Counted from the first letter of the stretch, positions 1 to 64,000 are shown. The stretch: 64,000 nt of DNA from an uncultured virus (IMG/VR IMGVR_UViG_3300011223_000001) (IMGVR_UViG_3300011223_000001:186001-250000); one strand, 5' to 3'. Numbers and translations are program-made. The notes: generated by a model not told the origin, from the sequence alone.

Positions 1-3000
1 ACACCAGGCGCCTCGATTCGCAAACTGACCACGTCGAGCAAGAACACCCTGCGTGACCGTGTCACGGCCAAGTCGGTCCTCGCTGCTTTTGCCCGCACGG
101 CGCTGCCTGATGGCTACACCCGTTTGTTGGGTCTCTACGACGAAGCCCGTTTGGGTGTCCAATCCGTAGTCGACGGCGTTGAACAAACCGAATATGCCGC
201 CCTTGAGAAGCTGACCGAACAGTTTCAGGACCACCTGCCTAAACTCAAAGGCAAGGTCTCTGATGCAGTCTATGAGCGGATCAAACAGAAGATCGAAGAG
301 CGTAAGGACGATTATGCCCTGCGTCGCCAAATTGATCAGGCTCAAGGCGCCCGTAAACGCGGGGACTACGATGAAACCAGTGAAGGTGCCCAAGTTCAGC
401 AGATGCTGGACAACATGGAACTGGATCAACTTCAAAACGAACAGGCCAAAGCCGCAAGTGATGAAGAACACAATAAATTAGAATACGATATCCAACGGGA
501 CAGCATCCAAGCCCGGTTGGACAAAACACGTTTCAATTTGTTGAACCGTCACCTGGGCATGATTGCCGATGCCAGTCAGCGCAGCACCGCCTATAACGAC
601 ACCGTTACCTACCAGTTCCAGAAGAAAGCCTTGGAGCTGAACCTGCGCCAGTACTTGGTGCAGCGCAACCTGCTTAAAGTCGCCACTGACGGTCTTCAGT
701 TGCAACGAGAGGCGTATACCGCCATCGTGCACAACACGTCACTTACAGAAGAACAGAAGACGACCGAAGCTGAAAAGGCCAAGTGGCACCTTAAGCAGCA
801 GATCCGCAATCCGTTCCATCAGTTGCTCTCTAAGACCGCCGCCGATGCCGCTGCTAACTTCCTGCCGAACCTGTTTAACAACATCGGTTCGAAGACCGCG
901 GGTACCGTGCGTGGAACCGCCCAAGCGGGCACGGGTCTGCTGGGTATGTTGGTTAGTCGGCTGGCGCAAAACCCTGAAGAAGCCGGCGGGCAGATGCTGG
1001 GTGAAGGGCTGGCGCATGCCTTGCACAGCTACGTCATTCCATACGCGGCCCGTAAAATCAGACCGGCCGCACAGGCGGTTTCTGATCGCCTGACTGACGG
1101 GGCTGATAGCCGTATCGCCTACAACCTTGACAACATGGCGTCGATCGCACAAGACTTCGCCAATGACCCCAGCCAGTCCACTGGCATGCGGGGTAAACTG
1201 CAAGGTTTGGTGCGTGCTTTTGCGCCACAGTTCCGTGTCGATGACCTGGTCAAAACCGGGACTTATCAAACCATTGATAAGGCAGCGTCGTTCAACCAGA
1301 TGTCGCAGCGTTCGATCGTTGAGGTGATCCCAGGTTACCTCGCCCGGATTTTGCAAGAAACCCGGATGATTCGCACGGGTGATCACACGGTAGGGCGTGA
1401 GGTCTTCGACATCACACGCGGGCAGTTTGTCCAAGAACGCAAAGCCCAAGACAACCTGGCCAAGCGCATTGTTTCGGCTGGGGCTCGGCGTTCGGTGCGC
1501 TGGTCGTTGAACAATGCCACGGAACATTACGATGACGAAGGCGTCCTGTCACCTGAGGCTAAGCATGCGCTGGAAGAACGCCTGCTACGGGACGCCATGG
1601 AAGGGCGTCATTTCGATCCTGTGGCCTATACCAACGTCAACGGCTATGCCCCAGGTACCGACCCTGCGGTGTTGAACGAACTTGAGCAGTTCTTCAAAGC
1701 CAAGTTCAAATTCGATGCCAATGGTAAACTGACCAAGGATGCGGGTAACTACCGCAAACGTCAAGAGTACTCTCAGCGCTTTAACGAGCTGCGTGACACC
1801 GTACGCAGTCCAATCGCTGAAATCGAGCGACTGCTACGTTCGGGTAACCACACCGCGTTGCGTGATCTGGGCATCATCAAGACCGTTGAAGGTGAAGACC
1901 GGATCGACTTTGGTGTGCTTCGCGACATGTACCGCGACTTGGGTGATCCGAATGGAGGACCCGGTACGCCGCCCCCTGCACCACCGGGTCCAACCGACCC
2001 TATCTTCAAGAACCTACGCCGCAAGTTACGTGAAGCCAAAGCGTCTGCCCGCAAACGAGGTCAGCGTGTACGTCAACGGGCAGGTGGTCTGTCTGATGCG
2101 GTGATGGATAACCTGAACGAGGTGCTGCCTGAAAGCATGGCTAAGCTCGACCAGGTTGGGGAGCACGCACGCAATGCCCTGAATAAAGGCAAGGACCGGT
2201 TGGATGGTGCCGTCGATAGCCTGGAGGAGTTGCTGCCAGACGCTAAACCTGATCTCGGGGAACTGCGTTCACGGCTGGCTGAAGCCTTGTCGGGCTTTGA
2301 CGATGACCTGATGGACACCGCTGACATCCGGGCCATGGTGGCTAACAACCATTTCAAAGCCAAGGACAAAGCACGTGCCCTCAAAGAGCAGGCATCCGAT
2401 CTGATCGTAGCCGGGCAGTCTAACGTGGCGGTTAAAGCCGAAGAGCTGCTCAATGGTGACCTGATCGACGACACAACCAAGAAAGTCATCAAGCAGCTTC
2501 AAGACATTAAAGGTGAGGTCATCGACCGTACTGGCAAAGTCCGCTTGACTGCCGCGGAGGTGGCGAACGGTATTGTTACCACAGCCGATGGTCGTGTTCA
2601 TGACCTGCTCAAACACCTACCGTCTAACGTACCGGCCAACGTACTGGCAATGCTCAACAAACACCGCCTGAGCATCGGCAACTTGATCCGTAAAGAAGAC
2701 GGTATCATGAGCCGTGTGAAAGACCTGTACTTGGAAGGGGCTAACGACCCTATCATCAAGGCGACCGCCCTGCGCGCAGGTGAGTACATCGACGTAGCGA
2801 CCCAAAAGGTGCTGGAGACGGTCGATGACATCACAGGTGCAGTGGTACACCGAGCGCGACCCCAGGAAGTGCTGTTCACCGCCGAAGAAGCGGCGCATCG
2901 TCTGGTCGACAACGTGGGTAACCGCTTTAAGTCGTCCAAGCTGTTGAGTCGTCTGGCGTACCTGACGGGTAAACCGCTGAATGTGCTCGGTGGGGCGGCG

Positions 3001-6000
3001 AAGATAGCGTTGGCTTTGGGTCGCAAGACTGCCATGTTCTTCGGTAAGCGCCTGAACATGCTCGATGCGTACCTGCCGTTGGGTGAGGGGCGTGGTCAGC
3101 CGGTACTGCTGGCCAGCAAACTCAAACGCGGTGAGTACTACAACGCCGACGGTCGCGTGCTGACGTCTTTTGACGATGTACGTGATGGGGTATACGGTCC
3201 AGACGGTAACCTGCTGGTCAGCGAAGAGGATGTCGCTAACCTGGTCAACCGCGACGGTACCAAACACACAGCCGCTAAACAACGCAGCTGGTTGCGGCGA
3301 GCGCTTAAGAAAACGGTGACGGCGCCTTTGACAGTAGGTAAGTGGGCTGCCCGCAAATGGTGGGGTGGTACCAAAGCTTACTATAAAGGCATGGGTAAGA
3401 TGGCCGCCAACAAGCTTGGGCTCACTACCGCTAAAGCCGATAAGTACAACCAACAGTGGTTAACGCCAACCGACGGTATCTTGGGTCAGATCCTGGGTGT
3501 ATTGGACAAGCGCTTGCCTAAGGAGGAGGCACGCGAAGGCAGCTGGCAGCAAAAGCTTGAAGAAGCCAAAGCAGCAGCGGCCGCTAAGAAAGCCGGTAAA
3601 GCTCAAGAGAAGCGCGATAAGAAAATGGCCGGGGGTGGTATCCTGGCGGGCCTTAAGAACTTGTTCGGCAAGAAAAAGGACAAGGACGAGGAGGAAGACA
3701 GCGGGCCTAACATCGACATCAACTACGAAGGGGGTGGCGATAAGGAGGGTGGTAAGAAACGCAAAAAGGCCCGTAAGAAACCACCAGGGCGACTACGTCG
3801 CGGCTGGGACAAGCTGGCCAAGTCGCGTGTGGGTAAAGCGATCGGTCGAAACGGAGGCAGTGCATTACTGCGCGGTGCGGGTAGTGTAGCCAGTGGTTTG
3901 GGTACCGCTGCCCGTGTGGGTGCCAGTGCATTGCTTGGGGGCGTAAGCCTTGGTGGTATCGGCACTGGGTTGTCCGCCCTGGGCGGTGTAGCGGCGACGG
4001 CCGGTTCGGCTATCTTGGGCGTACTGGCCTCACCTGTAGTACTGGGTGCTTTGGCTGTGGGTGCAGCCGGCGCTGGAGGCTACTGGCTCTGGAACCGCTC
4101 CAAGCGCACCTCGGGTGAGTTCCGGGATTTGCGGATGCAGCAATACGGCATCAGCTCAACCTCCGACAAGCTCAAGGTGTTGGAACTTGAGGCCTACCTT
4201 GAACCGTACACGTCTAAAACCAACGACCCACAACTTAACATCAAGGGCACTGATCCGAAGCGCATCTTCGAGATCATGGACATTGACCCCAACGACCCTG
4301 AAGCCATTGTTCGGATGGCCACGTGGTTAGACACGCGCTTTAAGCCTGTTTATTGTGCGTGGATGCGGGCGATGTTCAACCTCACCCCACACGGAACGCT
4401 GATCAACGAGCTGGAAGATAAACTGCCAGACGCTGCCAAGTACGACTTCTTCACGTATGTGAAGGCTGTGCCTGAACAGGTCTACAAACAGAATGTCAAT
4501 CCGTTCGATGAAGAGCCTTTGGAGGTAGAACCTGCGGCGATCAGTGCGGCAATGGCGAAGCTGATCGACACCTACCGCGATAAAGCCAAGCGCAAAGAAG
4601 ACCCTACTAAAACGGCCGACACCCTTAAAGAAGGTGGCGTACCGGTTAAGCCTAATGTCGACAAACCACTGACGACTGAAGGTAAGCCTGTAAACAAACC
4701 TGAAGCGGATGATGGTCTGTGGTCTAAGATCAAGGCCGGGGTGTCATCGTTCCTACCCGGTGCAGCCATGGCTGGGTCCACAGGAGCGTTGATTGCCAAG
4801 GCCCGTGAAGGTTGGGCAGGCAATGCCTTCAAGCAGTTGGCCGGCGGTGCTAAGCTGGCGGCAACACCTGCGCTACTGGGTGGTTTGACGTTGGTCAGTG
4901 CAGTGTCGGCTGTGGCCAGTGCGTTCCGGGGCGACAAGCTGACAGCACTGCAAGCGATTCGGGTGCGGGCGTACGGCAAAATGTCGTTGGATGCCAAGAC
5001 CGCCGGTCAGTTGTTTGATCTGGAGGAGTTGGTTTACCTCGGCACCAAATACACCTCGCGCGGTCAAGCCTACTTTGAAGGTGACCTCGACCAGCTGATC
5101 GGGGACGGTGGAAAACTGTTTGGGGTGGATGTCACAGACGCTACTTCGCGCAAAGCACAGGAGTTCACCGGTTGGGTGTTGCAACGCTTTGTTCCTGTGG
5201 CACTGGCGTACTTTGCCAGTATCCGCAGTACCGGTCAGGGGATCACCCCTAGCCGGGTCGAATCAGCGTTTGATGACGCTGCTAAGCTGCGCATCGCCAA
5301 CGCCTTGATGTCGGCTAACTTTGAGGTTAACGGCGACAAGGTGGGTATTTGGAAAGCCCCAACCTTCTTTAACAACGGGACAGCTGACCTTGGGGCCCTG
5401 CGTGCTCAAGCAGAGGTTGAACTGCGTACGTTGAAAGACAACGCAGAGAAAGCCAAGCTTGCCTCCCCGGGTACCACAGTCAAAGACCAAGAGAACCAAG
5501 AGAAGGCCCAGCAAAAGACAACCGCTGAAAAGATCCTAGAGGGAGCTAAGAACTTCGGTTCGTCTCTTAAGGACTCGATTCAGAACTTCACCAGTGGCGT
5601 CTCTGCACAGGTGGGGGGCGCCGTCAACAAAGTCAAAGACTTCTTTGGCATGGGGGACGACAAGTCTAAGCCAGGTCCCAAACCTGCGAACTCAGCGTAC
5701 AGTACTGCATACACCCCAGGTGGTGCCATTGAGCCGAAGGGTAGTAGCTACTCAACCTTTGCTGAAGGTAACGGTGGCGTGTGGACACAGATCCCACTGC
5801 CTAAAGCCAAAACACGCGAAGGTGCAATGCCAACGCTGTTGGCCGTTCAAGCCATGACCGGTGCCGATGCTGAGATCCTTGCGACGTTCGCGTCGATGGA
5901 ATCGAACTTCGACTACGCGGTTAAGGCCAAGACATCTTCAGCCACAGGGTGGTTCCAGTTCATCAACTCAACGTGGGATGCCATGCTGGCAAACCACGGG

Positions 6001-6987
6001 TCTAAGTACGGCATTCCGCCGGACAACGCTGATCGCTATCTGCGTAAAGACCCACGGATCAACGCCCTGATGGGGGCGGAGTTCATCAAGTACAACTACA
6101 AGTCCTTGGCCAAGCGCCTGGGACGTGCACCGACTGACACCGACCTGTACTTCGCTCACTTCTTGGGCGACGTAACCGCTGCTGGGTTCTTGAAGCGTGA
6201 CCGCAACGCGATCGCTGCAAGCTTGTACCCATCCCAGGCTGCGGCTAACCGGAGCATCTTCTACAAAGAAACCGGACAGGCGCGAACCATCGGTGAGGTG
6301 TACCAAATCTTCGACAACAAGGTTCGCAAACACCGCAAGGGTGGTAGCGGTACCAGCACGACAAAAGCGCCTCTGGACGGCGGTGCAGGTCAACAGGCCA
6401 TCGACCAGAAAGCACAGCAGGCCGCCATGTCCGCAGACATGAAGCCTACTGACCAAGGCGTTAACGGCACGGTGGGCGTCAACCCACAGTCGACCAATCC
6501 TAACGACACACTCGCCATGGCAGCTGATAAAGCCGCGGCACCGATGCGCATGGGTGATGCGACGACACCTTCGGGTACGGCGCCAACCACAGCGTCTTCG
6601 GACACAGGCACCGCCAGTGCACCGTCCACGGCATCGGACAACAGTTCGGTGGTTGGGTCAGGTCAAAACCTGCCTGAACGTAAGGCTGCACTGAACGAGG
6701 CGTTGGTTAAGGCACAGCAGGCCGATAGGGCTGCCAGTGAAGCTAACCAACAGCGCCAGCAATTGGCGCAAACTTCGCAACAGGTGTTCCAAGACCAACT
6801 GGAGACCCAGAAAGAGATGCGCGATTTGCTTAAAACCATCGCGCAGAAGATCGGCACGCCGGTCGCCTCGGCACCTTTACCTAAGCCGGTCGAAGAACCG
6901 AAAGGTAATGATATGGGTAATCAACAACCGCGAGCAGAGCGTCGGCCAGGTAATGCACCGACACCTATCTCGTTCTCTCGCAGCTAA
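1..6987 (+). CDS. Giant virion tail-associated protein with C-terminal lytic transglycosylase (phiKZ gp181-like); 5' end lies outside the window
   Basis: Frame is open from base 1 (>2300 aa). C-terminal [34 protein letters not shown]...DLYFAHFLG resembles the phiKZ gp144/gp181 SLT domain. Central Gly/Ala hydrophobic segment and three internal repeats. Confidence 0.9.
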
Positions 6988-6992
6988 ACCAT

Positions 6993-7025
6993 GCCCTCCT
7001 CCAACCGGGGGAGGGTTATTTTTTT
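6993..7025 (+). terminator. Intrinsic terminator
   Basis: CCCTCCTCC/GGGGGAGGG stem followed by a T run. Confidence 0.75.
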
Positions 7026-7040
7026 GTCCAGAGGTTTGCT

Positions 7041-9017
7041 ATGGCCGCAATCGATCGTGGTGGCATCTGGCTACGCCACGCGTTTCTTCTTCCTACTGAC
7101 GACAGTGCTAAGTCTTACGGCAGTAAGACGAAGCGACGCAATGCCACCTCAGCGGCATTTAAGTTCACCAACACCTCGTTAGGTGGCAACTACGCCATCA
7201 ACAACCCACCACAGTTCACGCGCTTTTGTGACATCCGTCACCCAGGCCGGGGACGCAGTAAGGCGCAAGCCAAATACGGGATGGGTCGCTATTACTCTGA
7301 AGCGATCGACGATACCCGTGATGAAATCCATGTCACAGTTGGTGTACCCCGGTTCTCCAGCTGGACCAGCTTTTTTGCCAACTTCTACGACCGACATGCA
7401 TCGCTCTTGGCCAACACCGGTCGTACCACCGATGCCTGGTTCAACCTAGGCAACATCGGCGGGCACCTGGTAACCTTGCCGTTCCAGCCGATCATCATCG
7501 GTGTGACGGGCGTAAGCCGGGTAATGAACTTCCTTTCGAAGTCACAACCCTCGAAGTGGTACTACTTTAAACCTTCGATGCATGCGTACTGGTCGGCGGT
7601 GAACACCATTGCCAACGAGTTCGCGATCGGTCTTGGGATCATCCCCCGTGTGTTCAGCGGCGGGCAAGAAGACCTGGAAGACCCTGGCAACAAAGTCACT
7701 GCCGCAGACCGTGAACGGTTTCACCGGATGTTCCCGGACCTGTTCCGTCGTGACGGCAGTATTGACGTTATGGCACTGGCGCTGCGCACCCAGCGCATGT
7801 CCAATGCCTCACAGGACTCGTTCAACAAACTCAACGCGGCGGCGACCAGTATCGACGCCATGCGGGCAGAGGTGGAGAAATACGCACAAACCACCCCGAC
7901 GGACCCGCACCCCGCTATTGACTCCCGGCAGTACTTCCTGGATTACATTGCCAAGGACAAACCGCCCTCAGCGGCTGACCTTACGGCCAATGAATCGTTC
8001 AGCTCGTGGTCGGAGCTGTCGAACGTCTATAGCTTTATCCGTGCCGCGCAGTACGACGGCAGTCAGTTTGTCACCTTCAGGGTTAACCATACCGGTACCG
8101 TCTCGGAGTCGTTTAGCAGCACCACCGAACAGGTGGGGGTGGCTTCCCAGTTGAACACCAAGATCAAAGAAGGGCGCTCTGCCAGCTTTGACTTCATGGG
8201 GGGCAACATAACCGATGTAGTGGGTTCGGTGTTCCAGGGCCTGAAGTCGGTGGCCGCTGGTGTGTTGAACTCGGTGAATGCGTCCGGTGTGGCGGTATTG
8301 ACCGGGGCCGCGTTCGTGGACGTGCCGGAGATGTGGTCGGGCTCGACAGCCAACCTCCCTACGGCCGAATACACCATCCCACTGCCGTGTGCGTACGGCA
8401 ACGTGATGTCGCGCTTTATCAACATGTACATCCCACTGGCAATGATCTTGCCGTTGGGACTGCCGCTGTCGGCAGGGCGTTCTGCGTACACCTCGCCGTT
8501 CATTTGCCAAATCTTCCAAAAAGGACGGGTGCAAAAGCAACTGGCGATTGTGGACAACATCACCATTACCCGTGGTACCGGTAATGTGGGGTGGAACGCT
8601 GAGAAGCACATGCTCGGGTGTGAGGTTAGCATCAGCTTCAAAGACCTCTCCAACGTCATGCATATCCCGATCAAAGGTGGCTTTGCTGACGGTTCATGGT
8701 TAGACACCGCTGTTAAAGGAACGGCTGTGCTGGCGGGTGAAACCTTTGGCGGTGACGCTGGGGAAGCACTGGCGCACATGGCCACCAACGGTGCGGTCTG
8801 GGATGAACAGAGCCTGTTCCAAGATTATGTTTCAACTTTGACGTCGCAGTCGTTTGCAGACACGTATTACGTGGGCAATAGGTTGAACCTGAATGTGACG
8901 CGCGCTATGCAAGACTTCACCAACTGGCGTAGCCCGTCCAACTTCCTGTCGTGGGCACTCGATGGGACGACAGCACGGACGCTATCTGCATTTGCACAAA
9001 CCACTGATCGTTTATAA
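7041..9017 (+). CDS. Putative virion structural protein (phiKZ gp182-like neighbour of the tail lysin)
   Basis: 658-aa ORF, GAGG SD; synteny with the gp181-like gene; [12 protein letters not shown] motif recalled from phiKZ-like structural proteins. Confidence 0.65.
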
Positions 9018-9031
9018 CGAGGAGCATCATC

Positions 9032-9280
9032 GTGAAACAAGCCCTGTTGAAATTCTTCCTGCGACAAACCCTGAGTCTGGTGCTGGCTGACCGCCGTGCA
9101 TCGGCATTGGCCATTGGCCGTGCTGAGGCAAGCTTCCTGGCCGGTGACAAACCCTTCACCCGTCGTGGTCATGTGTACCGTTTCGTCAAAGAACACGCAC
9201 CCACTGGCACCCCCAAGTGTTTGGTCGATGTCGGCACTGAAGCGGCGCAAGCGCTGGATGAGCTGTCGCGCAGCAAATAA
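9032..9280 (+). CDS. Hypothetical protein
   Basis: 82-aa ORF, GTG start with GAGGAG SD. Confidence 0.6.
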   Translation: MKQALLKFFLRQTLSLVLADRRASALAIGRAEASFLAGDKPFTRRGHVYRFVKEHAPTGTPKCLVDVGTEAAQALDELSRSK

Positions 9281-9348
9281 GCACCTGCTAGGTGAAAGGT
9301 ATGGGGCAACCTGTACCTTTCACCTTTATGCCTCTTTAAGGATAACCC

Positions 9349-9753
9349 ATGAGTGAACTCATTGAATGGCTGGACCAACATGGACCGGCAATGGCACAGC
9401 CCAGTAAGCTATCGTGGACACGGGGCCCACTAGATCCCGACAGTGGTGTGGCCGCGGTCTATGTGGTCGAAGGTATGGACTACAGCACCAACCCGGCGCT
9501 ACCTGAACCCATGAAGAACGAGCTGATGCTCGTATTTCAAAATGGGGTTGTACCGGAGCATGGCCTCAATGGGGTAACCCCAGAGCTGTTGTTGGAAATT
9601 CTCATCGACCGCTTCGAGGGTTACCAGGCGGGTCCTTTTGCCTGTGAAGAAAATGACGCAGCGCTTACTGGTATGCGTGATGCACTCGAAGCGATTCGTC
9701 GCCGACGTGCGGAACGGCAACAACGCGGCGTGTTGAACACACTGCAAAAGTGA
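9349..9753 (+). CDS. Tad1-like (Acb2/Tad1 hairpin family) immune-signal sponge
   Basis: FQNG...NGVTPELLLEILIDRFEGYQAGPFACEENDAALTGMRDAL...RRRAERQQRGVLNT aligns by eye with the Tad1 pattern FQKG...LLEIVRDRLKSFQAGPF..RENA.AL...RR...R..R.VLGT; AAGGA SD. Confidence 0.8.
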   Translation: MSELIEWLDQHGPAMAQPSKLSWTRGPLDPDSGVAAVYVVEGMDYSTNPALPEPMKNELMLVFQNGVVPEHGLNGVTPELLLEILIDRFEGYQAGPFACEENDAALTGMRDALEAIRRRRAERQQRGVLNTLQK

Positions 9754-9780
9754 TGGTTTGCGATTCGAAAGAATCTTAGG

Positions 9781-9797
9781 CCTATATCACTGACTTG
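9781..9797 (+). promoter_or_regulatory. Early-type phage promoter TATATCAC-N5-TG
   Basis: CCTATATCACtgactTG; one of nine spacing-conserved copies; resembles the phiKZ early TATATTAC consensus. Confidence 0.75.
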
Positions 9798-9941
9798 GTA
9801 ATCGGTGATTATCTAACCATGCGGCTGTTCAAAGGAACCCCAACCTTTATCCCGCACAGACAAAGCTGGCTGATCGACTCCAGAATCAAGGCCTAGAATC
9901 GATCTCCTGCGAACAGCTTAGTGTTTAGGTGATCTACCGAT
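9797..9941 (+). ncRNA. Candidate structured early RNA or structured leader (~145 nt)
   Basis: Long-range pairings 9801-9806/9936-9941, 9807-9816/9925-9934 and 9824-9830/9911-9917 enclose hairpins including 9873-9883/9893-9903. Confidence 0.6.
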
Positions 9942-10211
9942 GTCCACCCAGGAGTGCTTATGCTCAATGACCTGACCCTGTCCAATGAACGACGGTTTCG
10001 CTGGTTGGATTGTTACGATCCTGCCAAAGCGATGACGGCCCTGCAAGAAGTTTTCGACGTCTCACCATGGGCCTGGGGTGGTGAATCTACCCTCCGTGAT
10101 TCGTGGTACACAAACCGTCATATGCACAACTGGTTTAACAACGAACACGTTCCAATGGTCAGCGAAGAGTTGACCCCTACTAACAAACGAAACGACCCTG
10201 GAGTTACTCCC

Positions 10212-10640
10212 ATGACCGAAGTTAAAAACCCACTGGCCAAATCGATTGCCTACGCAGAGCGCCATGCACTGCGTGAAAAGATCACCCGCGCTGAAAACAA
10301 CACCATCCAGTCGGCTGACGATCTGTTCGAAGTCACCGCGGCGATGGACGCCGGCCTGACCATGGACCAAGTCAAGAAACTGGACAAGGCCCGTGGTGAG
10401 TTACTGCCAGCAGCGCTGATGATCGGCGGTGAGCTGGCTGAAGAAGCATTCCGTGCCGATCCGAATCTTTCGGAGACAGGCATGAGCTTCAACATGGGTA
10501 GCCACCAGAAGTTCTCGGCCATCTTCCACCGCGACGGCCCAAGCCACGTGACTGCTGTGGTTGAAACCACACACCGCTCGGCTGAATACGACCGTGTGCA
10601 CAAACACCTGAACGGCCTGTTCGAGAGCATCAACAACTGA
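10212..10640 (+). CDS. Hypothetical protein ending in the FESINN tag (alternative in-frame start at 9960)
   Basis: GGAG SD before 10212 and AGGAG before 9960; followed by a terminator. Confidence 0.75.
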   Translation: MTEVKNPLAKSIAYAERHALREKITRAENNTIQSADDLFEVTAAMDAGLTMDQVKKLDKARGELLPAALMIGGELAEEAFRADPNLSETGMSFNMGSHQKFSAIFHRDGPSHVTAVVETTHRSAEYDRVHKHLNGLFESINN

Positions 10641-10654
10641 TCTCGACGGCAGAA

Positions 10655-10690
10655 AAAGGAGCCTACGGGCTCCTTTACTTATTTCTTTTT
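10655..10690 (+). terminator. Intrinsic terminator
   Basis: AAAGGAGCC-TACG-GGCTCCTTT plus T-rich tail. Confidence 0.75.
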
Positions 10691-10715
10691 CACCCCAATA
10701 CCAAGAGAGAAACAC

Positions 10716-11990
10716 ATGTCCGAAGCTAAAATGGGTCACCTGGTCGCCATCGAAGGCAACAACGGCGTGGGCAAGTCCACCCAAGTTCAACTGGTGGCAG
10801 AGCTGCTGCGCGAAGCGGGCCACGAAGTGGTTGTTGTGGCCGAGCCCGGTGGTTCGGCACTGGGTACTGCCCTGCGCAAGATCCTCAAAGACCAGCGTGA
10901 AATCCAGCTCAACTACACGACTGAGCTGCTGCTGTTCGGCGCCCAGCGTGACGACATGTACCGCACGGTGATTCGTCCGGCGCTGGATGCGGGCAAAGTG
11001 GTGCTGGCTGACCGCAGCTACTTCTCCACCTACGCCCACCAAGTTCACCCCTTCCAGGGCGAGAACCCAACCATCCTGCAACTGTTCAACATCCAGACCA
11101 GCGTCAACATCGCTCACCTTGGCAACACGCCGCCGATCGTGATCAACCTGGACATGCCAGAAGCCGAGCGTCAAGCCCGCCTGGCAACGATCGAAAAACG
11201 CGAAGAAGACGCGTTCGAAGATCGCGATGCAGCGTACCAAGCCCTGGTGGCAGAAGGTTACGCACTGCTGGTCAACCAGCCGGGTGTCACCACCTTCGAC
11301 GCACAGTTGGACAAAGACGAGCTGGCAGCATTGATCTTCGACCAGGTGCAGGTCAGCATCAACCAGCGTATTACCGAAGCGGCCATCCTGCGTGAGCAAG
11401 CGGCCGAGCGCAAGCGTCTGCACGACGAAGCCCTGGCCCGCGGTGAAGACCCAGAAGCACAAGCGGCGGCGCAAGCGGCTGAAGCAGCCAAGGCCAATCA
11501 GCCAGAAACCCTGTCGTTCGAAGAGATCGAAACCGAGCTCAACAACTCGATCGATTACCACAGCGAACAGCTGATGCAGATCTACAAGGAAGACTTCACT
11601 CCCCACCAGGCTGAGTGGGAAAAGCACAAGGACAACCTGCGCAAGTGGGTGGCGATGCATGTGGCCGAACAGCGCGCCAGCGGCAAAGAGATGGATGCGA
11701 TGACCAGCCACCGTATGGTAAACATGATCACTGGTAACATCGGCCAGATGCTCGGTGCCTTCATGACCTTGGCCAACATCAGCGACATGGTCAAAGCAGC
11801 ACCAGCGGCGCCCGCTGTTGATCTGTACGAAGGCGAATCCAACACAACCCTCGAAGAAACGCAAGTCAAGGCGCGTGGTGCCGACGTGAACATCGGTGCC
11901 GTTGACGAAGCGTCCTACCGGGGTGATTCGGCTGAGTCCAGCTTCCCTGAAGCCGGTGCTCCAGCGGCGAGCGAAAGTAACCAGGCGTAA
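10716..11990 (+). CDS. tmk: Thymidylate kinase with long C-terminal extension
   Basis: IEGNNGVGKSTQ P-loop, EPGG, ELLLFGAQR, DRSYFSTYAHQ motifs. Confidence 0.92.
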   Translation: MSEAKMGHLVAIEGNNGVGKSTQVQLVAELLREAGHEVVVVAEPGGSALGTALRKILKDQREIQLNYTTELLLFGAQRDDMYRTVIRPALDAGKVVLADRSYFSTYAHQVHPFQGENPTILQLFNIQTSVNIAHLGNTPPIVINLDMPEAERQARLATIEKREEDAFEDRDAAYQALVAEGYALLVNQPGVTTFDAQLDKDELAALIFDQVQVSINQRITEAAILREQAAERKRLHDEALARGEDPEAQAAAQAAEAAKANQPETLSFEEIETELNNSIDYHSEQLMQIYKEDFTPHQAEWEKHKDNLRKWVAMHVAEQRASGKEMDAMTSHRMVNMITGNIGQMLGAFMTLANISDMVKAAPAAPAVDLYEGESNTTLEETQVKARGADVNIGAVDEASYRGDSAESSFPEAGAPAASESNQA

Positions 11991-12008
11991 AGCCAAACAG
12001 AAGTAAGA

Positions 12009-12025
12009 TCTATATCACCATGCTG
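12009..12025 (+). promoter_or_regulatory. Early-type promoter
   Basis: TCTATATCACcatgcTG. Confidence 0.75.
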
Positions 12026-12090
12026 GTATGTTGTACAACGTTGATGCGTCAATCAACATGGTGGTATCCCCAACTAGGAGCAATAGAAGA

Positions 12091-12672
12091 ATGAAATGGC
12101 TTTCTGCCGTAGTGCTAACTGTATTGGTTGCAATGGCTGGACCGGTCATGGCGTGCAGTCTGGTAGACTCAGGGCTACCCGACGATGTTCGTAAAGAGCT
12201 CGAACTCAAATGCCTGCAAGCCAGAAAAGCGGTCGCCGAAAAAACAGGTAACGCCGCCATGGATTCTCAGGTGTCTCAAATTTCCAATTATGCCGGCATT
12301 GCCACCGAAGTGGCCAAAGCAGTCGGCTTGGCGGCTAAGGAACTGGGTATCGCCGCCAATGAGTTCATCCTGACACCCGCCGGCATCATCACCATGCTGT
12401 TTGTGGTGTTCAAGGTATTTGGCAAGCTGTTCGCTATGATTGCTATAGCCATTGCAATCAATCTGATCATCTGGCGTCTGGTAAAAAGGATCTGGTACTA
12501 CGAATCCGGCGAAACCATGGAAGTGGTCGGTTGGTTTGGTTGGGGGAAGAAAACCATCCCTGTCATAAAACGCACCACCTACCAAGCGGCCACCGACGGA
12601 CAAGTGATTTTGACGCTTTTCCTTGGCATCATCGCTTTGGGTTCACTGATCATGATTCCTGTATCCAGCTAA
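12091..12672 (+). CDS. Membrane protein with N-terminal signal peptide
   Basis: AGGAG SD; MKWLSAVVLTVLVAMAGPVMA signal-like N-terminus; about three hydrophobic helices. Confidence 0.75.
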   Translation: MKWLSAVVLTVLVAMAGPVMACSLVDSGLPDDVRKELELKCLQARKAVAEKTGNAAMDSQVSQISNYAGIATEVAKAVGLAAKELGIAANEFILTPAGIITMLFVVFKVFGKLFAMIAIAIAINLIIWRLVKRIWYYESGETMEVVGWFGWGKKTIPVIKRTTYQAATDGQVILTLFLGIIALGSLIMIPVSS

Positions 12673-12696
12673 GTTCTACTTGGCTAGACTATGTAT

Positions 12697-12795
12697 GTAG
12701 AAAAGCCTGTACTGTGGTCCCCAACCTTTTAGGTCGTAGGCGAAAACGTGCACAATGCAGGCTATTCACATCCCGCTCTTCGGAGCGGGTCTTTA
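12697..12795 (+). ncRNA. Candidate small RNA (~95 nt)
   Basis: TAC-N14-TATG promoter motif; closing stem AGCCTGTA/TGCAGGCT (12704-12711/12756-12763); UUCG terminator 12772-12789; no credible ORF inside. Confidence 0.5.
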
Positions 12796-12829
12796 TGCTG
12801 TCTCACACTATCCCTTTAAGGAATATCTC

Positions 12830-13474
12830 ATGTCTTCGATCACTGTAACTAATCTGCGTCCTGACCTGTTCTTAATGCCCGGCACTAAAGCCGATGGCTC
12901 GGACAGTAAGGTACAACCGCGCCGGCGCATCTATGACGCTGAAACCGTACGACTGGCGATCATTGCCGCGATGCAACCAAACGGCATGTTCTCGGCCTAC
13001 CATGTGCGCGGTTATGCCACCGAATGGACGGTGGGTTGGATGAGTCGTGTATCGGCTAAAGAGAGCAGCAAGGTTCATGAGGTGTGGATCAACGCGGTAG
13101 AAGTCGTTACCAACACCAACGTGGCTGGCCCCTATGTACGGGTAGCTGCACGCACCACCAAGACCACCGCAGACCAAGTCTTCTTGGAACGCGCTGCGGC
13201 TAATCCAACCTCCCCCTTTATCCTTGCCACCGGCGATGGGTGGGTGGCGATACCGCCGTTGGACAGCGATGCTCCGTTCGAGCCTCGGATGCGCCCTATC
13301 CAGCGCACCCTGTACGCAGACACCATCGAAGTGACGGTGCCGTTCCCAGGGCATGAAGGTCAGGAACTCACCGAAGAAAACTCGTTCAAACTGCTGGTGC
13401 CCGCGCAGGGCGATGCACGCTTTGCTGAAGTCATTGACATCGCCGAGCTCAAGCGCCGCGGCGACCTACTGTAA
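12830..13474 (+). CDS. Hypothetical protein
   Basis: TAAGGA SD; 214 aa. Confidence 0.75.
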   Translation: MSSITVTNLRPDLFLMPGTKADGSDSKVQPRRRIYDAETVRLAIIAAMQPNGMFSAYHVRGYATEWTVGWMSRVSAKESSKVHEVWINAVEVVTNTNVAGPYVRVAARTTKTTADQVFLERAAANPTSPFILATGDGWVAIPPLDSDAPFEPRMRPIQRTLYADTIEVTVPFPGHEGQELTEENSFKLLVPAQGDARFAEVIDIAELKRRGDLL

Positions 13475-13482
13475 GGATACTC

Positions 13483-13893
13483 ATGGAAATCCCATTCCTG
13501 AAATATTTCGACAATCCGGCTTACTACAAGAAGCCACTGCCAGTCGAACTGGCCGCGTCTCGCCAGTGGCAGTTGGTATACGGTGAATTCCGTGCACCGA
13601 AATACATGGCCGTGATGCGTCACTACATGGCGAACTTCGACTGGGCTAACGTCAAGGAATCGGACGTTGCGCTGGCGATTAAGCTACTGATGGTATGGAT
13701 GTCCATGTCATCTAACCGTCTGCGCGAATGGCCGACGATGCATGAAGCATTGAAGACGTTCTCCAACAGGCTGGTTAATGAATACCACGATCTCGTCTTC
13801 CGTTACATGCCCAATACGAAGATCTCGTGGATCGACGATGACATCGAGTGGTTCGTAAACATCGAAGAACCATATGAGGCTTTACAACGCTGA
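13483..13893 (+). CDS. Hypothetical protein
   Basis: TAAGGA SD; 136 aa. Confidence 0.75.
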   Translation: MEIPFLKYFDNPAYYKKPLPVELAASRQWQLVYGEFRAPKYMAVMRHYMANFDWANVKESDVALAIKLLMVWMSMSSNRLREWPTMHEALKTFSNRLVNEYHDLVFRYMPNTKISWIDDDIEWFVNIEEPYEALQR

Positions 13894-13900
13894 GGTAGTT

Positions 13901-14071
13901 ATGGTTCGTACGTTCGATCTGTCCAAGTTACGCCAACAACAAACCCCGGAGCAGCTTGCCGGCAACCGTGAACGTTCACTGCAATTCGTAGAACGGTTCC
14001 AAAAGGCGCAACGGGCGTTGGAAGAACGGTGTGCTGAGTTAGGCATCCCCGTTCCGGTTTTGGTCTGCTAA
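13901..14071 (+). CDS. Hypothetical protein
   Basis: GAGGT SD; 56 aa. Confidence 0.55.
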   Translation: MVRTFDLSKLRQQQTPEQLAGNRERSLQFVERFQKAQRALEERCAELGIPVPVLVC

Positions 14072-14097
14072 GTTTTACTGAGCAGGTCATGGTATAC

Positions 14098-14445
14098 GGG
14101 AAGAACTGCACCCCATCGTAGTTCAACCTGTGTCTTGATTGCCAAGTGTCCCTAACCTGGACGCATAATGCCACGCTTGGTAATCTCGGAGCCGTTGGGA
14201 CTTGTGACCAAGGGCATAAACCGTAGGGCGTCGAAACAGTTGGTCTGTCAACTGTCAGATACCCGGGAGGCGACGCGTCAAACCTGAAAAAGAGGATATT
14301 GCGGCTAGGACAGATACCTACACGCAACGCTGTCCTCGTGACGAGCCTGAAGCGCATGAAGGCAATCGGACCACTTGAGTTTGTCTTAGGTGGTTATCTA
14401 GCGGAAAGCATAGCCCGCCCTTCGGGGCGGGTTTATGCCTTGTTT
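14098..14445 (+). ncRNA. Candidate large structured ncRNA (~340 nt including terminator)
   Basis: TAC-N14-TATAC upstream; helices 14103-09/14118-24, 14137-49/14173-85, 14228-33/14271-76, 14236-42/14249-55, 14307-13/14330-36, 14369-79/14385-95; UUCG terminator 14409-14438. Confidence 0.7.
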
Positions 14446-14514
14446 TTGTATTTTCGAATATTGCAGTAAATAAATACTGCGGGTGTAATGGTATACAGAA
14501 ATACAACGATTTCA

Positions 14515-14610
14515 GTCCCTGTAGTTCAATGGTTAGAGCATGCACACGTCCTTAGGCTAGCTGGTCTTTCGTGTGTTGGTCGGTGGTTCAATTCCACCCA
14601 GGAGCGCCCA
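14515..14610 (+). ncRNA. tRNA-like RNA with expanded anticodon loop
   Basis: Canonical D arm (GTTCAATGGTTAGAGC), T arm (GGTGGTTCAATTCCACC), imperfect acceptor stem and 3' CCA; 7-bp anticodon stem closes a 21-nt loop. Confidence 0.75.
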
Positions 14611-14677
14611 ATGGAGGCAACATGCCAATCTACACTGAGGTAAGAGTTCGATTGTGACCTTAACAGGAGCAATCGAA

Positions 14678-14854
14678 ATGGCACGTTCAAGAAAAGAAGG
14701 TGGGACTCGTCGCGATGGTCGCGAGTACTGGTCCCGTCGCCCTAACTGCAATGGTGCGGTAGGTAAGTTCGCTAAGCGGATTATCCACGGTCAAGAGCGC
14801 TGTATCGCTCGCGACATCACCCGCCATGAAGTTAACGCTCATTTCTCGGAATGA
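14678..14854 (+). CDS. Small basic hypothetical protein
   Basis: AGGAG SD; MARSRKEGG..., 58 aa. Confidence 0.6.
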   Translation: MARSRKEGGTRRDGREYWSRRPNCNGAVGKFAKRIIHGQERCIARDITRHEVNAHFSE

Positions 14855-14903
14855 GCATAGCGCCGGGGTCACCCCCGGCTCTTATTCCGTCTGGAGTAAT
14901 ACC

Positions 14904-15479
14904 ATGAGCTTCATGACCCGTTTGCGTGAGACACAGGCCAACGAAGAACAACGTATGTTGGCTGAAGAACAAGCGAAGTTGTTCCAGGATTTCATCGCTG
15001 ACTACCCGGATGACCCCCTGTGGCCGATCGTGGCGGCTATGCAGGCAGAGCACGCCAAACCTGAATGGAATGGTCAGCACGGTGACGCCATCGCTCAAGT
15101 GGTGCAAAACCCCGGTAACCAAGGTACTGCCTTGGTATGGAACCGTTGTCTGGCAGATGGCCCGTATCCATTCCTGTCGGTGCAATCAGTAGCCCGTCCC
15201 GTGCCGGCACTGCACCAAATCGCACCGTCATCGGTGCTGGACGATATCCTGGCTGTGGTTCAGGATATCAACATCTATGACACCGGTAAGCTGTCGGCCA
15301 AACTGGTTGAGATGGCCTTCTCTGCCTTCAAGGAACTGCTGGTAACAGCTATCGATGCAGACCCTGAGGAGAACACTTACTTCGTCCAAGCCTACACCAA
15401 AGACCGTAAGTGGATACTCGACATTCAGCTGTACTACAATGTTGTTTACACCGGGCATCAACAGGTCATGCCGCAATGA
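14904..15479 (+). CDS. Hypothetical protein
   Basis: GGAG SD; 191 aa. Confidence 0.7.
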   Translation: MSFMTRLRETQANEEQRMLAEEQAKLFQDFIADYPDDPLWPIVAAMQAEHAKPEWNGQHGDAIAQVVQNPGNQGTALVWNRCLADGPYPFLSVQSVARPVPALHQIAPSSVLDDILAVVQDINIYDTGKLSAKLVEMAFSAFKELLVTAIDADPEENTYFVQAYTKDRKWILDIQLYYNVVYTGHQQVMPQ

Positions 15480-15745
15480 AAGCATTTTACGTCCAAGCGC
15501 TCGACAGTCTGATCACCAGCAGCATCGAGCTTTATAAGAAGAACGGCCAGACCATTTTTAACCGACTAATACAAGTGCCAGAAGGCGACCGTGTAACCTC
15601 AGACCTGATCGCCCGTGTCAAGCACTGGGGTGGTGTAATGGGGGTCGAGATCAACTATCGCGAGCGAACGCGTGCGTTTCATATGAACATCGATGTGCAC
15701 GCTGTTCGGCTTACTCTGGCTCAGGCACAAACCCTGACTGCATAA
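15476..15745 (+). CDS. Hypothetical protein
   Basis: ATGA overlap with upstream stop. Confidence 0.65.
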   Translation: MKAFYVQALDSLITSSIELYKKNGQTIFNRLIQVPEGDRVTSDLIARVKHWGGVMGVEINYRERTRAFHMNIDVHAVRLTLAQAQTLTA

Positions 15746-15756
15746 GGAAAGACACC

Positions 15757-16257
15757 ATGTCTGAATTGGCTACGATCCACGCATCGATGGATGCCGTGAT
15801 GCAAGCATTCCAGCACTCCAGTGAAAAGCATGCCCACATGGTCGAACACTGTGGGATGTCTACCTGGTTACATGACTACCGCACCATGGGTTTCCACACA
15901 CCTCGTCAGAATGGCGCAACTTCTTGGATGCTGAAGCGTCTGCTTACCGAACCGGATGCTTTGCTGGTATCTAGGTTCCGTGAACAACTGATCGTAAACT
16001 TCAACGCAGAAGGTGTATGTGATGTGATGGGTCATAAGCGGACTATCATATCCGTGGAAGACCAAGCAAGGATCATTGAACCCTACGACCTGTCTCAGTG
16101 GGTAAAATCGGGACAGGTCTTTGACAAACCACTTAAACTGATCCTGTTGGACAGTTCCTGCACGGTGTTCAACAACGTGCGTATCAACAGGTTTTATGAT
16201 TGGTTGGCGATGTGCCCGGGTGTCACAAAAGACACGCAGATCATCCGCATGAACTAA
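15757..16257 (+). CDS. Hypothetical protein with degenerate P-loop-like segment
   Basis: TAAGGA SD; FHTPRQNGATSW and LILLD segments. Confidence 0.7.
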   Translation: MSELATIHASMDAVMQAFQHSSEKHAHMVEHCGMSTWLHDYRTMGFHTPRQNGATSWMLKRLLTEPDALLVSRFREQLIVNFNAEGVCDVMGHKRTIISVEDQARIIEPYDLSQWVKSGQVFDKPLKLILLDSSCTVFNNVRINRFYDWLAMCPGVTKDTQIIRMN

Positions 16258-16345
16258 TCACCTAACCTCAGCACAATCATCATTCTGAAATCACACTACG
16301 TCAGAATCGCCATCGAAACGGTTGAAGGCTATCAACCACCCGGCG

Positions 16346-16419
16346 AGGCATGTAGCTTAGTTGGTAGAGCAAACGGCTTTTAACCGTTATTGCGCAGGTT
16401 TCGAAACCTGCCATGCCCG
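16346..16419 (+). tRNA. tRNA-Lys(UUU), atypical
   Basis: Cloverleaf with anticodon arm AACGG-CTTTTAA-CCGTT; A1:C72 mismatch, 8-nt T loop, no encoded CCA. Confidence 0.8.
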
Positions 16420-16440
16420 CTCTCTGACATGGTGAAACGA

Positions 16441-16899
16441 ATGAAGAATGAAGTTGCAGTCCTGACTCTCCCTGCGGTAAACCGCGTTATCCGTTCCATT
16501 GGTTTCGAGGAGGTAATACTCAGCGATCGATGGACGAATGGCGATGAACGTGAGGGGTTGGTGATTGTGCTGGAGTCCGGTTGGCGTGTGGTGTTGGTGG
16601 ATCGGTGTGGGCAGTGCTGCTGCGAACACCGGTACATGAGCACTGATGACGACCTGGATTCTCTGGTAGGCGAAACGCTGGTAGGTATCCGCCACGGTGG
16701 ATGCAATGAAGATGAGGAAGATGAATACGGCGGTGTTGTTGAGGTCGAATTCGCTCTGATTCAGACTGACCGCGATTCCGTGACGATCGGTACCTACAAC
16801 TCCCATAACGGCTACTACGGTGGCCTGGACTTGGCGTTGGTGGTGTACGATCCTGATGGGAACAAGGTAGTTGATCACGTATCGTTTACTGGAGAGTGA
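16441..16899 (+). CDS. Conserved phage hypothetical protein (QxCCE...HNGYYGG family)
   Basis: GQCCCEHRY..DDLDSLVG...HNGYYGG pattern; followed by a UUCG terminator near 16903-16930. Confidence 0.7.
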   Translation: MKNEVAVLTLPAVNRVIRSIGFEEVILSDRWTNGDEREGLVIVLESGWRVVLVDRCGQCCCEHRYMSTDDDLDSLVGETLVGIRHGGCNEDEEDEYGGVVEVEFALIQTDRDSVTIGTYNSHNGYYGGLDLALVVYDPDGNKVVDHVSFTGE

Positions 16900-16945
16900 T
16901 CGGGGGCCTTCGGGCCCTCTTTCTTTTATTCCGTTTGGAGGCACT

Positions 16946-17647
16946 ATGGAAAAGCTCACACTGGGACACATGAACTGGGCACTGTCAGAAGAGATCGAGT
17001 TCTGTGAGCTCGTGGGTGATTTGTCCGAAGGCGTCTACAGCTGTAGTTTTAACGATGATACCATTTTCCGGGCCGCGTTCTTGGGTGAGTTGGACGAGGA
17101 CATCAAAACCACCTGCTCCTTCGAGCGTGAACGCTGCATGGGGCTGATCGGTCACTACGGGATTGCCGAAGGGGCTTTCGGTGCTCGGATCATCGAACTC
17201 ACCCGTAAGTTCGGCGGTTGGCCAGGTACTTGGGTAGGGGCGTTGATTCCGCTCTATGAGCTTGAGCCGCGCTACCGGGAAGCCTTGGTTGCACCAGAAC
17301 ACCGCGACCTGTTGGAGCTTAAAGCGGGCACACAGTACAGTCTGGAAACGTACATCCTGGACTACCCGGACGGAAAGCAAGTGTTCGTTACGGTTGACAA
17401 AAACCCAAGCAAGGGTGAAATACCGCACTTTCGTTCGAATGGTAAACCGGGGGAACTGGCAGTCCGTACCGACGTGGACATCGGTGAAGACGATGTCGTT
17501 ATCGAGCTGACGCTGGACTCTAAGCTTATGCGTATCACTGAACGCAAAGCGCAGATCGTTCGACGTGAGTTCAAAGACGGTAAGCACATCGAAAACAACA
17601 CGGACTTGAACATCCACAGCATAACCATCCTCATGAGTCCTCAGTAA
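16946..17647 (+). CDS. Hypothetical protein
   Basis: GGAGG SD; 233 aa. Confidence 0.75.
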   Translation: MEKLTLGHMNWALSEEIEFCELVGDLSEGVYSCSFNDDTIFRAAFLGELDEDIKTTCSFERERCMGLIGHYGIAEGAFGARIIELTRKFGGWPGTWVGALIPLYELEPRYREALVAPEHRDLLELKAGTQYSLETYILDYPDGKQVFVTVDKNPSKGEIPHFRSNGKPGELAVRTDVDIGEDDVVIELTLDSKLMRITERKAQIVRREFKDGKHIENNTDLNIHSITILMSPQ

Positions 17648-17952
17648 TGTCCCTCACCGCAACTATGTTGAAAGGTTTCCAACTGGTAATGCCCGATGGC
17701 CGGCGGCATGACCTCAACTTTGATACGCCGGCACCCTTCAAAGAGAAAGACGGGTTCTCCATCCTCAGCATTGAACTGGAGCACCTCGAATGGGACCTGC
17801 GTGTGATTGTCCAGATCAGTCATCTGGATGGTAGTGTCGCCAAAGAATGTGTTGGTACGCATAAGGAAACCGGTGCTAAGCATGAGTTCATCTTCATGCC
17901 GTTCTTCGAAGGACGCGTCACCAACCTCAACCGTCGCCCTGTAGGGCAATAA
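17647..17952 (+). CDS. Hypothetical protein
   Basis: TAATG coupling; 101 aa. Confidence 0.65.
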   Translation: MSLTATMLKGFQLVMPDGRRHDLNFDTPAPFKEKDGFSILSIELEHLEWDLRVIVQISHLDGSVAKECVGTHKETGAKHEFIFMPFFEGRVTNLNRRPVGQ

Positions 17953-18053
17953 CTAAAAGACCGGTTAAAGCATTACCCTGAGTCTACATTGTACGGGGCT
18001 CAACCAGCACCGTTTCCAGGTACCCCGAAATTCCCTTCTACTAAGGAACAGTA

Positions 18054-18497
18054 ATGAGCAAGAAGCCACAAGCACACAAGTACCGCATCGAGTTCAAAGG
18101 TACTGACGTCGTACTGGAAGACGTTCGATTTGTCCAAATCCCCACCAGCGGCAACGTATTGCCCTACACCCGTATCGAGCAACATCACTCCGGTGCGTGG
18201 ATGCTGGTCCACATGCCTGGGGGTCTGTTCAATGAGATCCCGGCTGAAGGCATCGAGGTGGTGATCAATCGCCAAGGTGAGAATCGCTACCTCTACACCG
18301 AAGACGATGATGGCTGTGGCATCACCCGTCGTATCACTAAAGCTTCCCGTGTGCTCGTTGCACCCAAGGTCTTCCATCTCGACTGTATCGAGCGTCATAC
18401 GCAACTGCGTAGCGACTGGCGTTTAACCTACAGTCCAGCCCTCATCGAGGAAACCACAAAGGTCAAGTCGATCTTAATCCAACCGATGGTGGCTTAA
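18054..18497 (+). CDS. Hypothetical protein with apparent internal duplication
   Basis: TAAGGA SD; two similar halves (IEQHHSGAWMLVH / IERHTQLRSDWRLTY). Confidence 0.7.
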   Translation: MSKKPQAHKYRIEFKGTDVVLEDVRFVQIPTSGNVLPYTRIEQHHSGAWMLVHMPGGLFNEIPAEGIEVVINRQGENRYLYTEDDDGCGITRRITKASRVLVAPKVFHLDCIERHTQLRSDWRLTYSPALIEETTKVKSILIQPMVA

Positions 18498-18515
18498 CCA
18501 TTAGGGGTCTTCTCG

Positions 18516-18776
18516 ATGCATGAAGAGTTTATTGCCCGTGAAATTGTTGACATCCTCACCTGGATGTTTGCAGACGGTGTAACACTCAAAGGACTACATG
18601 GTCGCATCGTCGGAGTCAATCCCGAGTGGTTGACGGTCTACGGCATGCCGGTGGTTGGTGATTTCTGGCTTGTTGATCGGACGGGTAAGGTGTCGCTCTG
18701 TAGGCGGGAACAATTCCTCGCCAATTACGAGCATGTGGCTGGTTGGCGGTATCGTAAAGTCCGTCACCCTGGCTGA
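18516..18776 (+). CDS. Small phage protein (PxxGD[FY]..DxxG..C...F...YE type)
   Basis: 86 aa; PVVGDFWLVDRTGKVSLCRREQFLANYE. Confidence 0.55.
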   Translation: MHEEFIAREIVDILTWMFADGVTLKGLHGRIVGVNPEWLTVYGMPVVGDFWLVDRTGKVSLCRREQFLANYEHVAGWRYRKVRHPG

Positions 18777-18899
18777 AAAGTTCTACACCCCTGTTCTTAC
18801 TATACGGGACTAGCCCTCACCGGGCTAGCCTCGCGCACAAACGGATATTGATAATAGGGCAACCGGGTAATCCCGGCTTATGCCCGTCACGGAGAAACC

Positions 18900-19100
18900 A
18901 TGCACCGACACACCCTCGATGATGACCTTAACCACATCGAAAACCTGTATGCTCGACAGCGTAGCCGTAACTCGCAGCCGTTCGTCATATGGTCCACATC
19001 AACACCCAAGGCAGAGCACCACCTTAACCCTAGCAGTCCTGCCCTGCACCAACCCAAACCCACTGTCACCACCCCTAGCTACACCCCTAGGACGCGCTGA
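18900..19100 (+). CDS. Small hypothetical protein behind a two-hairpin leader
   Basis: GGAG SD; TAC-N14-TATAC promoter at 18784-18805; leader hairpins CTAGCCC/GGGCTAG and GGGCA..TGCCC. Confidence 0.5.
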   Translation: MHRHTLDDDLNHIENLYARQRSRNSQPFVIWSTSTPKAEHHLNPSSPALHQPKPTVTTPSYTPRTR

Positions 19101-19117
19101 CCCACGAGAGAAATACC

Positions 19118-19252
19118 ATGCCTAATCAACCCCAGAGCTACCAGCTGATCAGAAAACACCGTGAAGTACAGGAGGTCGGCAGCATGCGTTTTAAAGCGCG
19201 CCCGCAAACTGTAAAACTGGTTTTCCCCACTGCGGAGGTTAAGACGCAGTAA
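19118..19252 (+). CDS. 44-aa hypothetical protein
   Basis: Read from sequence (MPNQPQSYQLIRKH...); followed by terminator GAAACGACAGGC/GCCTGTCGTTTC-Tn. Confidence 0.5.
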   Translation: MPNQPQSYQLIRKHREVQEVGSMRFKARPQTVKLVFPTAEVKTQ

Positions 19253-19326
19253 TCACTTCGCTTAGGGGGAGAAACGACAGGCTCGCTCCGGCCTGTCGTT
19301 TCTTTTTGAATCCACTTACTTTGAGA

Positions 19327-19343
19327 ACTATATTGTCTTTGTG
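19327..19343 (+). promoter_or_regulatory. Early-type promoter (variant)
   Basis: ACTATATTGTctttgTG. Confidence 0.5.
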
Positions 19344-19389
19344 AATAAAGTACACCCCCTGTGTACTGCCTCCTTTTAAGGAAGAAACA

Positions 19390-19851
19390 ATGTACAATGT
19401 TAAAAACAACCAATGGGCCATTCCAGAACTTGGGCTGCTGAATATCCCCGAGCACCTGCAACGGCAGCGTGATGGTTGGGCAATTGAAACAGACAAGGAT
19501 ACCTGGTGGGTGTGGCGTGATGTTGATCACGGGCACAACTACATGGACAGTCTACGTGAGGCGGGAGCCTTTGCAGTGACGATCGGTAGCTTACCCACGG
19601 ACGAAGCGCGTGCAGCGAACAAACTGCTGCGCCAAGACCGCCTAACACAAACCGGTGTACTGGGTGTGTTTTTCCGTTCGGGGTTAAAACAAGCGTACCA
19701 TGTGATCATTGATGGTCAAGACGTAGCCTTCCCATATAACGACGGTAAGGGTTTTACGGCGGCACTGCGGGGATTAGAGAAACTGATCTCTGCCGAGACC
19801 CGTGAGTTCGTTCGCAAAGCTGACGTTAAAACTACAATCCGGCTGGCGTAA
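19390..19851 (+). CDS. Hypothetical protein
   Basis: TAAGGA SD; 153 aa. Confidence 0.7.
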   Translation: MYNVKNNQWAIPELGLLNIPEHLQRQRDGWAIETDKDTWWVWRDVDHGHNYMDSLREAGAFAVTIGSLPTDEARAANKLLRQDRLTQTGVLGVFFRSGLKQAYHVIIDGQDVAFPYNDGKGFTAALRGLEKLISAETREFVRKADVKTTIRLA

Positions 19852-19915
19852 TCAAATACTTCCCCTCCCAATCTAGGGAGGGGATTATTCCGTTTTTTTA
19901 TTTAAGGAGGGAAAC

Positions 19916-20071
19916 ATGAGCGTCATCGACACGATCGGTGCCATACTTGCAGCCGGTACACTGATCGTGGTGGGTATTGGAGGTGGGATTGATTGCCTTA
20001 AGCGCGGTTACCGCGCATGGCGCCAGTGGCGTAAAGCCAAGAAGCACCGTCGCCGGACCATCACCAACTAA
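19916..20071 (+). CDS. 51-aa single-pass membrane protein
   Basis: TAAGGAGG SD; hydrophobic helix followed by Arg/Lys-rich tail; not in ORF track. Confidence 0.65.
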   Translation: MSVIDTIGAILAAGTLIVVGIGGGIDCLKRGYRAWRQWRKAKKHRRRTITN

Positions 20072-20105
20072 AAGCCCTTCGGGGCTTTTATGCCGTCTTT
20101 TTATT
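20069..20105 (+). terminator. UUCG terminator of the TATGCCGTC family
   Basis: TAAAAGCCC-TTCG-GGGCTTTTA-TGCCGTC-Tn. Confidence 0.8.
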
Positions 20106-20158
20106 TTTTACGCAAATTACCTGATCTATGTAAGTAAATCCCTTAAAGGAAAACGAAT

Positions 20159-20590
20159 GTGATCGGGTTCATTGATTGTGAGTTCAATGGCGGGCATGGT
20201 GAGCTGATATCCATGGCTATCGTCAGTCAAGATGGTCAGCGGGTATTCTACGAAGTCGTGGAACACAAACAACCCACCGTGCCATGGGTGGTGGACAATG
20301 TCATGCCGATCCTGGACAAACCACCCGTGGCAATGAGTGTCTTTAAAGAACGACTCAAGAAGTTCTTGGACGCCTTCCCCAAACTCACGCTGATCGCCGA
20401 TCACGCTGCTGATCTTTTCTACTTCACCCAAACCATCGTCGGCGCCGAGGGGTGGATGATGGTGGACTATCCCTTGGAACTTCGTGTTGATCCTGAGATC
20501 TCTGCGAAAAAATCCACACGCAAACACAATGCTTTAGAAGACGCCAAGGCGCTTCGCCTATCATGGCTCCAAATCAACGGCCTCGCTTAA
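20159..20590 (+). CDS. DEDDh 3'-5' exonuclease (Rv2179c/RNase AS-like)
   Basis: FIDCEFNG..ELISMAIV; AD..AD; HNALEDA. Confidence 0.75.
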   Translation: MIGFIDCEFNGGHGELISMAIVSQDGQRVFYEVVEHKQPTVPWVVDNVMPILDKPPVAMSVFKERLKKFLDAFPKLTLIADHAADLFYFTQTIVGAEGWMMVDYPLELRVDPEISAKKSTRKHNALEDAKALRLSWLQINGLA

Positions 20591-20616
20591 CACAACAAAC
20601 TAAGGAATGAACTTCC

Positions 20617-21351
20617 ATGCAACAGCCTAATCGCAAGCAGCCCAACCGCCAACAAAAGAAAACCAAATCTACGACCCCAAACCGTACCGCGGTCGAGATC
20701 ATTGACGTCAATCCAGTACGCCGGTCGCGCTCTGAGCGCACCATGTTGTCGCTGACCACCAGCAGCTACCCTCACTACCTGATCGGCAACATGGCGTACG
20801 TCCTCTACGCTGCCGATCCAGCACAGTGCAAGAAAGCGGTGGACATCGAGAACAAGTTCGGTTTGCTCGACTTCATCCGCGAGGTCAGCTTCAAAGGCAA
20901 TGAGCGTGGTGTGGTGTTCACGGCGGGTTGGTTGCGCTTGGAGCCCCAGACCCTGCGTATCGACAACCTGGGCGACGTTGCATTGACCCCTATCAAGTTC
21001 GAAGGTGGTCGTGAAACACTGGACGCGCTGCGCGCCAAACAGGGTCTGATGCAGTCCTTGGTGGAAAACTACCACCGCGGTCAGGTGCGCGGTATGACCC
21101 GTGCCAACGACATCAACGCCAAACAGTGGCGCATGGTTGAAAAGAAACTGACCCTGTCCACTGAAAACGCCTTCGCCGGCATCGGCCGCAGTGAGACGGT
21201 GTACGACCTCACCGCAACCGAGGCGATCGGTGTACTGAACGAGGCCCTCGCCCAAGCGGAGTTCGACATCCAGTTCACCGCGAACACGATCCGTGTGGTG
21301 AATGGTGACTCCACCCGGGAAATCACCTACATCGCCGCTGCACGGGCGTAA
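20617..21351 (+). CDS. Hypothetical protein
   Basis: TAAGGA SD; 244 aa with basic N-terminus. Confidence 0.75.
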   Translation: MQQPNRKQPNRQQKKTKSTTPNRTAVEIIDVNPVRRSRSERTMLSLTTSSYPHYLIGNMAYVLYAADPAQCKKAVDIENKFGLLDFIREVSFKGNERGVVFTAGWLRLEPQTLRIDNLGDVALTPIKFEGGRETLDALRAKQGLMQSLVENYHRGQVRGMTRANDINAKQWRMVEKKLTLSTENAFAGIGRSETVYDLTATEAIGVLNEALAQAEFDIQFTANTIRVVNGDSTREITYIAAARA

Positions 21352-21362
21352 GGCTGAGCCGG

Positions 21363-21401
21363 ACATAGCCCCCTCCCTACAGGGAGGGGGTTTATGCCGT
21401 C
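21363..21401. terminator. Likely bidirectional terminator between convergent genes
   Basis: GCCCCCTCCC-TACA-GGGAGGGGGT then TATGCCGTC. Confidence 0.7.
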
Positions 21402-23836
21402 TAGAGGGTGCTGATTGAACCATCGGTGTTAAGCCGGTATGTACGATTACCGGCAATGGTTTTGATCACACGGGGAGTCCCGAAGATCTGATGGATAGTG
21501 GCGCCTTCAACCAAAGCCCACCCGCCATTGAGGTAGCGGTAAACCCGGTTGTTAGCAATGTCCAAGATGACGTCCCAGCGGTAGCCGTCTTGTACGGTAA
21601 AGTTGGTGAAGGTGGCCTTGGCTTGTGAATAGGTACCAAACCCGTAGGGGCATGGACCTTTAAACTTGCTAAGGAGAGGATCTGAATCCAAGTTCACCGA
21701 CATCGTCAATGCCGGGTTGTATTCCTCACTGTCCCAGTCAGACATCTGAACCACAAACTGATCGCCCTTACGCGACACCTTGGCTTTACGGAAGCGTCCT
21801 GACCAGCCACGGATATCCTCGCCCTGATAAACCGAGAACTCCTTATAGCGATCCTTTTGCGTAGCCCACTGCGAGACCGCGTTGGTGTCAGTGTTAAGGG
21901 TGATGGCTGGCCACTTACCTGGGCGTCCTGACCAACCGGCGGCACCTGCGGTCATGGTGATGTTCAGTGTGTTGTTGAGGCCTTTTGCGGTATCGCGGTA
22001 ATACGCCAGAACGATGGTGATGAAGTCATCGTCACCATCCGTTGAACGCAACTTGACTTCAAGGTCGTAGTTCTCGGTGGCGTAGTTGGAGATAAAGCCA
22101 ACATACGCGACGGTGTTGATGGGTTGAACGGCGCTTTGTTGGGCGTCATCCCATTGCCAAGACGCTGCCTCGCCTTCAGCGGGAGTGCCAGACGGGTACA
22201 GGATATCGTTGGAGAACCGCGCCCAGGTATCGAACACTTGCTTGGTGGTGGGGGGTGTGATCGTGGCCAGGGCATTATTGAGTTCACTGGCGTTGGTGTA
22301 GGCGTTCACGTTAACATCGGTCAACGGTAACTTGGCATCAAAGTAGTTACGCAGGAACTCAAGGTTACGGGCACCACCGGGTTGGTACACCTGTTGGTAA
22401 AACGGTTGGATGTTGGCAAAAGCCTTGGCCAGTGCGTTTTGACGCAGTTCCGTAGGCAGCAGCGCATGCACCAATTGCGCCGCTTTAGCTTTACCATTGA
22501 CCTGACGGATATCGGCCGCTTTACGCAAAACCGTCACCGTGCGTCCGTACGTAAATGGGGAATCGATCGTGGCCCGCAGTTGGTCACCGTTTTTGACCGG
22601 AACGCCATCTGCTCCCGCAAACCAGATCAGCTTGGTGCCCCCTGCTTCATCGAAGAAGGTCTCACCCACCTTGATCGCACCGATATAGATCGACCCTTTC
22701 AGCGTACCCAGCCCAGCGCCGACCAATTCGATCTTGGGTTTTGCCCGGAAGTCCCAGCCGACATCAACCGTATCCATAGGGGTACCATCGGCTGCTTTGA
22801 ACAGGATGATTTCGCCGGTGTTGATGTTGTACACGAATGTTGCTGTGTAGATCGTCCCATCCGCTGTTTTGGCCAGCCAATGGATCTTGTTGGCCCCTTC
22901 CGTGAACTTGGTGGGAGTAACAGCCCCCGGTGCTTTAAGCGGTGAGGAGGTGGCCACCACTTTGGATTCAGAGGTGCCCGCTGGGAAGTCATCGGTGTCG
23001 GCCATGCCGTTGTACAACGGATGATCACCATAGGTCGAACGCAAGAAACCTACGTTGACTGGCGTGCGATCGTAGTTACCAGTGAAATAGGCACCGAAGT
23101 TGACGATCACCCGGTTGGCCGTGCTGAAGAATCCGCCCTTGGTGGGGTCGTTCACTTGGGAAGGGTCTGTGACGTTAGCACCGTGGTCGGTGATAAAGAT
23201 CATACCGTTCCCCGCCGCGCGGTAAGCTACCAGATCAGCGATGGCACTGTTGGTGATCAGCTGGGGGTTTTGGCCAATTGACGCTGTGGAGAACATCACT
23301 ACAGCGCAGTATTGCTCCAGCTCGCTCAACGACGGATTGAGCATGGTGCCNNNNNNNNNNATCGTCGGTACAAAACCCGCTACGGCGCAAATGCGCGCGA
23401 TCGAGGTGGCAAAACTGTTGCTCCCGGTGCCCTTGACTAAGTAGGAAGTGCTTTCAGCGGTTTGGTCACCCAGAAACAACACCTTCTTGTTACCCGCGGC
23501 CACCTTGCTCGGGTTAGCGCAGAACTTAAGTGCGTTGTACAGGTACTTAAACGCAGGGCTTAGTTGTTCAAACGTAGCCCCCTCTGCTGGCGCAGCCGGG
23601 TTGTAGAACTTGATGAACCCCCCGTCATAGACCACATTTCCTTTGCCGTCTTGGGTGACCGCAATAAACGGGTTGGGTGGTGACAGGGTGTCGTAGGCAA
23701 TGTACTTGGACACCGAAGGCGGTGTTCCATTTAAGGACATTGCCACTTCGGTGATCGAGGGGTCAAAGGTCCAGCTAACCGTGCGCTCCGTTGGGTAGTA
23801 ACCCCCGGGCACTGACGGCACTACGATATTGGCCAT
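21401..23836 (-). CDS. Putative virion structural/appendage protein (spans the N gap at 23351-23360)
   Basis: About 811 aa, beta-rich composition, lectin/TSP-C-like STDGDDDFI segment; true gap length unknown. Confidence 0.6.
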   Translation of the reverse strand: MANIVVPSVPGGYYPTERTVSWTFDPSITEVAMSLNGTPPSVSKYIAYDTLSPPNPFIAVTQDGKGNVVYDGGFIKFYNPAAPAEGATFEQLSPAFKYLYNALKFCANPSKVAAGNKKVLFLGDQTAESTSYLVKGTGSNSFATSIARICAVAGFVPTXXXXGTMLNPSLSELEQYCAVVMFSTASIGQNPQLITNSAIADLVAYRAAGNGMIFITDHGANVTDPSQVNDPTKGGFFSTANRVIVNFGAYFTGNYDRTPVNVGFLRSTYGDHPLYNGMADTDDFPAGTSESKVVATSSPLKAPGAVTPTKFTEGANKIHWLAKTADGTIYTATFVYNINTGEIILFKAADGTPMDTVDVGWDFRAKPKIELVGAGLGTLKGSIYIGAIKVGETFFDEAGGTKLIWFAGADGVPVKNGDQLRATIDSPFTYGRTVTVLRKAADIRQVNGKAKAAQLVHALLPTELRQNALAKAFANIQPFYQQVYQPGGARNLEFLRNYFDAKLPLTDVNVNAYTNASELNNALATITPPTTKQVFDTWARFSNDILYPSGTPAEGEAASWQWDDAQQSAVQPINTVAYVGFISNYATENYDLEVKLRSTDGDDDFITIVLAYYRDTAKGLNNTLNITMTAGAAGWSGRPGKWPAITLNTDTNAVSQWATQKDRYKEFSVYQGEDIRGWSGRFRKAKVSRKGDQFVVQMSDWDSEEYNPALTMSVNLDSDPLLSKFKGPCPYGFGTYSQAKATFTNFTVQDGYRWDVILDIANNRVYRYLNGGWALVEGATIHQIFGTPRVIKTIAGNRTYRLNTDGSISTL

Positions 23837-23844
23837 GGGTTAAC

Positions 23845-24213
23845 TCACTTCTTTTTGAAAGGACGGTCAACACGGATCAGGACTTTGGTCGCAGTGTCAC
23901 GGGCCAAACGAACACGCACCGCACCCGCGGCGGTAATGCCACACACTACAAACGCCTCTGAACCGATGTAGTACCCATTGGTGTCCGACCCACCTTGCTC
24001 ATCCAACACCCACACCTGCACGCGGGCAGACTTCAGGTCGTACTGTGTCGACTCCGTACCCATGAGCGTGGTGAGGTTATAGTCCTTGACAGCATTGGCC
24101 GCCATCGTCACTTCTTCAAACACCAGGGGTTTACCACCTGCTTTAGCGATGGTAACCAACTTGGTGATCATGTTGGTGAATTTTGCCACGAAGGCAACAG
24201 ATTTCAAACTCAT
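23845..24213 (-). CDS. Putative small virion structural protein
   Basis: 122 aa, GAGG SD, co-oriented with the adjacent large structural gene. Confidence 0.55.
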   Translation of the reverse strand: MSLKSVAFVAKFTNMITKLVTIAKAGGKPLVFEEVTMAANAVKDYNLTTLMGTESTQYDLKSARVQVWVLDEQGGSDTNGYYIGSEAFVVCGITAAGAVRVRLARDTATKVLIRVDRPFKKK

Positions 24214-24261
24214 GGCTTACCTCAGCAATAATAGAAAGGGGCCCGAAGGCCCCCAGATTAA

Positions 24262-26472
24262 TCACCAGCCCATGTACGTGGCTGACTGTTTCGTTTCTGT
24301 TGGCAACTCATCTGTGACGCTGATGTCGCACTGTTTGAAATACGCATTGACCTGGGTGGTGAATGCCGACACGTCGTCCATACCTGCGGCAGCGACCAGC
24401 TCTACCTTAAGTTCGTCTTCAGGGTCACTGTGGTCTTCCAAAGACTCAGAGATCTCGAAGGGCGACTTGATCCCCGTGATCTGCTGGACCATCTCCATGC
24501 TCCATGCTAGGATGTCCGAGGAGCGTGTCGAGATGTTGGGTTTGTCGCCGGTGTCCAGGTTAGCGCGGTACACCGTGGTTTGTGTGTCCGCGCCAATGCG
24601 GTGAATCCGCGAGATCGCCTGTTCTTGGATGTACGCCCGGAAAGGGTCGTTGATCATGATCATAGTGTCAGCCATGACCAGCGGGACTGCCGTGGACAGG
24701 GAATTGTAGGTGGCAATGAGTGGGTTTAAGCGCTCGTCTTTCTCAAACTTACCCACGATGCTGGCAAGCTCGTTGTTGGTCTTACCATACACCACAAGCG
24801 GTGAGAGCCCCACTTGTTTGCATTGCTCCTCGGCGGCAGTCAGTGCTTCAACGAAACTGGTAAAGACCACGGTCTTCTTCTCGGTGGTGTCGCACACCCC
24901 TTTGAAGTCCAAGTACTTGACCATCTCCACGTGGCATTCGATCCGCTTGCGTCCCAACACGCGACCCAAGCATTCACCTTGAATCTTAAGCTTGGTGTAC
25001 TTGATGATCGACTTGACGTTACGAAACTCTTTGATCATGTCCTTAGGCAGCGACGGTTCAAAGTACTTCTTTTCGTAGGCGTTGGTGTAGGCGATCTCTT
25101 CACCGATGAAACGTGGATCAGGCGTGGCGATCACCGTCTTGAGGGTTAACTTGTAGCGCTGGTACTCGGCCTTGGCAGAGCCGCCTTTGAGCGAGCGCTC
25201 ATGGATATCCAAGCAACGCTCCCAGAAACGCTCATCTTCCTTGCGACGCTTCTTGTAGAACTCTACCCGCTCTTGGATGAACGCCTCCATGACCTTGCGG
25301 ATCGACTCCAAGGTGTACAGATCACCTGTGGGCATCTTGATCGGCAACATCTTCATGATCGGTTTCTCAAGCTTCAAGGCCGATTTTTCGATCTTGTGCG
25401 AGATCATCCCCATGCGGTGCTTGAGGATATCCAGACCTTTATTACCATCCTTACCAAAGATCTTCTTATAACGCTCCTGGACCTGCGTGGTGAAGAGATC
25501 GTCCAGCACCGTGAGCAATGGGATCAATTCAGCGCCCATTGCTTTAACAGGTGTGCCTGAGGCCGGGATGATGTTCTTGCACTGCATGGTCTTACACAGT
25601 TCAATGAACAGCTGTGTACGCTGGGACTTGATCTCGTTGAGGTTGTGGGATTCATCGAGCACGATGATGGGGTTTTGGCCAGCGACCTGATGGCTCTTGA
25701 CCATTTGCAAAAGTTTGTCGAGGTATTCGTAATGACAAACCACGATGCGTTCTTTGTTGTACGGCCGGCTTCCGTCAGACAACCAATACTTCTGCTCTTG
25801 CTTGTACTCATCGCGCACGGTGTTGCCCCACACACGCACCAACGCGTTCTTGGGGCATACGACGATCACCACGTCGGCATCGAGTCCTTCGGCCACGTAC
25901 AGCGCCGCCATGGTCTTACCCGAGCCTGCGGCACCTGCCAACAGGTAACCATTTAGGCCATACTGGTCAACCTTGGTGTTGTAGACTTCCAGAAAACCCA
26001 TCTGGTGTTCCAGTGGCGACTTATGGAAGCGCTTGAAGTTTTCAAACTTCAGTCGCCCCTCTTTCGGTTCTTCACTGGGGAGGGTGTTCTTCAGCCATGT
26101 GTTGGCATACAGGGCATCGCGGATGTTGGTCAGCACCCGCACCGACACGCCCGAGCGGCTCGCAATGAGCTGATCCAGCATGTAGACAATGTCCATAGCA
26201 AAGAACTTGTAGAAACTGAAACTGTGCTTGCCCAGGGTGTTGAACATGTTGATGGCGATCTTGGACGTCTTCCAGATACGCCCCATGTCACGCTGCATCA
26301 CATCGGCTGGGATACCCTGCACGATAATGTCGGTGTTGGTTTCTTTAACAAGGATTGCGCCAAACGCCCGGCGAAACCCGGCAAACATTTCTTCGCTGAC
26401 AACTTCCGGCTGGAACGTGGGATCGAAGTAACATTCACGCCCCACCTGGGGTTCTGAATAACGTGGCTGCAT
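24262..26472 (-). CDS. SF2 (SNF2-like) helicase; start may be the Met at 26388
   Basis: GAAGSGKT (I), LDESHN (II), SGTP (III), QAISRIHRIG (VI). Confidence 0.9.
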   Translation of the reverse strand: MQPRYSEPQVGRECYFDPTFQPEVVSEEMFAGFRRAFGAILVKETNTDIIVQGIPADVMQRDMGRIWKTSKIAINMFNTLGKHSFSFYKFFAMDIVYMLDQLIASRSGVSVRVLTNIRDALYANTWLKNTLPSEEPKEGRLKFENFKRFHKSPLEHQMGFLEVYNTKVDQYGLNGYLLAGAAGSGKTMAALYVAEGLDADVVIVVCPKNALVRVWGNTVRDEYKQEQKYWLSDGSRPYNKERIVVCHYEYLDKLLQMVKSHQVAGQNPIIVLDESHNLNEIKSQRTQLFIELCKTMQCKNIIPASGTPVKAMGAELIPLLTVLDDLFTTQVQERYKKIFGKDGNKGLDILKHRMGMISHKIEKSALKLEKPIMKMLPIKMPTGDLYTLESIRKVMEAFIQERVEFYKKRRKEDERFWERCLDIHERSLKGGSAKAEYQRYKLTLKTVIATPDPRFIGEEIAYTNAYEKKYFEPSLPKDMIKEFRNVKSIIKYTKLKIQGECLGRVLGRKRIECHVEMVKYLDFKGVCDTTEKKTVVFTSFVEALTAAEEQCKQVGLSPLVVYGKTNNELASIVGKFEKDERLNPLIATYNSLSTAVPLVMADTMIMINDPFRAYIQEQAISRIHRIGADTQTTVYRANLDTGDKPNISTRSSDILAWSMEMVQQITGIKSPFEISESLEDHSDPEDELKVELVAAAGMDDVSAFTTQVNAYFKQCDISVTDELPTETKQSATYMGW

Positions 26473-26537
26473 GGTTAGAACCTAAGCTTTGTGGTTAGAC
26501 TATAAAATTAGCGACTTTTACCGGTTGTGTATTGTAT

Positions 26538-26699
26538 GTGCAGGGCTACGACAGTGGCCAGTCAGGAGGTGATCCAGTACTCGCAAGTTGTTTCTCCCCA
26601 GAACTGCTGATAGTAACGCCGGATGGCATCACTGGGCAGCTCACAGGTTCCTTGCACACCCCCATAAGGCCTGTCCTTCGGGGCGGGCCTTATGCCGTC
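26538..26699 (+). ncRNA. Candidate small RNA with 14-nt complement of the 16S rRNA 3' end
   Basis: TAC-N13-TATG promoter; 5' GTGCAGGG pairs with CCTTGCAC (26650-57); AGGAGGTGATCCAG at 26564-26577; UUCG terminator 26663-26694. Confidence 0.7.
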
Positions 26700-26710
26700 T
26701 ATAATTGAAA

Positions 26711-26727
26711 CCTATATCACAAGGGTG
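26711..26727 (+). promoter_or_regulatory. Early-type promoter
   Basis: CCTATATCACaagggTG. Confidence 0.75.
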
Positions 26728-26780
26728 AATATCTACTCACCACCCTTAGGTTATATAGGGGACTGTCTACAGGAGACGTT

Positions 26781-27215
26781 ATGCTCACCCAACAAATTAT
26801 GGCCGGCCTGCGTTATGAACGCGGTCTATCTACTCAACCCAGGTGCACCGACATCCGAAAGATCGCTAACCTCAACCTTACAGCCCCGATCAACATGATC
26901 GCGGCACTGGCTGAGGGTAAAGAAGTCATCCTTTGGCATACGTCGACTGGTAGCGAGTACATCGGTTATCGTCTCCTGTCTAATAACGATGACGCAACCA
27001 ACATCGCGTTCGGGGTTCCTGAACTGTGTTACGATCGCCCTGAAACCGTTCATGCCATTTCGCAGTTCCACTTTGTCGAGTGTGACGGCGTGATCGCATC
27101 GGCTATTGACGTGTGGCCGATGTCGGCTATCTACTGGCTGGCAGCGAGTGACGTTGGGCATTACAGGGTTGAGGTGCAGTTGATCAAGAAGGATAAAGAT
27201 GAATGCAGGGGATAG
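26781..27215 (+). CDS. Hypothetical protein
   Basis: AGGAG SD; 144 aa. Confidence 0.7.
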   Translation: MLTQQIMAGLRYERGLSTQPRCTDIRKIANLNLTAPINMIAALAEGKEVILWHTSTGSEYIGYRLLSNNDDATNIAFGVPELCYDRPETVHAISQFHFVECDGVIASAIDVWPMSAIYWLAASDVGHYRVEVQLIKKDKDECRG

Positions 27216-27877
27216 AGTTTTTTGATATACCCGGATCGTGGGCAGGCGTCGGTAGTCGTGAGGCCCCGATGCCTGCTCAGATCCTCATGGTCCGTTATGC
27301 CCGTACCGCCTATGAACTCGGGTTGGGTTCCTTGTACAGCGGTGATGCTATCGCCAGTGACTTTGCCTTTTGGGTCGGGGCGGTGCTGTCGGGTAGTGAG
27401 CACTTCGAGCGGCACAAGCCGAAGATCTTCTTGTCTCGAAACGGTTACCAGAACCGCTGGCATGATGACGCCTTAGGTTTCATCAACGCCAAGACGCTGG
27501 GGCGTGAACGCTGGATGGAAGCCAACCAAATCGCACTAGAAGCCCGTAAGGGTTTTTGGGGTTTAGGTAAGGGCGGTATTGAGCTTGTTACACGCAACCC
27601 GTTCCAGCTACTGGACGTCGACTTAAAACACCCAGTGGCTAAATGTTTGTATTGGGGTATCCCGCAAGGCAAGACCGAGAAAGTCCGCGGTGGTACAAAC
27701 GTGGCCTTACAGGTCGCCATTCGGTTTGGCATCCCTAGGATGAATTTGTACTATGAAGAAAACCAAAGGCTCCTTCAAGCGTGGCTGGAGGAAAAAGAAA
27801 GCAAAGCCAGCTACCCCCGAAACCTCACCGATATCCTCGACTCCCGCCGTACCGATAGCCCTTACCCGGGCTTCTGA
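27203..27877 (+). CDS. SLOG/DprA-like nucleotide-binding protein
   Basis: AGVGSREAP, LYSGDAIASD, RN..Q.L, GGT..A...A...GIP..NL motifs. Confidence 0.7.
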   Translation: MQGIEFFDIPGSWAGVGSREAPMPAQILMVRYARTAYELGLGSLYSGDAIASDFAFWVGAVLSGSEHFERHKPKIFLSRNGYQNRWHDDALGFINAKTLGRERWMEANQIALEARKGFWGLGKGGIELVTRNPFQLLDVDLKHPVAKCLYWGIPQGKTEKVRGGTNVALQVAIRFGIPRMNLYYEENQRLLQAWLEEKESKASYPRNLTDILDSRRTDSPYPGF

Positions 27878-28085
27878 AGCTGAGACGATCGCCAAAGACA
27901 TGTTGTTTGTTCGCGACAACTTAGTCTGCTCCATCGAACCGGACCAGGTCTACACGGCTAACGAGGTCATCGACTTTGTTGACCAAGGGATCAATGGTGT
28001 CCTTAAAGTAGTAGAACAGCAATGCGAACCCTGGAGTTTGACCATTGACATCTGCCAAGCCTACTTCGACAAAATCAACAGCTGA
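27753..28085 (+). CDS. IN[NST]-tag family protein (start uncertain; overlaps the SLOG gene)
   Basis: GINGVLKVVE...CQAYFDKINS-stop. Confidence 0.55.
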   Translation: MKKTKGSFKRGWRKKKAKPATPETSPISSTPAVPIALTRASEAETIAKDMLFVRDNLVCSIEPDQVYTANEVIDFVDQGINGVLKVVEQQCEPWSLTIDICQAYFDKINS

Positions 28086-28551
28086 CCTATCCGCAGTGCT
28101 GGGTAAGGTCCAGCAGCCTTCTGAGCGTTTTCGTGCAAATCTTGCGCGGTCTATTCTCGCCCGGAATTACCCGCAGGTGCCCATCTATACCCTGGAGGAG
28201 TTGGTTCACAAAGCAACCACCCCACGGTTCGAAACGCCACAGCCCACGCTTGAATGTCCGCTCCTGCTGATGTTGTTGATGTCTACAGAGGCCAACCTAC
28301 TGTTGCAGTACATGCGCCGGGTCAGTCAGGTTCACGGCCTGAAAGGCCTCGACCCCGATAACAGTGGTTTGCTAGTCGCGTCAGCCGGTGTGAGTATGCT
28401 ACAGGCTTACGCCGGTTACGAGGTACGGGCCGTGGGTGTGGAAAACCCGGTTGCCTTCGAACAAGCCATGCAAAAATACCTACACACCCGTCGGCTGGTA
28501 GGCGTCACCGTCGATGTCCTTGAACACACTGAGGTTCCCCATGTTCGCTAA
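28045..28551 (+). CDS. Hypothetical protein (start uncertain)
   Basis: 168-aa ORF; weak similarity to the next gene. Confidence 0.55.
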   Translation: MTSAKPTSTKSTADLSAVLGKVQQPSERFRANLARSILARNYPQVPIYTLEELVHKATTPRFETPQPTLECPLLLMLLMSTEANLLLQYMRRVSQVHGLKGLDPDNSGLLVASAGVSMLQAYAGYEVRAVGVENPVAFEQAMQKYLHTRRLVGVTVDVLEHTEVPHVR

Positions 28552-28960
28552 TCAGCAACTCGCCCAAGATACCCAAGACCAGCTGAACAAGTGCTTTCAT
28601 GCCGTCGAATTGGTCAGTCTATCGGAGCTACTTAAACGCGCCACGTGCAGTATACCAGTCGAAAAGACCGCGGCGGATAAACGCCCGGTGTTGGTACACC
28701 TCACCTCTGGTCAGTGTTCCGACACCCTCACTGAACTCAACAAGGCCTATCTGGCGATGTACCCGGGTACGGACATTACACTGTCTGAACGTATCAGTGA
28801 CAGCGGTTACCTGTTTAAATTTGTTGACCGCGTTTTCGAGTGGGAGCATGTTCACGCTGTCTTAAGTGCATGCACTGAAAGCGGGGACACTGTCGTAGCC
28901 ATCGCTTGGGAAAAGCTTGAGAGGAGTCCGGACCATGACACTGATCGCAACGTCGACTGA
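28541..28960 (+). CDS. Hypothetical protein
   Basis: GAGGT SD; 139 aa. Confidence 0.65.
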   Translation: MFANQQLAQDTQDQLNKCFHAVELVSLSELLKRATCSIPVEKTAADKRPVLVHLTSGQCSDTLTELNKAYLAMYPGTDITLSERISDSGYLFKFVDRVFEWEHVHAVLSACTESGDTVVAIAWEKLERSPDHDTDRNVD

Positions 28961-29609
28961 TCTTTACAAGGCGCTGAGCACCGCAAAACACCCGTATTAC
29001 CACAGCAGCGAGTACGAAGAAACACACGAGCACATGTCTGAATTCCTGGCCGCATGGAAGGATTACGACATCGACCTCAACCGCGTCATCCGTTGGGACA
29101 TCCGGGAGGTCAAAGACGACTTCAGCAACCCTAACGACATGACCGACGAAGATCGTCGTTACTTCGGCGAGCCGGGGTCGCAGTATGCCTTAGTGCATTT
29201 CGTGGCGCCACGCAAGGGGCACACGTTCACCCACCGCATCTTGAACCTCATGCCTGGTGAAGTGCCGCAGTTGTACGTGTTCCTCAAAAAGCACTGGGAA
29301 TACACGCAGCAACTGTGGGACCCACTCCCACACATCGAGTATGTACCGCCGACCACACCCCGTAGCCGGTTCTTGGATCGCGTAAAAACGGTCACTAAAG
29401 ACCACGAGATCGGTGAAAGCGGTATGCCTGGGCACTTCCGCATCCAGGCCAACAAGCAGATCCATCAAGCAGTGGCCAGTGTGCTGGGTGTTATCGATGA
29501 TAGCTATGTATTGTTGGAACGACCCGAAGACGAGGATATGCCGCTAGACGCCGGGTTGAACATTGCTGGTGAACTCGCCAAAACATACTTTGCGGATATC
29601 AACACATGA
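28935..29609 (+). CDS. Phage domain fused to IN[NST]-tag domain
   Basis: GAGGAG SD; N-terminal HPYY...DIDLNRVIRWD...RKG...LWDPL domain; C-terminal VLGVIDDSYVLL...[16 protein letters not shown]. Confidence 0.75.
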   Translation: MTLIATSTDLYKALSTAKHPYYHSSEYEETHEHMSEFLAAWKDYDIDLNRVIRWDIREVKDDFSNPNDMTDEDRRYFGEPGSQYALVHFVAPRKGHTFTHRILNLMPGEVPQLYVFLKKHWEYTQQLWDPLPHIEYVPPTTPRSRFLDRVKTVTKDHEIGESGMPGHFRIQANKQIHQAVASVLGVIDDSYVLLERPEDEDMPLDAGLNIAGELAKTYFADINT

Positions 29610-30559
29610 AGCAATGGCACCAACTGGATACGATGGCGCTGTATAAGCGCCTTCGTGCCCGTCAATCCACTTCTAATTATCGGTTGGATCGTGTACTTAT
29701 GTCAGGGATCAATGAAGCAGAAGGCGCAGACATGGACAAAGTCGAGCGTGAAGAAAACCGCATGCGCGAAGCGAATGGCCTGGCCGGAATCCGTAAGAAC
29801 ATCCTGCCTGGCACTCGGGCGCTGATAGAACAACACGCACAGTTCCGTACCGATGCCAATCGTCGTGTGCCTATTGACCTCGATAGCCCCCAGGCCAAAG
29901 CAATCATCGAAACCAACCTGTGTCCTGAAGTGGTCGAGCCACCGGGGCTTACGGTAACCCCGCCGATGGAGGATGTTTGTAAGACGATCGTGGTACTGGC
30001 ACGGTTGGCTGCCGAGATGGCTACCGTAGCACACAGCGAAGAAGGTTACACCGACTTCGATGGTTTCGCTTACGCGGCCATCTATGTCGACCGTGTGATC
30101 AAGGAGCAATTCGCGAGCCAGTTCCCATCGCTCGAACACTCGCACATGCTGAGTCAGATGCACCTTGATCCACTGCACAAGTACATGGCGGATCGTGACT
30201 ACCGGTTGGACCCGACCCACTGTCACAGAACGGATCGTGTAATGCACCTGATTCGCGACTACGCCGAGTTTCACCTTGAACGTCCTTGGCCGCAAGACGA
30301 CATGGAGAAGTTGGCCAAAATGATCATGGTCGATAAGCAGCTCCACAACATCGTCGCACCATGGCTGCGCCACCGTAACAGCGAACGCCAACGCCTTGTA
30401 CGTGTTTCAACCCCTGGTTGGCGTGACGACGGTTGGCTGTATAAAAAACTGAAGGAGGCCCAAGATGGTGACGACACCAAACGCGACTTCTTCAACGCCT
30501 GGACCACCGATACCGATGGTCAGGCTACCCTACTGATTGATAAGGACAAATCGCAATGA
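29606..30559 (+). CDS. Hypothetical protein
   Basis: ATGA overlap; 317 aa. Confidence 0.75.
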
Positions 30560-31236
30560 TCATGAATGACCGCTGGATCATCAACCAGTGCATCGAACCA
30601 TGTCAGCACATCGAACATGAGACTTACCTGGGTATCGGTGGGGTCGAATCTCACACCGTTGTTTCGGAGGCCGTTCCAGACCCGAATTGGAGGCCCATGA
30701 TCGAACCGTTTGTACGTGAATGCGTGCGTACTGTTGACGACAACAAGGTCATCTCCTACGGCGTCTCCAGCTTCGGCTACGACGTGCGCCTGGCCGACGA
30801 GTTCAAGATCTTCACCAATGCCAACGGCGGTGTCATCGACCCCAAGCGCATGGACATCGATGCGGTGATGATCGACGGTATCGTGCGTACCGATGAGTGG
30901 GGCGATAAGTACGTTATCCTGCCACCGAATAGCTATCTGCTCGGCCGTACCATGGAATACTTCCGCATCCCACGTGACATCATGGTGGTGTGCCTGGGTA
31001 AGTCGACCTACGCCCGCTCTGGCGGTATTGTCAACGTAACGCCGATCGAAGCCGAGTTCGAAGGCAATGTTGTCATCGAGGTGAGCAACAGCACGACCCT
31101 GCCGATGAAAGTCTACGTCGGTGAAGGTATCGCTCAGTTCCTGTTCCTCCAGGGCAACGAGGAATGCATGACTTCGTACAAGGACCGCAACGGTAAGTAC
31201 ATGGGTCAGGTCGGTATTACTCACGCGAAGGTGTGA
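30556..31236 (+). CDS. dcd: dCTP deaminase
   Basis: [55 protein letters not shown]. Confidence 0.93.
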
Positions 31237-31237
31237 C

Positions 31238-31573
31238 ATGAACGAGCCATTAGCAATAACTGATTTAGAAGAAGCATTCCGTACCGTGGGTAATCGTAAC
31301 CCCATGTGCGGGATACTCTTCATGCAGCTGCTGTTGGCTCGTCTCAAGCCGATCGAGGAGCAGAATCTGGAAGGGACAGCGTTCACCTTCCTGCTGACTG
31401 ATTTCCGTCCCGGCTGTGCTGCTGAGGCAGTGCCTGAGCACGAGCTGTATGCCCAAGCCTTTACCGTGGTCAAACAAACCGGTAAAGTGCTGTGCGTCAA
31501 TACCCTTTATGGCATCGACACTACCCGTGGCGAGGTCACCGATTATTCACACTTCATTTTGAAACCGAACTAA
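31238..31573 (+). CDS. Hypothetical protein
   Basis: 111 aa directly after dcd. Confidence 0.6.
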   Translation: MNEPLAITDLEEAFRTVGNRNPMCGILFMQLLLARLKPIEEQNLEGTAFTFLLTDFRPGCAAEAVPEHELYAQAFTVVKQTGKVLCVNTLYGIDTTRGEVTDYSHFILKPN

Positions 31574-31582
31574 GGAAGCTTC

Positions 31583-32602
31583 ATGCACAAGTATGCAGTG
31601 CTGTATCACCGTGGTTGCAACGACGGTCTAGCTTCGGCTTGGGCTGCGAAGCGCTACCTGGGCGACGAAGCAATCTACTTGCCGTACCAATACGGCGACA
31701 AGGTCCCGGATACCATCAATGGTCTGCACCTGTTCCTCGTGGACCTTTCCATGTCGACTGAACAGTTGTTCGACCTGGTAGCGACCCGTGTGCCGTCTGT
31801 CATGGTCATCGACCACCACAAATCGGCTGAGGCCGATCTGGCACCGTTTCGCACTATCCGTGGCATCACCGAACTGAACCAACGCCTTAACGACGAGTCG
31901 CTGTCGGAAGAACCGAAGGTCTTCAAGTTCTTCAGCACGGGTCACTGCGGTGCGATTCTGACTTGGGCTTTCTTCGCCGATGTGTCGCCGAATGATTCCC
32001 AGGCGCGCAAGCTGATGCCGCAACAGCTGATCTACATCGACGATTACGACCGCTGGGTCAAGCAATACCCCGAGACCGATGTCATCAATACCTGGTTGAT
32101 CAACGGCAAGTCTGATCCTGATCGCGTGGGTCAGATCATGTCGCCTGATCGCATCAGCATCAATCGTGAAGTGATGCTGATTGGTCAAACCCTGATCGAC
32201 TACGATGCTCGCATTACTCGGTCGGTGATTCGCGATTACGCAGTTTACCGCGACCACTACGATGCAACCAGACGGGTCATGATCAAAGTGGCTTGGGTCA
32301 ATGCCCCGCACCACCTGCGCAACCGCATCAGCGACGAGGTGCTTAAGCAAGAGAAGGCCGATATCGTTGTGTGTTACAGCATGCGCCGCGATAAGATCAT
32401 CTACAGCTTGCGCGGTAACGAGGCGGTGGATGTAAGCATCATTGCCGCAGCCTTCGGCGGTGGTGGTCATCCGGCAGCAGCGGCCTTTGCCATCACCCGT
32501 GACGTTGACCATGGTCTGCCGCACTTTGCGTTGCTTTCACCGGCCACGTGGCGTGAACGCATTCGCTTTATGTGGTCGGTTTTCTGGAATCGTCAGAAGT
32601 AA
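31583..32602 (+). CDS. DHH/DHHA1 phosphoesterase (NrnB-like)
   Basis: YHRGCNDG, LVDLS, IDHHKSA, SLRG, GGGGHPAAAAF. Confidence 0.88.
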   Translation: MHKYAVLYHRGCNDGLASAWAAKRYLGDEAIYLPYQYGDKVPDTINGLHLFLVDLSMSTEQLFDLVATRVPSVMVIDHHKSAEADLAPFRTIRGITELNQRLNDESLSEEPKVFKFFSTGHCGAILTWAFFADVSPNDSQARKLMPQQLIYIDDYDRWVKQYPETDVINTWLINGKSDPDRVGQIMSPDRISINREVMLIGQTLIDYDARITRSVIRDYAVYRDHYDATRRVMIKVAWVNAPHHLRNRISDEVLKQEKADIVVCYSMRRDKIIYSLRGNEAVDVSIIAAAFGGGGHPAAAAFAITRDVDHGLPHFALLSPATWRERIRFMWSVFWNRQK

Positions 32603-32651
32603 TAAGCCGGGGCTTCGGCCCCTGCCTTTATTCCCTGTATCGGTTTTAAGA

Positions 32652-32668
32652 CCTATATCACCCACGTG
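32652..32668 (+). promoter_or_regulatory. Early-type promoter
   Basis: CCTATATCACccacgTG, after a UUCG terminator near 32608-32625. Confidence 0.75.
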
Positions 32669-32693
32669 TAGAAGCAAACTTACGGAGCACGTC

Positions 32694-32936
32694 ATGTCCC
32701 AAGAACAGATCGAGAAGTACTCAGAAAAACAACTGATGTTAACCAGTCCGGCTCACCCATCCACACTCGAAGCTCTCGACGCTGCCTATGCCTGCCGCCA
32801 GATGGAGGGATGCAGCTTTTCTTGCGTCACCGATGATAACCGAGTGATCAGCTTCTGGACCTACAACGACATCATGGCCGACCAACCGGTGCAACCAGGC
32901 CAGTGCCGGGTGCGCGTCCCGAACTACCCCAACTAA
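32694..32936 (+). CDS. Hypothetical protein
   Basis: GGAG SD; 80 aa. Confidence 0.65.
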   Translation: MSQEQIEKYSEKQLMLTSPAHPSTLEALDAAYACRQMEGCSFSCVTDDNRVISFWTYNDIMADQPVQPGQCRVRVPNYPN

Positions 32937-32976
32937 AGGCGTGGTTCACACACTCTCACCTACCTAAGGACTAATC

Positions 32977-33717
32977 ATGCGTAAGCCTACTTGGTTGAGC
33001 TCATTGTTCCCTGTTTCTTTTGAAGAACAATGTCGCCAACTGTTAAACGGTGGGGCATTACCCTGCTTTTCATTGCGGTGGACCGGTGAATACAAGGACG
33101 ATATCTTCCTTGTCACCCGGGTACAAGAAGATGGCTCCTTTGAAGGGTACACGTGGAAAACCCTAAGTAGCCCTACATCGGGTAAAATCGTGATGCGCCG
33201 ACGACACGTCGACTGGCTTAAGTTGGTTCCGACTCGTTCAGTGATTCCGGACAACGGCGTTGATATGGATAAAGTGTGGCGAGTTGTCAACACCCTAGCG
33301 GGAACTCTCAAACACGACCAACGGGCTATTATTTTCACCGATGTTGAAGGCACCGAGTACTGGATCGGTGCAGAGCCTAATCGCAACCATCATGGCTTCT
33401 CGGCTGAAAAACCCCTTTACCACAACGGTGAACGTCAAGTTAACAACGAGGGTGTATTCTTCAACTGGCGGATACTCTCTTGTTACCAAGGCACCTTCCA
33501 CGAAGAGCCAGAAATTCGTCCGGTTGAAAACTTTGTATACTACTCTTGGATGGGTAGTAATGTCACCGCAGAGCGTTGGGCTGAACTGCAAAAGACTAAA
33601 CATGTCGATCTCTACAGCCGGCTGCAAAAAAACCTCGAAGAACGTAGAGCGCTGGATGCTGCTCTGGCTGACATTATCCGACTGATGAGGCACGATCATG
33701 TACACCTCAAACATTGA
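32977..33717 (+). CDS. Hypothetical protein
   Basis: TAAGGA SD; 246 aa. Confidence 0.75.
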   Translation: MRKPTWLSSLFPVSFEEQCRQLLNGGALPCFSLRWTGEYKDDIFLVTRVQEDGSFEGYTWKTLSSPTSGKIVMRRRHVDWLKLVPTRSVIPDNGVDMDKVWRVVNTLAGTLKHDQRAIIFTDVEGTEYWIGAEPNRNHHGFSAEKPLYHNGERQVNNEGVFFNWRILSCYQGTFHEEPEIRPVENFVYYSWMGSNVTAERWAELQKTKHVDLYSRLQKNLEERRALDAALADIIRLMRHDHVHLKH

Positions 33718-34198
33718 TGTCTGGCTTGGCCTTATGCTGGTGGCCAACCAACCCAACAAGGTCGTGAAGAAGACCGTGTTAGCACTGGCCAAACACGCAC
33801 ACCCTTATACGGTGCAAGGTGTGCTGCGCCGTGTATTAAATGCCAAGTGTATGGGTAAAGAAATTGCTTTGGCCATGACGCAACTCGACAGTACGGATGA
33901 TGAGATTCGCGGGTACGTCCGAGACGGTTACGATGGGTTTCTACAACTGGTCTACTCGGGTCGTCCAGAGTTCTTCCCGTTTCGGGTCGACATCGGCGAT
34001 GCCGAAGACGAAGCATGGGCCAACGCTAACGAAGACACCATTCGTTTGACGATTGCCGACATCGTCATGCGTAAGCTTGCGTTACCTAAGCTGACGGCAC
34101 GGGTCTTTCTGTTTGCTGAAGCCGGTTGGTCGGGTGGTAACGCCGATGTGACGGTAGTGGACGAACACTTCGGCAAGAAACCTTTGAGCAAAAAGTAA
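33698..34198 (+). CDS. Hypothetical protein
   Basis: GAGG SD; 166 aa. Confidence 0.7.
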   Translation: MYTSNIDVWLGLMLVANQPNKVVKKTVLALAKHAHPYTVQGVLRRVLNAKCMGKEIALAMTQLDSTDDEIRGYVRDGYDGFLQLVYSGRPEFFPFRVDIGDAEDEAWANANEDTIRLTIADIVMRKLALPKLTARVFLFAEAGWSGGNADVTVVDEHFGKKPLSKK

Positions 34199-34253
34199 GA
34201 TTTTTACCGCACTGGGGTATTGTTTGTTAATCCACCACTAAGGTATTCACCCG

Positions 34254-34976
34254 ATGTCGCACCGTGAACACATCCTGGCCTTCAAGGCACAACCCCTCTC
34301 GATGCTCACCCAACCGGATGATGCAGCTACGCCTGCGTTTAACCCGATGGGGTATACCCCACGTTCGGACTACCTCGATCAAATCCTGTTCCAAAACTTC
34401 CACCATGCCACCGAGGTGATCTGGCGTGATACGGCTGAGTATTGGCCGGAAGGTGCTGAACCGACTGCGTACCTGCCAGACCATCGTCAGGTGTTGCCGT
34501 ATGCAATGCTGACCCGCACGGTTGATGGCGAGAAGCAGTACAGCGTCTACCAGCGTGTGAAGGGTATCGGCGAAGAGCGTTTGCTCAAAGGCCACTCGAT
34601 CGGCTGGGGTGGCCACCTGTCGGGCAAATACGTGCAGTATGACGCTGACAACGGCGTCCTTGTCTGGGAATCGATCATCGCCGGTCTGAAGGCCGAGATG
34701 GATGAGGAGTGTGGTGTTAACACCGAAGCCGAAGGCGTCACCACCACACTGCACGGCTACATTCACAGCTTCGCATCGCCGGTTGATGCCCTGCACCTGT
34801 CGGTGGTGTTGGAAGTTGAAGTCCCTGCCGACTACGCCGTATCGGTCACCGAACAAGGCCTAGACTTCAAGGGCTGGTATTCGCTCGAGCAGCTTAAAGC
34901 GTTGTGGCAGGAACTGCTGGGCACCGAGGTCAAGTTCGAAAGCTGGTCGAATTTCATCATCGACAACCTGGCATAA
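34254..34976 (+). CDS. NUDIX-family phosphoesterase-like protein
   Basis: RQVLPY, YQR.KG.GE.RL...SIGWGGH, GLKAEMDEE degenerate NUDIX box. Confidence 0.7.
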   Translation: MSHREHILAFKAQPLSMLTQPDDAATPAFNPMGYTPRSDYLDQILFQNFHHATEVIWRDTAEYWPEGAEPTAYLPDHRQVLPYAMLTRTVDGEKQYSVYQRVKGIGEERLLKGHSIGWGGHLSGKYVQYDADNGVLVWESIIAGLKAEMDEECGVNTEAEGVTTTLHGYIHSFASPVDALHLSVVLEVEVPADYAVSVTEQGLDFKGWYSLEQLKALWQELLGTEVKFESWSNFIIDNLA

Positions 34977-35038
34977 GTCACCTTAATAGAGCGGGGGTTT
35001 TACCCTCGCCCTATTCCGTTGTTGAGCAGGTGTAGTGT

Positions 35039-35488
35039 ATGGACCACAAGAAGATCAAATACAACGGCGTAAAGCTTGAGTTCCTGGAACAAACACGCAG
35101 GAACCTTACCACGGTGCAAGCAGCCGGCGACAATAAACGGATCGTGATCCGCGATATACGTCCCGGTGATGATTCTTTCGTTTGTCAGTTCATTGGCACT
35201 AACGGTATCCGTGCGTACCATGTCGCCCTCGTGGGTGACACTGGAATATGTGCTGCCATCGCACTGGCCCAGGCATTCTATCTGTCGCGACACCTTGATG
35301 ACATCGGGTGTCTGGAGCAACTTTGTTTTAACGCACAAGGTGTTCTGTACCAGCACACGTACGAGCGCGACACCAAATACGACCAACCTATCCTCATCTA
35401 CCTTGAGCACCTCAGTAAGGAACCCTCGCACCATGGACCACAAGGCGTACAACCGAAAACTGGTCGAACACCTCTTCGACTTGTTTGA
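35039..35488 (+). CDS. Hypothetical protein with C-terminal GRTPLRLV
   Basis: 149 aa; 3' end overlaps the sspB-like gene. Confidence 0.55.
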   Translation: MDHKKIKYNGVKLEFLEQTRRNLTTVQAAGDNKRIVIRDIRPGDDSFVCQFIGTNGIRAYHVALVGDTGICAAIALAQAFYLSRHLDDIGCLEQLCFNAQGVLYQHTYERDTKYDQPILIYLEHLSKEPSHHGPQGVQPKTGRTPLRLV

Positions 35489-35885
35489 AACCGCGCAGGG
35501 CGAACGTTGGCATATGGCCTTTGACCTGTCGGTCATCGAACATAAGCAAGGATTGGAGCGGTACGTCCAACCCGACGGTACTTTGGTCCTCAACTTCCAC
35601 CCGGTGGCCTGCCGTAACTTCCACATCGGTGCTGAGCACCTCACCTTCAACATGTCGCTCGGCGGTACCAAGCAACATCTGATCCTCCCGCATTATGCCG
35701 TACGCGGTATCATGCTCGAACTTGAAGAAGGGACGATAGGTATCCCAGCGTGTCCGGTGATGATCCAAGAACAGGATTTTCACACCCCCACTGAACCCGA
35801 CCAACCAAAAGAAGGCGATGGCGTGGTTAATGCCGACACCAACGTCATCTCCATGTTCAACCGTAAAGCCCCCACCAAGGAATAA
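35433..35885 (+). CDS. SspB-like ClpXP adaptor
   Basis: LVLNFHPVACRNFHI..EHLTFNMSLGG....LILP..AVRGI matches the SspB core (IVLNI.P.AV.NL.L.N..V.FNARFGG....V.VP..AV.AI); flexible tail ending NVISMFNRK; TAAGGA SD. Confidence 0.72.
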   Translation: MDHKAYNRKLVEHLFDLFETAQGERWHMAFDLSVIEHKQGLERYVQPDGTLVLNFHPVACRNFHIGAEHLTFNMSLGGTKQHLILPHYAVRGIMLELEEGTIGIPACPVMIQEQDFHTPTEPDQPKEGDGVVNADTNVISMFNRKAPTKE

Positions 35886-35887
35886 CC

Positions 35888-37300
35888 ATGCAACAGTACC
35901 TTGATTTCCTCCGTGACATTCTCGAAAATGGCGAAGACAAAGCCGATCGCACCGGCACTGGCACCAAGTCAGTGTTTGGCCGGCAGATGCGTTTCGACAT
36001 TTCTGGCCTGAATGTACCCTGGATCACTACCAAGTTCGCCAGCCCCAAGAGCATCATCAGCGAACTGCTGGAGTTGTTCTTGCCGGGCACCGGTGAGATC
36101 GACGGCATGGCGGCGTCAGGTGTGACCATCTGGGACGAGTGGGTAAAAGCCAATACCCGCGTCTACAAAGACCTCAACGTCGCCGAGCGCATGGCGAAGG
36201 TAAAGAACGAGGCCACTCAAGGTGCGTTCGATGCGTTCCGTGACTCGCTGTACTCCAGCGAGGAAATGCCAGGTTGGGAGTTCATGCCCAATGCCGGTAA
36301 GTGGCGTTCTCCGGACATCGAGGATCTCCTCCACCAGTGGGTCGATGATCACACGAAGGTGCCACGTCAAGTGCTGGCCAAAGGCGACCTGGGTCCGGTC
36401 TACGGCGTACAGTGGCGCAAGTGGCCACTGTCCAAGGAAACCCGCGCACTGAGCCTGCGTACCGCCGGTCGTTACATCGAGGCCATCGGTAAGTTGGATG
36501 AACTGCGTGCTCGTTTCGATCAACCATGGGAGTTCGATGAATGGATGCTGGGCACCACCAGCAACCGGCTGCTCGATGATGCGAACGAGATGCGCGACTG
36601 CATTATCATCCAGTGGTTGGATGAACACGGTTATAAATTGACCGAAGAGGTGACCGTACGTTCGATCGACCAGATCACTCGCGCCGTCGAGAAGCTCAAG
36701 AACGATCCCGTCAGCCGTTCGATCATCGTCTCGGCTTGGAACCCGGCAGAACTCAAAGACATGGCCCTAGAGCCATGTCATGTCATGTTCCAGTTCTACA
36801 GCAACGTGCTGAACCACAAGCGTCAGGCACAGGTGATCTGGAACTCCAACTGGCTGCGCGCGTTCCTGGCTGATTACCTCGGTGATCTGCCGCACGAAGC
36901 TGAGCAAGATGACCTGCTGCGCGTGGACCTACCGGTCATGCGCGAATGGGCCAAAGAGAAAGGTCTGCCGACCATGGGTCTGAGCTGCCAGCTCTACCAG
37001 CGTTCGGCTGACGCCCTTTTGGGAGTTCCATTTAACATCAGCTGTTACTCCCTGCTGACCAAGATGTTCGCCCAGGTCTGCAACATGGCGCCAGTCGAAT
37101 TCATCTGGACTGGCGGTGACTGTCACATCTACGACAACCACATCGAACAGGTCAAACTCCAACTGGAGCGCGAACCGTACGAAGGTCCGAAGGTGTTGCT
37201 GAACCCGGCGATCACCAACATCGATGACTTCAAAGCCAGTGACATCGAGCTGGTTGACTACAAGTACCACCCGGCTATCCCTGCACCCAAAGCAGTGTGA
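35888..37300 (+). CDS. thyA: Thymidylate synthase with three insertions
   Basis: DRTGTGT, IWDEW, GDLGPVYGVQWR, MALEPCH, YQRSAD...GVPFN, GDCHIY. Confidence 0.95.
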   Translation: MQQYLDFLRDILENGEDKADRTGTGTKSVFGRQMRFDISGLNVPWITTKFASPKSIISELLELFLPGTGEIDGMAASGVTIWDEWVKANTRVYKDLNVAERMAKVKNEATQGAFDAFRDSLYSSEEMPGWEFMPNAGKWRSPDIEDLLHQWVDDHTKVPRQVLAKGDLGPVYGVQWRKWPLSKETRALSLRTAGRYIEAIGKLDELRARFDQPWEFDEWMLGTTSNRLLDDANEMRDCIIIQWLDEHGYKLTEEVTVRSIDQITRAVEKLKNDPVSRSIIVSAWNPAELKDMALEPCHVMFQFYSNVLNHKRQAQVIWNSNWLRAFLADYLGDLPHEAEQDDLLRVDLPVMREWAKEKGLPTMGLSCQLYQRSADALLGVPFNISCYSLLTKMFAQVCNMAPVEFIWTGGDCHIYDNHIEQVKLQLEREPYEGPKVLLNPAITNIDDFKASDIELVDYKYHPAIPAPKAV

Positions 37301-37358
37301 CGGCATAGAGCGCTGGGGGTTCGCCCCTAGCGTTTCTTTTTATTTCGTGAGGGGTTTT

Positions 37359-37817
37359 ATGCGTTACGTCACGTTCTACCCTCAAATCGAAGCACAGACC
37401 CTTACAGAGCCACATTACGTTATCAGCATCGTGGATAAGACCCCAGTGGTATTCCCATGTCATCATCACGCCATCCTACGGTTGGTGTTCGATGACATCG
37501 AGCAATTCGCTGAAGGTCAAAACCTCTTTTCGATCAGTCAAGCCCGGTCAATCATGAGTTGGGTAAAGGACGTACCGGAAGGGGCCACGGTGGTTGTTCA
37601 CTGTTATGCCGGCGTGAGTCGATCAGCGGCGGTTGCTAAGTTCCTCCATCAGCACTTAGGTTTTATGCTGCGGCTGGACCCACCGTGTTATGGTAAGCTC
37701 GATCGCTATAACGGTCACGTGTATGGACTCCTGCGACTACTCGACGCCGACAAGAGCGCCTTGCGTCTGATGTTAGACGAGGAGTATGAACGTCAAGCAG
37801 TTATTGTGAGGTGGTGA
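37359..37817 (+). CDS. Predicted protein-tyrosine/dual-specificity-type phosphatase
   Basis: L.FDDI acid loop and VHCYAGVSRSAAVA (CX5R). Confidence 0.82.
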   Translation: MRYVTFYPQIEAQTLTEPHYVISIVDKTPVVFPCHHHAILRLVFDDIEQFAEGQNLFSISQARSIMSWVKDVPEGATVVVHCYAGVSRSAAVAKFLHQHLGFMLRLDPPCYGKLDRYNGHVYGLLRLLDADKSALRLMLDEEYERQAVIVRW

Positions 37818-37818
37818 A

Positions 37819-38142
37819 ATGAATGTCAACTTGTTAGTGGAATTGCCTGATCCGTTAGAGCAGGCCCAATCAGCCCTTGTGGAGGAACTCTTTCACGCTG
37901 CTCGTTACGAAGCTGACTGGACCATGGAGAAAATGGACCTCAGTGATGAAATCCGTGGTCTAGTGCATTATGCTGCCCGCAATACCGTGGTGGGTGTACT
38001 TGAAGTGCTCGACGGCAATACCGATCTCGGTCCCTATGTCTTGTTGCCCAAAGGCATGGTATCGGGTACTGACAATGTCCCCACCATGACTGGGGGTCTG
38101 GCTGAGCTGTTCAGCGACTTCTACGAGGAGATTAATAATTGA
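37819..38142 (+). CDS. IN[NST]-tag family protein (tandem copy 1)
   Basis: LPDPL...VLEVLDG...YVLLP...GGLAELFSDFYEEINN. Confidence 0.75.
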   Translation: MNVNLLVELPDPLEQAQSALVEELFHAARYEADWTMEKMDLSDEIRGLVHYAARNTVVGVLEVLDGNTDLGPYVLLPKGMVSGTDNVPTMTGGLAELFSDFYEEINN

Positions 38143-38480
38143 CTAACTTTCGCTTAAACATACCCGACCCACTGGCTGACGAGCGACGGTTACTGGGTCA
38201 TTCGTTGTTGAATGCTTATCAGTCAGTCATGTTTGATTTGCTCGAGCGTTTTCCTGAAGCCGAGTTCAAACCTGTTATCCAGGAATCGGTAGAGGCAGCG
38301 ATGGTGGGTACCCTCAACGTTTTCGATGGTCAAGCGAATGCGTTTGGCGGAATCGAATACGTGGTCCTACCGCTGGGAATGGTTGAGTGTATCGACAGGG
38401 AATGGATTGTACCGATGCCTAACCTTGCTGGTAGCCTAGCCTCCGTACTTAAAAACGACTTTGGTCGTATCAACAGTTGA
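38139..38480 (+). CDS. IN[NST]-tag family protein (tandem copy 2)
   Basis: TTG start with GAGGAG SD; IPDPL...TLNVFDG...YVVLP...NLAGSL...FGRINS. Confidence 0.75.
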   Translation: MTNFRLNIPDPLADERRLLGHSLLNAYQSVMFDLLERFPEAEFKPVIQESVEAAMVGTLNVFDGQANAFGGIEYVVLPLGMVECIDREWIVPMPNLAGSLASVLKNDFGRINS

Positions 38481-38487
38481 GGTGCCT

Positions 38488-38823
38488 ATGTCTGTCATTA
38501 ACATCGAGCTGGTGTTACCTGACCCACTCAAAGAAGCACGGAACGGTTTCCTGGATGGTATCGTGGATATCCGCGAACAGGTAATCTGTAGACATGGTGG
38601 GGTACTTGACGAGAACAGTGAGTACCAAGGTCCGCATGTCGCGGCAATCAATGACCTCACCAGACAGTTCCTGTACTTCCTCGACGGGGGTGAACCCACC
38701 AACGGTGGCTACACGGTGCTACCGAACCGCATGATCAACAACGGTCTAGCCGGTACGCTGCCGAATATCGCCGGTAAGCTGGGCCCTACCTACGACATGT
38801 TCTTTGAAGACATCAACAACTGA
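38488..38823 (+). CDS. IN[NST]-tag family protein (tandem copy 3)
   Basis: LPDPL...FLYFLDG...YTVLP...NIAGKL...FEDINN. Confidence 0.75.
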   Translation: MSVINIELVLPDPLKEARNGFLDGIVDIREQVICRHGGVLDENSEYQGPHVAAINDLTRQFLYFLDGGEPTNGGYTVLPNRMINNGLAGTLPNIAGKLGPTYDMFFEDINN

Positions 38824-38831
38824 GGTGTACT

Positions 38832-39236
38832 ATGAAAGCCGATAAAGACTCACTCTTGGGGCAAGCACTCAACCGTGCCGTCACCAATGCACTAGAAGGT
38901 AAACCGGACGTGCTACATGACGCTCGGGTAGACCTGATCGAAAAGGTACTGGATGCCCGTGACGATGCGTATGAAGACGTCATGATGCACCTACCGGCCG
39001 AGTTCCACGAGCCGGCACACCGTGCGGTTACCAAGGCGCTGGTGACGACGCTGGGCGTGCTAGACGCAGACTACGTCGTGTTGCCTAGCGCCGGGTACCT
39101 TGACAAGAATAGTCCCGCTGCGTATGTAGTGATGCCTCTAGGCGACGGCAATGAAGCCACCGACGGCAATACCTTCAACGTAGCTGGTGACCTTGCCGTT
39201 ATCTTCAACACCATCTACGACGACATCAACACCTAA
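38832..39236 (+). CDS. IN[NST]-tag family protein (tandem copy 4)
   Basis: TLGVLDADYVVLP...NVAGDL...YDDINT; UUCG terminator 39240-39278 follows. Confidence 0.75.
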   Translation: MKADKDSLLGQALNRAVTNALEGKPDVLHDARVDLIEKVLDARDDAYEDVMMHLPAEFHEPAHRAVTKALVTTLGVLDADYVVLPSAGYLDKNSPAAYVVMPLGDGNEATDGNTFNVAGDLAVIFNTIYDDINT

Positions 39237-39293
39237 CGACATAAAGCCTGCCCTTCGGGGCAGGTATTCTTTTTTATTTAACACAAACTCACA

Positions 39294-39310
39294 TTTATAT
39301 CATACCTTTG
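39294..39310 (+). promoter_or_regulatory. Early-type promoter (variant)
   Basis: TTTATATCATaccttTG. Confidence 0.65.
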
Positions 39311-39330
39311 AATCTAACCAAGGAAATACC

Positions 39331-39708
39331 ATGACCACACTGTACGGCCGTATAATCAATGACTTGGTCAAAGAGTTTATGCTGGAGGGTGGGTATTCAG
39401 ACGCCGCTGAAATTAACACCGGTGGTTGTGAGTCATTTGCACAAGCACTTATGCGACGGACAGAGATCGGTGATATGTACGGTGTTGAGAACTTCCAGCA
39501 CCCCGATGGTACTTTCGACTGGACACTGTTAGAGAAGTGGGGTATTACACCACCAATCGGTTTTACGCAGTCTGAAGTGGACGCAAAACGTCTAGGGGGC
39601 CATCTTTGGGTAGAACAAGGGGGTCGCCACTACGACAGTGAGTGTCCCGATGGTGTTCCCAGTTTCTTCGACCTGCCCTTCTTTAAACGACAACTGGAGC
39701 GAAAGTAA
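39331..39708 (+). CDS. Papain/transglutaminase-like fold protein (putative Cys-His-Asp triad)
   Basis: INTGGCESFA...GHLWV....HYDSE. Confidence 0.55.
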   Translation: MTTLYGRIINDLVKEFMLEGGYSDAAEINTGGCESFAQALMRRTEIGDMYGVENFQHPDGTFDWTLLEKWGITPPIGFTQSEVDAKRLGGHLWVEQGGRHYDSECPDGVPSFFDLPFFKRQLERK

Positions 39709-40328
39709 TGTCACGGCAAGAACCCGTATTGGTATCGGATATCCGGGAAGCGATCATTGGTCGATACAGTCGGTTGTATCGCATGAATGATCAAGCACAT
39801 CAGATCCAGCATTTCAATGCGGTCGAGGTGTGTGGTAATGAAATCAACAATCGGTTGAAGTTGGGGTATGATCCGAAGTTGATCATGCTGGTTGCGTACC
39901 TGCATGACATGTACGCGAACATCCGTTTCAACCACCACGAGATGTCTGCGCATTTCGTGCGTACCACGGATGACCCGGTGATTGTGGCTCTGTCGCCTGA
40001 AGAGCGTGAGTTGGTTGCGATCGGGTGTCAGGAACACCGTGCTTCGCGGAAGGAAGCTTTCACTCACGAGTTTGGTGAGTTGATGAATGCAGCTGACCGT
40101 GAACTGCCCGGCAATGTCCCACAGATGTTGGAGCGCGCAATCCAGTATCGCTTGGATGATCTTTGTAAAGAGAACACCCCCGAAGATCGTTCAGATGTCT
40201 ACCCAGACGCGGTGGCGCACATCAAAGAGAAATTCGGGCCAGGGGGTTATGCCAACTACCCTGACCTGTACCTGAAATGCTTTGCGGTTGAACTGGAACA
40301 GCAACGCAAAGACATCAAACTACTGTGA
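39708..40328 (+). CDS. HD-domain phosphohydrolase
   Basis: AHQIQH...AYLHD...HHE.SA...EHR...AD. Confidence 0.78.
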   Translation: MSRQEPVLVSDIREAIIGRYSRLYRMNDQAHQIQHFNAVEVCGNEINNRLKLGYDPKLIMLVAYLHDMYANIRFNHHEMSAHFVRTTDDPVIVALSPEERELVAIGCQEHRASRKEAFTHEFGELMNAADRELPGNVPQMLERAIQYRLDDLCKENTPEDRSDVYPDAVAHIKEKFGPGGYANYPDLYLKCFAVELEQQRKDIKLL

Positions 40329-40340
40329 GGAGAAAGGACT

Positions 40341-40733
40341 GTGTCTGTAACATTTGTAGGGTACAGTAAAAACAGGAAGTTCGATGAAACCGACGCTATG
40401 GAGCTGATGAGCTACATTCCTTTCTGTGATGGTAAGCATTTTGAGGGTATGGCTGGTGTGGCGTCATTATCCGAATTTGACGGCTGGTTCGGTACGGCGT
40501 ATACCCTGAACGATCCTAACCATCATAGTGACGACCTGTTTGCTATTTTTGAAACCGACGACATTGTCGATGTGGTGAATGCCGCACGCAACCTGAGAGC
40601 GTCCTGCGGCTGTGATGTCAGTGGGTATGCAAGTCCGGCTATAGGGGTCATGTTTACGTACGGTGGCGGGGCAGATTCATTGCGAAAAGAACTCGCTAAC
40701 TTACAGCGTAGCAACTTCAAGAACGTTCAGTGA
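40341..40733 (+). CDS. Hypothetical protein
   Basis: 130 aa, SD present. Confidence 0.6.
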   Translation: MSVTFVGYSKNRKFDETDAMELMSYIPFCDGKHFEGMAGVASLSEFDGWFGTAYTLNDPNHHSDDLFAIFETDDIVDVVNAARNLRASCGCDVSGYASPAIGVMFTYGGGADSLRKELANLQRSNFKNVQ

Positions 40734-40740
40734 GGCTGTC

Positions 40741-41094
40741 ATGGGTAATTACAACTACACCGCTTTGCAGATCACCTCGGCCTGTGGTAAACCCCGCATG
40801 GACCGTGTTGCTGCCAAGGCTACTGAACTGGGTTTGCAGCATACCGGGGTGATCACACTGCCCGTTAACAGAAATTACTACATGGTAGTTTACCCATCGG
40901 GCAGTAAGGCACTGTGGCCTGAGGATGAAGCACACCTCAAGGCCTTGGCTCAGTTGAACCTGTTCATCGAGGAATCCAACCTCGAAGAAGGGGCACGCTA
41001 CATTTGCGCGCTTCAGACCCGGATCATGGACACTGGCGAGGGCATCCCTGCCGGCAGCATCGTCTACGAAACCCCTGAAGTGGAGGAAGAGTAA
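40741..41094 (+). CDS. Hypothetical protein
   Basis: GAGG SD; PSGSK..W motif. Confidence 0.65.
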   Translation: MGNYNYTALQITSACGKPRMDRVAAKATELGLQHTGVITLPVNRNYYMVVYPSGSKALWPEDEAHLKALAQLNLFIEESNLEEGARYICALQTRIMDTGEGIPAGSIVYETPEVEEE

Positions 41095-41732
41095 TGCTAC
41101 AAGCATTTGAACACCGGCGCAATAGTCGCGATGTATTGGCTATTCAGAATGGGTTGATCCAAACGCTGACTGGCGTTATTGGCACCCTTCCAGGCGCAGA
41201 CGTCATGGCTTATGCCGTAGATGATGAAAGCACGTTAAATCACTTTTGGAGGGGCCTCCTCAACATCAAGGCTGACCTTACACCGGGGTGGACGCCGGCG
41301 TTCACGGGTAGCCTCATGCGCATCGAGCTTGCAACGGTCGCTGAGTGGTATGCCCAGGACTACAGCAAACCACCAATGGAACTTGCTGACGGCACCAACT
41401 GGTTCCTGAAGTTTGAAAGTTTCTACGGCATCGATCGCCGCGTCTTCAAACAACTCGAGCCCGAAAAGATCGAGGCCATACTCGAAGCTGAGCTAGCCGC
41501 TAATGGCGAAGTTGTCTGGCCGGTAATCGTCCACATCCTCAAAGCGCGTAAGTTTGTGCTCGAGAACCACCGCTACGAACTTGAACATCTCGATGACGAA
41601 ACCTTCCGCATCACAGGGGTTGACCCGAATGTGGTCGGGTACTACACCATCGACTTCCGATTCCGCGGTGTAATCGAAGACGCGATGCTCAAGGCATGCT
41701 TAAAAGAGGACCCACCCGATGGCGAGGTTTGA
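41094..41732 (+). CDS. Hypothetical protein
   Basis: TAATG coupling; 212 aa. Confidence 0.7.
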   Translation: MLQAFEHRRNSRDVLAIQNGLIQTLTGVIGTLPGADVMAYAVDDESTLNHFWRGLLNIKADLTPGWTPAFTGSLMRIELATVAEWYAQDYSKPPMELADGTNWFLKFESFYGIDRRVFKQLEPEKIEAILEAELAANGEVVWPVIVHILKARKFVLENHRYELEHLDDETFRITGVDPNVVGYYTIDFRFRGVIEDAMLKACLKEDPPDGEV

Positions 41733-42075
41733 CCAAGGACGTAACCAGCAGCAACTGGACAACCCACAGCCCGGTGATTTCTGGTCTGAGCACTTCGTCC
41801 TTTATCTGGTTGTGTTGCAAGTGCTCCCCAACGGCAACCGCGTAGTGGCCAAGAAGGATTACGCGTTCAAAGAACACCAACGGCCAGATCTAGCGAATGC
41901 CTTCGAGATCACCAAGACCGAACACAGCCGCATGGTAAAGTACAGCGGTCATGACGCGTTTATGGCCGATGTTATTACCGGCTGTGGTGACAACTATGGC
42001 TGGCTTCATACGTGGGCCTTCGAATACCATGGCAACTATAAAACCTTAGCTGCAAGGAAAAAGGAGGAGCGGTAA
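41719..42075 (+). CDS. Hypothetical protein
   Basis: GAGGA SD; PQPGDFWSE motif. Confidence 0.65.
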   Translation: MARFDQGRNQQQLDNPQPGDFWSEHFVLYLVVLQVLPNGNRVVAKKDYAFKEHQRPDLANAFEITKTEHSRMVKYSGHDAFMADVITGCGDNYGWLHTWAFEYHGNYKTLAARKKEER

Positions 42076-42144
42076 AAACATGCATTACCCTCAAGTACGC
42101 CCATGCACACGCTGGCCCTCTCCATACCGGGGAGGGAGCGCTGT

Positions 42145-42423
42145 ATGGACAGCGACATGTCATCCGACCGTATCACCCGTGCGTTACGCCGTAAACAAAC
42201 CTACCGTGCTGCTACCCACCAGGTGGCGCTGTACCACCAAGCGAATTGGCATGAGCCTAAATCGCCGGTACTCGGTAAGTTTCGCAAACGCAAAGCGCTG
42301 AACTGTGGTACTTCACGGTGTTATATGTGTGGTAATCCACGGTACACCTGGGGGCGTATCACCCTGGCTGAATACCGTGCCAATATCGCGCGACGTGAAG
42401 CGCTTGCCCATATCGGGCAATAA
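42145..42423 (+). CDS. Small basic Cys-containing protein
   Basis: GGAGGGAG SD; CGTSRCYMCGNPR. Confidence 0.6.
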   Translation: MDSDMSSDRITRALRRKQTYRAATHQVALYHQANWHEPKSPVLGKFRKRKALNCGTSRCYMCGNPRYTWGRITLAEYRANIARREALAHIGQ

Positions 42424-42468
42424 AACCAGCAGGGCGAAAGCCCTGCCTTATAGCTGAGGCTAACTGTT

Positions 42469-43296
42469 ATGCCATCGATGTCAGAATACTCGATGTTTCA
42501 ACGTTTGCGTTCTGTCGTAAACAAGTTCAAAGAACAGGACTATAAACACCACCCATACTTGCTGATTCCCCGTGTTGAGGAACCAATCCGGTTGGAAGAA
42601 CCACACGAACGTCATGGCTGGCGAAATCGCGATGCTGGTGCGATCAGTATCCGCAATAGTCACGCGTGGCACGGGGAGGTATCGATTTCTATCCTCGACA
42701 ACATTCGTGAACCGTTACGTAAAATCTTCGTAGAACGACCACCAAAAACAATCGATGAGCTTTACGGCGACGCAATGTTTCGTGGTCAGTTCACTAAACC
42801 CTATCCGACCTTTGGTGTGACGGGTTCCGAAGCAGCGCGTGACATCATGCGTGAGCTTATGGTTCAGTTGATCGAGGAGGGTTATTCGATCTGGGGCTGG
42901 CGTGCCGAGGCCGGGCCCTCGAGAACACCCGATCGTAATGTGACTATTACGCTCTACAACATGGAGACCAACCACATCAGCACGGTGTATTGCAATATCA
43001 TCGAGGCGGAGTGGCAAGATCCTGAGTTGGCGCCGTTTCGGGCAAAGGGTACGCACTACAAGTCAATCGAATCCCATAACTATCCACCGGTTGATCCCAG
43101 TGTTGTCCATGACTTTTTCAATGAGCACCTACCCGCCGCGGCACAGAATTCAGCGGTAGAGTTCAAAACGAAATATGATGGGTTGGTTGCGTCCGGTTGG
43201 TCAGTACATGCCTTCTTTAATGATGGACGGTTCTACAAAATGATCATGGTCGATGCGCAGCGCGACCGTGTGAAGATTCTGTTCCACCGGATGTGA
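42469..43296 (+). CDS. Hypothetical protein
   Basis: 275 aa; terminator follows at 43295-43345. Confidence 0.75.
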   Translation: MPSMSEYSMFQRLRSVVNKFKEQDYKHHPYLLIPRVEEPIRLEEPHERHGWRNRDAGAISIRNSHAWHGEVSISILDNIREPLRKIFVERPPKTIDELYGDAMFRGQFTKPYPTFGVTGSEAARDIMRELMVQLIEEGYSIWGWRAEAGPSRTPDRNVTITLYNMETNHISTVYCNIIEAEWQDPELAPFRAKGTHYKSIESHNYPPVDPSVVHDFFNEHLPAAAQNSAVEFKTKYDGLVASGWSVHAFFNDGRFYKMIMVDAQRDRVKILFHRM

Positions 43297-43365
43297 CGGT
43301 ATAAGGGCAGGGGCTACGGCCCCTGTTCTTTTATTCCTTTTTTGTCGTTTCCAACTATAGAGAAA

Positions 43366-43382
43366 CCTATATAACGGGCTTG
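43366..43382 (+). promoter_or_regulatory. Early-type promoter (variant)
   Basis: CCTATATAACgggctTG. Confidence 0.65.
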
Positions 43383-43432
43383 AATAACCCCGTTGGTCGG
43401 ACACCCTTAAGGCATCCAAAAAGGACTCTGTC

Positions 43433-44494
43433 ATGCAAGATAATAAGCTAATGGAACACAGTGACTATCCGTCACAAACCAAGTCATCCCCATCGGATCG
43501 TGGCTTGATCATGCCTGAACAACTCCAACAGGTGCGGCTGGGTCGTGGTTATGCCACCGACATTAACGCAGAGGTCTTCGAGCGAGTAATGCCGGCGCGC
43601 CATCATGGTGAAACCGAAACACGGACAGGTACCGGCGGGTATTATGCGTTCGATCCCGAAACAGTTTCTGCTGCCAAATCGATAATCGAACAGCGAGGCA
43701 GCTTACACGAGATGGAATACTTCAATCGTAAGTTGCGCCTGTCCGGCTATAATGCCGATTTCGACGGTAACGCGCTGAACGATACCCCGAAAGAACCCGA
43801 GCGCCATATACCGCGCTTCATCTTCGAACCCGATACGATCCTCTACCAAGAGATCGAGAAGGTCAATGTACGTTTGCGTCTCCCTTACAAGGAATGTTTG
43901 TTCGTACAGGAGTTGCAGTCAGCTTCTGCGCTGGCGGCACCGAATCCCGATACGTTCGATGTCTATGCAATGGAGCTTTCGGACACAAAGTTCTTCTTCA
44001 TGTTCGAACTGTACGGCATTGCGTTCAACGTCCAAGTCAACCAATTCCGTAACAAAGACATGGACGGTCAGGTGCAGTATAAAGCCTGGCTGGCCGAGGG
44101 CCCAGATAAACATCTCAACCCCAAGGACAAGAAGCATACACTGGCGGATACAGCATTCCGCTCGGTAGCGCCCGTCATTGCGTTCTTGGAGGGTTTGTCA
44201 GAAGGCATGTACACGTTGGAACGTGAAGGTGTACAAGTACCACCAAGTCAGGTACCCCCACCTGCCAAAGAAGGTATCGAGTTCAAGGTTCGTAGTTTGC
44301 ATGCAAACCAACCCACTAAGGTCTCGGTACCTCTGGGCGGTACCCACGCTTCACCACGCGAGCATCACCGTCGTGGTTACTGGCGCCGCAGTGCAAGCGG
44401 TAAGAAAGTATGGATTGGTCCTGTCGTTGTTAACAAAGGCAAGACCGAAGGGAAGATCATCAAAGACTATCAAATCATGGACCCTGTCAAATGA
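43433..44494 (+). CDS. Hypothetical protein with NADFDGN segment and C-terminal HxRRG[HY]WR domain
   Basis: GYNADFDGNALN; GGTHASPREHHRRGYWRRSASGKKVWI. Confidence 0.7.
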   Translation: MQDNKLMEHSDYPSQTKSSPSDRGLIMPEQLQQVRLGRGYATDINAEVFERVMPARHHGETETRTGTGGYYAFDPETVSAAKSIIEQRGSLHEMEYFNRKLRLSGYNADFDGNALNDTPKEPERHIPRFIFEPDTILYQEIEKVNVRLRLPYKECLFVQELQSASALAAPNPDTFDVYAMELSDTKFFFMFELYGIAFNVQVNQFRNKDMDGQVQYKAWLAEGPDKHLNPKDKKHTLADTAFRSVAPVIAFLEGLSEGMYTLEREGVQVPPSQVPPPAKEGIEFKVRSLHANQPTKVSVPLGGTHASPREHHRRGYWRRSASGKKVWIGPVVVNKGKTEGKIIKDYQIMDPVK

Positions 44495-45288
44495 AAAATA
44501 TCAACACCACCCCTGTTTATGTTACCCCTAAGCCTGGGGTGCGTGCCTTTCTCGACTTCGAATTCAACGGTAAAAACGGCCAGATATTGTCGGCGGCGAT
44601 TGTCACCGACACAGGGGAGAAGTGGTACGAGGTTATCGAATGTTCACCGGATATTCTCGTACCGTGGGTGGTGGAGCACGTTATGCCGTACCTCGGTAAA
44701 CGTGCCGTGACCCGTGAGGTATTCTTCGAGTCGTTCCAGCGTTTCATAGATCGGTTTGGCTATGTGGAGTTTTTCTACAATGCCCACGCTGATCGACGTT
44801 ACCTGGACGAAATCGTAGCGCGAGTGAACATGCCGCTGTATCGCTGTATCCGCGACGGTTTCCTGTCGGCTAAAAGCTCAACCACACCACACAACGCCTT
44901 GGCCGATGCCACGGCAATTGTGAATCACGTGTGTGGTCGTGAAACACCACTGGAAGGGGCTCCGAAGGGTCCTACCGAGCGTCAGCTTTTCAAGGCGTTG
45001 TGGGATCGGGGTTATCATTTCGATGCCCGGGATGTGGTTATCCAAGTCACTGAGGTTACCAGCCATACGGGTGGGGCTCGCGGCCGGGTGGAGCAACTGG
45101 AAACTGCTGGTATCTTGGCGGGCATGGGAGCCCTTTGTTTTGCACCCCATGTTCCCGGCGCTGTTTTGCACACGGGCTTGGTAGAGATCACACCCCTGCG
45201 TAACCGCAGCAATGCATCGATCACCCCGATGCATGGGGTGACCCAAGTCCCTATCTATTTCTACACCACCCCTGAGGAAATGGCATGA
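44491..45288 (+). CDS. DEDDh exonuclease (paralogue of 20159-20590) with C-terminal extension
   Basis: FLDFEFNG..GQILSAAIV, PWVVEHVMP, HNALADA. Confidence 0.72.
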   Translation: MKNINTTPVYVTPKPGVRAFLDFEFNGKNGQILSAAIVTDTGEKWYEVIECSPDILVPWVVEHVMPYLGKRAVTREVFFESFQRFIDRFGYVEFFYNAHADRRYLDEIVARVNMPLYRCIRDGFLSAKSSTTPHNALADATAIVNHVCGRETPLEGAPKGPTERQLFKALWDRGYHFDARDVVIQVTEVTSHTGGARGRVEQLETAGILAGMGALCFAPHVPGAVLHTGLVEITPLRNRSNASITPMHGVTQVPIYFYTTPEEMA

Positions 45289-45896
45289 TCTTCTCCCGTG
45301 CAGTAAAGGTCGGTGAAAACGCCGACTTTCCTGAATTCACCGGAATTCAGGTACACATGCAAGCACTTACGATTAGCTATGTCCGGGGCGTCGGTACCTG
45401 GCATCGTTGTATTGAAGGAGTGCCCAGCGGTTATATACCGCTGGTTGAACAGATGCTCACAGTTGCCGCAGAAGACTATGAAAGGGTCAACCGCAGCAAA
45501 GAGTATGGCACCCTCTACGTGACCATCGATGAGCGCGAAATCCCAGCAGGACAAACCCATCGTCGGGGTGGTGCTCATTACGACGGTGTGTACTACATGA
45601 TCCGAGATAAAGATCCCCGTTGGAACACAGTGCAACATGGCGGTGTGTTGCAAGGCGGGGGTATGATTATTGCCGCGAGTCATGTCGGTAGTCGTGGCTG
45701 GCGGGGTACTCTACTGGGTGTGGCTGGTCCTGGGGGTGATTGCGACCATATGCGCGACCAGTTAAAGGAACTGGAAGCATTTGACATGGAGGCAGGGGCG
45801 ATATACCACGGTAATGCCACTTTCGTCCATGAGTCCATCCCCGTCGCTGAAACCACACGACGTCAGTTGATTCGTATCAGTTACTCCAAGCTCTAA
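45285..45896 (+). CDS. 2OG-Fe(II) oxygenase-like protein
   Basis: HRRGGAHYDG (HxD), distal VHES and RQLIRI. Confidence 0.65.
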   Translation: MIFSRAVKVGENADFPEFTGIQVHMQALTISYVRGVGTWHRCIEGVPSGYIPLVEQMLTVAAEDYERVNRSKEYGTLYVTIDEREIPAGQTHRRGGAHYDGVYYMIRDKDPRWNTVQHGGVLQGGGMIIAASHVGSRGWRGTLLGVAGPGGDCDHMRDQLKELEAFDMEAGAIYHGNATFVHESIPVAETTRRQLIRISYSKL

Positions 45897-45953
45897 GGAA
45901 CCACATAATCCGTGGGGGCCTTCGGGCCCCTGCTTTGCCATCTGGGGTAAGTC

Positions 45954-46376
45954 ATGCTTTTAGAAGAATTGTTCGATAAAGGAATCCGTACCCAAGACGA
46001 CGGGCATTTTCTACGCAGCGCCGGAATGGTTATAGAAGAGGACACGTTTGAAATCTTGCGTGCGTTTGCCCTGTATTCCCAAGCCCATCGCATCGTGTGG
46101 GTGGCGGGGGCCAATGTGCGTCAGCGTTTGCTCAACCGCCAATACTTAGGTACACCCAAAGAATTCGAGGCCAAGTCGTCTACCCACCCGAATATTTTCG
46201 GGCAGTTGCGTTACGCCGATGTCTACTGTTTCAGCGATACACAACCTGAAAAGTGGAACAACGATACGTTGATTGCGATCGGGGTGGATCGTGATGACCG
46301 GGTGATCGAATACGCTGGTGTGCGTATTTACACTAATCGAGAAGAACCATGCAAACAGCAATCGATGGCGCCTTAG
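45954..46376 (+). CDS. Hypothetical protein
   Basis: 140 aa after a UUCG hairpin. Confidence 0.65.
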   Translation: MLLEELFDKGIRTQDDGHFLRSAGMVIEEDTFEILRAFALYSQAHRIVWVAGANVRQRLLNRQYLGTPKEFEAKSSTHPNIFGQLRYADVYCFSDTQPEKWNNDTLIAIGVDRDDRVIEYAGVRIYTNREEPCKQQSMAP

Positions 46377-46744
46377 AGAAGTTTACGAAACACTACGTCG
46401 ATGGGATGGTCGTTCCCTCCCGCATTGACATTTTAAATCGCTTTGGCGTCTGTATGGAGACTGAGCGCAGGCCGATTAAAGAAGGTAAAGCAGACGGTTA
46501 TTTCGGCGTCTGGCACGAAGGTCTTTTGATCGGTGTGTGGCGCTTCAACATCATCGATGGCTTAGTGGGTGCGCCACAGGCGTATCTGCTGAACTGGGCC
46601 GCTATGTTCACCTGGCTAATGGAACAACTCACAGCGTATATGCCGCCTGACTTCCACTTAGCGGGTTGTCGTATACGGGCCGATCTGGTTCCGCATATCA
46701 AAACCCTGCAAGAGGGTTCCACCACGACCGCTATTTTGTTCTGA
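46349..46744 (+). CDS. Hypothetical protein
   Basis: 131 aa. Confidence 0.6.
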   Translation: MQTAIDGALEKFTKHYVDGMVVPSRIDILNRFGVCMETERRPIKEGKADGYFGVWHEGLLIGVWRFNIIDGLVGAPQAYLLNWAAMFTWLMEQLTAYMPPDFHLAGCRIRADLVPHIKTLQEGSTTTAILF

Positions 46745-46752
46745 GGTGTGCA

Positions 46753-47541
46753 ATGGACTATCGATCGATACAACATACGACTACCGATAATTATCGAGAG
46801 TCGACTGACCGACCGTTGATGCGCGTGCGGTTCCTAGTGCCAAATCAAACGGCTCCCGTGAACTGGCCTATTGACAAACCGTACTGGTGTACGGGAAGCA
46901 GCAGTGACGGCAACTACGTGGTGGCCTATGTCGAAAGTCTGGACGAGCTTCAACGCAATTGGCCCGATGCGTTCGACATCGACGTAATGGATGAAGATCT
47001 CACTGCCATCGGCTATTCTTCAAGGATGCCTAAGCCAGATTGGCTTGAGCCTGAGGCCCTAGCCAGAGCACGACATGAGTACGCCGGTTTTCCGGTTTAC
47101 GGGGAGTCTGGGGCTTTTCCCTACACCCCAGCAGGCTATGCCGACGCTTGCCGGGTAAGCCACAAGTTTGCCACGTCGGTGTTCGATGGAAAACTGTCGG
47201 TCGAGCAAATGTTATTCATCCACCACGTAAACATAGATGTGTGGCGGACACCTGAACATGAACGTGAAGCACTGCTCAACACACCAGCAGATCCGGCACT
47301 GACTCCCACCCGTGAACTCCATGATGCCCTGCGCAGCACTATCCACCGTGTCGTGGACTTTAATTGCGGCGGCCGGAGTATTGAAGAGAACCAAGAGTTC
47401 ACCGCTGAGCTAATGTCTGGCATCGGCCATGTGTTACAGGGTGATGGAGTGACCACAGGTTACATCGTAGCGCCACGAGCGGAGCCGTCGCTGGACCTGT
47501 CACTGCACCTTGCGTCGTATTTCAGTTTGATCAATAACTAA
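46753..47541 (+). CDS. Multi-domain protein ending in IN[NST]-tag domain
   Basis: N-terminal PVNWP...YWCTG...VAY...WP.A...RMPKPDW domain; C-terminal IGHVLQG...GYIVAP...DLSLHLASYFSLINN. Confidence 0.75.
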   Translation: MDYRSIQHTTTDNYRESTDRPLMRVRFLVPNQTAPVNWPIDKPYWCTGSSSDGNYVVAYVESLDELQRNWPDAFDIDVMDEDLTAIGYSSRMPKPDWLEPEALARARHEYAGFPVYGESGAFPYTPAGYADACRVSHKFATSVFDGKLSVEQMLFIHHVNIDVWRTPEHEREALLNTPADPALTPTRELHDALRSTIHRVVDFNCGGRSIEENQEFTAELMSGIGHVLQGDGVTTGYIVAPRAEPSLDLSLHLASYFSLINN

Positions 47542-47551
47542 GGAGCTGGTC

Positions 47552-47905
47552 ATGGAATCCGCCCTTCGAAACCACTTACTGGTACAGCTTTTGGCACAAC
47601 GACGTCAAATGGACGACTATATCCCACCTGACGAACATCGGGTTATGGTTGCCAAGGCAGAAGCCGATCCAGTCAAGCACCACACTGTAGGTGTCTACAA
47701 TAACGACGAGTACAAGGAGAACTGTGTTCCCTCCTTTGAACTCGAACAGCACGTGAAGTACAACATCAGCATGCGTCCTGGTCGAGCATTGTTTGTCGAT
47801 GGCAAATGCGTTCACCAAGGGTATCTCAACGAAGAGCGCTGTAAGGCTTGGGAAGAAAAGATCAAAAACTGGCCCATGCCGAAGATCAGTTACCCACGTC
47901 ATTAG
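47552..47905 (+). CDS. Hypothetical protein
   Basis: TAAGGAG SD; RPGRALFVDG motif. Confidence 0.7.
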   Translation: MESALRNHLLVQLLAQRRQMDDYIPPDEHRVMVAKAEADPVKHHTVGVYNNDEYKENCVPSFELEQHVKYNISMRPGRALFVDGKCVHQGYLNEERCKAWEEKIKNWPMPKISYPRH

Positions 47906-47913
47906 GAGGCCAA

Positions 47914-48288
47914 ATGGCAAAAGTAAAATTCTGGCTAAGCTCGGCACGGATGATTGGAAACTGGCAGATCTGCGATGTCGATGAGAATCTGGTTTCTATT
48001 AACGAGACCAGTAGACCAGCTACTGTGGACGATTATGTTCGTTATCTCGGGCATGTGCGTACCGAAGCTAGCGCAAAAGACATGCTGGAAGGCATCTTGA
48101 TAGTAAAGCCAGCTGAGATCATCCTCATGCGTGGTAACTATGAAAATAACCAAGGCGCCGTTATCGTGAAGACAAACGTCCAGCTCAACATCACAGACTT
48201 TGGTTTCAGTGCCTTGGCATCATTCACCGGCGATATCGCTTACGGGCTGATGGCAGTAGAAGGATTTATCATCGAAGTACCGGAATGA
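47914..48288 (+). CDS. Hypothetical protein
   Basis: AGGAGG SD. Confidence 0.65.
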   Translation: MAKVKFWLSSARMIGNWQICDVDENLVSINETSRPATVDDYVRYLGHVRTEASAKDMLEGILIVKPAEIILMRGNYENNQGAVIVKTNVQLNITDFGFSALASFTGDIAYGLMAVEGFIIEVPE

Positions 48289-48411
48289 GTTTTTGGCACA
48301 CGAAGAAGATTTCGCGTTCCTTAAGAAACTACGATCGACCTCATAGGCAGTTATGGTCAATGTAGGGCGTCACTGGGGTAGCTGACCCTTTCCACATCTA
48401 ACGAGGCTATC

Positions 48412-49110
48412 ATGTCTAAAGAACTGCAAGCAACCCCTGGTCAGTTGGCTGAACTGAAGTTGATCGTGCCAGGTATTGAACGTCGCATCAACGAATCCCA
48501 GATGGACACCTTAGCGTGCAACCTGGACTTCATCGTCGCCAATAACACCCCGGTGCGTGAACACCTCGCGTACATGGTGCGTGTGGCGCGTGCCACTGAG
48601 CACGACCTGGTTGACGTGGTGCGTACCATCAACTTTGCTAGACTTGGTCCGATCATGGAAGCAAGGAAGTTTGCAGCCATCGAATCGCAGGGTTATGCCA
48701 TTCAACCGATCATGGCCAGCGTCTACAAACCGGCTTACGCATACACTATCGGTCTGTCGGGTGTAGTTGGGTTTGAGCTATTTGCCCATGCCGGCGGTGA
48801 TGCGGCGCTGCTTGCAAGTGTCGTTCAGCACTATGCTGAACTTGCTAAACAACATGAACATATCGAGCACGAGCGCAACGATACGGCCAGCATGCGCAAC
48901 CGTCCTAAACAGGGCGTGCGTACATTGGCTGTTCCAGTGGAAGTCTTGGTAGCCAAGCAGGACTTTCTTATGCAGACCTTCGGCGACCCTATCAAACGGG
49001 TATACCAGATCTTGATCGCCGATGCCGACAATCGCCTACCGGGTGAATGTGGCTACGACAATGCTGCTTGGCCACAGCCTCGTTTACCCCGTCCGATTCT
49101 TGGAGGTTAA
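48412..49110 (+). CDS. Protein with DUF4262-like C-terminal domain
   Basis: PAYAYTIGLS...EL...Q...D...RLP.E.GY. Confidence 0.55.
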   Translation: MSKELQATPGQLAELKLIVPGIERRINESQMDTLACNLDFIVANNTPVREHLAYMVRVARATEHDLVDVVRTINFARLGPIMEARKFAAIESQGYAIQPIMASVYKPAYAYTIGLSGVVGFELFAHAGGDAALLASVVQHYAELAKQHEHIEHERNDTASMRNRPKQGVRTLAVPVEVLVAKQDFLMQTFGDPIKRVYQILIADADNRLPGECGYDNAAWPQPRLPRPILGG

Positions 49111-49111
49111 T

Positions 49112-49636
49112 GTGTTACCATCTATCATCACCTCGGTGCGAGACGCACTCAACAGCGGTGCAGCTGAAGACGTACTCTGTGCATTGAACTTTCGATCGGC
49201 CTTGGAATCGGGCGAGTTGCCCAGCAAGGAAGGTATGTCCCGTTTGGTCGAACTGGGGTTTGCCTGCACCGACTACAACATGCACAAAGCACATCGCTTG
49301 ACTGTCGCTGGAAAGATCGTGGCCAGCGAATACTACAAGGCCTTAATAAGCGAGGGTCAAGAAGTCGCGGGTACACGTTCATTCACCATGCGTGAACTGC
49401 GGCCATTGCTGACGTCAAACGTCATTCGCTGGATGTCATCCAAAGTGGATTCTGCCCAGTTCTTGCTCGAAACACCAAACAGTCAGATGTATCATCTTTT
49501 CGACCAGCAATCCAATCCGGCCTTCGAAAGCTTCAGCTATCGCAGCGCTGAAACCGAGGGGACGCCCTGGGTACGAATCGATCTGACGGTGGGTGATCGG
49601 GGTGTTGAAATTCTCGTAAGTCCGCGGTCGATCTGA
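49112..49636 (+). CDS. Hypothetical protein
   Basis: GGAGG SD, GTG start. Confidence 0.6.
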   Translation: MLPSIITSVRDALNSGAAEDVLCALNFRSALESGELPSKEGMSRLVELGFACTDYNMHKAHRLTVAGKIVASEYYKALISEGQEVAGTRSFTMRELRPLLTSNVIRWMSSKVDSAQFLLETPNSQMYHLFDQQSNPAFESFSYRSAETEGTPWVRIDLTVGDRGVEILVSPRSI

Positions 49637-49845
49637 TGTTGTATGAGGTCGAGGTGAACCGTGAGTATCTATCCCCTTCTGGCCTAACGTTTAAAGTCCT
49701 GTACCGTGCCAAGCATGGTCAGGACTGCTCCTACCCCCAGGTAGTTTACACCAACCTAACTGCAACGCACGATCGCCCTGCTGGGGAAATTTGGGTGATC
49801 GCTGAAAGCCTCTTCATGAAGCAATTCCGAGAAAAACCAGAATGA
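49636..49845 (+). CDS. DUF1653-like small protein
   Basis: FKVLYRAKH......VVY.......IWV.....F pattern. Confidence 0.5.
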   Translation: MLYEVEVNREYLSPSGLTFKVLYRAKHGQDCSYPQVVYTNLTATHDRPAGEIWVIAESLFMKQFREKPE

Positions 49846-50126
49846 AAAAGAGTCATCTGCTGTTCACTGCACTGTTTGCCTGCGTAGCTGCTCACGCTGC
49901 TGAGGTTGTAGGGAGTGTCGAGGCTCAGGTGGTCACTGCCGCCTGTGTGAGCAAAAAGGAAAGTGTGTTGTCTTTCCTCAGTGGTGCGCCAAAATACAAC
50001 TGTAAGCTGTGGATCGAAAGTGAATACGGTCAGCAGCACATCCAACTAAAGCTGACTCACCCCGTTAAACGTGGTGACCGGCTGACGCTGATTCAAACCA
50101 GCGATAACGAATACACCGTACAGTAG
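49842..50126 (+). CDS. Exported small protein
   Basis: Signal peptide MKKSHLLFTALFACVAAHA. Confidence 0.65.
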   Translation: MKKSHLLFTALFACVAAHAAEVVGSVEAQVVTAACVSKKESVLSFLSGAPKYNCKLWIESEYGQQHIQLKLTHPVKRGDRLTLIQTSDNEYTVQ

Positions 50127-50134
50127 GAGTTCAC

Positions 50135-50596
50135 ATGGCTATTCATATTACCGTTGTGGGTTTTGGTAAAGAAGCCGACACCTCGAACACCGCCTTCCTT
50201 TCGCATTGTGGTTTTTTGGAAGAAGTGGCCGGTAAGGATCTGACGGGTAAAGCTGACCTAGGCATCGTGCGCACGCAATATCCGGATGCCGTCGACATCC
50301 GCCATATCGCATTTAAAGATGTCAACATCGACTGTCGACATGCCGCATTGGTGTTCCAAAAGCCTTTTGAAGGTATCGAACCAGACACCGAAGAAGCCAC
50401 CAATCGGGCTGAGCTGATGGGCTGCATCCTGGCTGAGACGGCCGGTCGGTTTGGCTCATTTGAATTGGTCAAAGAGGTCGAAGGGTTGTTCGAAGACGAC
50501 GAGGGCAACATGGCGTACGTCTTTAAGAACGTAGCCAGTGCGATCGAAGCGGACATTGCCAAAGGTTTCCACGATCAGCTTCGAAAAACCAACTGA
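50135..50596 (+). CDS. Hypothetical protein
   Basis: AGGAG SD; 153 aa. Confidence 0.7.
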   Translation: MAIHITVVGFGKEADTSNTAFLSHCGFLEEVAGKDLTGKADLGIVRTQYPDAVDIRHIAFKDVNIDCRHAALVFQKPFEGIEPDTEEATNRAELMGCILAETAGRFGSFELVKEVEGLFEDDEGNMAYVFKNVASAIEADIAKGFHDQLRKTN

Positions 50597-50689
50597 CAAC
50601 ATAAGGCGAGGGGCATCCCCTCGCTATGCCCGGAACTTACCTATGACTGACATCAAGCGGTACATCGAAGTTGCAGAGAAGGAAGAAAT

Positions 50690-50932
50690 ATGAAATTCAT
50701 TCTTCTGGTTGCAACGATGATGCTCGATGGTGACGGCGGTCGTGCTGCATCAGAGGCAACTGCTGCATATGGCACTGAAACCGCCTGCACTAAGGCCGTT
50801 GAAATCCGCACTGGCCAGGGTATGCAAGCTACACGTGGTGGTTATCGCCTCATCGTCAACATTAACAACCACAGTGGTCAGCGAATTGGTCAGACCACGT
50901 ACGTGTGTAGTCCCTACGCGACCGATAACTAG
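50690..50932 (+). CDS. Small possibly exported protein
   Basis: AAGGA SD; hydrophobic N-terminus; two Cys. Confidence 0.55.
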   Translation: MKFILLVATMMLDGDGGRAASEATAAYGTETACTKAVEIRTGQGMQATRGGYRLIVNINNHSGQRIGQTTYVCSPYATDN

Positions 50933-50943
50933 GAGTCTTCATT

Positions 50944-51636
50944 GTGACGCCGCTGCTAAAACAACTGCAAGACGAGATCGTTGATTACCACCACGCTGAA
51001 TGTGTTAATACGCTGGCACCTTATCACAACCTTGCACACATGGTCTCCGTGTGGGAAATCGCACAGAGGTTGTGGGCGGCCGAGAAAGCGCTGCCGCATT
51101 TCGTGGCGTTCGAACCGGAAGAAGTGTCGTTGGCGAAACTGATGGTTGGCACGCTGTTCCACGACGTGCACCATAGTGGTGGGCGTATGGATGATCGTTC
51201 AAACATCCTTCAGGCGATCCGTGAGATCAAGCAGTTCGTGTTGATTAAGTCCAAGGTGCTCAACGATCTCTTCAGTCGTAAGTACCCATCGGAAATGGGC
51301 AGTATCCTTTATGGGTCGTTGGCCATCGTAGACTGCACTGAGTTCCCGTTTGTCAAAGAACCCAAGACAGCCCTCGAACGCATCATGCGTGATGCGGATA
51401 TCCTTTATGCCGCGAACTCCAAAGATCCAAAGGTGATCATGGAGTACCTGCGTACCGAGATCGAAACGGCACGTCAACACCAAGTCACCTACGAGGACAT
51501 GCTGCAAGGCCAGATGGCTTTCATGGCTGGTTGTAAGCTCTATACCGCAGCCGGTCAAGCGATGTGGGATAAGTTGGCTGAACCCTATTTGGCGCAGCTC
51601 AAAGCTTACGCACCGCGTCCTAATATCCCCGCCTAA
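50944..51636 (+). CDS. HD-domain phosphohydrolase (PDE-like YHN..H)
   Basis: PYHNLAH, LFHDVHHSG, T.FP, RDADI. Confidence 0.8.
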   Translation: MTPLLKQLQDEIVDYHHAECVNTLAPYHNLAHMVSVWEIAQRLWAAEKALPHFVAFEPEEVSLAKLMVGTLFHDVHHSGGRMDDRSNILQAIREIKQFVLIKSKVLNDLFSRKYPSEMGSILYGSLAIVDCTEFPFVKEPKTALERIMRDADILYAANSKDPKVIMEYLRTEIETARQHQVTYEDMLQGQMAFMAGCKLYTAAGQAMWDKLAEPYLAQLKAYAPRPNIPA

Positions 51637-51646
51637 CGGAGTTCCT

Positions 51647-52333
51647 ATGTCTAATGTATTTTCGTTTGATCAATTTCTCAAAGACCGCCAAGCGGGTACC
51701 AGTGCTGAGGTACGGGCTTACCTGAAAAACTTCGGGATTTCATTAGCCAAGTACGCCGTGCATGCCCCACAATGCAAAGTCAAAGACTCGCTGTGTGCGG
51801 TCGTGGCGGGGTGGGATCTGTTTATCGAACTCGATACCCTGACCGATTACTGGCTACCCTCGGCGTTGCCGGTATTTAAAGAAAACGGGGACACCATAGA
51901 ACTCCGTTTCCTCTCCGGTTTCGGTACGCCGATAGACGGTAACTACCCCTATGGGCTTGAAATTGACGTCGAACCCATCACTGGGGGTCGCGGCGACCTG
52001 AATGTGGATGTTGCCCGTACCTTCGAGAATGCCGTACGCGAACATAACCCCGGCGCGCTGGTAGTCTCGGTGTTGGCTATCGCGATCATCAAGTATGCCA
52101 CGCGCGACTCCCTACATGCTTACCGTATGCACACGGTCGACAACGACATGTTGACTATGGTCATTGAAAGCCCCGACGAGCGGATGACCATCCGCTTAGA
52201 CATCGACATTACCCGGAAAGCTTTAGCTAAGCTTAAGACTGACTGTGAGCGCGTTGATCGCCGAGACGGTAACGTACTAGACCCTAGTGTCTGGACCATC
52301 TTCGAAGACCAACGACTGCCAGACAAGGAATAA
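51647..52333 (+). CDS. Hypothetical protein
   Basis: GGAG SD; 228 aa. Confidence 0.7.
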   Translation: MSNVFSFDQFLKDRQAGTSAEVRAYLKNFGISLAKYAVHAPQCKVKDSLCAVVAGWDLFIELDTLTDYWLPSALPVFKENGDTIELRFLSGFGTPIDGNYPYGLEIDVEPITGGRGDLNVDVARTFENAVREHNPGALVVSVLAIAIIKYATRDSLHAYRMHTVDNDMLTMVIESPDERMTIRLDIDITRKALAKLKTDCERVDRRDGNVLDPSVWTIFEDQRLPDKE

Positions 52334-52337
52334 CACC

Positions 52338-53021
52338 ATGCCGCATCACATCGTCTATCGCCTGGCCTGCAACTGCCCACGCTACAACGAATCGATGATT
52401 CCGCAGACGATTCGTCAGCACCTCCATGACGAGTACCCGGAACATCGAGTCATCAGTGCACATTCGCTAGGTTTCTGGACATTGTCTCAAGACCCGAAAG
52501 ATGTCTTCGCTGAGGCAGTGCAGTACCTGTTGGCCAAACAACAGGAAGTTGCGCAGATCGATCGGGAAGAACGTGAGCACCTCTTCGGCCAATTCGCTAA
52601 CATCAAACAGTTGGGTTGGGACCCTGTTGAATTTGACCTAAAATTCGAAACCAAGGAGGACGAAGCCCAGTATCTGCGCTACTACGGCATCTACCTCAAC
52701 GATGCAGCGGCAAGCTACCGCAGTATGGTCGAGCACGTCGTCCTCGAACCGCACGAGGTGGTGCCTGAAGCTGAGAGCAACCTACTCGACCGGGCTGTTC
52801 GTTTCATTCGTAATCCCGAACACTACCGAGCTCAGATCACGGCTACCTACAACCCGAAAGTGGCGATGGATGTTCAGCGTGACTTGGCCACGGTTTTGGA
52901 ACTGGCCAAACAACGGCTGCAACCCAATGGCTATCGTGAAACGGATTATTTCGTCGACCGTATGGGTAAGGCACTGTTCGATCTGGAACATTACTTTCCC
53001 GTTGAATTCGACAACCTGTAA
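52338..53021 (+). CDS. Hypothetical protein
   Basis: AAGGA SD; 227 aa. Confidence 0.7.
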   Translation: MPHHIVYRLACNCPRYNESMIPQTIRQHLHDEYPEHRVISAHSLGFWTLSQDPKDVFAEAVQYLLAKQQEVAQIDREEREHLFGQFANIKQLGWDPVEFDLKFETKEDEAQYLRYYGIYLNDAAASYRSMVEHVVLEPHEVVPEAESNLLDRAVRFIRNPEHYRAQITATYNPKVAMDVQRDLATVLELAKQRLQPNGYRETDYFVDRMGKALFDLEHYFPVEFDNL

Positions 53022-53023
53022 CG

Positions 53024-53060
53024 ACATAAGGTCCACGGGAATTCCCGTGGACCTTTCTAT
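53024..53060 (+). terminator. Terminator-like perfect 28-bp palindrome
   Basis: AAGGTCCACGGGAATTCCCGTGGACCTT (53028-53055) with CATA/TATG flanks. Confidence 0.6.
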
Positions 53061-53077
53061 GACCATTAGGAGGCAAT

Positions 53078-53593
53078 ATGAGCAAGCTTAACGCTGATGA
53101 GTTCATTTACCAACTGTCTGTTTGGGAACGGCTGCTTAAACAGCTTGTCGAGTATCCCGCGTACAATGCTGAAGAGGTCGGTCGTGCGCTGGCCATGTGG
53201 GCTTACTTCTACTGTCATGACAAGCCGCATTGGAGCATGGAGCACGTACGCTACACCACCGCGCTCGACGATCTGTTCCCGGGTGCGGGGCAGTACTTCA
53301 CCGAGTATGTCCGTATGGACGATTGGGGACGCTGGGACGCTTCGTGGTGTGGTATGCACGTCGAACACCAACTCAGGCATCTGCGGACCATTAACCGCCT
53401 AATGGACCTCATTGAGAAGACCCACCGGCCGAAAGCCACACCGCGCGACCTCATGCAGTTGTTCACGGGGGTGAATCGTCTGTTTGTCGAACTCAGAGAC
53501 GTCGACGTTGAACAGTTCGATACCTTCTCCAAAGAACTCATGAAACGTGACCACGTAACCCACCCTGACGCCGACTGGATGTGGGCGCAATAA
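53078..53593 (+). CDS. Hypothetical protein
   Basis: AGGAGG SD; 171 aa. Confidence 0.7.
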   Translation: MSKLNADEFIYQLSVWERLLKQLVEYPAYNAEEVGRALAMWAYFYCHDKPHWSMEHVRYTTALDDLFPGAGQYFTEYVRMDDWGRWDASWCGMHVEHQLRHLRTINRLMDLIEKTHRPKATPRDLMQLFTGVNRLFVELRDVDVEQFDTFSKELMKRDHVTHPDADWMWAQ

Positions 53594-53601
53594 GGATAAC
53601 T

Positions 53602-54156
53602 ATGAAAAGCATACTTCGGTTCCTGCCGACCAATCCCGGTGAGTGGCTTTACTGGCTGTTCCGTCGTCATTACACGCTACAGCTACTGGACAACCTTCTG
53701 GATGCGCAATTCCCCCGTATCCAGATGATGTTCAAAGGTGGCGTGTGTTTACAGCACGTGGTGGGCTATAGTCCGGTAAACATCTTCTACCTCATGAACG
53801 GTAACCTACTGACATTCGTCAACCGTAAGCTATTGAAGCCGTTCACATTCCTTGAGTATTACAAACATAAGGACGGCTTGCATGAGTGGATTCACAGTGA
53901 CGATGGCCAAAAGATCATGCGGGGTATCGTTCAACTGTGTACCGCTAATCCACAAGATAGCTATTACGTCAAATTACACGGTCGTGATCCGGTTGAACTC
54001 AAAGGACGGAGTATGAATGACTTCACTACTTTCAAGGTCCTCTGGGGTGCACAGAAACACCTGTACATGTTGTTGTTCTGGGACCTCAACCGTTGTCATG
54101 CGTTTTTGCCTCACCAAATGGTGGTTAAACCCCTGCGTTTGACTAAATCAAACTAG
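53602..54156 (+). CDS. Hypothetical protein
   Basis: TAAGGA SD. Confidence 0.7.
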   Translation: MKSILRFLPTNPGEWLYWLFRRHYTLQLLDNLLDAQFPRIQMMFKGGVCLQHVVGYSPVNIFYLMNGNLLTFVNRKLLKPFTFLEYYKHKDGLHEWIHSDDGQKIMRGIVQLCTANPQDSYYVKLHGRDPVELKGRSMNDFTTFKVLWGAQKHLYMLLFWDLNRCHAFLPHQMVVKPLRLTKSN

Positions 54157-54163
54157 GTAGACA

Positions 54164-54180
54164 CCTATATCACACACGTG
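54164..54180 (+). promoter_or_regulatory. Early-type promoter
   Basis: CCTATATCACacacgTG. Confidence 0.75.
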
Positions 54181-54210
54181 AATTAACCTCTAATTTACAA
54201 GGAGTTAGCC

Positions 54211-54885
54211 ATGAATTGCCTACGTCTTGCAGTGCTGGTGGTAATGTCGCTGGTTGCAGCATCGGCCAATGCCGCCCTCACGTTTTATGACCGTCCGGCG
54301 TTCATGGCCGACACTATGCCGCGTGTGATCAAATGCAAACGCCTCTCTACCCACTATGGCAACTGTTTGGGTGGTTACAACGCACCCGCCAAAATGGTAG
54401 TCAACGTCAGTCGCCCCGATGGGACAGACCGTCATCAACGCACCATCAACCCACTGGTCACTGTTTACTGTGACGATGGGGTCTGCAAAGAATCGGTCAC
54501 AGGCACCGAGGTCGGTCGCTTCCCAACACGTAACCGCGTGCACTGGACCATGATCGAGGGTTACTACCTGTACCGTGATGCAGTTGAAGGCGATCTTGCC
54601 TACAAGCGCGGGTGGGGTCCGATGGCCGATCACTACCCACCTTATGTGATCGTTACCGAACCCGTGCAACCGATGTCTACCTTGGTTGACTATTCGGGGA
54701 CCTATGATGTGTTCTGTCCGGTTGATTCGGACCAGTGTACTTTAGGGGGTCGCTCGGTAGAACGTACTGAGCTACCTAAGTTATTGCCTAAGAAGAGCAC
54801 TGCATGGTGTGATCAATTCTTCTGCTACAAGAACGAGTACGGTGAAGGGGTTGTTGGTTTAAACCCCACCGGCCTTTGGAACTAA
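54211..54885 (+). CDS. Exported Cys-rich protein
   Basis: Signal peptide ending ASANA; several Cys pairs. Confidence 0.7.
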   Translation: MNCLRLAVLVVMSLVAASANAALTFYDRPAFMADTMPRVIKCKRLSTHYGNCLGGYNAPAKMVVNVSRPDGTDRHQRTINPLVTVYCDDGVCKESVTGTEVGRFPTRNRVHWTMIEGYYLYRDAVEGDLAYKRGWGPMADHYPPYVIVTEPVQPMSTLVDYSGTYDVFCPVDSDQCTLGGRSVERTELPKLLPKKSTAWCDQFFCYKNEYGEGVVGLNPTGLWN

Positions 54886-54904
54886 CACATCTACCGAGGT
54901 ATAC

Positions 54905-55201
54905 ATGGTAGACATTCTGATTGCGCTTTACACGCTGTATATGTTCTACCGCTGTATCCGCGTTATCCAAAACCTAACTGGTTCGTTCGCGGATCTTAAC
55001 ATCGCCATACTCACCGAGCGCTTCATCACTGGTCGTAATGCCGGTGTGGTGACGTTAGTCGACGCTCTGATCCGCGGGACAGCCATTACAATCACCACCG
55101 TGATTGACGCCCCCTTCCTAACTGCGGCCTTTATCATCCACACGTGCATCGTTGGTGCAGGCATCACTACGGCCTGTCAACGGCACTACGCGCGTTCGTA
55201 A
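54905..55201 (+). CDS. Small membrane protein
   Basis: GAGGT SD; hydrophobic segments. Confidence 0.55.
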   Translation: MVDILIALYTLYMFYRCIRVIQNLTGSFADLNIAILTERFITGRNAGVVTLVDALIRGTAITITTVIDAPFLTAAFIIHTCIVGAGITTACQRHYARS

Positions 55202-55272
55202 AGAACTACGTCCGTCGTTGATGGTTTGCGGTAGAAGCACCACGCTTTTATTGTCGACAAGGATGCCACACG

Positions 55273-55611
55273 ATGCTCAGTCTGTTACTCCTAAGCCTGT
55301 CAGTGTCGGTGTCGCAACAGTACGTTAATCCATCAGGTCACGTTAAAGCACAAGAGCATGTAGTAGCAGGTAAACACTGGGCAATAGTCCAGAGGTTGCC
55401 TGAATCACAAAGTCGTCCCTATTGCCCGGTTGTACGGGACCAGACGACTGGGTGGTTAGCTACCTGTCTTGGGCCAGTGCCTGACACACCTCGCGCGGTC
55501 AGCGCTGTTGCTCACGGCAAAGGGCCGTGCAAGCACACAGTCCACTGGTCGGCATTTAGAGGAGTGCGGTATGTTCTCCGTCGGGATTCTGATGTGCTGG
55601 TTGCTACCTGA
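55273..55611 (+). CDS. Possibly exported hypothetical protein
   Basis: AAGGA SD; hydrophobic N-terminus. Confidence 0.5.
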   Translation: MLSLLLLSLSVSVSQQYVNPSGHVKAQEHVVAGKHWAIVQRLPESQSRPYCPVVRDQTTGWLATCLGPVPDTPRAVSAVAHGKGPCKHTVHWSAFRGVRYVLRRDSDVLVAT

Positions 55612-55901
55612 TACGTACCGGAAGTTCATCTGGCTATTAATGCAGATGTGCCGCCACTACAAAACAAGGTCGCCTTACCAACACGCTGCAAACCTGGTCG
55701 CAGTGGGTAACTTTGCTGATGACTTCAGACCACTACCTGCTATCGGACACCTGGATAAGGGCCAGGTCAGTCTAATAGAGCGGTGGTTAGTAAAGCTACT
55801 CGCGCCTGTGGCGTCGCTACATGGTGTCGCCACTGTAAGGGAGCCCTAGGGGTTCCCTTATGCCCCCTTTATGCCGTCTCGCTTATCAGGAGTGAGTTTG
55901 A

Positions 55902-56753
55902 ATGCCCCCGTCTCTCAAGAGTTTGTTCACAGGTATCACCAGTTACGTACAGAAGGATTTGTTGTCTCTGTTACGCACCCAAGACACCCAACCGGCAACG
56001 CCTGTCGTCACTACCTCAGAAATACTGAGCCACACCCAATCGTTCTTTGCGCCCTACACCCCTACGGCGGAAGACGAGTTGATCCTGGCTAACTGGCAGG
56101 ACAACCAATCGACCGAACCTCTGCACCGACTGGTCATGCAGATCTACGGGTTTGATAAAAATTGCATTTACCTGGAGCTACCCTGTGGTACGCAATCAGG
56201 CGGTGACCTAGCCAAACACCTGCATGCCCGTATCGCCGCCGTCAGCGACCCTGAACTGCGGCTGGTGCTCTCACGCGCCCTGTGGGGTGATGACCGCACC
56301 GAGTTGGTCGACCACTTCCCGTGGCTTGCAACCAGCCACGTGGCTACTCCCTACACACGCCTGGTTACTTCAGGTGAAGCGCCTGAGAACGCTAAAGTCT
56401 GGTTGGGTACGATCAATGGCTTGCGGTCCTTGATGGCCCGCATTTATGTCGCCTCCAACGGCATTGGCGAGCTGATGGTGTGGGCTAACGATTACGACCG
56501 TGCCAAGTACTACGCGCGTTTTCGTAAGGATGCCGTGTTCCATGGCGTTGCATTACCTGCCGAACTTTACGCCGAGGTGGATCAGCTTGCCGACTACGTT
56601 GATAGCCGCGGGTTCAAAAAAGCATTGGTGATGGGTAAGTCGGGTTATTCAGTGGTGCGCCGTGAGCTAGAACAAGGCGACTGTGTGTACACCATCCACC
56701 ATCACCAAACCCCAATGATCAGTTTCTTCTTCGCGGCGAAGGCCCATGAGTAA
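55902..56753 (+). CDS. Hypothetical protein
   Basis: AGGAG SD; 283 aa. Confidence 0.7.
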   Translation: MPPSLKSLFTGITSYVQKDLLSLLRTQDTQPATPVVTTSEILSHTQSFFAPYTPTAEDELILANWQDNQSTEPLHRLVMQIYGFDKNCIYLELPCGTQSGGDLAKHLHARIAAVSDPELRLVLSRALWGDDRTELVDHFPWLATSHVATPYTRLVTSGEAPENAKVWLGTINGLRSLMARIYVASNGIGELMVWANDYDRAKYYARFRKDAVFHGVALPAELYAEVDQLADYVDSRGFKKALVMGKSGYSVVRRELEQGDCVYTIHHHQTPMISFFFAAKAHE

Positions 56754-56952
56754 AGTAGTACCGCATATCCCGCACTACAAACGCGAACCCGGCAACCGCG
56801 ACTTCACGTATATCGAAGTCGCGGACGTCGACCGCGCAGGTAATTATTACACCCTGCGTAAGGTTCTCTACACCAACAAGAAAGGCCAGGACTGCTCTGA
56901 GATCATCCAGGTCATTCATCACGGTAAAACCCCAACTACTACCCAGGAGTAA
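56746..56952 (+). CDS. Hypothetical protein
   Basis: 68 aa, overlapping start. Confidence 0.5.
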   Translation: MSKVVPHIPHYKREPGNRDFTYIEVADVDRAGNYYTLRKVLYTNKKGQDCSEIIQVIHHGKTPTTTQE

Positions 56953-56956
56953 CACC

Positions 56957-57484
56957 ATGACTCAACTGCCTAATGCTTTCGGTAACACCCCGGGCTTCGA
57001 GGGTGCACAAACCGCAGCTCCATCGCTCCTCACCGGGAAACCTGTTCGTCTGGCGGACATCATCGCCGGTCAGTTCGCTGACAAGCGCCGCATGGGTACC
57101 CATCCTGAGCGTATAGTCGCTGCACTGAAGGCGGAATATCCGGATCTGGCAGCGGCGATTCAGGAAACCGGCGAATACGTCGTTGTACTCTGCGCTGTAA
57201 ACATCGAGCAAGCCAAGGCCAACGAAAGCCAGTACATGGGCCAGCGTTTGAACGGCAGTACGTATCAGCCAGGTTACATGAATCACGGCGGTATGATGGG
57301 CCTTGGCTTCAGCATTGCCGTGTTTGCAGGTTCGGCCGGTACGGGGGTGCAATTTAACCTCCGCCCAAACTTCGACCACGGTATCAGCCAACTGGGTGAA
57401 GCCGGTATCCTGAACCTCGTGCTGGATCTGCTGACCAAAGGCACCATCAACAAGAACGTCGGCTTCAGTCAGGCGATCGAATGA
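56957..57484 (+). CDS. Hypothetical protein
   Basis: AGGAG SD; UUCG terminator 57490-57520 follows. Confidence 0.7.
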   Translation: MTQLPNAFGNTPGFEGAQTAAPSLLTGKPVRLADIIAGQFADKRRMGTHPERIVAALKAEYPDLAAAIQETGEYVVVLCAVNIEQAKANESQYMGQRLNGSTYQPGYMNHGGMMGLGFSIAVFAGSAGTGVQFNLRPNFDHGISQLGEAGILNLVLDLLTKGTINKNVGFSQAIE

Positions 57485-57567
57485 ACGTGGGGGCCTTCGG
57501 CCCCTGCTTCTTTTTTCTTTTTATGCTGTCTGCAAGATAATACCGGCATTGCCATTATACAGAACTC

Positions 57568-57627
57568 TTGCAGCATAAGCAACATAGTTGACTGTCTTTA
57601 GGCAGTGCTATGTCGCTTATGCTGTAA
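57568..57627 (+). promoter_or_regulatory. Long (~26 bp) imperfect leader hairpin
   Basis: 57568-80/57615-27, 57582-88/57607-13 and 57591-96/57601-06, downstream of TAC-N12-TATAC (57541-57560). Confidence 0.65.
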
Positions 57628-57654
57628 CTTGCTGTGCAAACCAAAGGAGGCTAC

Positions 57655-57954
57655 ATGGAAACGAAGAAAGCCCAAACCTCGATCGAAGAGTTGCATGAGG
57701 TCATGGAGATGGTTAATGACACGTTCTATGGCGTGTTGTCGTTTAACCGGAACGGTGCTGTAGCCAACACCGTGGAAGAGGGGATGTCACCAGAACAACA
57801 GGCATTGGTGGTCAATGCTGTTAATGCTGGGGTGCGTGCTACCTTAAGCTCCATCGAAGAACTGGATGGAGAAATACGGTTCCACAGCAATGGCTGCACC
57901 GCTGTCTTGGGGGGTGATCTTTGTCGGGGTATGTTTGGTGAAATCAATTCGTAA
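57655..57954 (+). CDS. IN[NST]-tag family protein
   Basis: AAGGAGG SD; AVNAGVRATLSSIE...LGGDLCRGMFGEINS. Confidence 0.72.
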   Translation: METKKAQTSIEELHEVMEMVNDTFYGVLSFNRNGAVANTVEEGMSPEQQALVVNAVNAGVRATLSSIEELDGEIRFHSNGCTAVLGGDLCRGMFGEINS

Positions 57955-58033
57955 GAAATAAATTACATTTTGATTCAATAGAGAGGGGGAACCTAGCCGT
58001 AAGGCGACGGAGGGGGAGAGTTATGACGTGTGA

Positions 58034-58256
58034 GGGATTTTAAGAAAATCCCGAATATGCCTTGCTCTTTGCTCTAATGGAGGTGGGGTTGGGGACCCAC
58101 CTCCATGCATTATCCGGCGACCTAGAAAAGTCAAAGCGAAGTCTTGACTTTTTGTTATAAAAGGGAGTGGGTAGGGCACCCACTCCCATCCTTTGCTTTT
58201 AAATAGCGATAGCCAAATCACCCTGACGGAATAAGAGAGACCCTCAAAGGTCTCTC
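58034..58256. repeat. Array of five perfect inverted repeats in a non-coding gap
   Basis: 58034-41/58045-52, 58077-87/58096-106, 58126-34/58144-52, 58163-72/58178-87, 58235-42/58249-56. Confidence 0.8.
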
Positions 58257-58297
58257 CGTATATGCCGTCTTTTTAATGATTCGAGCAAATTACAAAA

Positions 58298-58313
58298 CTA
58301 CATCATACCGGTG
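58298..58313 (+). promoter_or_regulatory. Early-type promoter (variant)
   Basis: CTACATCATaccggTG. Confidence 0.55.
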
Positions 58314-58343
58314 AACCTAACCTCCCTGTAAGGAAGATCTGCA

Positions 58344-58604
58344 ATGACGCTTACGATTTACAAACTCACCAATACCCGCGTTACCACAGGTTCGGTGGGT
58401 GAGGTTACCAACGTGGTAGTGGTCGCTGAATCGCAAGGCGATGCTATCATGATGGCAGAGGATGCCTGCTCTGACAAAGACATCCCTTTCGATGACTCGC
58501 GTTACTTTGCGGTCACCGTGCTGGGTACGGCAGGGCCCGATGCAGAAGAAGGCGTACACAGCGCCGACTACTGCTGGGAACTGATGTCGTTCGAATTCGT
58601 TTAA
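58344..58604 (+). CDS. Small phage protein (VVxAESxxxA type; paralogue of 61336-61608)
   Basis: VVVVAESQGDA...LGT.....GV. Confidence 0.65.
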   Translation: MTLTIYKLTNTRVTTGSVGEVTNVVVVAESQGDAIMMAEDACSDKDIPFDDSRYFAVTVLGTAGPDAEEGVHSADYCWELMSFEFV

Positions 58605-58635
58605 GACTACCCTCGACTAACGCCAAGGAATTACC

Positions 58636-59571
58636 ATGCAAACTAACCTCTTTACCACCCATGACCTGCAATGGGCTCAGCACCAAAGCCATACCCCTGA
58701 AGCGGTTTTCCAGCAATACATGTTGGCAGGGATGATGTCGGTACAACTGCGCACCACACCCATGACCATGCTGGGGCGTGAGCACGGTGTTAAGTGCGAG
58801 TACCCGATCGTTGCGTTTGAGGTCTTGGCTGACGTGCGTAAAGAAGGCCACCGTCGTGACGAGTACACCCACCACATGGTTGTGCCAGTCATCGATCAGC
58901 CTCAGCTCAAGCAATCAAAGATCGCAACCCACCAACACGCAGCCAACGTCTTCACTGTGGTGTTAAACCGTGGTTACGTCGAGCCGTCGGTAGAAGAAAG
59001 CACTGACGGCGCTGAGCAGGCTGAGGGTAAAGAAGTCATCCTTTGGCGTATGGAAAATATGGGTGGTGGTCGTCCACATGTTGAGATGGAATGGTCGCCT
59101 CAAGCATGGCAGGAAATGGTTTACCATCAGGTCACATTACTGCGTCTGTGGTCGGAAGCATTCACCGGCATCACCCATACCTTCAAGCGGTTCGGTGAAG
59201 GCGAGGTTGTAGTGTGGCGCCACGAAATGCAACCCGAGCGTTGGCCGCAAGTACCGATGTTCCGCGTCGTGACCCAAGTCGAACCGTTTATGAATAGCGG
59301 TTATGACCGTAACCACTATGGTTCGGTGGGGTTGGTCGACACCATCTTGATGCCGGCCACCTTTAACCAAGGTATGGGCTCCAGCCCGTTCTATGCCCGC
59401 AGTGAAGACATCTACACGCTGGCGCAATACGAAAATCAACTGCTCAAACAGCAGCAACACCCCGGCGATGGGAGAACACACGGTAAGGGCCAGGAATTCG
59501 AACCATCACCATTCATGATCGAGGAAGTCTTGAACAAGATCCCCGATAGCATTCGCAATGGTCGCGGCTAG
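58636..59571 (+). CDS. Paralogous triplet, member 1
   Basis: FRVVTQ...VDTIL...SPFMIEEVLNKIP. Confidence 0.75.
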   Translation: MQTNLFTTHDLQWAQHQSHTPEAVFQQYMLAGMMSVQLRTTPMTMLGREHGVKCEYPIVAFEVLADVRKEGHRRDEYTHHMVVPVIDQPQLKQSKIATHQHAANVFTVVLNRGYVEPSVEESTDGAEQAEGKEVILWRMENMGGGRPHVEMEWSPQAWQEMVYHQVTLLRLWSEAFTGITHTFKRFGEGEVVVWRHEMQPERWPQVPMFRVVTQVEPFMNSGYDRNHYGSVGLVDTILMPATFNQGMGSSPFYARSEDIYTLAQYENQLLKQQQHPGDGRTHGKGQEFEPSPFMIEEVLNKIPDSIRNGRG

Positions 59572-59601
59572 TTCACCTAACTTAGCAATTAAGGATTTAA
59601 A

Positions 59602-60429
59602 ATGATCGCTTCTCAGAAATATACCGTCGAAGATGTCCGTCAGAATATCGGGCGTGTTAATGACCCGGATGTCTTGTTCACTTACCTGCTGGCGGCTATC
59701 TTGACCGAAGAGCTCAAGGCCACTCCGATGTATATCGAATACAGCGATGGTTCTAGCGCCGAACCCACGTGCTACAAAATCGTTGGGTTCAGTGCCATGG
59801 AACAACATTCAGCGGCCATCCGCGGGGACCGGCGACCCGCTCACAAACTGGTGGCACAAATCAATGAACCCGATTTTGAACACGAGTATCAACGGGTTAA
59901 CCAAAACCGCAGCTGCGATACAGTGCTGTATGCGCAGAATATCGGGTACCACCGGGAAGAAAAACCGGCAGCTATGTACTCCAGTTGCCCGATGGCTATC
60001 CGCCGGCAAGACTGGACGACGGTCGTGCGGCGCACCCTCGACTTGCAAGAGTTCTGGAGCATGTGCTTCCCACCTTCCGAACTTGACACACAGGTCTTTG
60101 AGCCGGGCCAGAAAGTTTACTGGACCCGCGTACTGAGCATGGCCGATTTCCCGACGATAAAGTCATTCAAGGTGGTGTCCCAGGATGGATTGCGCTTGAG
60201 CGAACGTGGCAATTATGCGGTCGATACGCTGATCCAACCAATGCAGCTGTTCCACATGGATTCAGACGGTGTAATAGCCGTGCATAGCCGTGAACTGATA
60301 TCGGAAGAACAATTCCGTAAGTTCATGGATAACCCTCAAGGTAATGGTCAATGGGTTAAACACGAGGACTCACCGTGGTTCAAGCAGAACGTCCTCGATA
60401 AGATGCCGCCAGAAGTTCTGTACCCATAA
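59602..60429 (+). CDS. Paralogous triplet, member 2
   Basis: FKVVSQ...VDTLI...SPWFKQNVLDKMP. Confidence 0.75.
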   Translation: MIASQKYTVEDVRQNIGRVNDPDVLFTYLLAAILTEELKATPMYIEYSDGSSAEPTCYKIVGFSAMEQHSAAIRGDRRPAHKLVAQINEPDFEHEYQRVNQNRSCDTVLYAQNIGYHREEKPAAMYSSCPMAIRRQDWTTVVRRTLDLQEFWSMCFPPSELDTQVFEPGQKVYWTRVLSMADFPTIKSFKVVSQDGLRLSERGNYAVDTLIQPMQLFHMDSDGVIAVHSRELISEEQFRKFMDNPQGNGQWVKHEDSPWFKQNVLDKMPPEVLYP

Positions 60430-60507
60430 GGCAAACCCAAACAAACAACGGGGGGTGCCAACCGAGCACCCACCTTCCCCAACTCATCGATTTTAAGGAA
60501 TAATAAC

Positions 60508-61320
60508 ATGTCCGCTCTTTATACATCCGATGACATCGTGCATGGCTATCACATTCTGCATAAGCGCAGTTTGCTTGACGTCTTTCTGTTGGCTGCACGT
60601 CTTTGTGTACTGGCTGAACGCAGACCCATGCAAGTGGTGTTGAAAAAAGGCCTCAATACCCCGACCGAGATCGAAAGCTTCGAGGTCAAAGGATTCAAGG
60701 CATACCGTGCCGAGCAGGTAGGAAATAATCTCCCGAGGTGGCGCATCGCGGCTCTAATCGATGCACCCGCAATCGGTCGTTTGTACACCGAGCTAGCTCA
60801 GGCAGGCTGGGGTAGTCAGCAAGTGCTGACCTGCATAAACACAGGCTTTAATCAAGAAGCAGAACACCTCGACACACGGGGTGCCTACATGGCACTACGA
60901 CCGGAAGACTGGTTCAGTGTGGTGCAGGAGTACACCACACTGAGGGCAACGATGGTCGATGCCGTCCACCTACCGGACTACACCACGCAGGCATTGTCTG
61001 TTAACGCCCGGGTACATTGGATGCCCACTACCGAATTAGCGGCGTTCCCAGACATCCCCATGTATCGGGTGGTGGCGCAGTTCCCGCTAAGCTGTGATCA
61101 CGATCGAGTGGTTGACACCCTGATCGAGCGGGTGCCGTGTTTTGACGGCATTGGGCCGGCTTTGTTGAAAGTTCACAGCAAAGACCTGTGCACCCCGGGA
61201 CAGCTCCAACAGCTGTTATTCAAACCACAACCCACCTCCATGTCCGGAACACACGTCTTCAGTCCATGGTTCCAGGAAAACGTACTTGACAAGCTCCCCG
61301 CAGAGCTGCGCTACAACTGA
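60508..61320 (+). CDS. Paralogous triplet, member 3
   Basis: YRVVAQ...VDTLI...SPWFQENVLDKLP. Confidence 0.75.
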   Translation: MSALYTSDDIVHGYHILHKRSLLDVFLLAARLCVLAERRPMQVVLKKGLNTPTEIESFEVKGFKAYRAEQVGNNLPRWRIAALIDAPAIGRLYTELAQAGWGSQQVLTCINTGFNQEAEHLDTRGAYMALRPEDWFSVVQEYTTLRATMVDAVHLPDYTTQALSVNARVHWMPTTELAAFPDIPMYRVVAQFPLSCDHDRVVDTLIERVPCFDGIGPALLKVHSKDLCTPGQLQQLLFKPQPTSMSGTHVFSPWFQENVLDKLPAELRYN

Positions 61321-61335
61321 CGAAAAGGGTGGATC

Positions 61336-61608
61336 GTGAACCTGTATCTGCTGCATGACATAACCAATGCATTTGATGATCGCGGTGGAATCGCTATGGC
61401 GGTGATCGCTGCTGAGTCAGAAGACGACGCACGTTTGACCATAATTATCGACACCCACCATGGCGAGAATCAGTACCTTGATCCGCCCCGCTATGCCTGC
61501 GACTTGATTGGCACCACCAGCCTGCCGGCCGGTGTAGTTTGTGTTGATCACGACTATGACTATCTGCGCGTCGGGTACCCGAACCGTCGAGTGCCGACGC
61601 CACGCTAG
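61336..61608 (+). CDS. Small phage protein (paralogue of 58344-58604)
   Basis: AVIAAESEDDAR...IGT....GV. Confidence 0.65.
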   Translation: MNLYLLHDITNAFDDRGGIAMAVIAAESEDDARLTIIIDTHHGENQYLDPPRYACDLIGTTSLPAGVVCVDHDYDYLRVGYPNRRVPTPR

Positions 61609-61670
61609 TAAAAACCGACCGTACTGGCAACGGTATGTGTACCAACCCTTTTCATGGAAAGTGACCCAAA

Positions 61671-62039
61671 ATGACCACCACCGTTCAGGTGACTCAGCGT
61701 AAACCCAACCCCTCCAAACAGTCCTTCAGCTCGTGGCAAGAGCGTCAGAAGCAAGACCGTGGTGTTCGAACACCGTCGGTTGAAACCCGTCCGTACGAAG
61801 AGATCCGGGCAGAGCGCAAATCGATGGCTAAGCCGAATCCACCAGCCGAACCCGTCGTGTTCAAGGACATCGTGCTGAACAAGCGCTACACGTCCAAGCG
61901 TGTCGGCAAAACCGTCCACGTTTATCCTGTGGAAGTAAAGAAGAACAAGGTCGTGCTCAAACGCGATCTTGAGGCCAAGGATAGCTTCACTGAATCCCGG
62001 GCCAACTTCGACAAGTACTTCGTGCTTGACGAGGCTTAA
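61671..62039 (+). CDS. Basic hypothetical protein
   Basis: 122 aa. Confidence 0.65.
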   Translation: MTTTVQVTQRKPNPSKQSFSSWQERQKQDRGVRTPSVETRPYEEIRAERKSMAKPNPPAEPVVFKDIVLNKRYTSKRVGKTVHVYPVEVKKNKVVLKRDLEAKDSFTESRANFDKYFVLDEA

Positions 62040-62042
62040 TGG

Positions 62043-62282
62043 GTGAGGATGGTTGAGTATTACCGCCGCCTTATGAAACGGCTACTGAATCGTTGGGAAT
62101 ACTGGCGTCTACTCGGTGAAATCGAGCGGAACGGTGGTGTTGTCAAAAATAAAGTGGCCACCTGCAAACAGTGTACGCCCGAGAAAACATGTCGTCCGGG
62201 CAACTACTGTGCGTCTACGTCGAAGCTGTATCTTTACACGTGGCGTTTGCGCAGGCTGGACAATGAATATCGGCGGATTTAA
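62043..62282 (+). CDS. Small basic Cys-containing protein
   Basis: 79 aa; CKQC....C....YC. Confidence 0.5.
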   Translation: MRMVEYYRRLMKRLLNRWEYWRLLGEIERNGGVVKNKVATCKQCTPEKTCRPGNYCASTSKLYLYTWRLRRLDNEYRRI

Positions 62283-62296
62283 TTGGAGCAATCCCC

Positions 62297-62695
62297 ATGA
62301 GCTACGATAACGATGATGATGTTGTAGTAGACCCGGAACTCGTAATGGAGGAACGGGACGAAGACGATGACGAGGAGATTCTGTCTCCTGCTGTGCAGAA
62401 GATCCAAGAGCTTCAGACCGAGTTTGTGCAGGGCGTTCAGAAGGTTCTCGAACCACTGATCACCCAGAACCCAGAACACCGGGGCTCGATCGAAGCGACG
62501 GCCGAAGGTATCCTTGGCCTGATCGAAGGTGGTGCTGACGATGGCTACCTGCTGGTCAAGCGCGAAGACGCCAACTTCGCCATGGTGCCCTGCGCCCGTG
62601 AAGTGTACGAAGAGCACCTGCGTGACGATGTCGAGCCAACCGGTCTCGACCTCTCGCGCGGCCTGCTGGCGATGTTCGACGACGTTAACAGCTGA
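62297..62695 (+). CDS. IN[NST]-tag family protein with acidic N-terminus
   Basis: GGAG SD; GILGLIEGG..DGYLLV...DLSRGLLAMFDDVNS. Confidence 0.75.
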   Translation: MSYDNDDDVVVDPELVMEERDEDDDEEILSPAVQKIQELQTEFVQGVQKVLEPLITQNPEHRGSIEATAEGILGLIEGGADDGYLLVKREDANFAMVPCAREVYEEHLRDDVEPTGLDLSRGLLAMFDDVNS

Positions 62696-62749
62696 CGGTA
62701 TACGGCCAGCCCTTCGGGGCTGGCCTATGTCCCCTTTAAGGAGAAAGAC

Positions 62750-63508
62750 GTGTTTAAACGTGTAGTGTTGGAGAAGCGACACAATCGCTTAGGTAAAGAA
62801 GAACAGATCCTAGCCAACGTGGCCAAGATCGCCAAGATCCCTGTGGTCACCACCTACGAGAAAACCGTAGCGCGTAACCATTTTATTTTTGAACCGACTG
62901 ACCTCGTGGCAGGTAGCGTGGGCTTCATGCACCACGCCATGCGGGCTTTTGGCATCACGATACACCACAACCACCCCTACCCCGACGTGTTGGCTGATAT
63001 CATGCACCGTAAGGTGTTGCCGATTTACACGATGTACGATTTGCGCAAACACTTCACCCAAAAGGGTAGCCCAGTGTTTGTCAAACCCCTACAGACCAAA
63101 AAGTTCACCGGCTTTGTGGCTGACCAGATTGGTGATCCGCGTTTTAATGGGGCAGGGAACCAGACGAGCATCATCTGCACAGAGGTGGTGGAGTTCGTTC
63201 ACGAGTGGCGGGTGTATGTCGCCAAAGGGCGCGCGGTCAGTACGCAAAGCGTAACGCTGTTACATAACCGACCATGGTTCCCGAACCCAATCGTTGTTAA
63301 CGAACTGGTGGATCGGTTGAGCAACGCATTCGAGGGCGCCCCATTGGGTTATGCGTTGGATCTTGGTGTTCTGTCCAATGGCAAGCTGGCATTGGTGGAA
63401 ATCAACGATGGCTATTCGATTGGTGCTTATGGCAAGATGCTACCCAGTGACTACTGGGCGGTTATCGCAAACCGCTGGGCCCAACTCGTACAAGGAGCTA
63501 CAAAATGA
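62750..63508 (+). CDS. ATP-grasp domain protein (DUF4343/R2K-like)
   Basis: YP..L...R, VFVKP..KKFTG, EWRVYV, YALDLG, LVEIND. Confidence 0.78.
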   Translation: MFKRVVLEKRHNRLGKEEQILANVAKIAKIPVVTTYEKTVARNHFIFEPTDLVAGSVGFMHHAMRAFGITIHHNHPYPDVLADIMHRKVLPIYTMYDLRKHFTQKGSPVFVKPLQTKKFTGFVADQIGDPRFNGAGNQTSIICTEVVEFVHEWRVYVAKGRAVSTQSVTLLHNRPWFPNPIVVNELVDRLSNAFEGAPLGYALDLGVLSNGKLALVEINDGYSIGAYGKMLPSDYWAVIANRWAQLVQGATK

Positions 63509-64000
63509 CTGACCACCACACCGCTAACGAAAACAAGAAAACAACACTCGTGATCTTGAGTGGTATGGCCAACGTCGGGTTGATGGCCGATGCCCTCGAT
63601 CATTTCTTCTGGCACATGGGGGTGGATACGTTCAAATGCAAGATCCCAATGCAACCTGACCCAGCCGTAGTCCCTAAGGCCCACCACTGGGACGCGGTAC
63701 GTTTCGTTGTCCGCGAGCACCGTATCCTCGATCCGAGCTGTTCAGCACTAGGTCCTATGGTGGTACCCATGGTACTGGGCGCACGAGACAGCTATGAGTT
63801 CGTGATCTCCGTTGCCAGTCGCCACAAGGCTTTGGATGTTTTGGTGATCCATTCACTGGTGCAAGAGCTCAAGGATAAACTGGGTGTGCCTGAGCGGTGC
63901 ATTCATTTGGAGATGCTCTCCGCGTTTGGCGTACCTGGACCTGAAGAAGCAGTCGATCAAGTCAACCAAGGCGCCCTGAAAGAAACACGTATGGGTATCT
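63505..64000 (+). CDS. Hypothetical protein, runs off the window end
   Basis: AAGGAG SD, ATGA overlap, frame open to 64000. Confidence 0.6.
   Translation, partial: MTDHHTANENKKTTLVILSGMANVGLMADALDHFFWHMGVDTFKCKIPMQPDPAVVPKAHHWDAVRFVVREHRILDPSCSALGPMVVPMVLGARDSYEFVISVASRHKALDVLVIHSLVQELKDKLGVPERCIHLEMLSAFGVPGPEEAVDQVNQGALKETRMGI

Follow-up and report, generated by a model that had tools for sequence, protein, structure and literature searches.

A short helical C-terminal tail common to around twelve small, uncharacterised proteins of two or more unrelated families in a phiKZ-group jumbo phage

Why should proteins scattered along a phage genome end in nearly the same six residues? The question is raised by a 64,000-nucleotide stretch (the window) of an uncultured virus (IMG/VR IMGVR_UViG_3300011223_000001:186001-250000), where a first-pass annotation had listed ten open reading frames (ORFs) with the pattern [FY]xx[IV]N[NST] next to the stop codon. 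The hexapeptide indeed directly precedes the stop in all ten (ends at 10640, 28085, 29609, 38142, 38480, 38823, 39236, 47541, 57954 and 62695). The window is part of a 268,693-bp (268.7-kb) genome that is a relative of Pseudomonas phage Noxifer and is placed in the phiKZ group by a multisubunit RNA polymerase and gp181/gp186/gp188 synteny in common. Six-frame translation of the whole genome gives 3340 ORFs of at least 40 aa from stop to stop; the strict motif terminates 11 of them, against 0.26 expected from the 24 occurrences of the pattern at any position in their 312,140 residues, and the proposed C-terminal excess is thereby borne out. All eleven ORFs lie on the plus strand, the eleventh (K, genome 255712-255981) some 6 kb beyond the window end. 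Conservation of the hexapeptide is at the protein level and not the DNA level, as had also been suggested: the codons vary (TTC/TTT/TAC, ATC/ATT/GTT/GTC, AAC/AAT, seven different last codons, stops TGA/TAA), the 18-nt tail sequences have a mean pairwise nucleotide identity of 0.59, and no exact word common to two of them exceeds 13 nt, a length reached in one pair. Those window proteins in which Pfam recognises an enzyme domain all lack the tail, and no description of the tail was found in literature searches. This short helical tail closes around twelve small, uncharacterised proteins in all, which fall into two or more unrelated families.

Ten of the eleven tagged ORFs (B-K) form a single fast-diverging family based on a module of ~100 aa that is free-standing or fused behind other domains. 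A shared domain had been claimed for nine of the ten listed proteins, and this holds (9/10; 10/11 genome-wide). A profile made from the four tandem genes only (D-G) has K, C, J and I as its top non-self matches (E 0.056-0.94), two of which align upstream of the tail; the iterated family profile finds all ten at E ≤1e-15, with the caveat that they are already members of it. D-G, C and A match PHROG profiles (E 1e-21 to 1e-48), D-G doing so to phrog_18616 (E 5.8e-21 to 1.5e-25). The phiKZ-type member matches phrog_11061 (phiKZ gp258 type, 3.8e-60) and weakly phrog_18616, and B, H, I, J and K have no match to phrog_18616, phrog_11061, phrog_7880 or phrog_16459. These four PHROG families match by sequence but are without functional annotation. 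A search of 1.84 billion database representatives gave 28 accepted hits, 24 of which align through the last residue; 19 end in the strict motif, or 24 if D is allowed last. The tail is the best-conserved block of the family, with 2.57 bits per column compared with 1.52 for columns outside the last 20. The tagged module is C-terminal behind differing N-terminal parts in C, H, P0016, P0021, P0026, P0028, P0032 and P0034. The sole member in which the domain is internal, PA7 63065-63790 (241 aa), has lost the motif.

The family members of the window are all encoded on the plus strand. Protein B (27753..28085) is a minimal member (family profile E 7.4e-16), which probably starts later than 27753 to give the ~61 aa annotated in Noxifer (186 nt). 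Protein C (28917..29609) consists of an N-terminal phrog_7880 domain (E 2.6e-48) fused to the tagged module, with the family profile on residues 145-236; residues 43-137/149 match 30 Vibrio/Aeromonas phage records that do not carry the C-terminal module. The tandem paralogues D (37819..38142), E (38139..38480), F (38461..38823, probably starting at 38488, which gives the 111-aa form on record) and G (38832..39236) follow a terminator-like hairpin and T run (37308..37335, plus strand; 12-pair stem, 7 GC pairs) that is the upstream limit of a unit containing a phosphatase-like gene and D-G. A second such element (39246..39265, plus strand; 8-pair stem, 6 GC pairs) lies directly after G, the final gene ahead of it. 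Protein H (46666..47541) has an N-terminal part of ~200 aa, followed by the tagged module (family profile on residues 204-296, E 2.3e-15), and PHROG and Pfam searches returned no match for it. Protein I (57634..57954) matches its Noxifer orthologue at E 1.9e-43 when the tail is masked. Protein J (62297..62695) is directly upstream of the gene for an R2K-clade ATP-grasp protein (62750..63508, plus strand; PF18299, E 7.9e-27).

The remaining tagged protein, A (9954..10640, plus strand), bears the tail yet stands outside the small family. It is the orthologue of phiKZ gp186, 201phi2-1 gp283 and PhiPA3 gp222 (phrog_16459, E 9.3e-32), and tblastn with it matched 67 Pseudomonas phage records, the notes of which name gp186. 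It lies 76 nt upstream of a thymidylate kinase gene, a neighbour kept in 201phi2-1, PhiPA3, PA7 and PS119XW. Its start, previously set at 10212, is probably near 9954, since Noxifer also conserves the longer N-terminus and lengths of 210-230 aa are found in 8 of 11 database homologues. The tail of the gp186 family is kept in 8/8 genomes and in 11/11 database homologues. The first-pass annotation regarded this protein as unrelated to the others, and no similarity to the small family is detectable beyond the last 14-16 residues: hhalign aligns those columns only (probability 5.7-14.7%), a single column is aligned once 8 residues are masked, and profile iteration over six genomes, carried through three rounds, did not bring gp186 into the small family. 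A further tail-bearing pair, 201phi2-1 230865-231290 and Phabio 233942-234370, is also without similarity to the family. In a preprint (bioRxiv 10.1101/2024.07.31.605949), PhiKZ186 is described as transcribed early, and its ASO knock-down led to a strong reduction in plaques; both PHIKZ186 and PHIKZ258 are present in infected-cell proteomics source data (PMC10449902 supplement).

The tail recurs in related jumbo phages, with lineage-specific variants in both families. The same excess is found in six of eight related phage genomes, with 7-12 tails against <1 expected, counted with a generalised motif over ORFs of at least 60 aa that include spurious six-frame ORFs: 12 (0.5 expected) in this genome, 10 (0.45) in Noxifer, 7 (0.73) in PS119XW, 12 (0.65) in Phabio, 7 (0.88) in PhiPA3 and 9 (0.81) in 201phi2-1. 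PA7 (1; 0.47) and Psa21 (1; 0.73) have no statistical excess. In tails selected from the regex lists by visual inspection, the residue at position -2 is N in 11/11 here, 12/12 in Noxifer, 6/6 in PS119XW, 3/3 in PA7 and 4/4 in Psa21, and S in 6/6 in PhiPA3 and 5/7 in 201phi2-1; Phabio has both (7 N, 4 S). The small family contains three orthologous groups by tail-masked reciprocal best hits; in these and in gp186, four groups in all, PS119XW has N at this position, and 201phi2-1 and PhiPA3 have S. The variant does not track the host, as P. aeruginosa is the recorded host of PhiPA3, PS119XW and phiKZ-type phages alike.

Hydrophobic positions in the alignments are spaced i, i+3/4 from the start of N-x-A-G-x-L to the end, and the mean helical hydrophobic moment of the last 18 aa is 0.34 for the small family and 0.53 for gp186. 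An AF2 monomer model of F (pLDDT 81.8, pTM 0.70) has helices at 15-35, 49-66 and 98-110, the last with a block pLDDT of 74-86. The small module is thus modelled as a three-helix bundle with the motif on its last helix, in which the hydrophobic tail residues may be mere core residues. VIA matches of the model are generic helical bundles (AHSP, YqeY and cullin-repeat bundles; residues 10-111, Z 4.2-5.2), with scores that common helical arrangements can also reach and that imply no homology or function. The tail had been taken as a free C-terminal peptide in identical register to the stop codon. The model instead places it within helix 3 of a compact bundle, and the register is not strict, as natural members have 1-8 residues after the motif: two in Noxifer gene 253, one in each of two phiKZ-type members, four in P0009, one in P0018 and eight in a 201phi2-1 ORF. 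Because short extensions occur, the motif appears to be an amphipathic helix end and not a signal read through its carboxylate.

The reading that we prefer, with a probability of roughly 45%, is that the tail is a conserved docking helix, shared by unrelated proteins, for one common partner. In this reading an amphipathic C-terminal helix is conserved, with the pattern N-[IL]-[AS]-G-x-L, an aromatic residue and then [FYW]-x-x-[IV]-[NS]-[NSTG] at the end, and the tag forms its final turn and cap. The tail terminates at least two sequence-unrelated sets in the Pseudomonas phiKZ-group (chimallivirus-type) jumbo phages, here the ~100-aa module in ten copies and the gp186 family in one. The helix would be retained because it docks all tagged proteins onto a single partner, most likely phage-encoded, that recognizes the helix end and not an alpha-carboxylate in fixed register, and the variable remainder of each protein would provide a different activity or target. 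This computational analysis identified no such receptor or partner. The acidic tails of T7 gp2.5 and gp4 dock on T7 DNA polymerase, and T4 proteins bind the gp45 clamp. As in those systems, unrelated proteins of one phage have a similar short tail; theirs dock onto one hub, whereas here 7-13 mostly uncharacterised small proteins per genome bear a helix end with an N/S cap. Several observations weigh against a docking helix. The modelled monomer already has the tail helix within its compact bundle, the lineages are few and related, the mixture at position -2 in Phabio means that the lineage switch is not clean, and PA7 (a phiKZ-type genome) and Psa21 lack the excess. The gp186 family may also be a homologue diverged past detection, which would leave only one superfamily.

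The main rival to a docking helix is a purely structural helix end, in which helix 3 of one fast-evolving superfamily has the motif as its hydrophobic final turn and C-cap, and nothing reads the motif in trans. We consider this possible, if doubtful. The presence of the motif on gp186 and other scaffolds would then be due to divergence past detection or to a terminal helix gained by recombination. The residues N, S and G are common at helix C-caps, and both the polar end and the extra 1-8 residues that are tolerated would be accounted for if the tail were a structural cap. The inclusion of the tail in the compact three-helix model, the i, i+3/4 hydrophobic spacing along it and the assignment of 10/11 copies here to one family are also in agreement with this. 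Set against these points, conservation is higher in the tail than in the helices that would be its packing partners (2.57 vs 1.52 bits), whereas a core helix is expected to drift along with such partners. Moreover, neither gp186 nor the 201phi2-1/Phabio pair retains any similarity to the family once tails are masked, and the N/S state is the same per lineage in four orthologous groups.

The lineage-shared variants in both families are also in keeping with mutual recognition, whereby tail helices bundle together in homo- or hetero-oligomers and the tagged proteins co-evolve with each other and not with a receptor. The amphipathic character of the last 18 aa would suit such bundling, and four members are predicted to be co-transcribed, given their position between the two terminator-like sites. 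The modelled monomer is compact already, and this arrangement is unlikely.

SspB is the classical binder of the C-terminal ssrA tag in the ssrA/SspB/ClpXP pathway, and the phage encodes a 150-aa SspB-like protein (35433..35885, plus strand; Pfam PF04386, 27.8 bits vs a cut-off of 27; PDB SspB chains, E 0.008-0.01) 2 kb upstream of the tandem cluster. As judged from sequence, it is only a candidate reader of the tails. In the SEC-MS data of PMC10449902, the phiKZ counterpart, PHIKZ232 (gp232), eluted together with the nuclear shell protein. The tail might accordingly be thought a degron, passed by the SspB-like protein to a host AAA+ protease for scheduled removal of early proteins, and the pairing of a C-terminal tag with a phage-encoded SspB-family protein does recall the host pathway. 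The domain is in 8/8 genomes compared, but these are all relatives, so their co-occurrence carries little weight, and in other phages the gene is unlinked to tagged genes, 10-24 kb away. In addition, the tails are gene-encoded and unlike the ssrA tag, and no ClpX-binding motif was noticed at the C-terminus of the phage SspB-like protein. Degradation is improbable as the function of the tail.

The leading idea of the first-pass annotation was a sorting signal for the phage nucleus or virion. PTS1 is a C-terminal tripeptide read by Pex5, and PTS1 and PDZ ligands need a free carboxylate in fixed register. The likeness is that of a short terminal motif on unrelated proteins (here the gp186 family and one further pair) in a phage of the phiKZ group, but the extensions of +1, +1, +1, +2, +4 and +8 depart from a fixed register, and the window proteins with Pfam-recognised enzyme domains are without the tail. 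In a recent review (Annu Rev Genet 2025; PMC12908238), nuclear cargo is targeted via surface residues, with no terminal signal sequence. This, together with the early expression of PhiKZ186 described in the preprint, leaves virion loading and phage-nucleus import without support, and sorting is a very improbable role.

Scarcely credible is a substrate mark to whose free C-terminus the neighbouring ATP-grasp ligase adds amino acids, in the manner of RimK on ribosomal protein S6. While the gene begins 55 nt after J, an adjacency kept in Noxifer, and the R2K family is predicted to comprise peptide ligases (PMC7824862), ligase and tail do not co-occur across phages as in RimK/TTL-type systems, phmmer finding the enzyme in 2/6 genomes (this one and Noxifer; not in the tail-bearing PA7, 201phi2-1, PhiPA3 and PS119XW) against 6/6 for the tails. 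The protein, considered as a C-terminus-modifying enzyme, was rejected as a general tail reader.

Returning to the docking helix, a more specific version can be put forward tentatively. Throughout the Pseudomonas nucleus-forming jumbo phages, the tail may be an address label, by which one co-evolving phage-encoded receptor assembles some ten early proteins, not always the same ones, at one site or machine. The dialects of the label would be I-N-N, V-N-T and V-S-N. The assembled set would include the gp186 family, on which plaque formation in phiKZ would depend, and the SspB-like protein would be the first candidate for the receptor.

The hexapeptide tail [FY]xx[IV]N[NST] that the first-pass annotation reported at ten protein C-termini is present immediately before the stop codon in all ten ORFs. 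These are encoded on the + strand and are referred to as A (9954–10640), B (27753–28085), C (28917–29609), D (37819–38142), E (38139–38480), F (38461–38823), G (38832–39236), H (46666–47541), I (57634–57954) and J (62297–62695). An eleventh ORF with the strict motif, K (genome 255712–255981, +), lies past the window; all 11 are + strand ORFs and fall within 195.9–256.0 kb of the genome. Of the 3340 six-frame ORFs of at least 40 aa in the whole genome, 11 end in the strict pattern, where its internal frequency predicts 0.26. The tails are encoded by differing codons and followed by either of two stop codons, with a mean nucleotide identity of 0.59 over 18 nt, and their conservation is therefore at the level of protein and not of DNA, as had been proposed; a DNA repeat or gene conversion is rejected as their cause because the codons differ. 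The observation is genuine: chance is rejected, by a wide margin, on the C-terminal excess both here and in related genomes. A description of the motif was not found in the literature on phiKZ gp186, PHIKZ186/258 and gp232/SspB, but this is weak evidence of absence because a hexapeptide pattern cannot be searched for as text.

The window comprises bases 186001–250000 of a single contig of 268,693 bp and has a G+C content of 51–57%. Landmark genes place the phage within the phiKZ group of Pseudomonas jumbo phages, namely those for a 2287-aa SLT-domain protein, thymidylate kinase, a dCTP deaminase-like protein, thymidylate synthase and an SNF2-type helicase, and the neighbourhoods in 201phi2-1, PhiPA3, PA7 and PS119XW agree with this placement. 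For one tagged protein Pseudomonas phage Noxifer gave the only tblastn match (51% identity), and gene order is the same in both phages. The 2287-aa protein (124–6987, +) carries its SLT transglycosylase domain near residues 1910–1998 and has a Noxifer counterpart annotated as a tail fibre protein. The 266-position Pfam profile aligns to thymidylate synthase (35888–37300, +; 470 aa) in two segments, which suggests a large insertion or an extra domain. A single tRNA-Lys gene with anticodon UUU is found at 16346–16420 (+), the syntenic Noxifer stretch having four tRNA genes, and genes for a DHH/DHHA1 phosphoesterase-like protein (31583–32602, +), a DUF4262 protein (48412–49110, +) and an HD-domain protein (50944–51636, +) are interspersed with small genes that have no known function.

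Most of the tagged proteins belong to one paralogous family. Of the tagged genes, only the four tandem ones, D to G, are connected with one another by phmmer. When a profile of these four was compared with the six-frame translation of the genome, the best non-self matches were K, C, J and I (E 0.056–0.94), the aligned portion of J and I lying upstream of the tail. A 13-sequence profile gave 30 matches among 1.84 billion cluster representatives; two, in which 7 and 11 stretches matched, were left out as repeat proteins. Alignment runs through the last residue in 24 of the 28 matches kept, and the strict motif ends 19 of the 28, or 24 when a final D is accepted; two others have 1 or 4 extra residues and two have D replacing N. 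When the profile had been iterated over six genomes, each of the ten members matched it at E 1e-15 or better, having by then been incorporated into it. The divergent shared domain noticed earlier is thus borne out for 10 of the 11 tagged proteins, B to K. Pfam has no family for eight of the ten tagged proteins of the window, and A and B have sub-threshold matches only. The module is approximately 100 aa long and is free-standing in B, D to G, I, J and K, while in C, H and several database proteins of 154–237 aa it follows other N-terminal parts. In C the N-terminal part (28917–29330, +) is related over residues 43–137 to proteins of large phages of Vibrio (28 records) and Aeromonas (2 records), KVP40 for example, at 30–35% identity, and these 30 relatives are without the tagged module. 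This N-terminal domain is common to otherwise unrelated phage groups.

Beyond this family, the tail is found at the C-terminus of at least one other that is unrelated, conserved and of functional importance, and its variants track lineage. Homologues of protein A, which matches phrog_16459, occur in 67 records of Pseudomonas phages; for 201phi2-1 and PhiPA3 the record notes give a similarity to phiKZ gp186. In this genome, as in 201phi2-1, PhiPA3, PA7 and PS119XW, the gene immediately precedes that for thymidylate kinase. Orthologues of gp186 carry some version of this C-terminal tail in all eight genomes and in all 11 Noxifer-type database homologues. In profile–profile comparison with the small family only the last 14–16 columns align (probability 5.7–14.7%), masking of the last eight residues leaves one aligned column, and the iterated small-family profiles from six genomes never recruit gp186. 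A second orthologous pair, 201phi2-1 230865–231290 and Phabio 233942–234370, likewise carries the tail and shows no similarity to the small family. For these reasons the suggestion that a protein unrelated to the others bears the hexapeptide stands; most copies belong to a single family, but the tail extends to the gp186 family. It is possible that gp186 and the small family share a homology too old for detection. PhiKZ186 is described as an early transcript whose knock-down by ASO strongly cut plaque counts (bioRxiv 10.1101/2024.07.31.605949), and both PHIKZ186 and PHIKZ258 are present in infected-cell proteomics source data (PMC10449902 supplement).

A generalised tail, [FYW]xx[IV][NS][NSTG], was counted at the ends of ORFs of at least 60 aa in eight whole genomes, observed and expected values both including non-coding six-frame ORFs. 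A C-terminal excess is found in Noxifer (10 observed, 0.45 expected), PS119XW (7, 0.73), Phabio (12, 0.65), PhiPA3 (7, 0.88) and 201phi2-1 (9, 0.81), as in this genome (12, 0.5), but not in PA7, which is of phiKZ type (1, 0.47), or Psa21 (1, 0.73). PA7 has two family members with the motif plus one residue, one of them phiKZ gp258, and a third in which the domain is internal and the motif absent. Among plausible genes picked by eye from the regex lists, short or antisense ORFs being left out, the residue before last is always N in this genome (11/11), Noxifer (12/12), PS119XW (6/6), PA7 (3/3) and Psa21 (4/4), and always S in PhiPA3 (6/6); 201phi2-1 has S in five of seven and N in two, and Phabio N in seven of 11 and S in four. 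Reciprocal best hits between tail-masked sequences delimit three small-family orthologous groups across PS119XW, PhiPA3 and 201phi2-1. All three, and the gp186 group, have N in PS119XW and S in the other two phages, so that four genes of two families have shifted the same way within a single clade. This dialect does not track the host, as P. aeruginosa is the recorded host of PhiPA3, of PS119XW and of the phiKZ-type phages alike. Such a pattern is expected of a common constraint that shifts slowly, in a comparison that consists of counts from few and related lineages and in which Phabio is mixed.

We favour the reading that the tail is a common docking helix, a mechanism to which we would assign a probability of roughly 0.45; a docking partner was not found in this analysis. 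Ranked second, and rather unlikely, is a purely structural helix end. AlphaFold2 with a 13-row alignment was confident only for a helical hairpin of F, and with 40 rows it gave a model (pLDDT 81.8, pTM 0.70) with helices at residues 15–35, 49–66 and 98–110, the motif forming the last turn of helix 3. An exhaustive VIA search returned generic helical bundles over residues 10–111 (best Z 5.2); from these helices and matches, the tail forms part of a compact bundle in the model of F, in which its residues would be buried. Polar end residues such as N, S and G fit helix capping. Foldseek with the model found nothing in the PDB at E 0.001 or better and only jumbo-phage hypothetical proteins in BFVD (E 0.06 or worse), and the ESM Atlas held nothing usable for A or F. 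The presence of the tail on gp186, outside the small family, counts in favour of docking and against the purely structural reading. Mutual bundling of the tagged proteins ranks third and is improbable.

The identical register to a free C-terminus that had been claimed is contradicted by natural extensions after the motif: one residue in two phiKZ-type members and in the database match P0018, two in Noxifer gene 253, four in the database match P0009 and eight in a 201phi2-1 ORF. These argue against recognition of the carboxylate in a fixed register. The chain ends right after the motif in the great majority of cases, and the motif is absent from the sole internal copy. Degron, sorting and ligase-substrate readings are minor; in a review of these phages, surface residues, rather than a signal sequence at a terminus, are described as targeting nuclear cargo (PMC12908238, Annu Rev Genet 2025). 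A membrane-targeting helix is dismissed from the sequences because the tails are acidic and not basic, and mimicry of the shell protein's own C-terminus because no ORF of more than 300 aa carries the tail in the eight genomes.

Two candidate readers were considered. An SspB-like protein of 150 aa (35433–35885, +) scores 27.8 bits against a Pfam SspB threshold of 27, and E about 0.01 against solved SspB chains. The domain is found in all eight genomes; it heads longer proteins (ORFs of 246–377 aa) in six phiKZ-type relatives, including the phiKZ counterpart PHIKZ232, and the Noxifer protein is short (~143 aa). Nothing connects the protein with the tails, its gene is unlinked to the tagged genes in other phages, and the literature on gp232/SspB yielded no description of its role in infection. 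Co-folding with F, run without controls, scored 0.00 in both runs and speaks neither for nor against binding. PHIKZ232 is listed among six proteins that co-elute with the shell protein, are enriched in shell samples and are absent from the virion, and most of the tagged constructs tested in the same study were diffuse outside the shell (Fossati et al., PMC10449902). The second candidate, an R2K-clade ATP-grasp protein, is encoded next to J (62750–63508, +; PF18299 E 7.9e-27, PF14243 E 9.1e-20) and belongs to a family described as predicted peptide ligases (PMC7824862). Among six genomes searched its gene occurs in this genome and Noxifer only, and it cannot therefore explain the tails of other phages.

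Genes D to G are co-transcribed with a dual-specificity phosphatase-like gene (37359–37817, +; Pfam DSPc E 3.7e-5, below the cut-off), the unit lying between strong terminator-like hairpins at 37308–37335 and 39246–39265. Homologues of the phosphatase-like gene occur in PhiPA3, PS119XW and 201phi2-1. Another hairpin is found 3' of A, and several + strand genes are followed by a GC-rich hairpin with a TTTCTTTT-type run behind it (10657–10690, 16895–16930, 19275–19310 and 57480–57520, +). TTTCTTTT is the most over-represented 8-mer in the genome (27 copies on the + strand, 10 on the − strand), and the hairpin with its run looks like the usual terminator of this phage.

To our knowledge, most early genes of the phiKZ group are without known function, and the shared tail offers a single experimental way into some ten of them in each genome, and into gp186. 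If the tail is only structural, it would define a large, previously unconnected superfamily, linking PHROGs 18616, 11061 and 7880 with five genes here that lie outside them, and would indicate how that superfamily is built. A common partner, if there is one, would add a new hub to the infection cycle of nucleus-forming phages, and the tail could then be used for delivering or tracing proteins in infected cells.

Follow-up and report, generated by a model that had tools for sequence, protein, structure and literature searches.

A predicted gene for a highly structured non-coding RNA of an undescribed family in Noxifer-type phiKZ-like jumbo phages

The window analysed here is a 64,000-nt stretch corresponding to bases 186,001–250,000 of a 268,693-bp IMG/VR virus record (G000), whose estimated completeness is 97%. 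By Pfam, the genome encodes phiKZ-type capsid, vertex, tail-tube and inner-body proteins, and one of its proteins, of 658 aa, shares 90% identity with a protein of Pseudomonas phage Noxifer and 62% with phiKZ gp182; we therefore assign the phage to the Noxifer-type phiKZ-like jumbo phages. The 5′ neighbour of the unit studied here is a 65-aa ORF (13874–14071) that is conserved in all relatives. It is followed by a conserved block, TACTG-N2-CAGGT-c-ATGGTATAC, which spans 14076–14097 and contains a promoter-like motif whose form may also be given as GTCATGATATA. About 310 nt with no conserved ORF separate this block from a terminator hairpin (Table 1). The locus thus has the generic marks of a stand-alone sRNA gene, namely a promoter-like motif (a predicted promoter), an intrinsic terminator and no conserved ORF. 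All of the sequence elements named in a preliminary description of the locus are present.

Table 1 Features of the RNA unit and sites of the promoter-like motif (positions are those of the window unless marked genome).
Feature	Position	Strand	Remarks
Promoter-like element: conserved TACTG-N2-CAGGT, then core GTCATGGTATA (14086–14096)	14076..14096	+	Kept in 3/3 homologues
RNA gene, promoter to terminator, ~345 nt	14098..14445	+	Prediction from sequence
H1, 5′ hairpin: base ACGGG/CCUGU, upper stem GAACUGC/GUAGUUC	14096..14131	+	Kept; upper stem differs in each homologue
H2, 13-bp stem 14137–49/14173–85 with conserved 23-nt loop 14150–72	14137..14185	+	4 pairs changed on both sides
Candidate pseudoknot, 5′ strands in H2 loop: GACGC 14160–64, GCC 14170–72	14160..14172	+	8 pairs, 3/3 sequences
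Extra hairpin, ~20-nt insertion	14191..14215	+	Window-specific; missing from both relatives
H4 (14226–32/14258–64) around H3 (14236–42/14249–55), invariant loop GUCUGU 14243–48	14226..14264	+	Core model
Candidate pseudoknot, 3′ strands: GGC 14269–71, GCGUC 14275–79	14269..14279	+	In near-invariant GGAGGCGnnGCGnCAA block
H5, three-tier arm GAGGAUA/UGUCCUC, UUGC/GCAA, UAGG/CCUA; invariant loop ACAGAUA 14310–16	14292..14337	+	Core model
H6, short stem, conserved loop AAGCG-A-G-A	14342..14368	+	
H8, 11-bp hairpin	14369..14395	+	Alignment columns 305–335; several pairs changed on both sides
Intrinsic terminator GCAUAGCCCGCCC-UUCG-GGGCGGGUUUAUGC, G+C-rich hairpin 14408–14438, U-rich tail	14408..14449	+	
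Motif site 1	genome 2507	−	Leader + tRNA-Tyr + tRNA-Asn unit
Motif site 2	14086..14096	+	RNA gene 14098–14445
Motif site 3, core GTAATGGTATA	14485..14495	+	Precedes tRNA-like gene 14515–14606
Motif site 4	genome 263,441	+	ORF-free unit, ~230 nt
Motif site 5	genome 267,921	+	ORF-free unit, ~115–150 nt

The pattern [GT]TnATr[GA]TATA occurs at just five sites in the 268,693-bp genome, all five directly before RNA units, and the same motif directly precedes tRNA or ORF-free RNA units at four of four sites in Noxifer and at two of two in a further relative, G003. The genome of another relative, G001, has no such site. This restriction bears out the earlier claim that the RNA has a promoter motif of its own, as a predicted promoter. 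After the RNA's terminator a second copy of the motif is present in both the window and G003; at 14485–14495 it is predicted to close the RNA unit off from the downstream gene. A different motif, TTCAC-N4-GTGATATAG-(G/A)TCT, has 13 genome sites, all on the − strand (for example, window 9790, 12018, 26720 and 32661), and probably marks a separate phage promoter class. Because that motif differs and is confined to the − strand, we regard the motif of the RNA gene as a class of its own. Early promoters of these phages have been reported to carry an AT-rich motif of ~10 nt centred near −10 (PMC7598289), and a report on 201phi2-1 describes a tRNA served by a middle promoter (PMC11512511).

The terminator claimed for the RNA is likewise present, and a simple scan listed overlapping variants of it. 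Its style, CATA-GCCCnCCC...GGGnGGGC-TT(T)ATG, recurs at 18 and 22 genome sites by two patterns; it is the phage's generic type and is not confined to RNA genes. It agrees with terminator motifs that have been reported across the genomes of 201phi2-1 and phiKZ (PMC11512511).

Other units carry the same promoter-like motif. One ORF-free unit of ~230 nt (genome 263,441–263,690, + strand; L007:1290–1539) has the motif, a C/A-rich 5′ half and a near-identical terminator; it is 76.6% identical in Noxifer and has a weak 61.8% match in G001. Another, of ~115–150 nt (genome 267,921–268,075, + strand; L193:7921–8075), has the promoter GTAATGATATA and is closed by an 11-bp stem, GCAGCUGUAGG/CCUACAGCUGC, with the same terminator style; its promoter and first bases are kept in Noxifer. 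Neither unit matches Rfam. On the − strand, from genome ~2,507 to 2,170, the motif is followed by a structured leader of ~110 nt, tRNA-Tyr, tRNA-Asn and a phage-type terminator, and tRNA units of Noxifer and G003 are likewise preceded by the first bases after this promoter (CGGAAGTAATTGCCG).

Homologues of the RNA are few. A blastn search of 50,697 phage records matched Noxifer alone, which is present twice (GenBank and RefSeq). The alignment extends from the 65-aa gene into the 405 nt, unannotated, that separate genes 206 and 207; the homologue lies at about MF063068 197,156–197,560. With a gp182-like protein as query, we obtained four IMG/VR jumbo-phage loci (L042–L045). The RNA is carried by Noxifer (L042) and by L044, from the 283,622-bp (~284-kb) IMG/VR record G003, and is missing from L043 (G001; 267,320 bp, 100% complete) and L045 (G002). 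In G001, a tRNA-Gln directly follows the shared 65-aa gene, giving a clean presence/absence of the RNA at the same place. The Noxifer and L044 homologues align with the window RNA at 65–77% identity. A metagenome contig, L022, derives from the same phage (99.0% identity over 1012 nt) and is identical in the RNA region; because all ten of its differences cluster within 14571–14626, it is uninformative on constraint acting on the RNA, and we set aside a selection test based on it.

A covariance model of the structural core (R1; 176 positions, 43 pairs) scores the three known copies at 167–177 bits. It found no further match at E ≤ 10 in all 14 pieces of G001, L045 and the phiKZ and FBKp24 loci, and none at E ≤ 1 in the whole G002, phiKZ or FBKp24 records. 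The pattern CCGGGAGGCGNCGCGTCAA occurs at four viral loci, one of them Noxifer; the other three (L002, L004 and L005) were rejected as homologues, since they lie inside long ORFs and their alignments stop at the pattern. Of 33 metagenome loci with this pattern, only L022 aligns beyond it, and the remainder were set aside. A second pattern, GGAGGCGNNGCGN{20,45}GACAGATAC, has seven viral loci, two of them true (Noxifer and G003), and at least 120 loci in genome_contigs, 80 of which were listed. None of those 80 outside the known homologues aligns past short stretches, and three weak nhmmer matches among them (E 0.0045 to 0.22) were rejected, the best being a terminator-like stretch of G003; a bacterial copy is conceivable among the loci beyond these 80. 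A search with a 136-aa neighbour protein as query returned one marginal locus only. These searches and the R1 results thus give three distinct sequences, and an accessory element of one clade. So far, the RNA family appears to be confined to Noxifer-type phiKZ-like phages of Pseudomonas.

The region is ORF-free, as had been proposed. Every frame of both strands contains at least two stops in each of the three homologues, and most pairwise indels are not multiples of three (11/13, 7/10 and 12/12 for the three homologue pairs). In the window, an ORF of 152 aa on the − strand (13899–14357) and ORFs of 39 and 56 aa on the + strand overlap the region; the 152-aa ORF matches neither Pfam nor PHROG and is not conserved. 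A Shine–Dalgarno-like GGAGG was rejected as a translation signal, as no start codon follows it and a TTG ORF at 14299 is not conserved. We also rejected a reading of the RNA as an Rsm/Csr sponge with GGA motifs, because of nine GGA sites in the window's RNA, GGAGG alone is kept in all three sequences.

Folding of 14072–14450 is better than expected by chance, on the + strand only. The + strand reaches −147.8 kcal/mol (z −4.43), with none of 100 shuffles as good, versus z −1.62 and 10 of 100 shuffles as good for the − strand. The L044 homologue behaves in the same way, with z −4.55 (0/100 shuffles) on the + strand and z −0.44 (28/100) on the − strand; the + strand of the Noxifer homologue has z −2.60, and 14100–14404 of the window alone has z −2.98. 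The strand asymmetry is consistent with an RNA encoded on the + strand, and the comparison with shuffled controls sustains the earlier view of the region as highly structured.

The fold is supported by covariation. RNAalifold on the three full-length sequences predicted 92 pairs, 18 of them changed on both sides. We then counted changes, on a model-guided alignment, in a nested core model built by hand from the three folds. In this model, 88.9% of cells are paired, versus 31–43% in slid controls, and 12 of 43 pairs are changed on both sides, a count that none of 500 shuffles reaches (mean, 6.3; slid controls, 0–3). There being only three distinct sequences, the covariation rests on few events, and the core structure was derived in part from the same three sequences that were counted; the result is support for the fold, not proof of it. 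The 13-bp stem singled out in the preliminary description (H2) is kept in both relatives (AAGUGU/ACGCUU, AGGUGU/ACGCCU and GAGUGU/ACGCUC), and its inner 6 bp covary across all three sequences. Two other proposals did not survive the comparison. An AGGACAG/CTGTCCT stem has 57% of cells paired, with five of its seven pairs broken in the relatives, and a GTAGG/CCTAC pseudoknot is no better than shuffles (342/500) and is not kept in the relatives. CCUAC is instead part of a local hairpin, within H5, with the covarying stem UAGG/CCUA, CAAG/CUUG and UAAG/CUUA.

Whole hairpins have been gained or lost as well, which is typical of functional RNAs. In addition to the extra hairpin of the window, one is common to Noxifer and L044 and one more is found in Noxifer only. 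Beside H8 there is one extra hairpin in L044 and two in Noxifer. Judged from the alignments, at least eight helices appear to be kept in the relatives through compensatory changes and whole-hairpin insertions.

Two tertiary contacts are candidates in the model. The first is a pseudoknot between the H2 loop and a downstream GGCGnnGCGUC segment (GACGC+GCC with GCGUC+GGC), whose eight pairs are 100% paired in the three sequences and include one A-U to G-C exchange; its rival is a local hairpin, GGCG/CGUC, which is helix 5 of the core model. The second would link the core's sole invariant unpaired runs of at least 4 nt, GUCUGU in the H3 loop and ACAGAUA in the H5 loop. Their 6-nt complementarity (GUCUGU/ACAGAU) is equalled in 34 of 2000 letter shuffles, its six pairs hold in all three sequences, and we treat it as a candidate 6-bp loop–loop contact.

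The RNA matches no described family that we searched for. We used the 4227 models of Rfam 15, taking as criterion a score at or above the gathering threshold of the family. At these thresholds, the whole window contains two tRNA matches only. At E ≤ 10, 13800–14800 yielded within the RNA only weak terminator matches (rnk_pseudo, at 25.6 bits versus a threshold of 55; MicC; NrrF), and at E ≤ 1 the homologue loci L042 and L044 yielded only tRNAs. No match was found among the Rfam 15 families to tmRNA, RNase P, 6S, SRP, group I/II introns, T-box, small ribozymes, GOLLD, ROOL, OLE, raiA or HEARO, so the covariance search agrees with the initial impression that no tmRNA, RNase P or group I/II core is recognisable. 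A T-box-like reading of UUAGGUGGU was rejected, there being no T-box model match at E ≤ 10. In the literature, we found no paper describing this RNA. The phage context, the conserved non-coding helices with covariation, the RNA-only motif, the lack of an Rfam match and the literature search together uphold its earlier designation as an undescribed phage ncRNA.

Part of the stretch occurs in public sequencing runs, with 19 listed entries from 11 studies. We compared four runs from four studies over 12500–16500; these data consist of contigs only, which do not reveal strand, ends or level. Two runs are on record as RNA, a metatranscriptome (X12; contig 14185–14404) and a soil metatranscriptome (X15; contig 14253–14403). 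In the other two, RNA is a guess: X6 (contig 14104–14404, depth 17.3) and X14, a cDNA library that is perhaps DNA (contig 14145–14362). None of the four contigs has a difference from the window. The most 5′ RNA-library contig begins 7 nt past the promoter-like motif, at 14104, and three contigs end at 14403/14404 without loose ends, where the DNA assemblies (the window and L022) continue. These ends hint, weakly, at an RNA whose end lies shortly upstream of the terminator hairpin; poor cDNA priming inside the G+C-rich hairpin may explain the stop at 14404 equally well. The four runs have no contigs on the flanking protein genes, which is not evidence; the runs were also chosen because they contain the stretch. 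Because DNA may occur in such libraries, the contigs are suggestive of expression of the RNA and no proof of transcription.

In all three genomes that carry the RNA, the distance to a tRNA or tRNA-like gene is between 70 nt and 2 kb. In the window, the order is RNA, tRNA-like gene, 58-aa basic protein, two ORFs and tRNA-Lys; in Noxifer, RNA, ORF 207, tRNA-Tyr/Asp/Asn, basic protein and tRNA-Lys; and in G003, RNA, tRNA-Asn, a further non-coding stretch, basic protein, RtcB ligase and tRNA-Lys. The gene 3′ of the RNA is therefore a different one in each genome, and the nearby tRNAs of the relatives are Tyr, Asp, Asn and Lys. The tRNA-like gene said to adjoin the RNA is indeed there, at 14515–14606, after the second motif copy ~40 bases past the terminator. 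Its acceptor, D and T arms are normal, but a 24-nt insert replaces the anticodon loop; the Rfam tRNA model scores it at 36.3 bits, and ARAGORN does not call it. Its 3′ half (14571–14601) contains five of the ten positions at which the phage and L022 differ. The G003 stretch between tRNA-Asn and the basic-protein gene (L044:17580–17965, ~390 nt) has no convincing ORF and occupies the position of the window's tRNA-like gene. Its end is tRNA-shaped: a 7-bp stem resembles an acceptor, and two hairpins resemble T arms.

We found no partner protein that could be tied to the RNA. The 58-aa arginine-rich basic protein (14678–14854, + strand; phrog_7399, no Pfam match) is 82–91% identical in Noxifer and G003, where its neighbours are at ~40–60%. 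It occurs in the three RNA-bearing genomes and not in G001 or G002, and it has a distant homologue in Klebsiella phage FBKp24, in which we found no such RNA. Of 338 ORFs called, 16 are present in G003 and Noxifer and missing from G001, and none of these 16 has an RNA-related family or is a recognisable RNA-binding protein. One of the 16 encodes an R2K-clade ATP-grasp enzyme (62750–63508, + strand; PF18299, 94 bits). Outside the window, a Pfam scan of 150 of the 191 ORFs of at least 90 aa (41 ORFs and 8 at piece boundaries were left unscanned) revealed phiKZ structural and replication proteins only. The whole 268.7-kb genome, in six frames, has no RVT_1 match for a reverse transcriptase (controls matched in 3 of 14 genomes) and no TROVE match for Ro60 (controls matched in 2 of 14 genomes). 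We accordingly rejected a retron or DRT-type template RNA, as the genome has no reverse transcriptase, and a Y RNA or YrlA, as it has no Ro60 (TROVE) protein and the RNA matches no Y-RNA model. Right after the small basic protein, G003 encodes a 419-aa RtcB RNA ligase (L044:18275–19534, 430 bits). RtcB was found in G003 only of four genomes and not in the window's phage, Noxifer or G001; its presence in one of three RNA-bearing genomes makes the link to RNA repair a loose one. A survey of jumbo phages links their tRNAs and RNA ligases to host defences that cleave tRNAs (PMC7824862).

We regard the locus as a real gene of an undescribed RNA family, whose product most likely acts in trans. On balance, we lean towards an independent gene whose product is a stable, highly structured non-coding RNA of Noxifer-type phiKZ-like phages. 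The RNA would be transcribed on the + strand from a promoter-like motif restricted to stable-RNA units (the tRNA-Tyr/Asn operon, the tRNA-like gene and two other ORF-free RNAs), would end at the phage's generic intrinsic terminator and would fold into at least eight helices. It would act in trans and not as a leader for one downstream gene, most likely as a protein-binding scaffold or decoy in a contest over tRNAs and translation during infection, a role that we infer indirectly from its place in a variable tRNA/RNA-repair island. Several observations weigh against this explanation: no protein partner, reverse transcriptase or Ro/TROVE included, is tied to the RNA; the 16 co-occurring ORFs hold no recognisable RNA-binding protein; the basic protein occurs in FBKp24 without the RNA, and RtcB in one of three RNA-bearing genomes; the covariation events are few, from three sequences; RNA-library contigs do not prove transcription; and the Noxifer protein gene that follows the terminator without a second motif would fit a leader.

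That last observation favours an alternative in which the RNA is a cis-acting leader or attenuator, with conditional read-through at its terminator controlling the genes downstream. ORF 207 of Noxifer comes immediately after the terminator, with no second promoter motif between, and short RNAs derived from 5′UTRs have been reported for phiKZ (17) and 201phi2-1 (8) (PMC10914365, PMC11512511). The terminator tail of the RNA (CTTATGCC) contains the annotated ATG of NOXIFER_207 (L001:3578–4345). Alignment with the G001 homologue of this protein begins no earlier than residue 19, which places the true start probably downstream of that ATG. Two features weaken the leader reading: a fresh promoter copy follows the terminator in the window and G003, and the downstream gene differs among the three genomes. 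Moreover, the G001 counterpart of ORF 207 sits at another place with no copy of the RNA, and ~300 nt with eight conserved helices go far beyond the needs of an attenuator; we consider this alternative unlikely, though it might hold for Noxifer. An RNA-only assembly, in which a compact counterpart of ROOL or GOLLD forms dimers or multimers through loop–loop contacts with no dedicated protein, draws on the GUCUGU/ACAGAUA complementarity (equalled in 34 of 2000 shuffles, 3/3 sequences) and on the precedent of ROOL and GOLLD, described as phage or prophage RNAs, often at tRNA islands, with kissing loops (PMC12286853). It seems to us quite unlikely: the invariant loops yield no covariation, the contact may equally be intramolecular, and the RNA matches neither the ROOL nor the GOLLD model and is about half their size or less.

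A ribozyme or RNA-processing RNA, for example one that cleaves itself or acts on phage tRNA precursors, would account for a complex conserved fold, and the stop of three RNA-type contigs at 14403/14404 hints weakly at a defined 3′ end. No Rfam ribozyme (RNase P, group I/II or small self-cleavers) is matched, however, and the cDNA priming discussed above would account for that stop equally well; nothing in the analysis favours such a role, which we judge very improbable. Extremely improbable, finally, is a DNA-level element (an origin, packaging or recombination site) or a set of unrecognised small protein genes, for which the three ORFs overlapping the region could be cited. The one-strand excess of folding is not expected from the symmetry of DNA, and G-U pairs are kept; the ORFs are not conserved, suffer frame-shifting indels and meet stops in all frames of the relatives, and the largest of them lacks a family match.

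A nucleus-forming phage here appears to reserve a separate, predicted promoter class for a few stable RNAs, which hints at a coordinated RNA programme beside tRNA and RNA-repair genes. By analogy with ROOL and GOLLD, the RNA might, though we find this doubtful, be a protein-independent RNA particle: the pseudoknot and a GUCUGU:ACAGAU lock, intra- or intermolecular, would hold together a product of the stable-RNA promoter class that shields or sequesters tRNA-pathway components under host tRNA attack. If that were true, the RNA would be one arm of a 'stable-RNA regulon' of nucleus-forming phages, consisting of three orphan RNAs and tRNA units. Large folded phage RNAs such as ROOL and GOLLD are among the least understood RNAs, and to our knowledge no standard laboratory host offers a workable genetic system for any of them. 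Here, the RNA family is small, Noxifer is a cultured phage of Pseudomonas fluorescens SBW25, a model organism that is harmless, and one close relative naturally lacks the RNA; a cultured carrier and a natural RNA-less relative make the role of the RNA directly testable.

Among known systems, the tRNA gene cluster of phage T4 encodes stable non-tRNA RNAs, 'species 1 and 2', whose function was never settled. The RNA described here is likewise a non-tRNA stable RNA among phage tRNA genes; the T4 species, in contrast, are much smaller, are co-transcribed with tRNAs and are cut from a precursor. ROOL and GOLLD RNAs measure roughly 580 to over 800 nt. As described for these phage or prophage RNAs, which often lie near tRNA islands and are held by kissing loops (PMC12286853), the RNA is phage-borne, sits at a tRNA island and has multiple helices, pseudoknot and loop–loop candidates and no known protein partner. 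Unlike them, it matches neither Rfam model even at E ≤ 10, is ~305–350 nt long (about half or less) and comes from a Pseudomonas jumbo phage. ROOL and GOLLD are its nearest analogues by behaviour; with a length above ~500 nt and the core helices of the family as criteria, membership fails on model match and size. Ro60/Y-RNA (YrlA) and RtcB RNA-repair modules are mentioned for jumbo phages in one survey (PMC7824862). The G003 island resembles them in having structured and tRNA-like RNAs near an RNA ligase gene; the genome of the window's phage differs in that it has no TROVE/Ro60 gene, the RNA has no Y-RNA model match, and RtcB is missing from the window's phage and from Noxifer.

By lineage, the nearest RNAs are the short RNAs of phiKZ and 201phi2-1, which appear to be non-homologous. 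These RNAs, promoter-proximal or intergenic, were reported from ONT-cappable-seq as products of premature termination in 5′UTRs, with 17 candidates in phiKZ and 8 in 201phi2-1, mostly below 250 nt and in 5′UTRs of protein genes; one candidate sits directly upstream of a tRNA (PMC10914365, PMC11512511). They share with the Noxifer-type RNA the phage group and the boundaries set by a phage promoter and a phage-type terminator, and a dedicated promoter class for tRNA genes, as here, is described for phiKZ and 201phi2-1 (PMC10914365, PMC11512511). The Noxifer-type RNA exceeds them in length. In the window and in G003, a second promoter copy closes it off, so there it would not be a 5′UTR; the Noxifer copy is followed by ORF 207 with no such motif between them. 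R1 has no match in the whole phiKZ record at E ≤ 1, indicating no homology to the described phiKZ RNAs, and the syntenic phiKZ region has no gap of a similar kind. As an element of a known kind, the RNA represents a new family.
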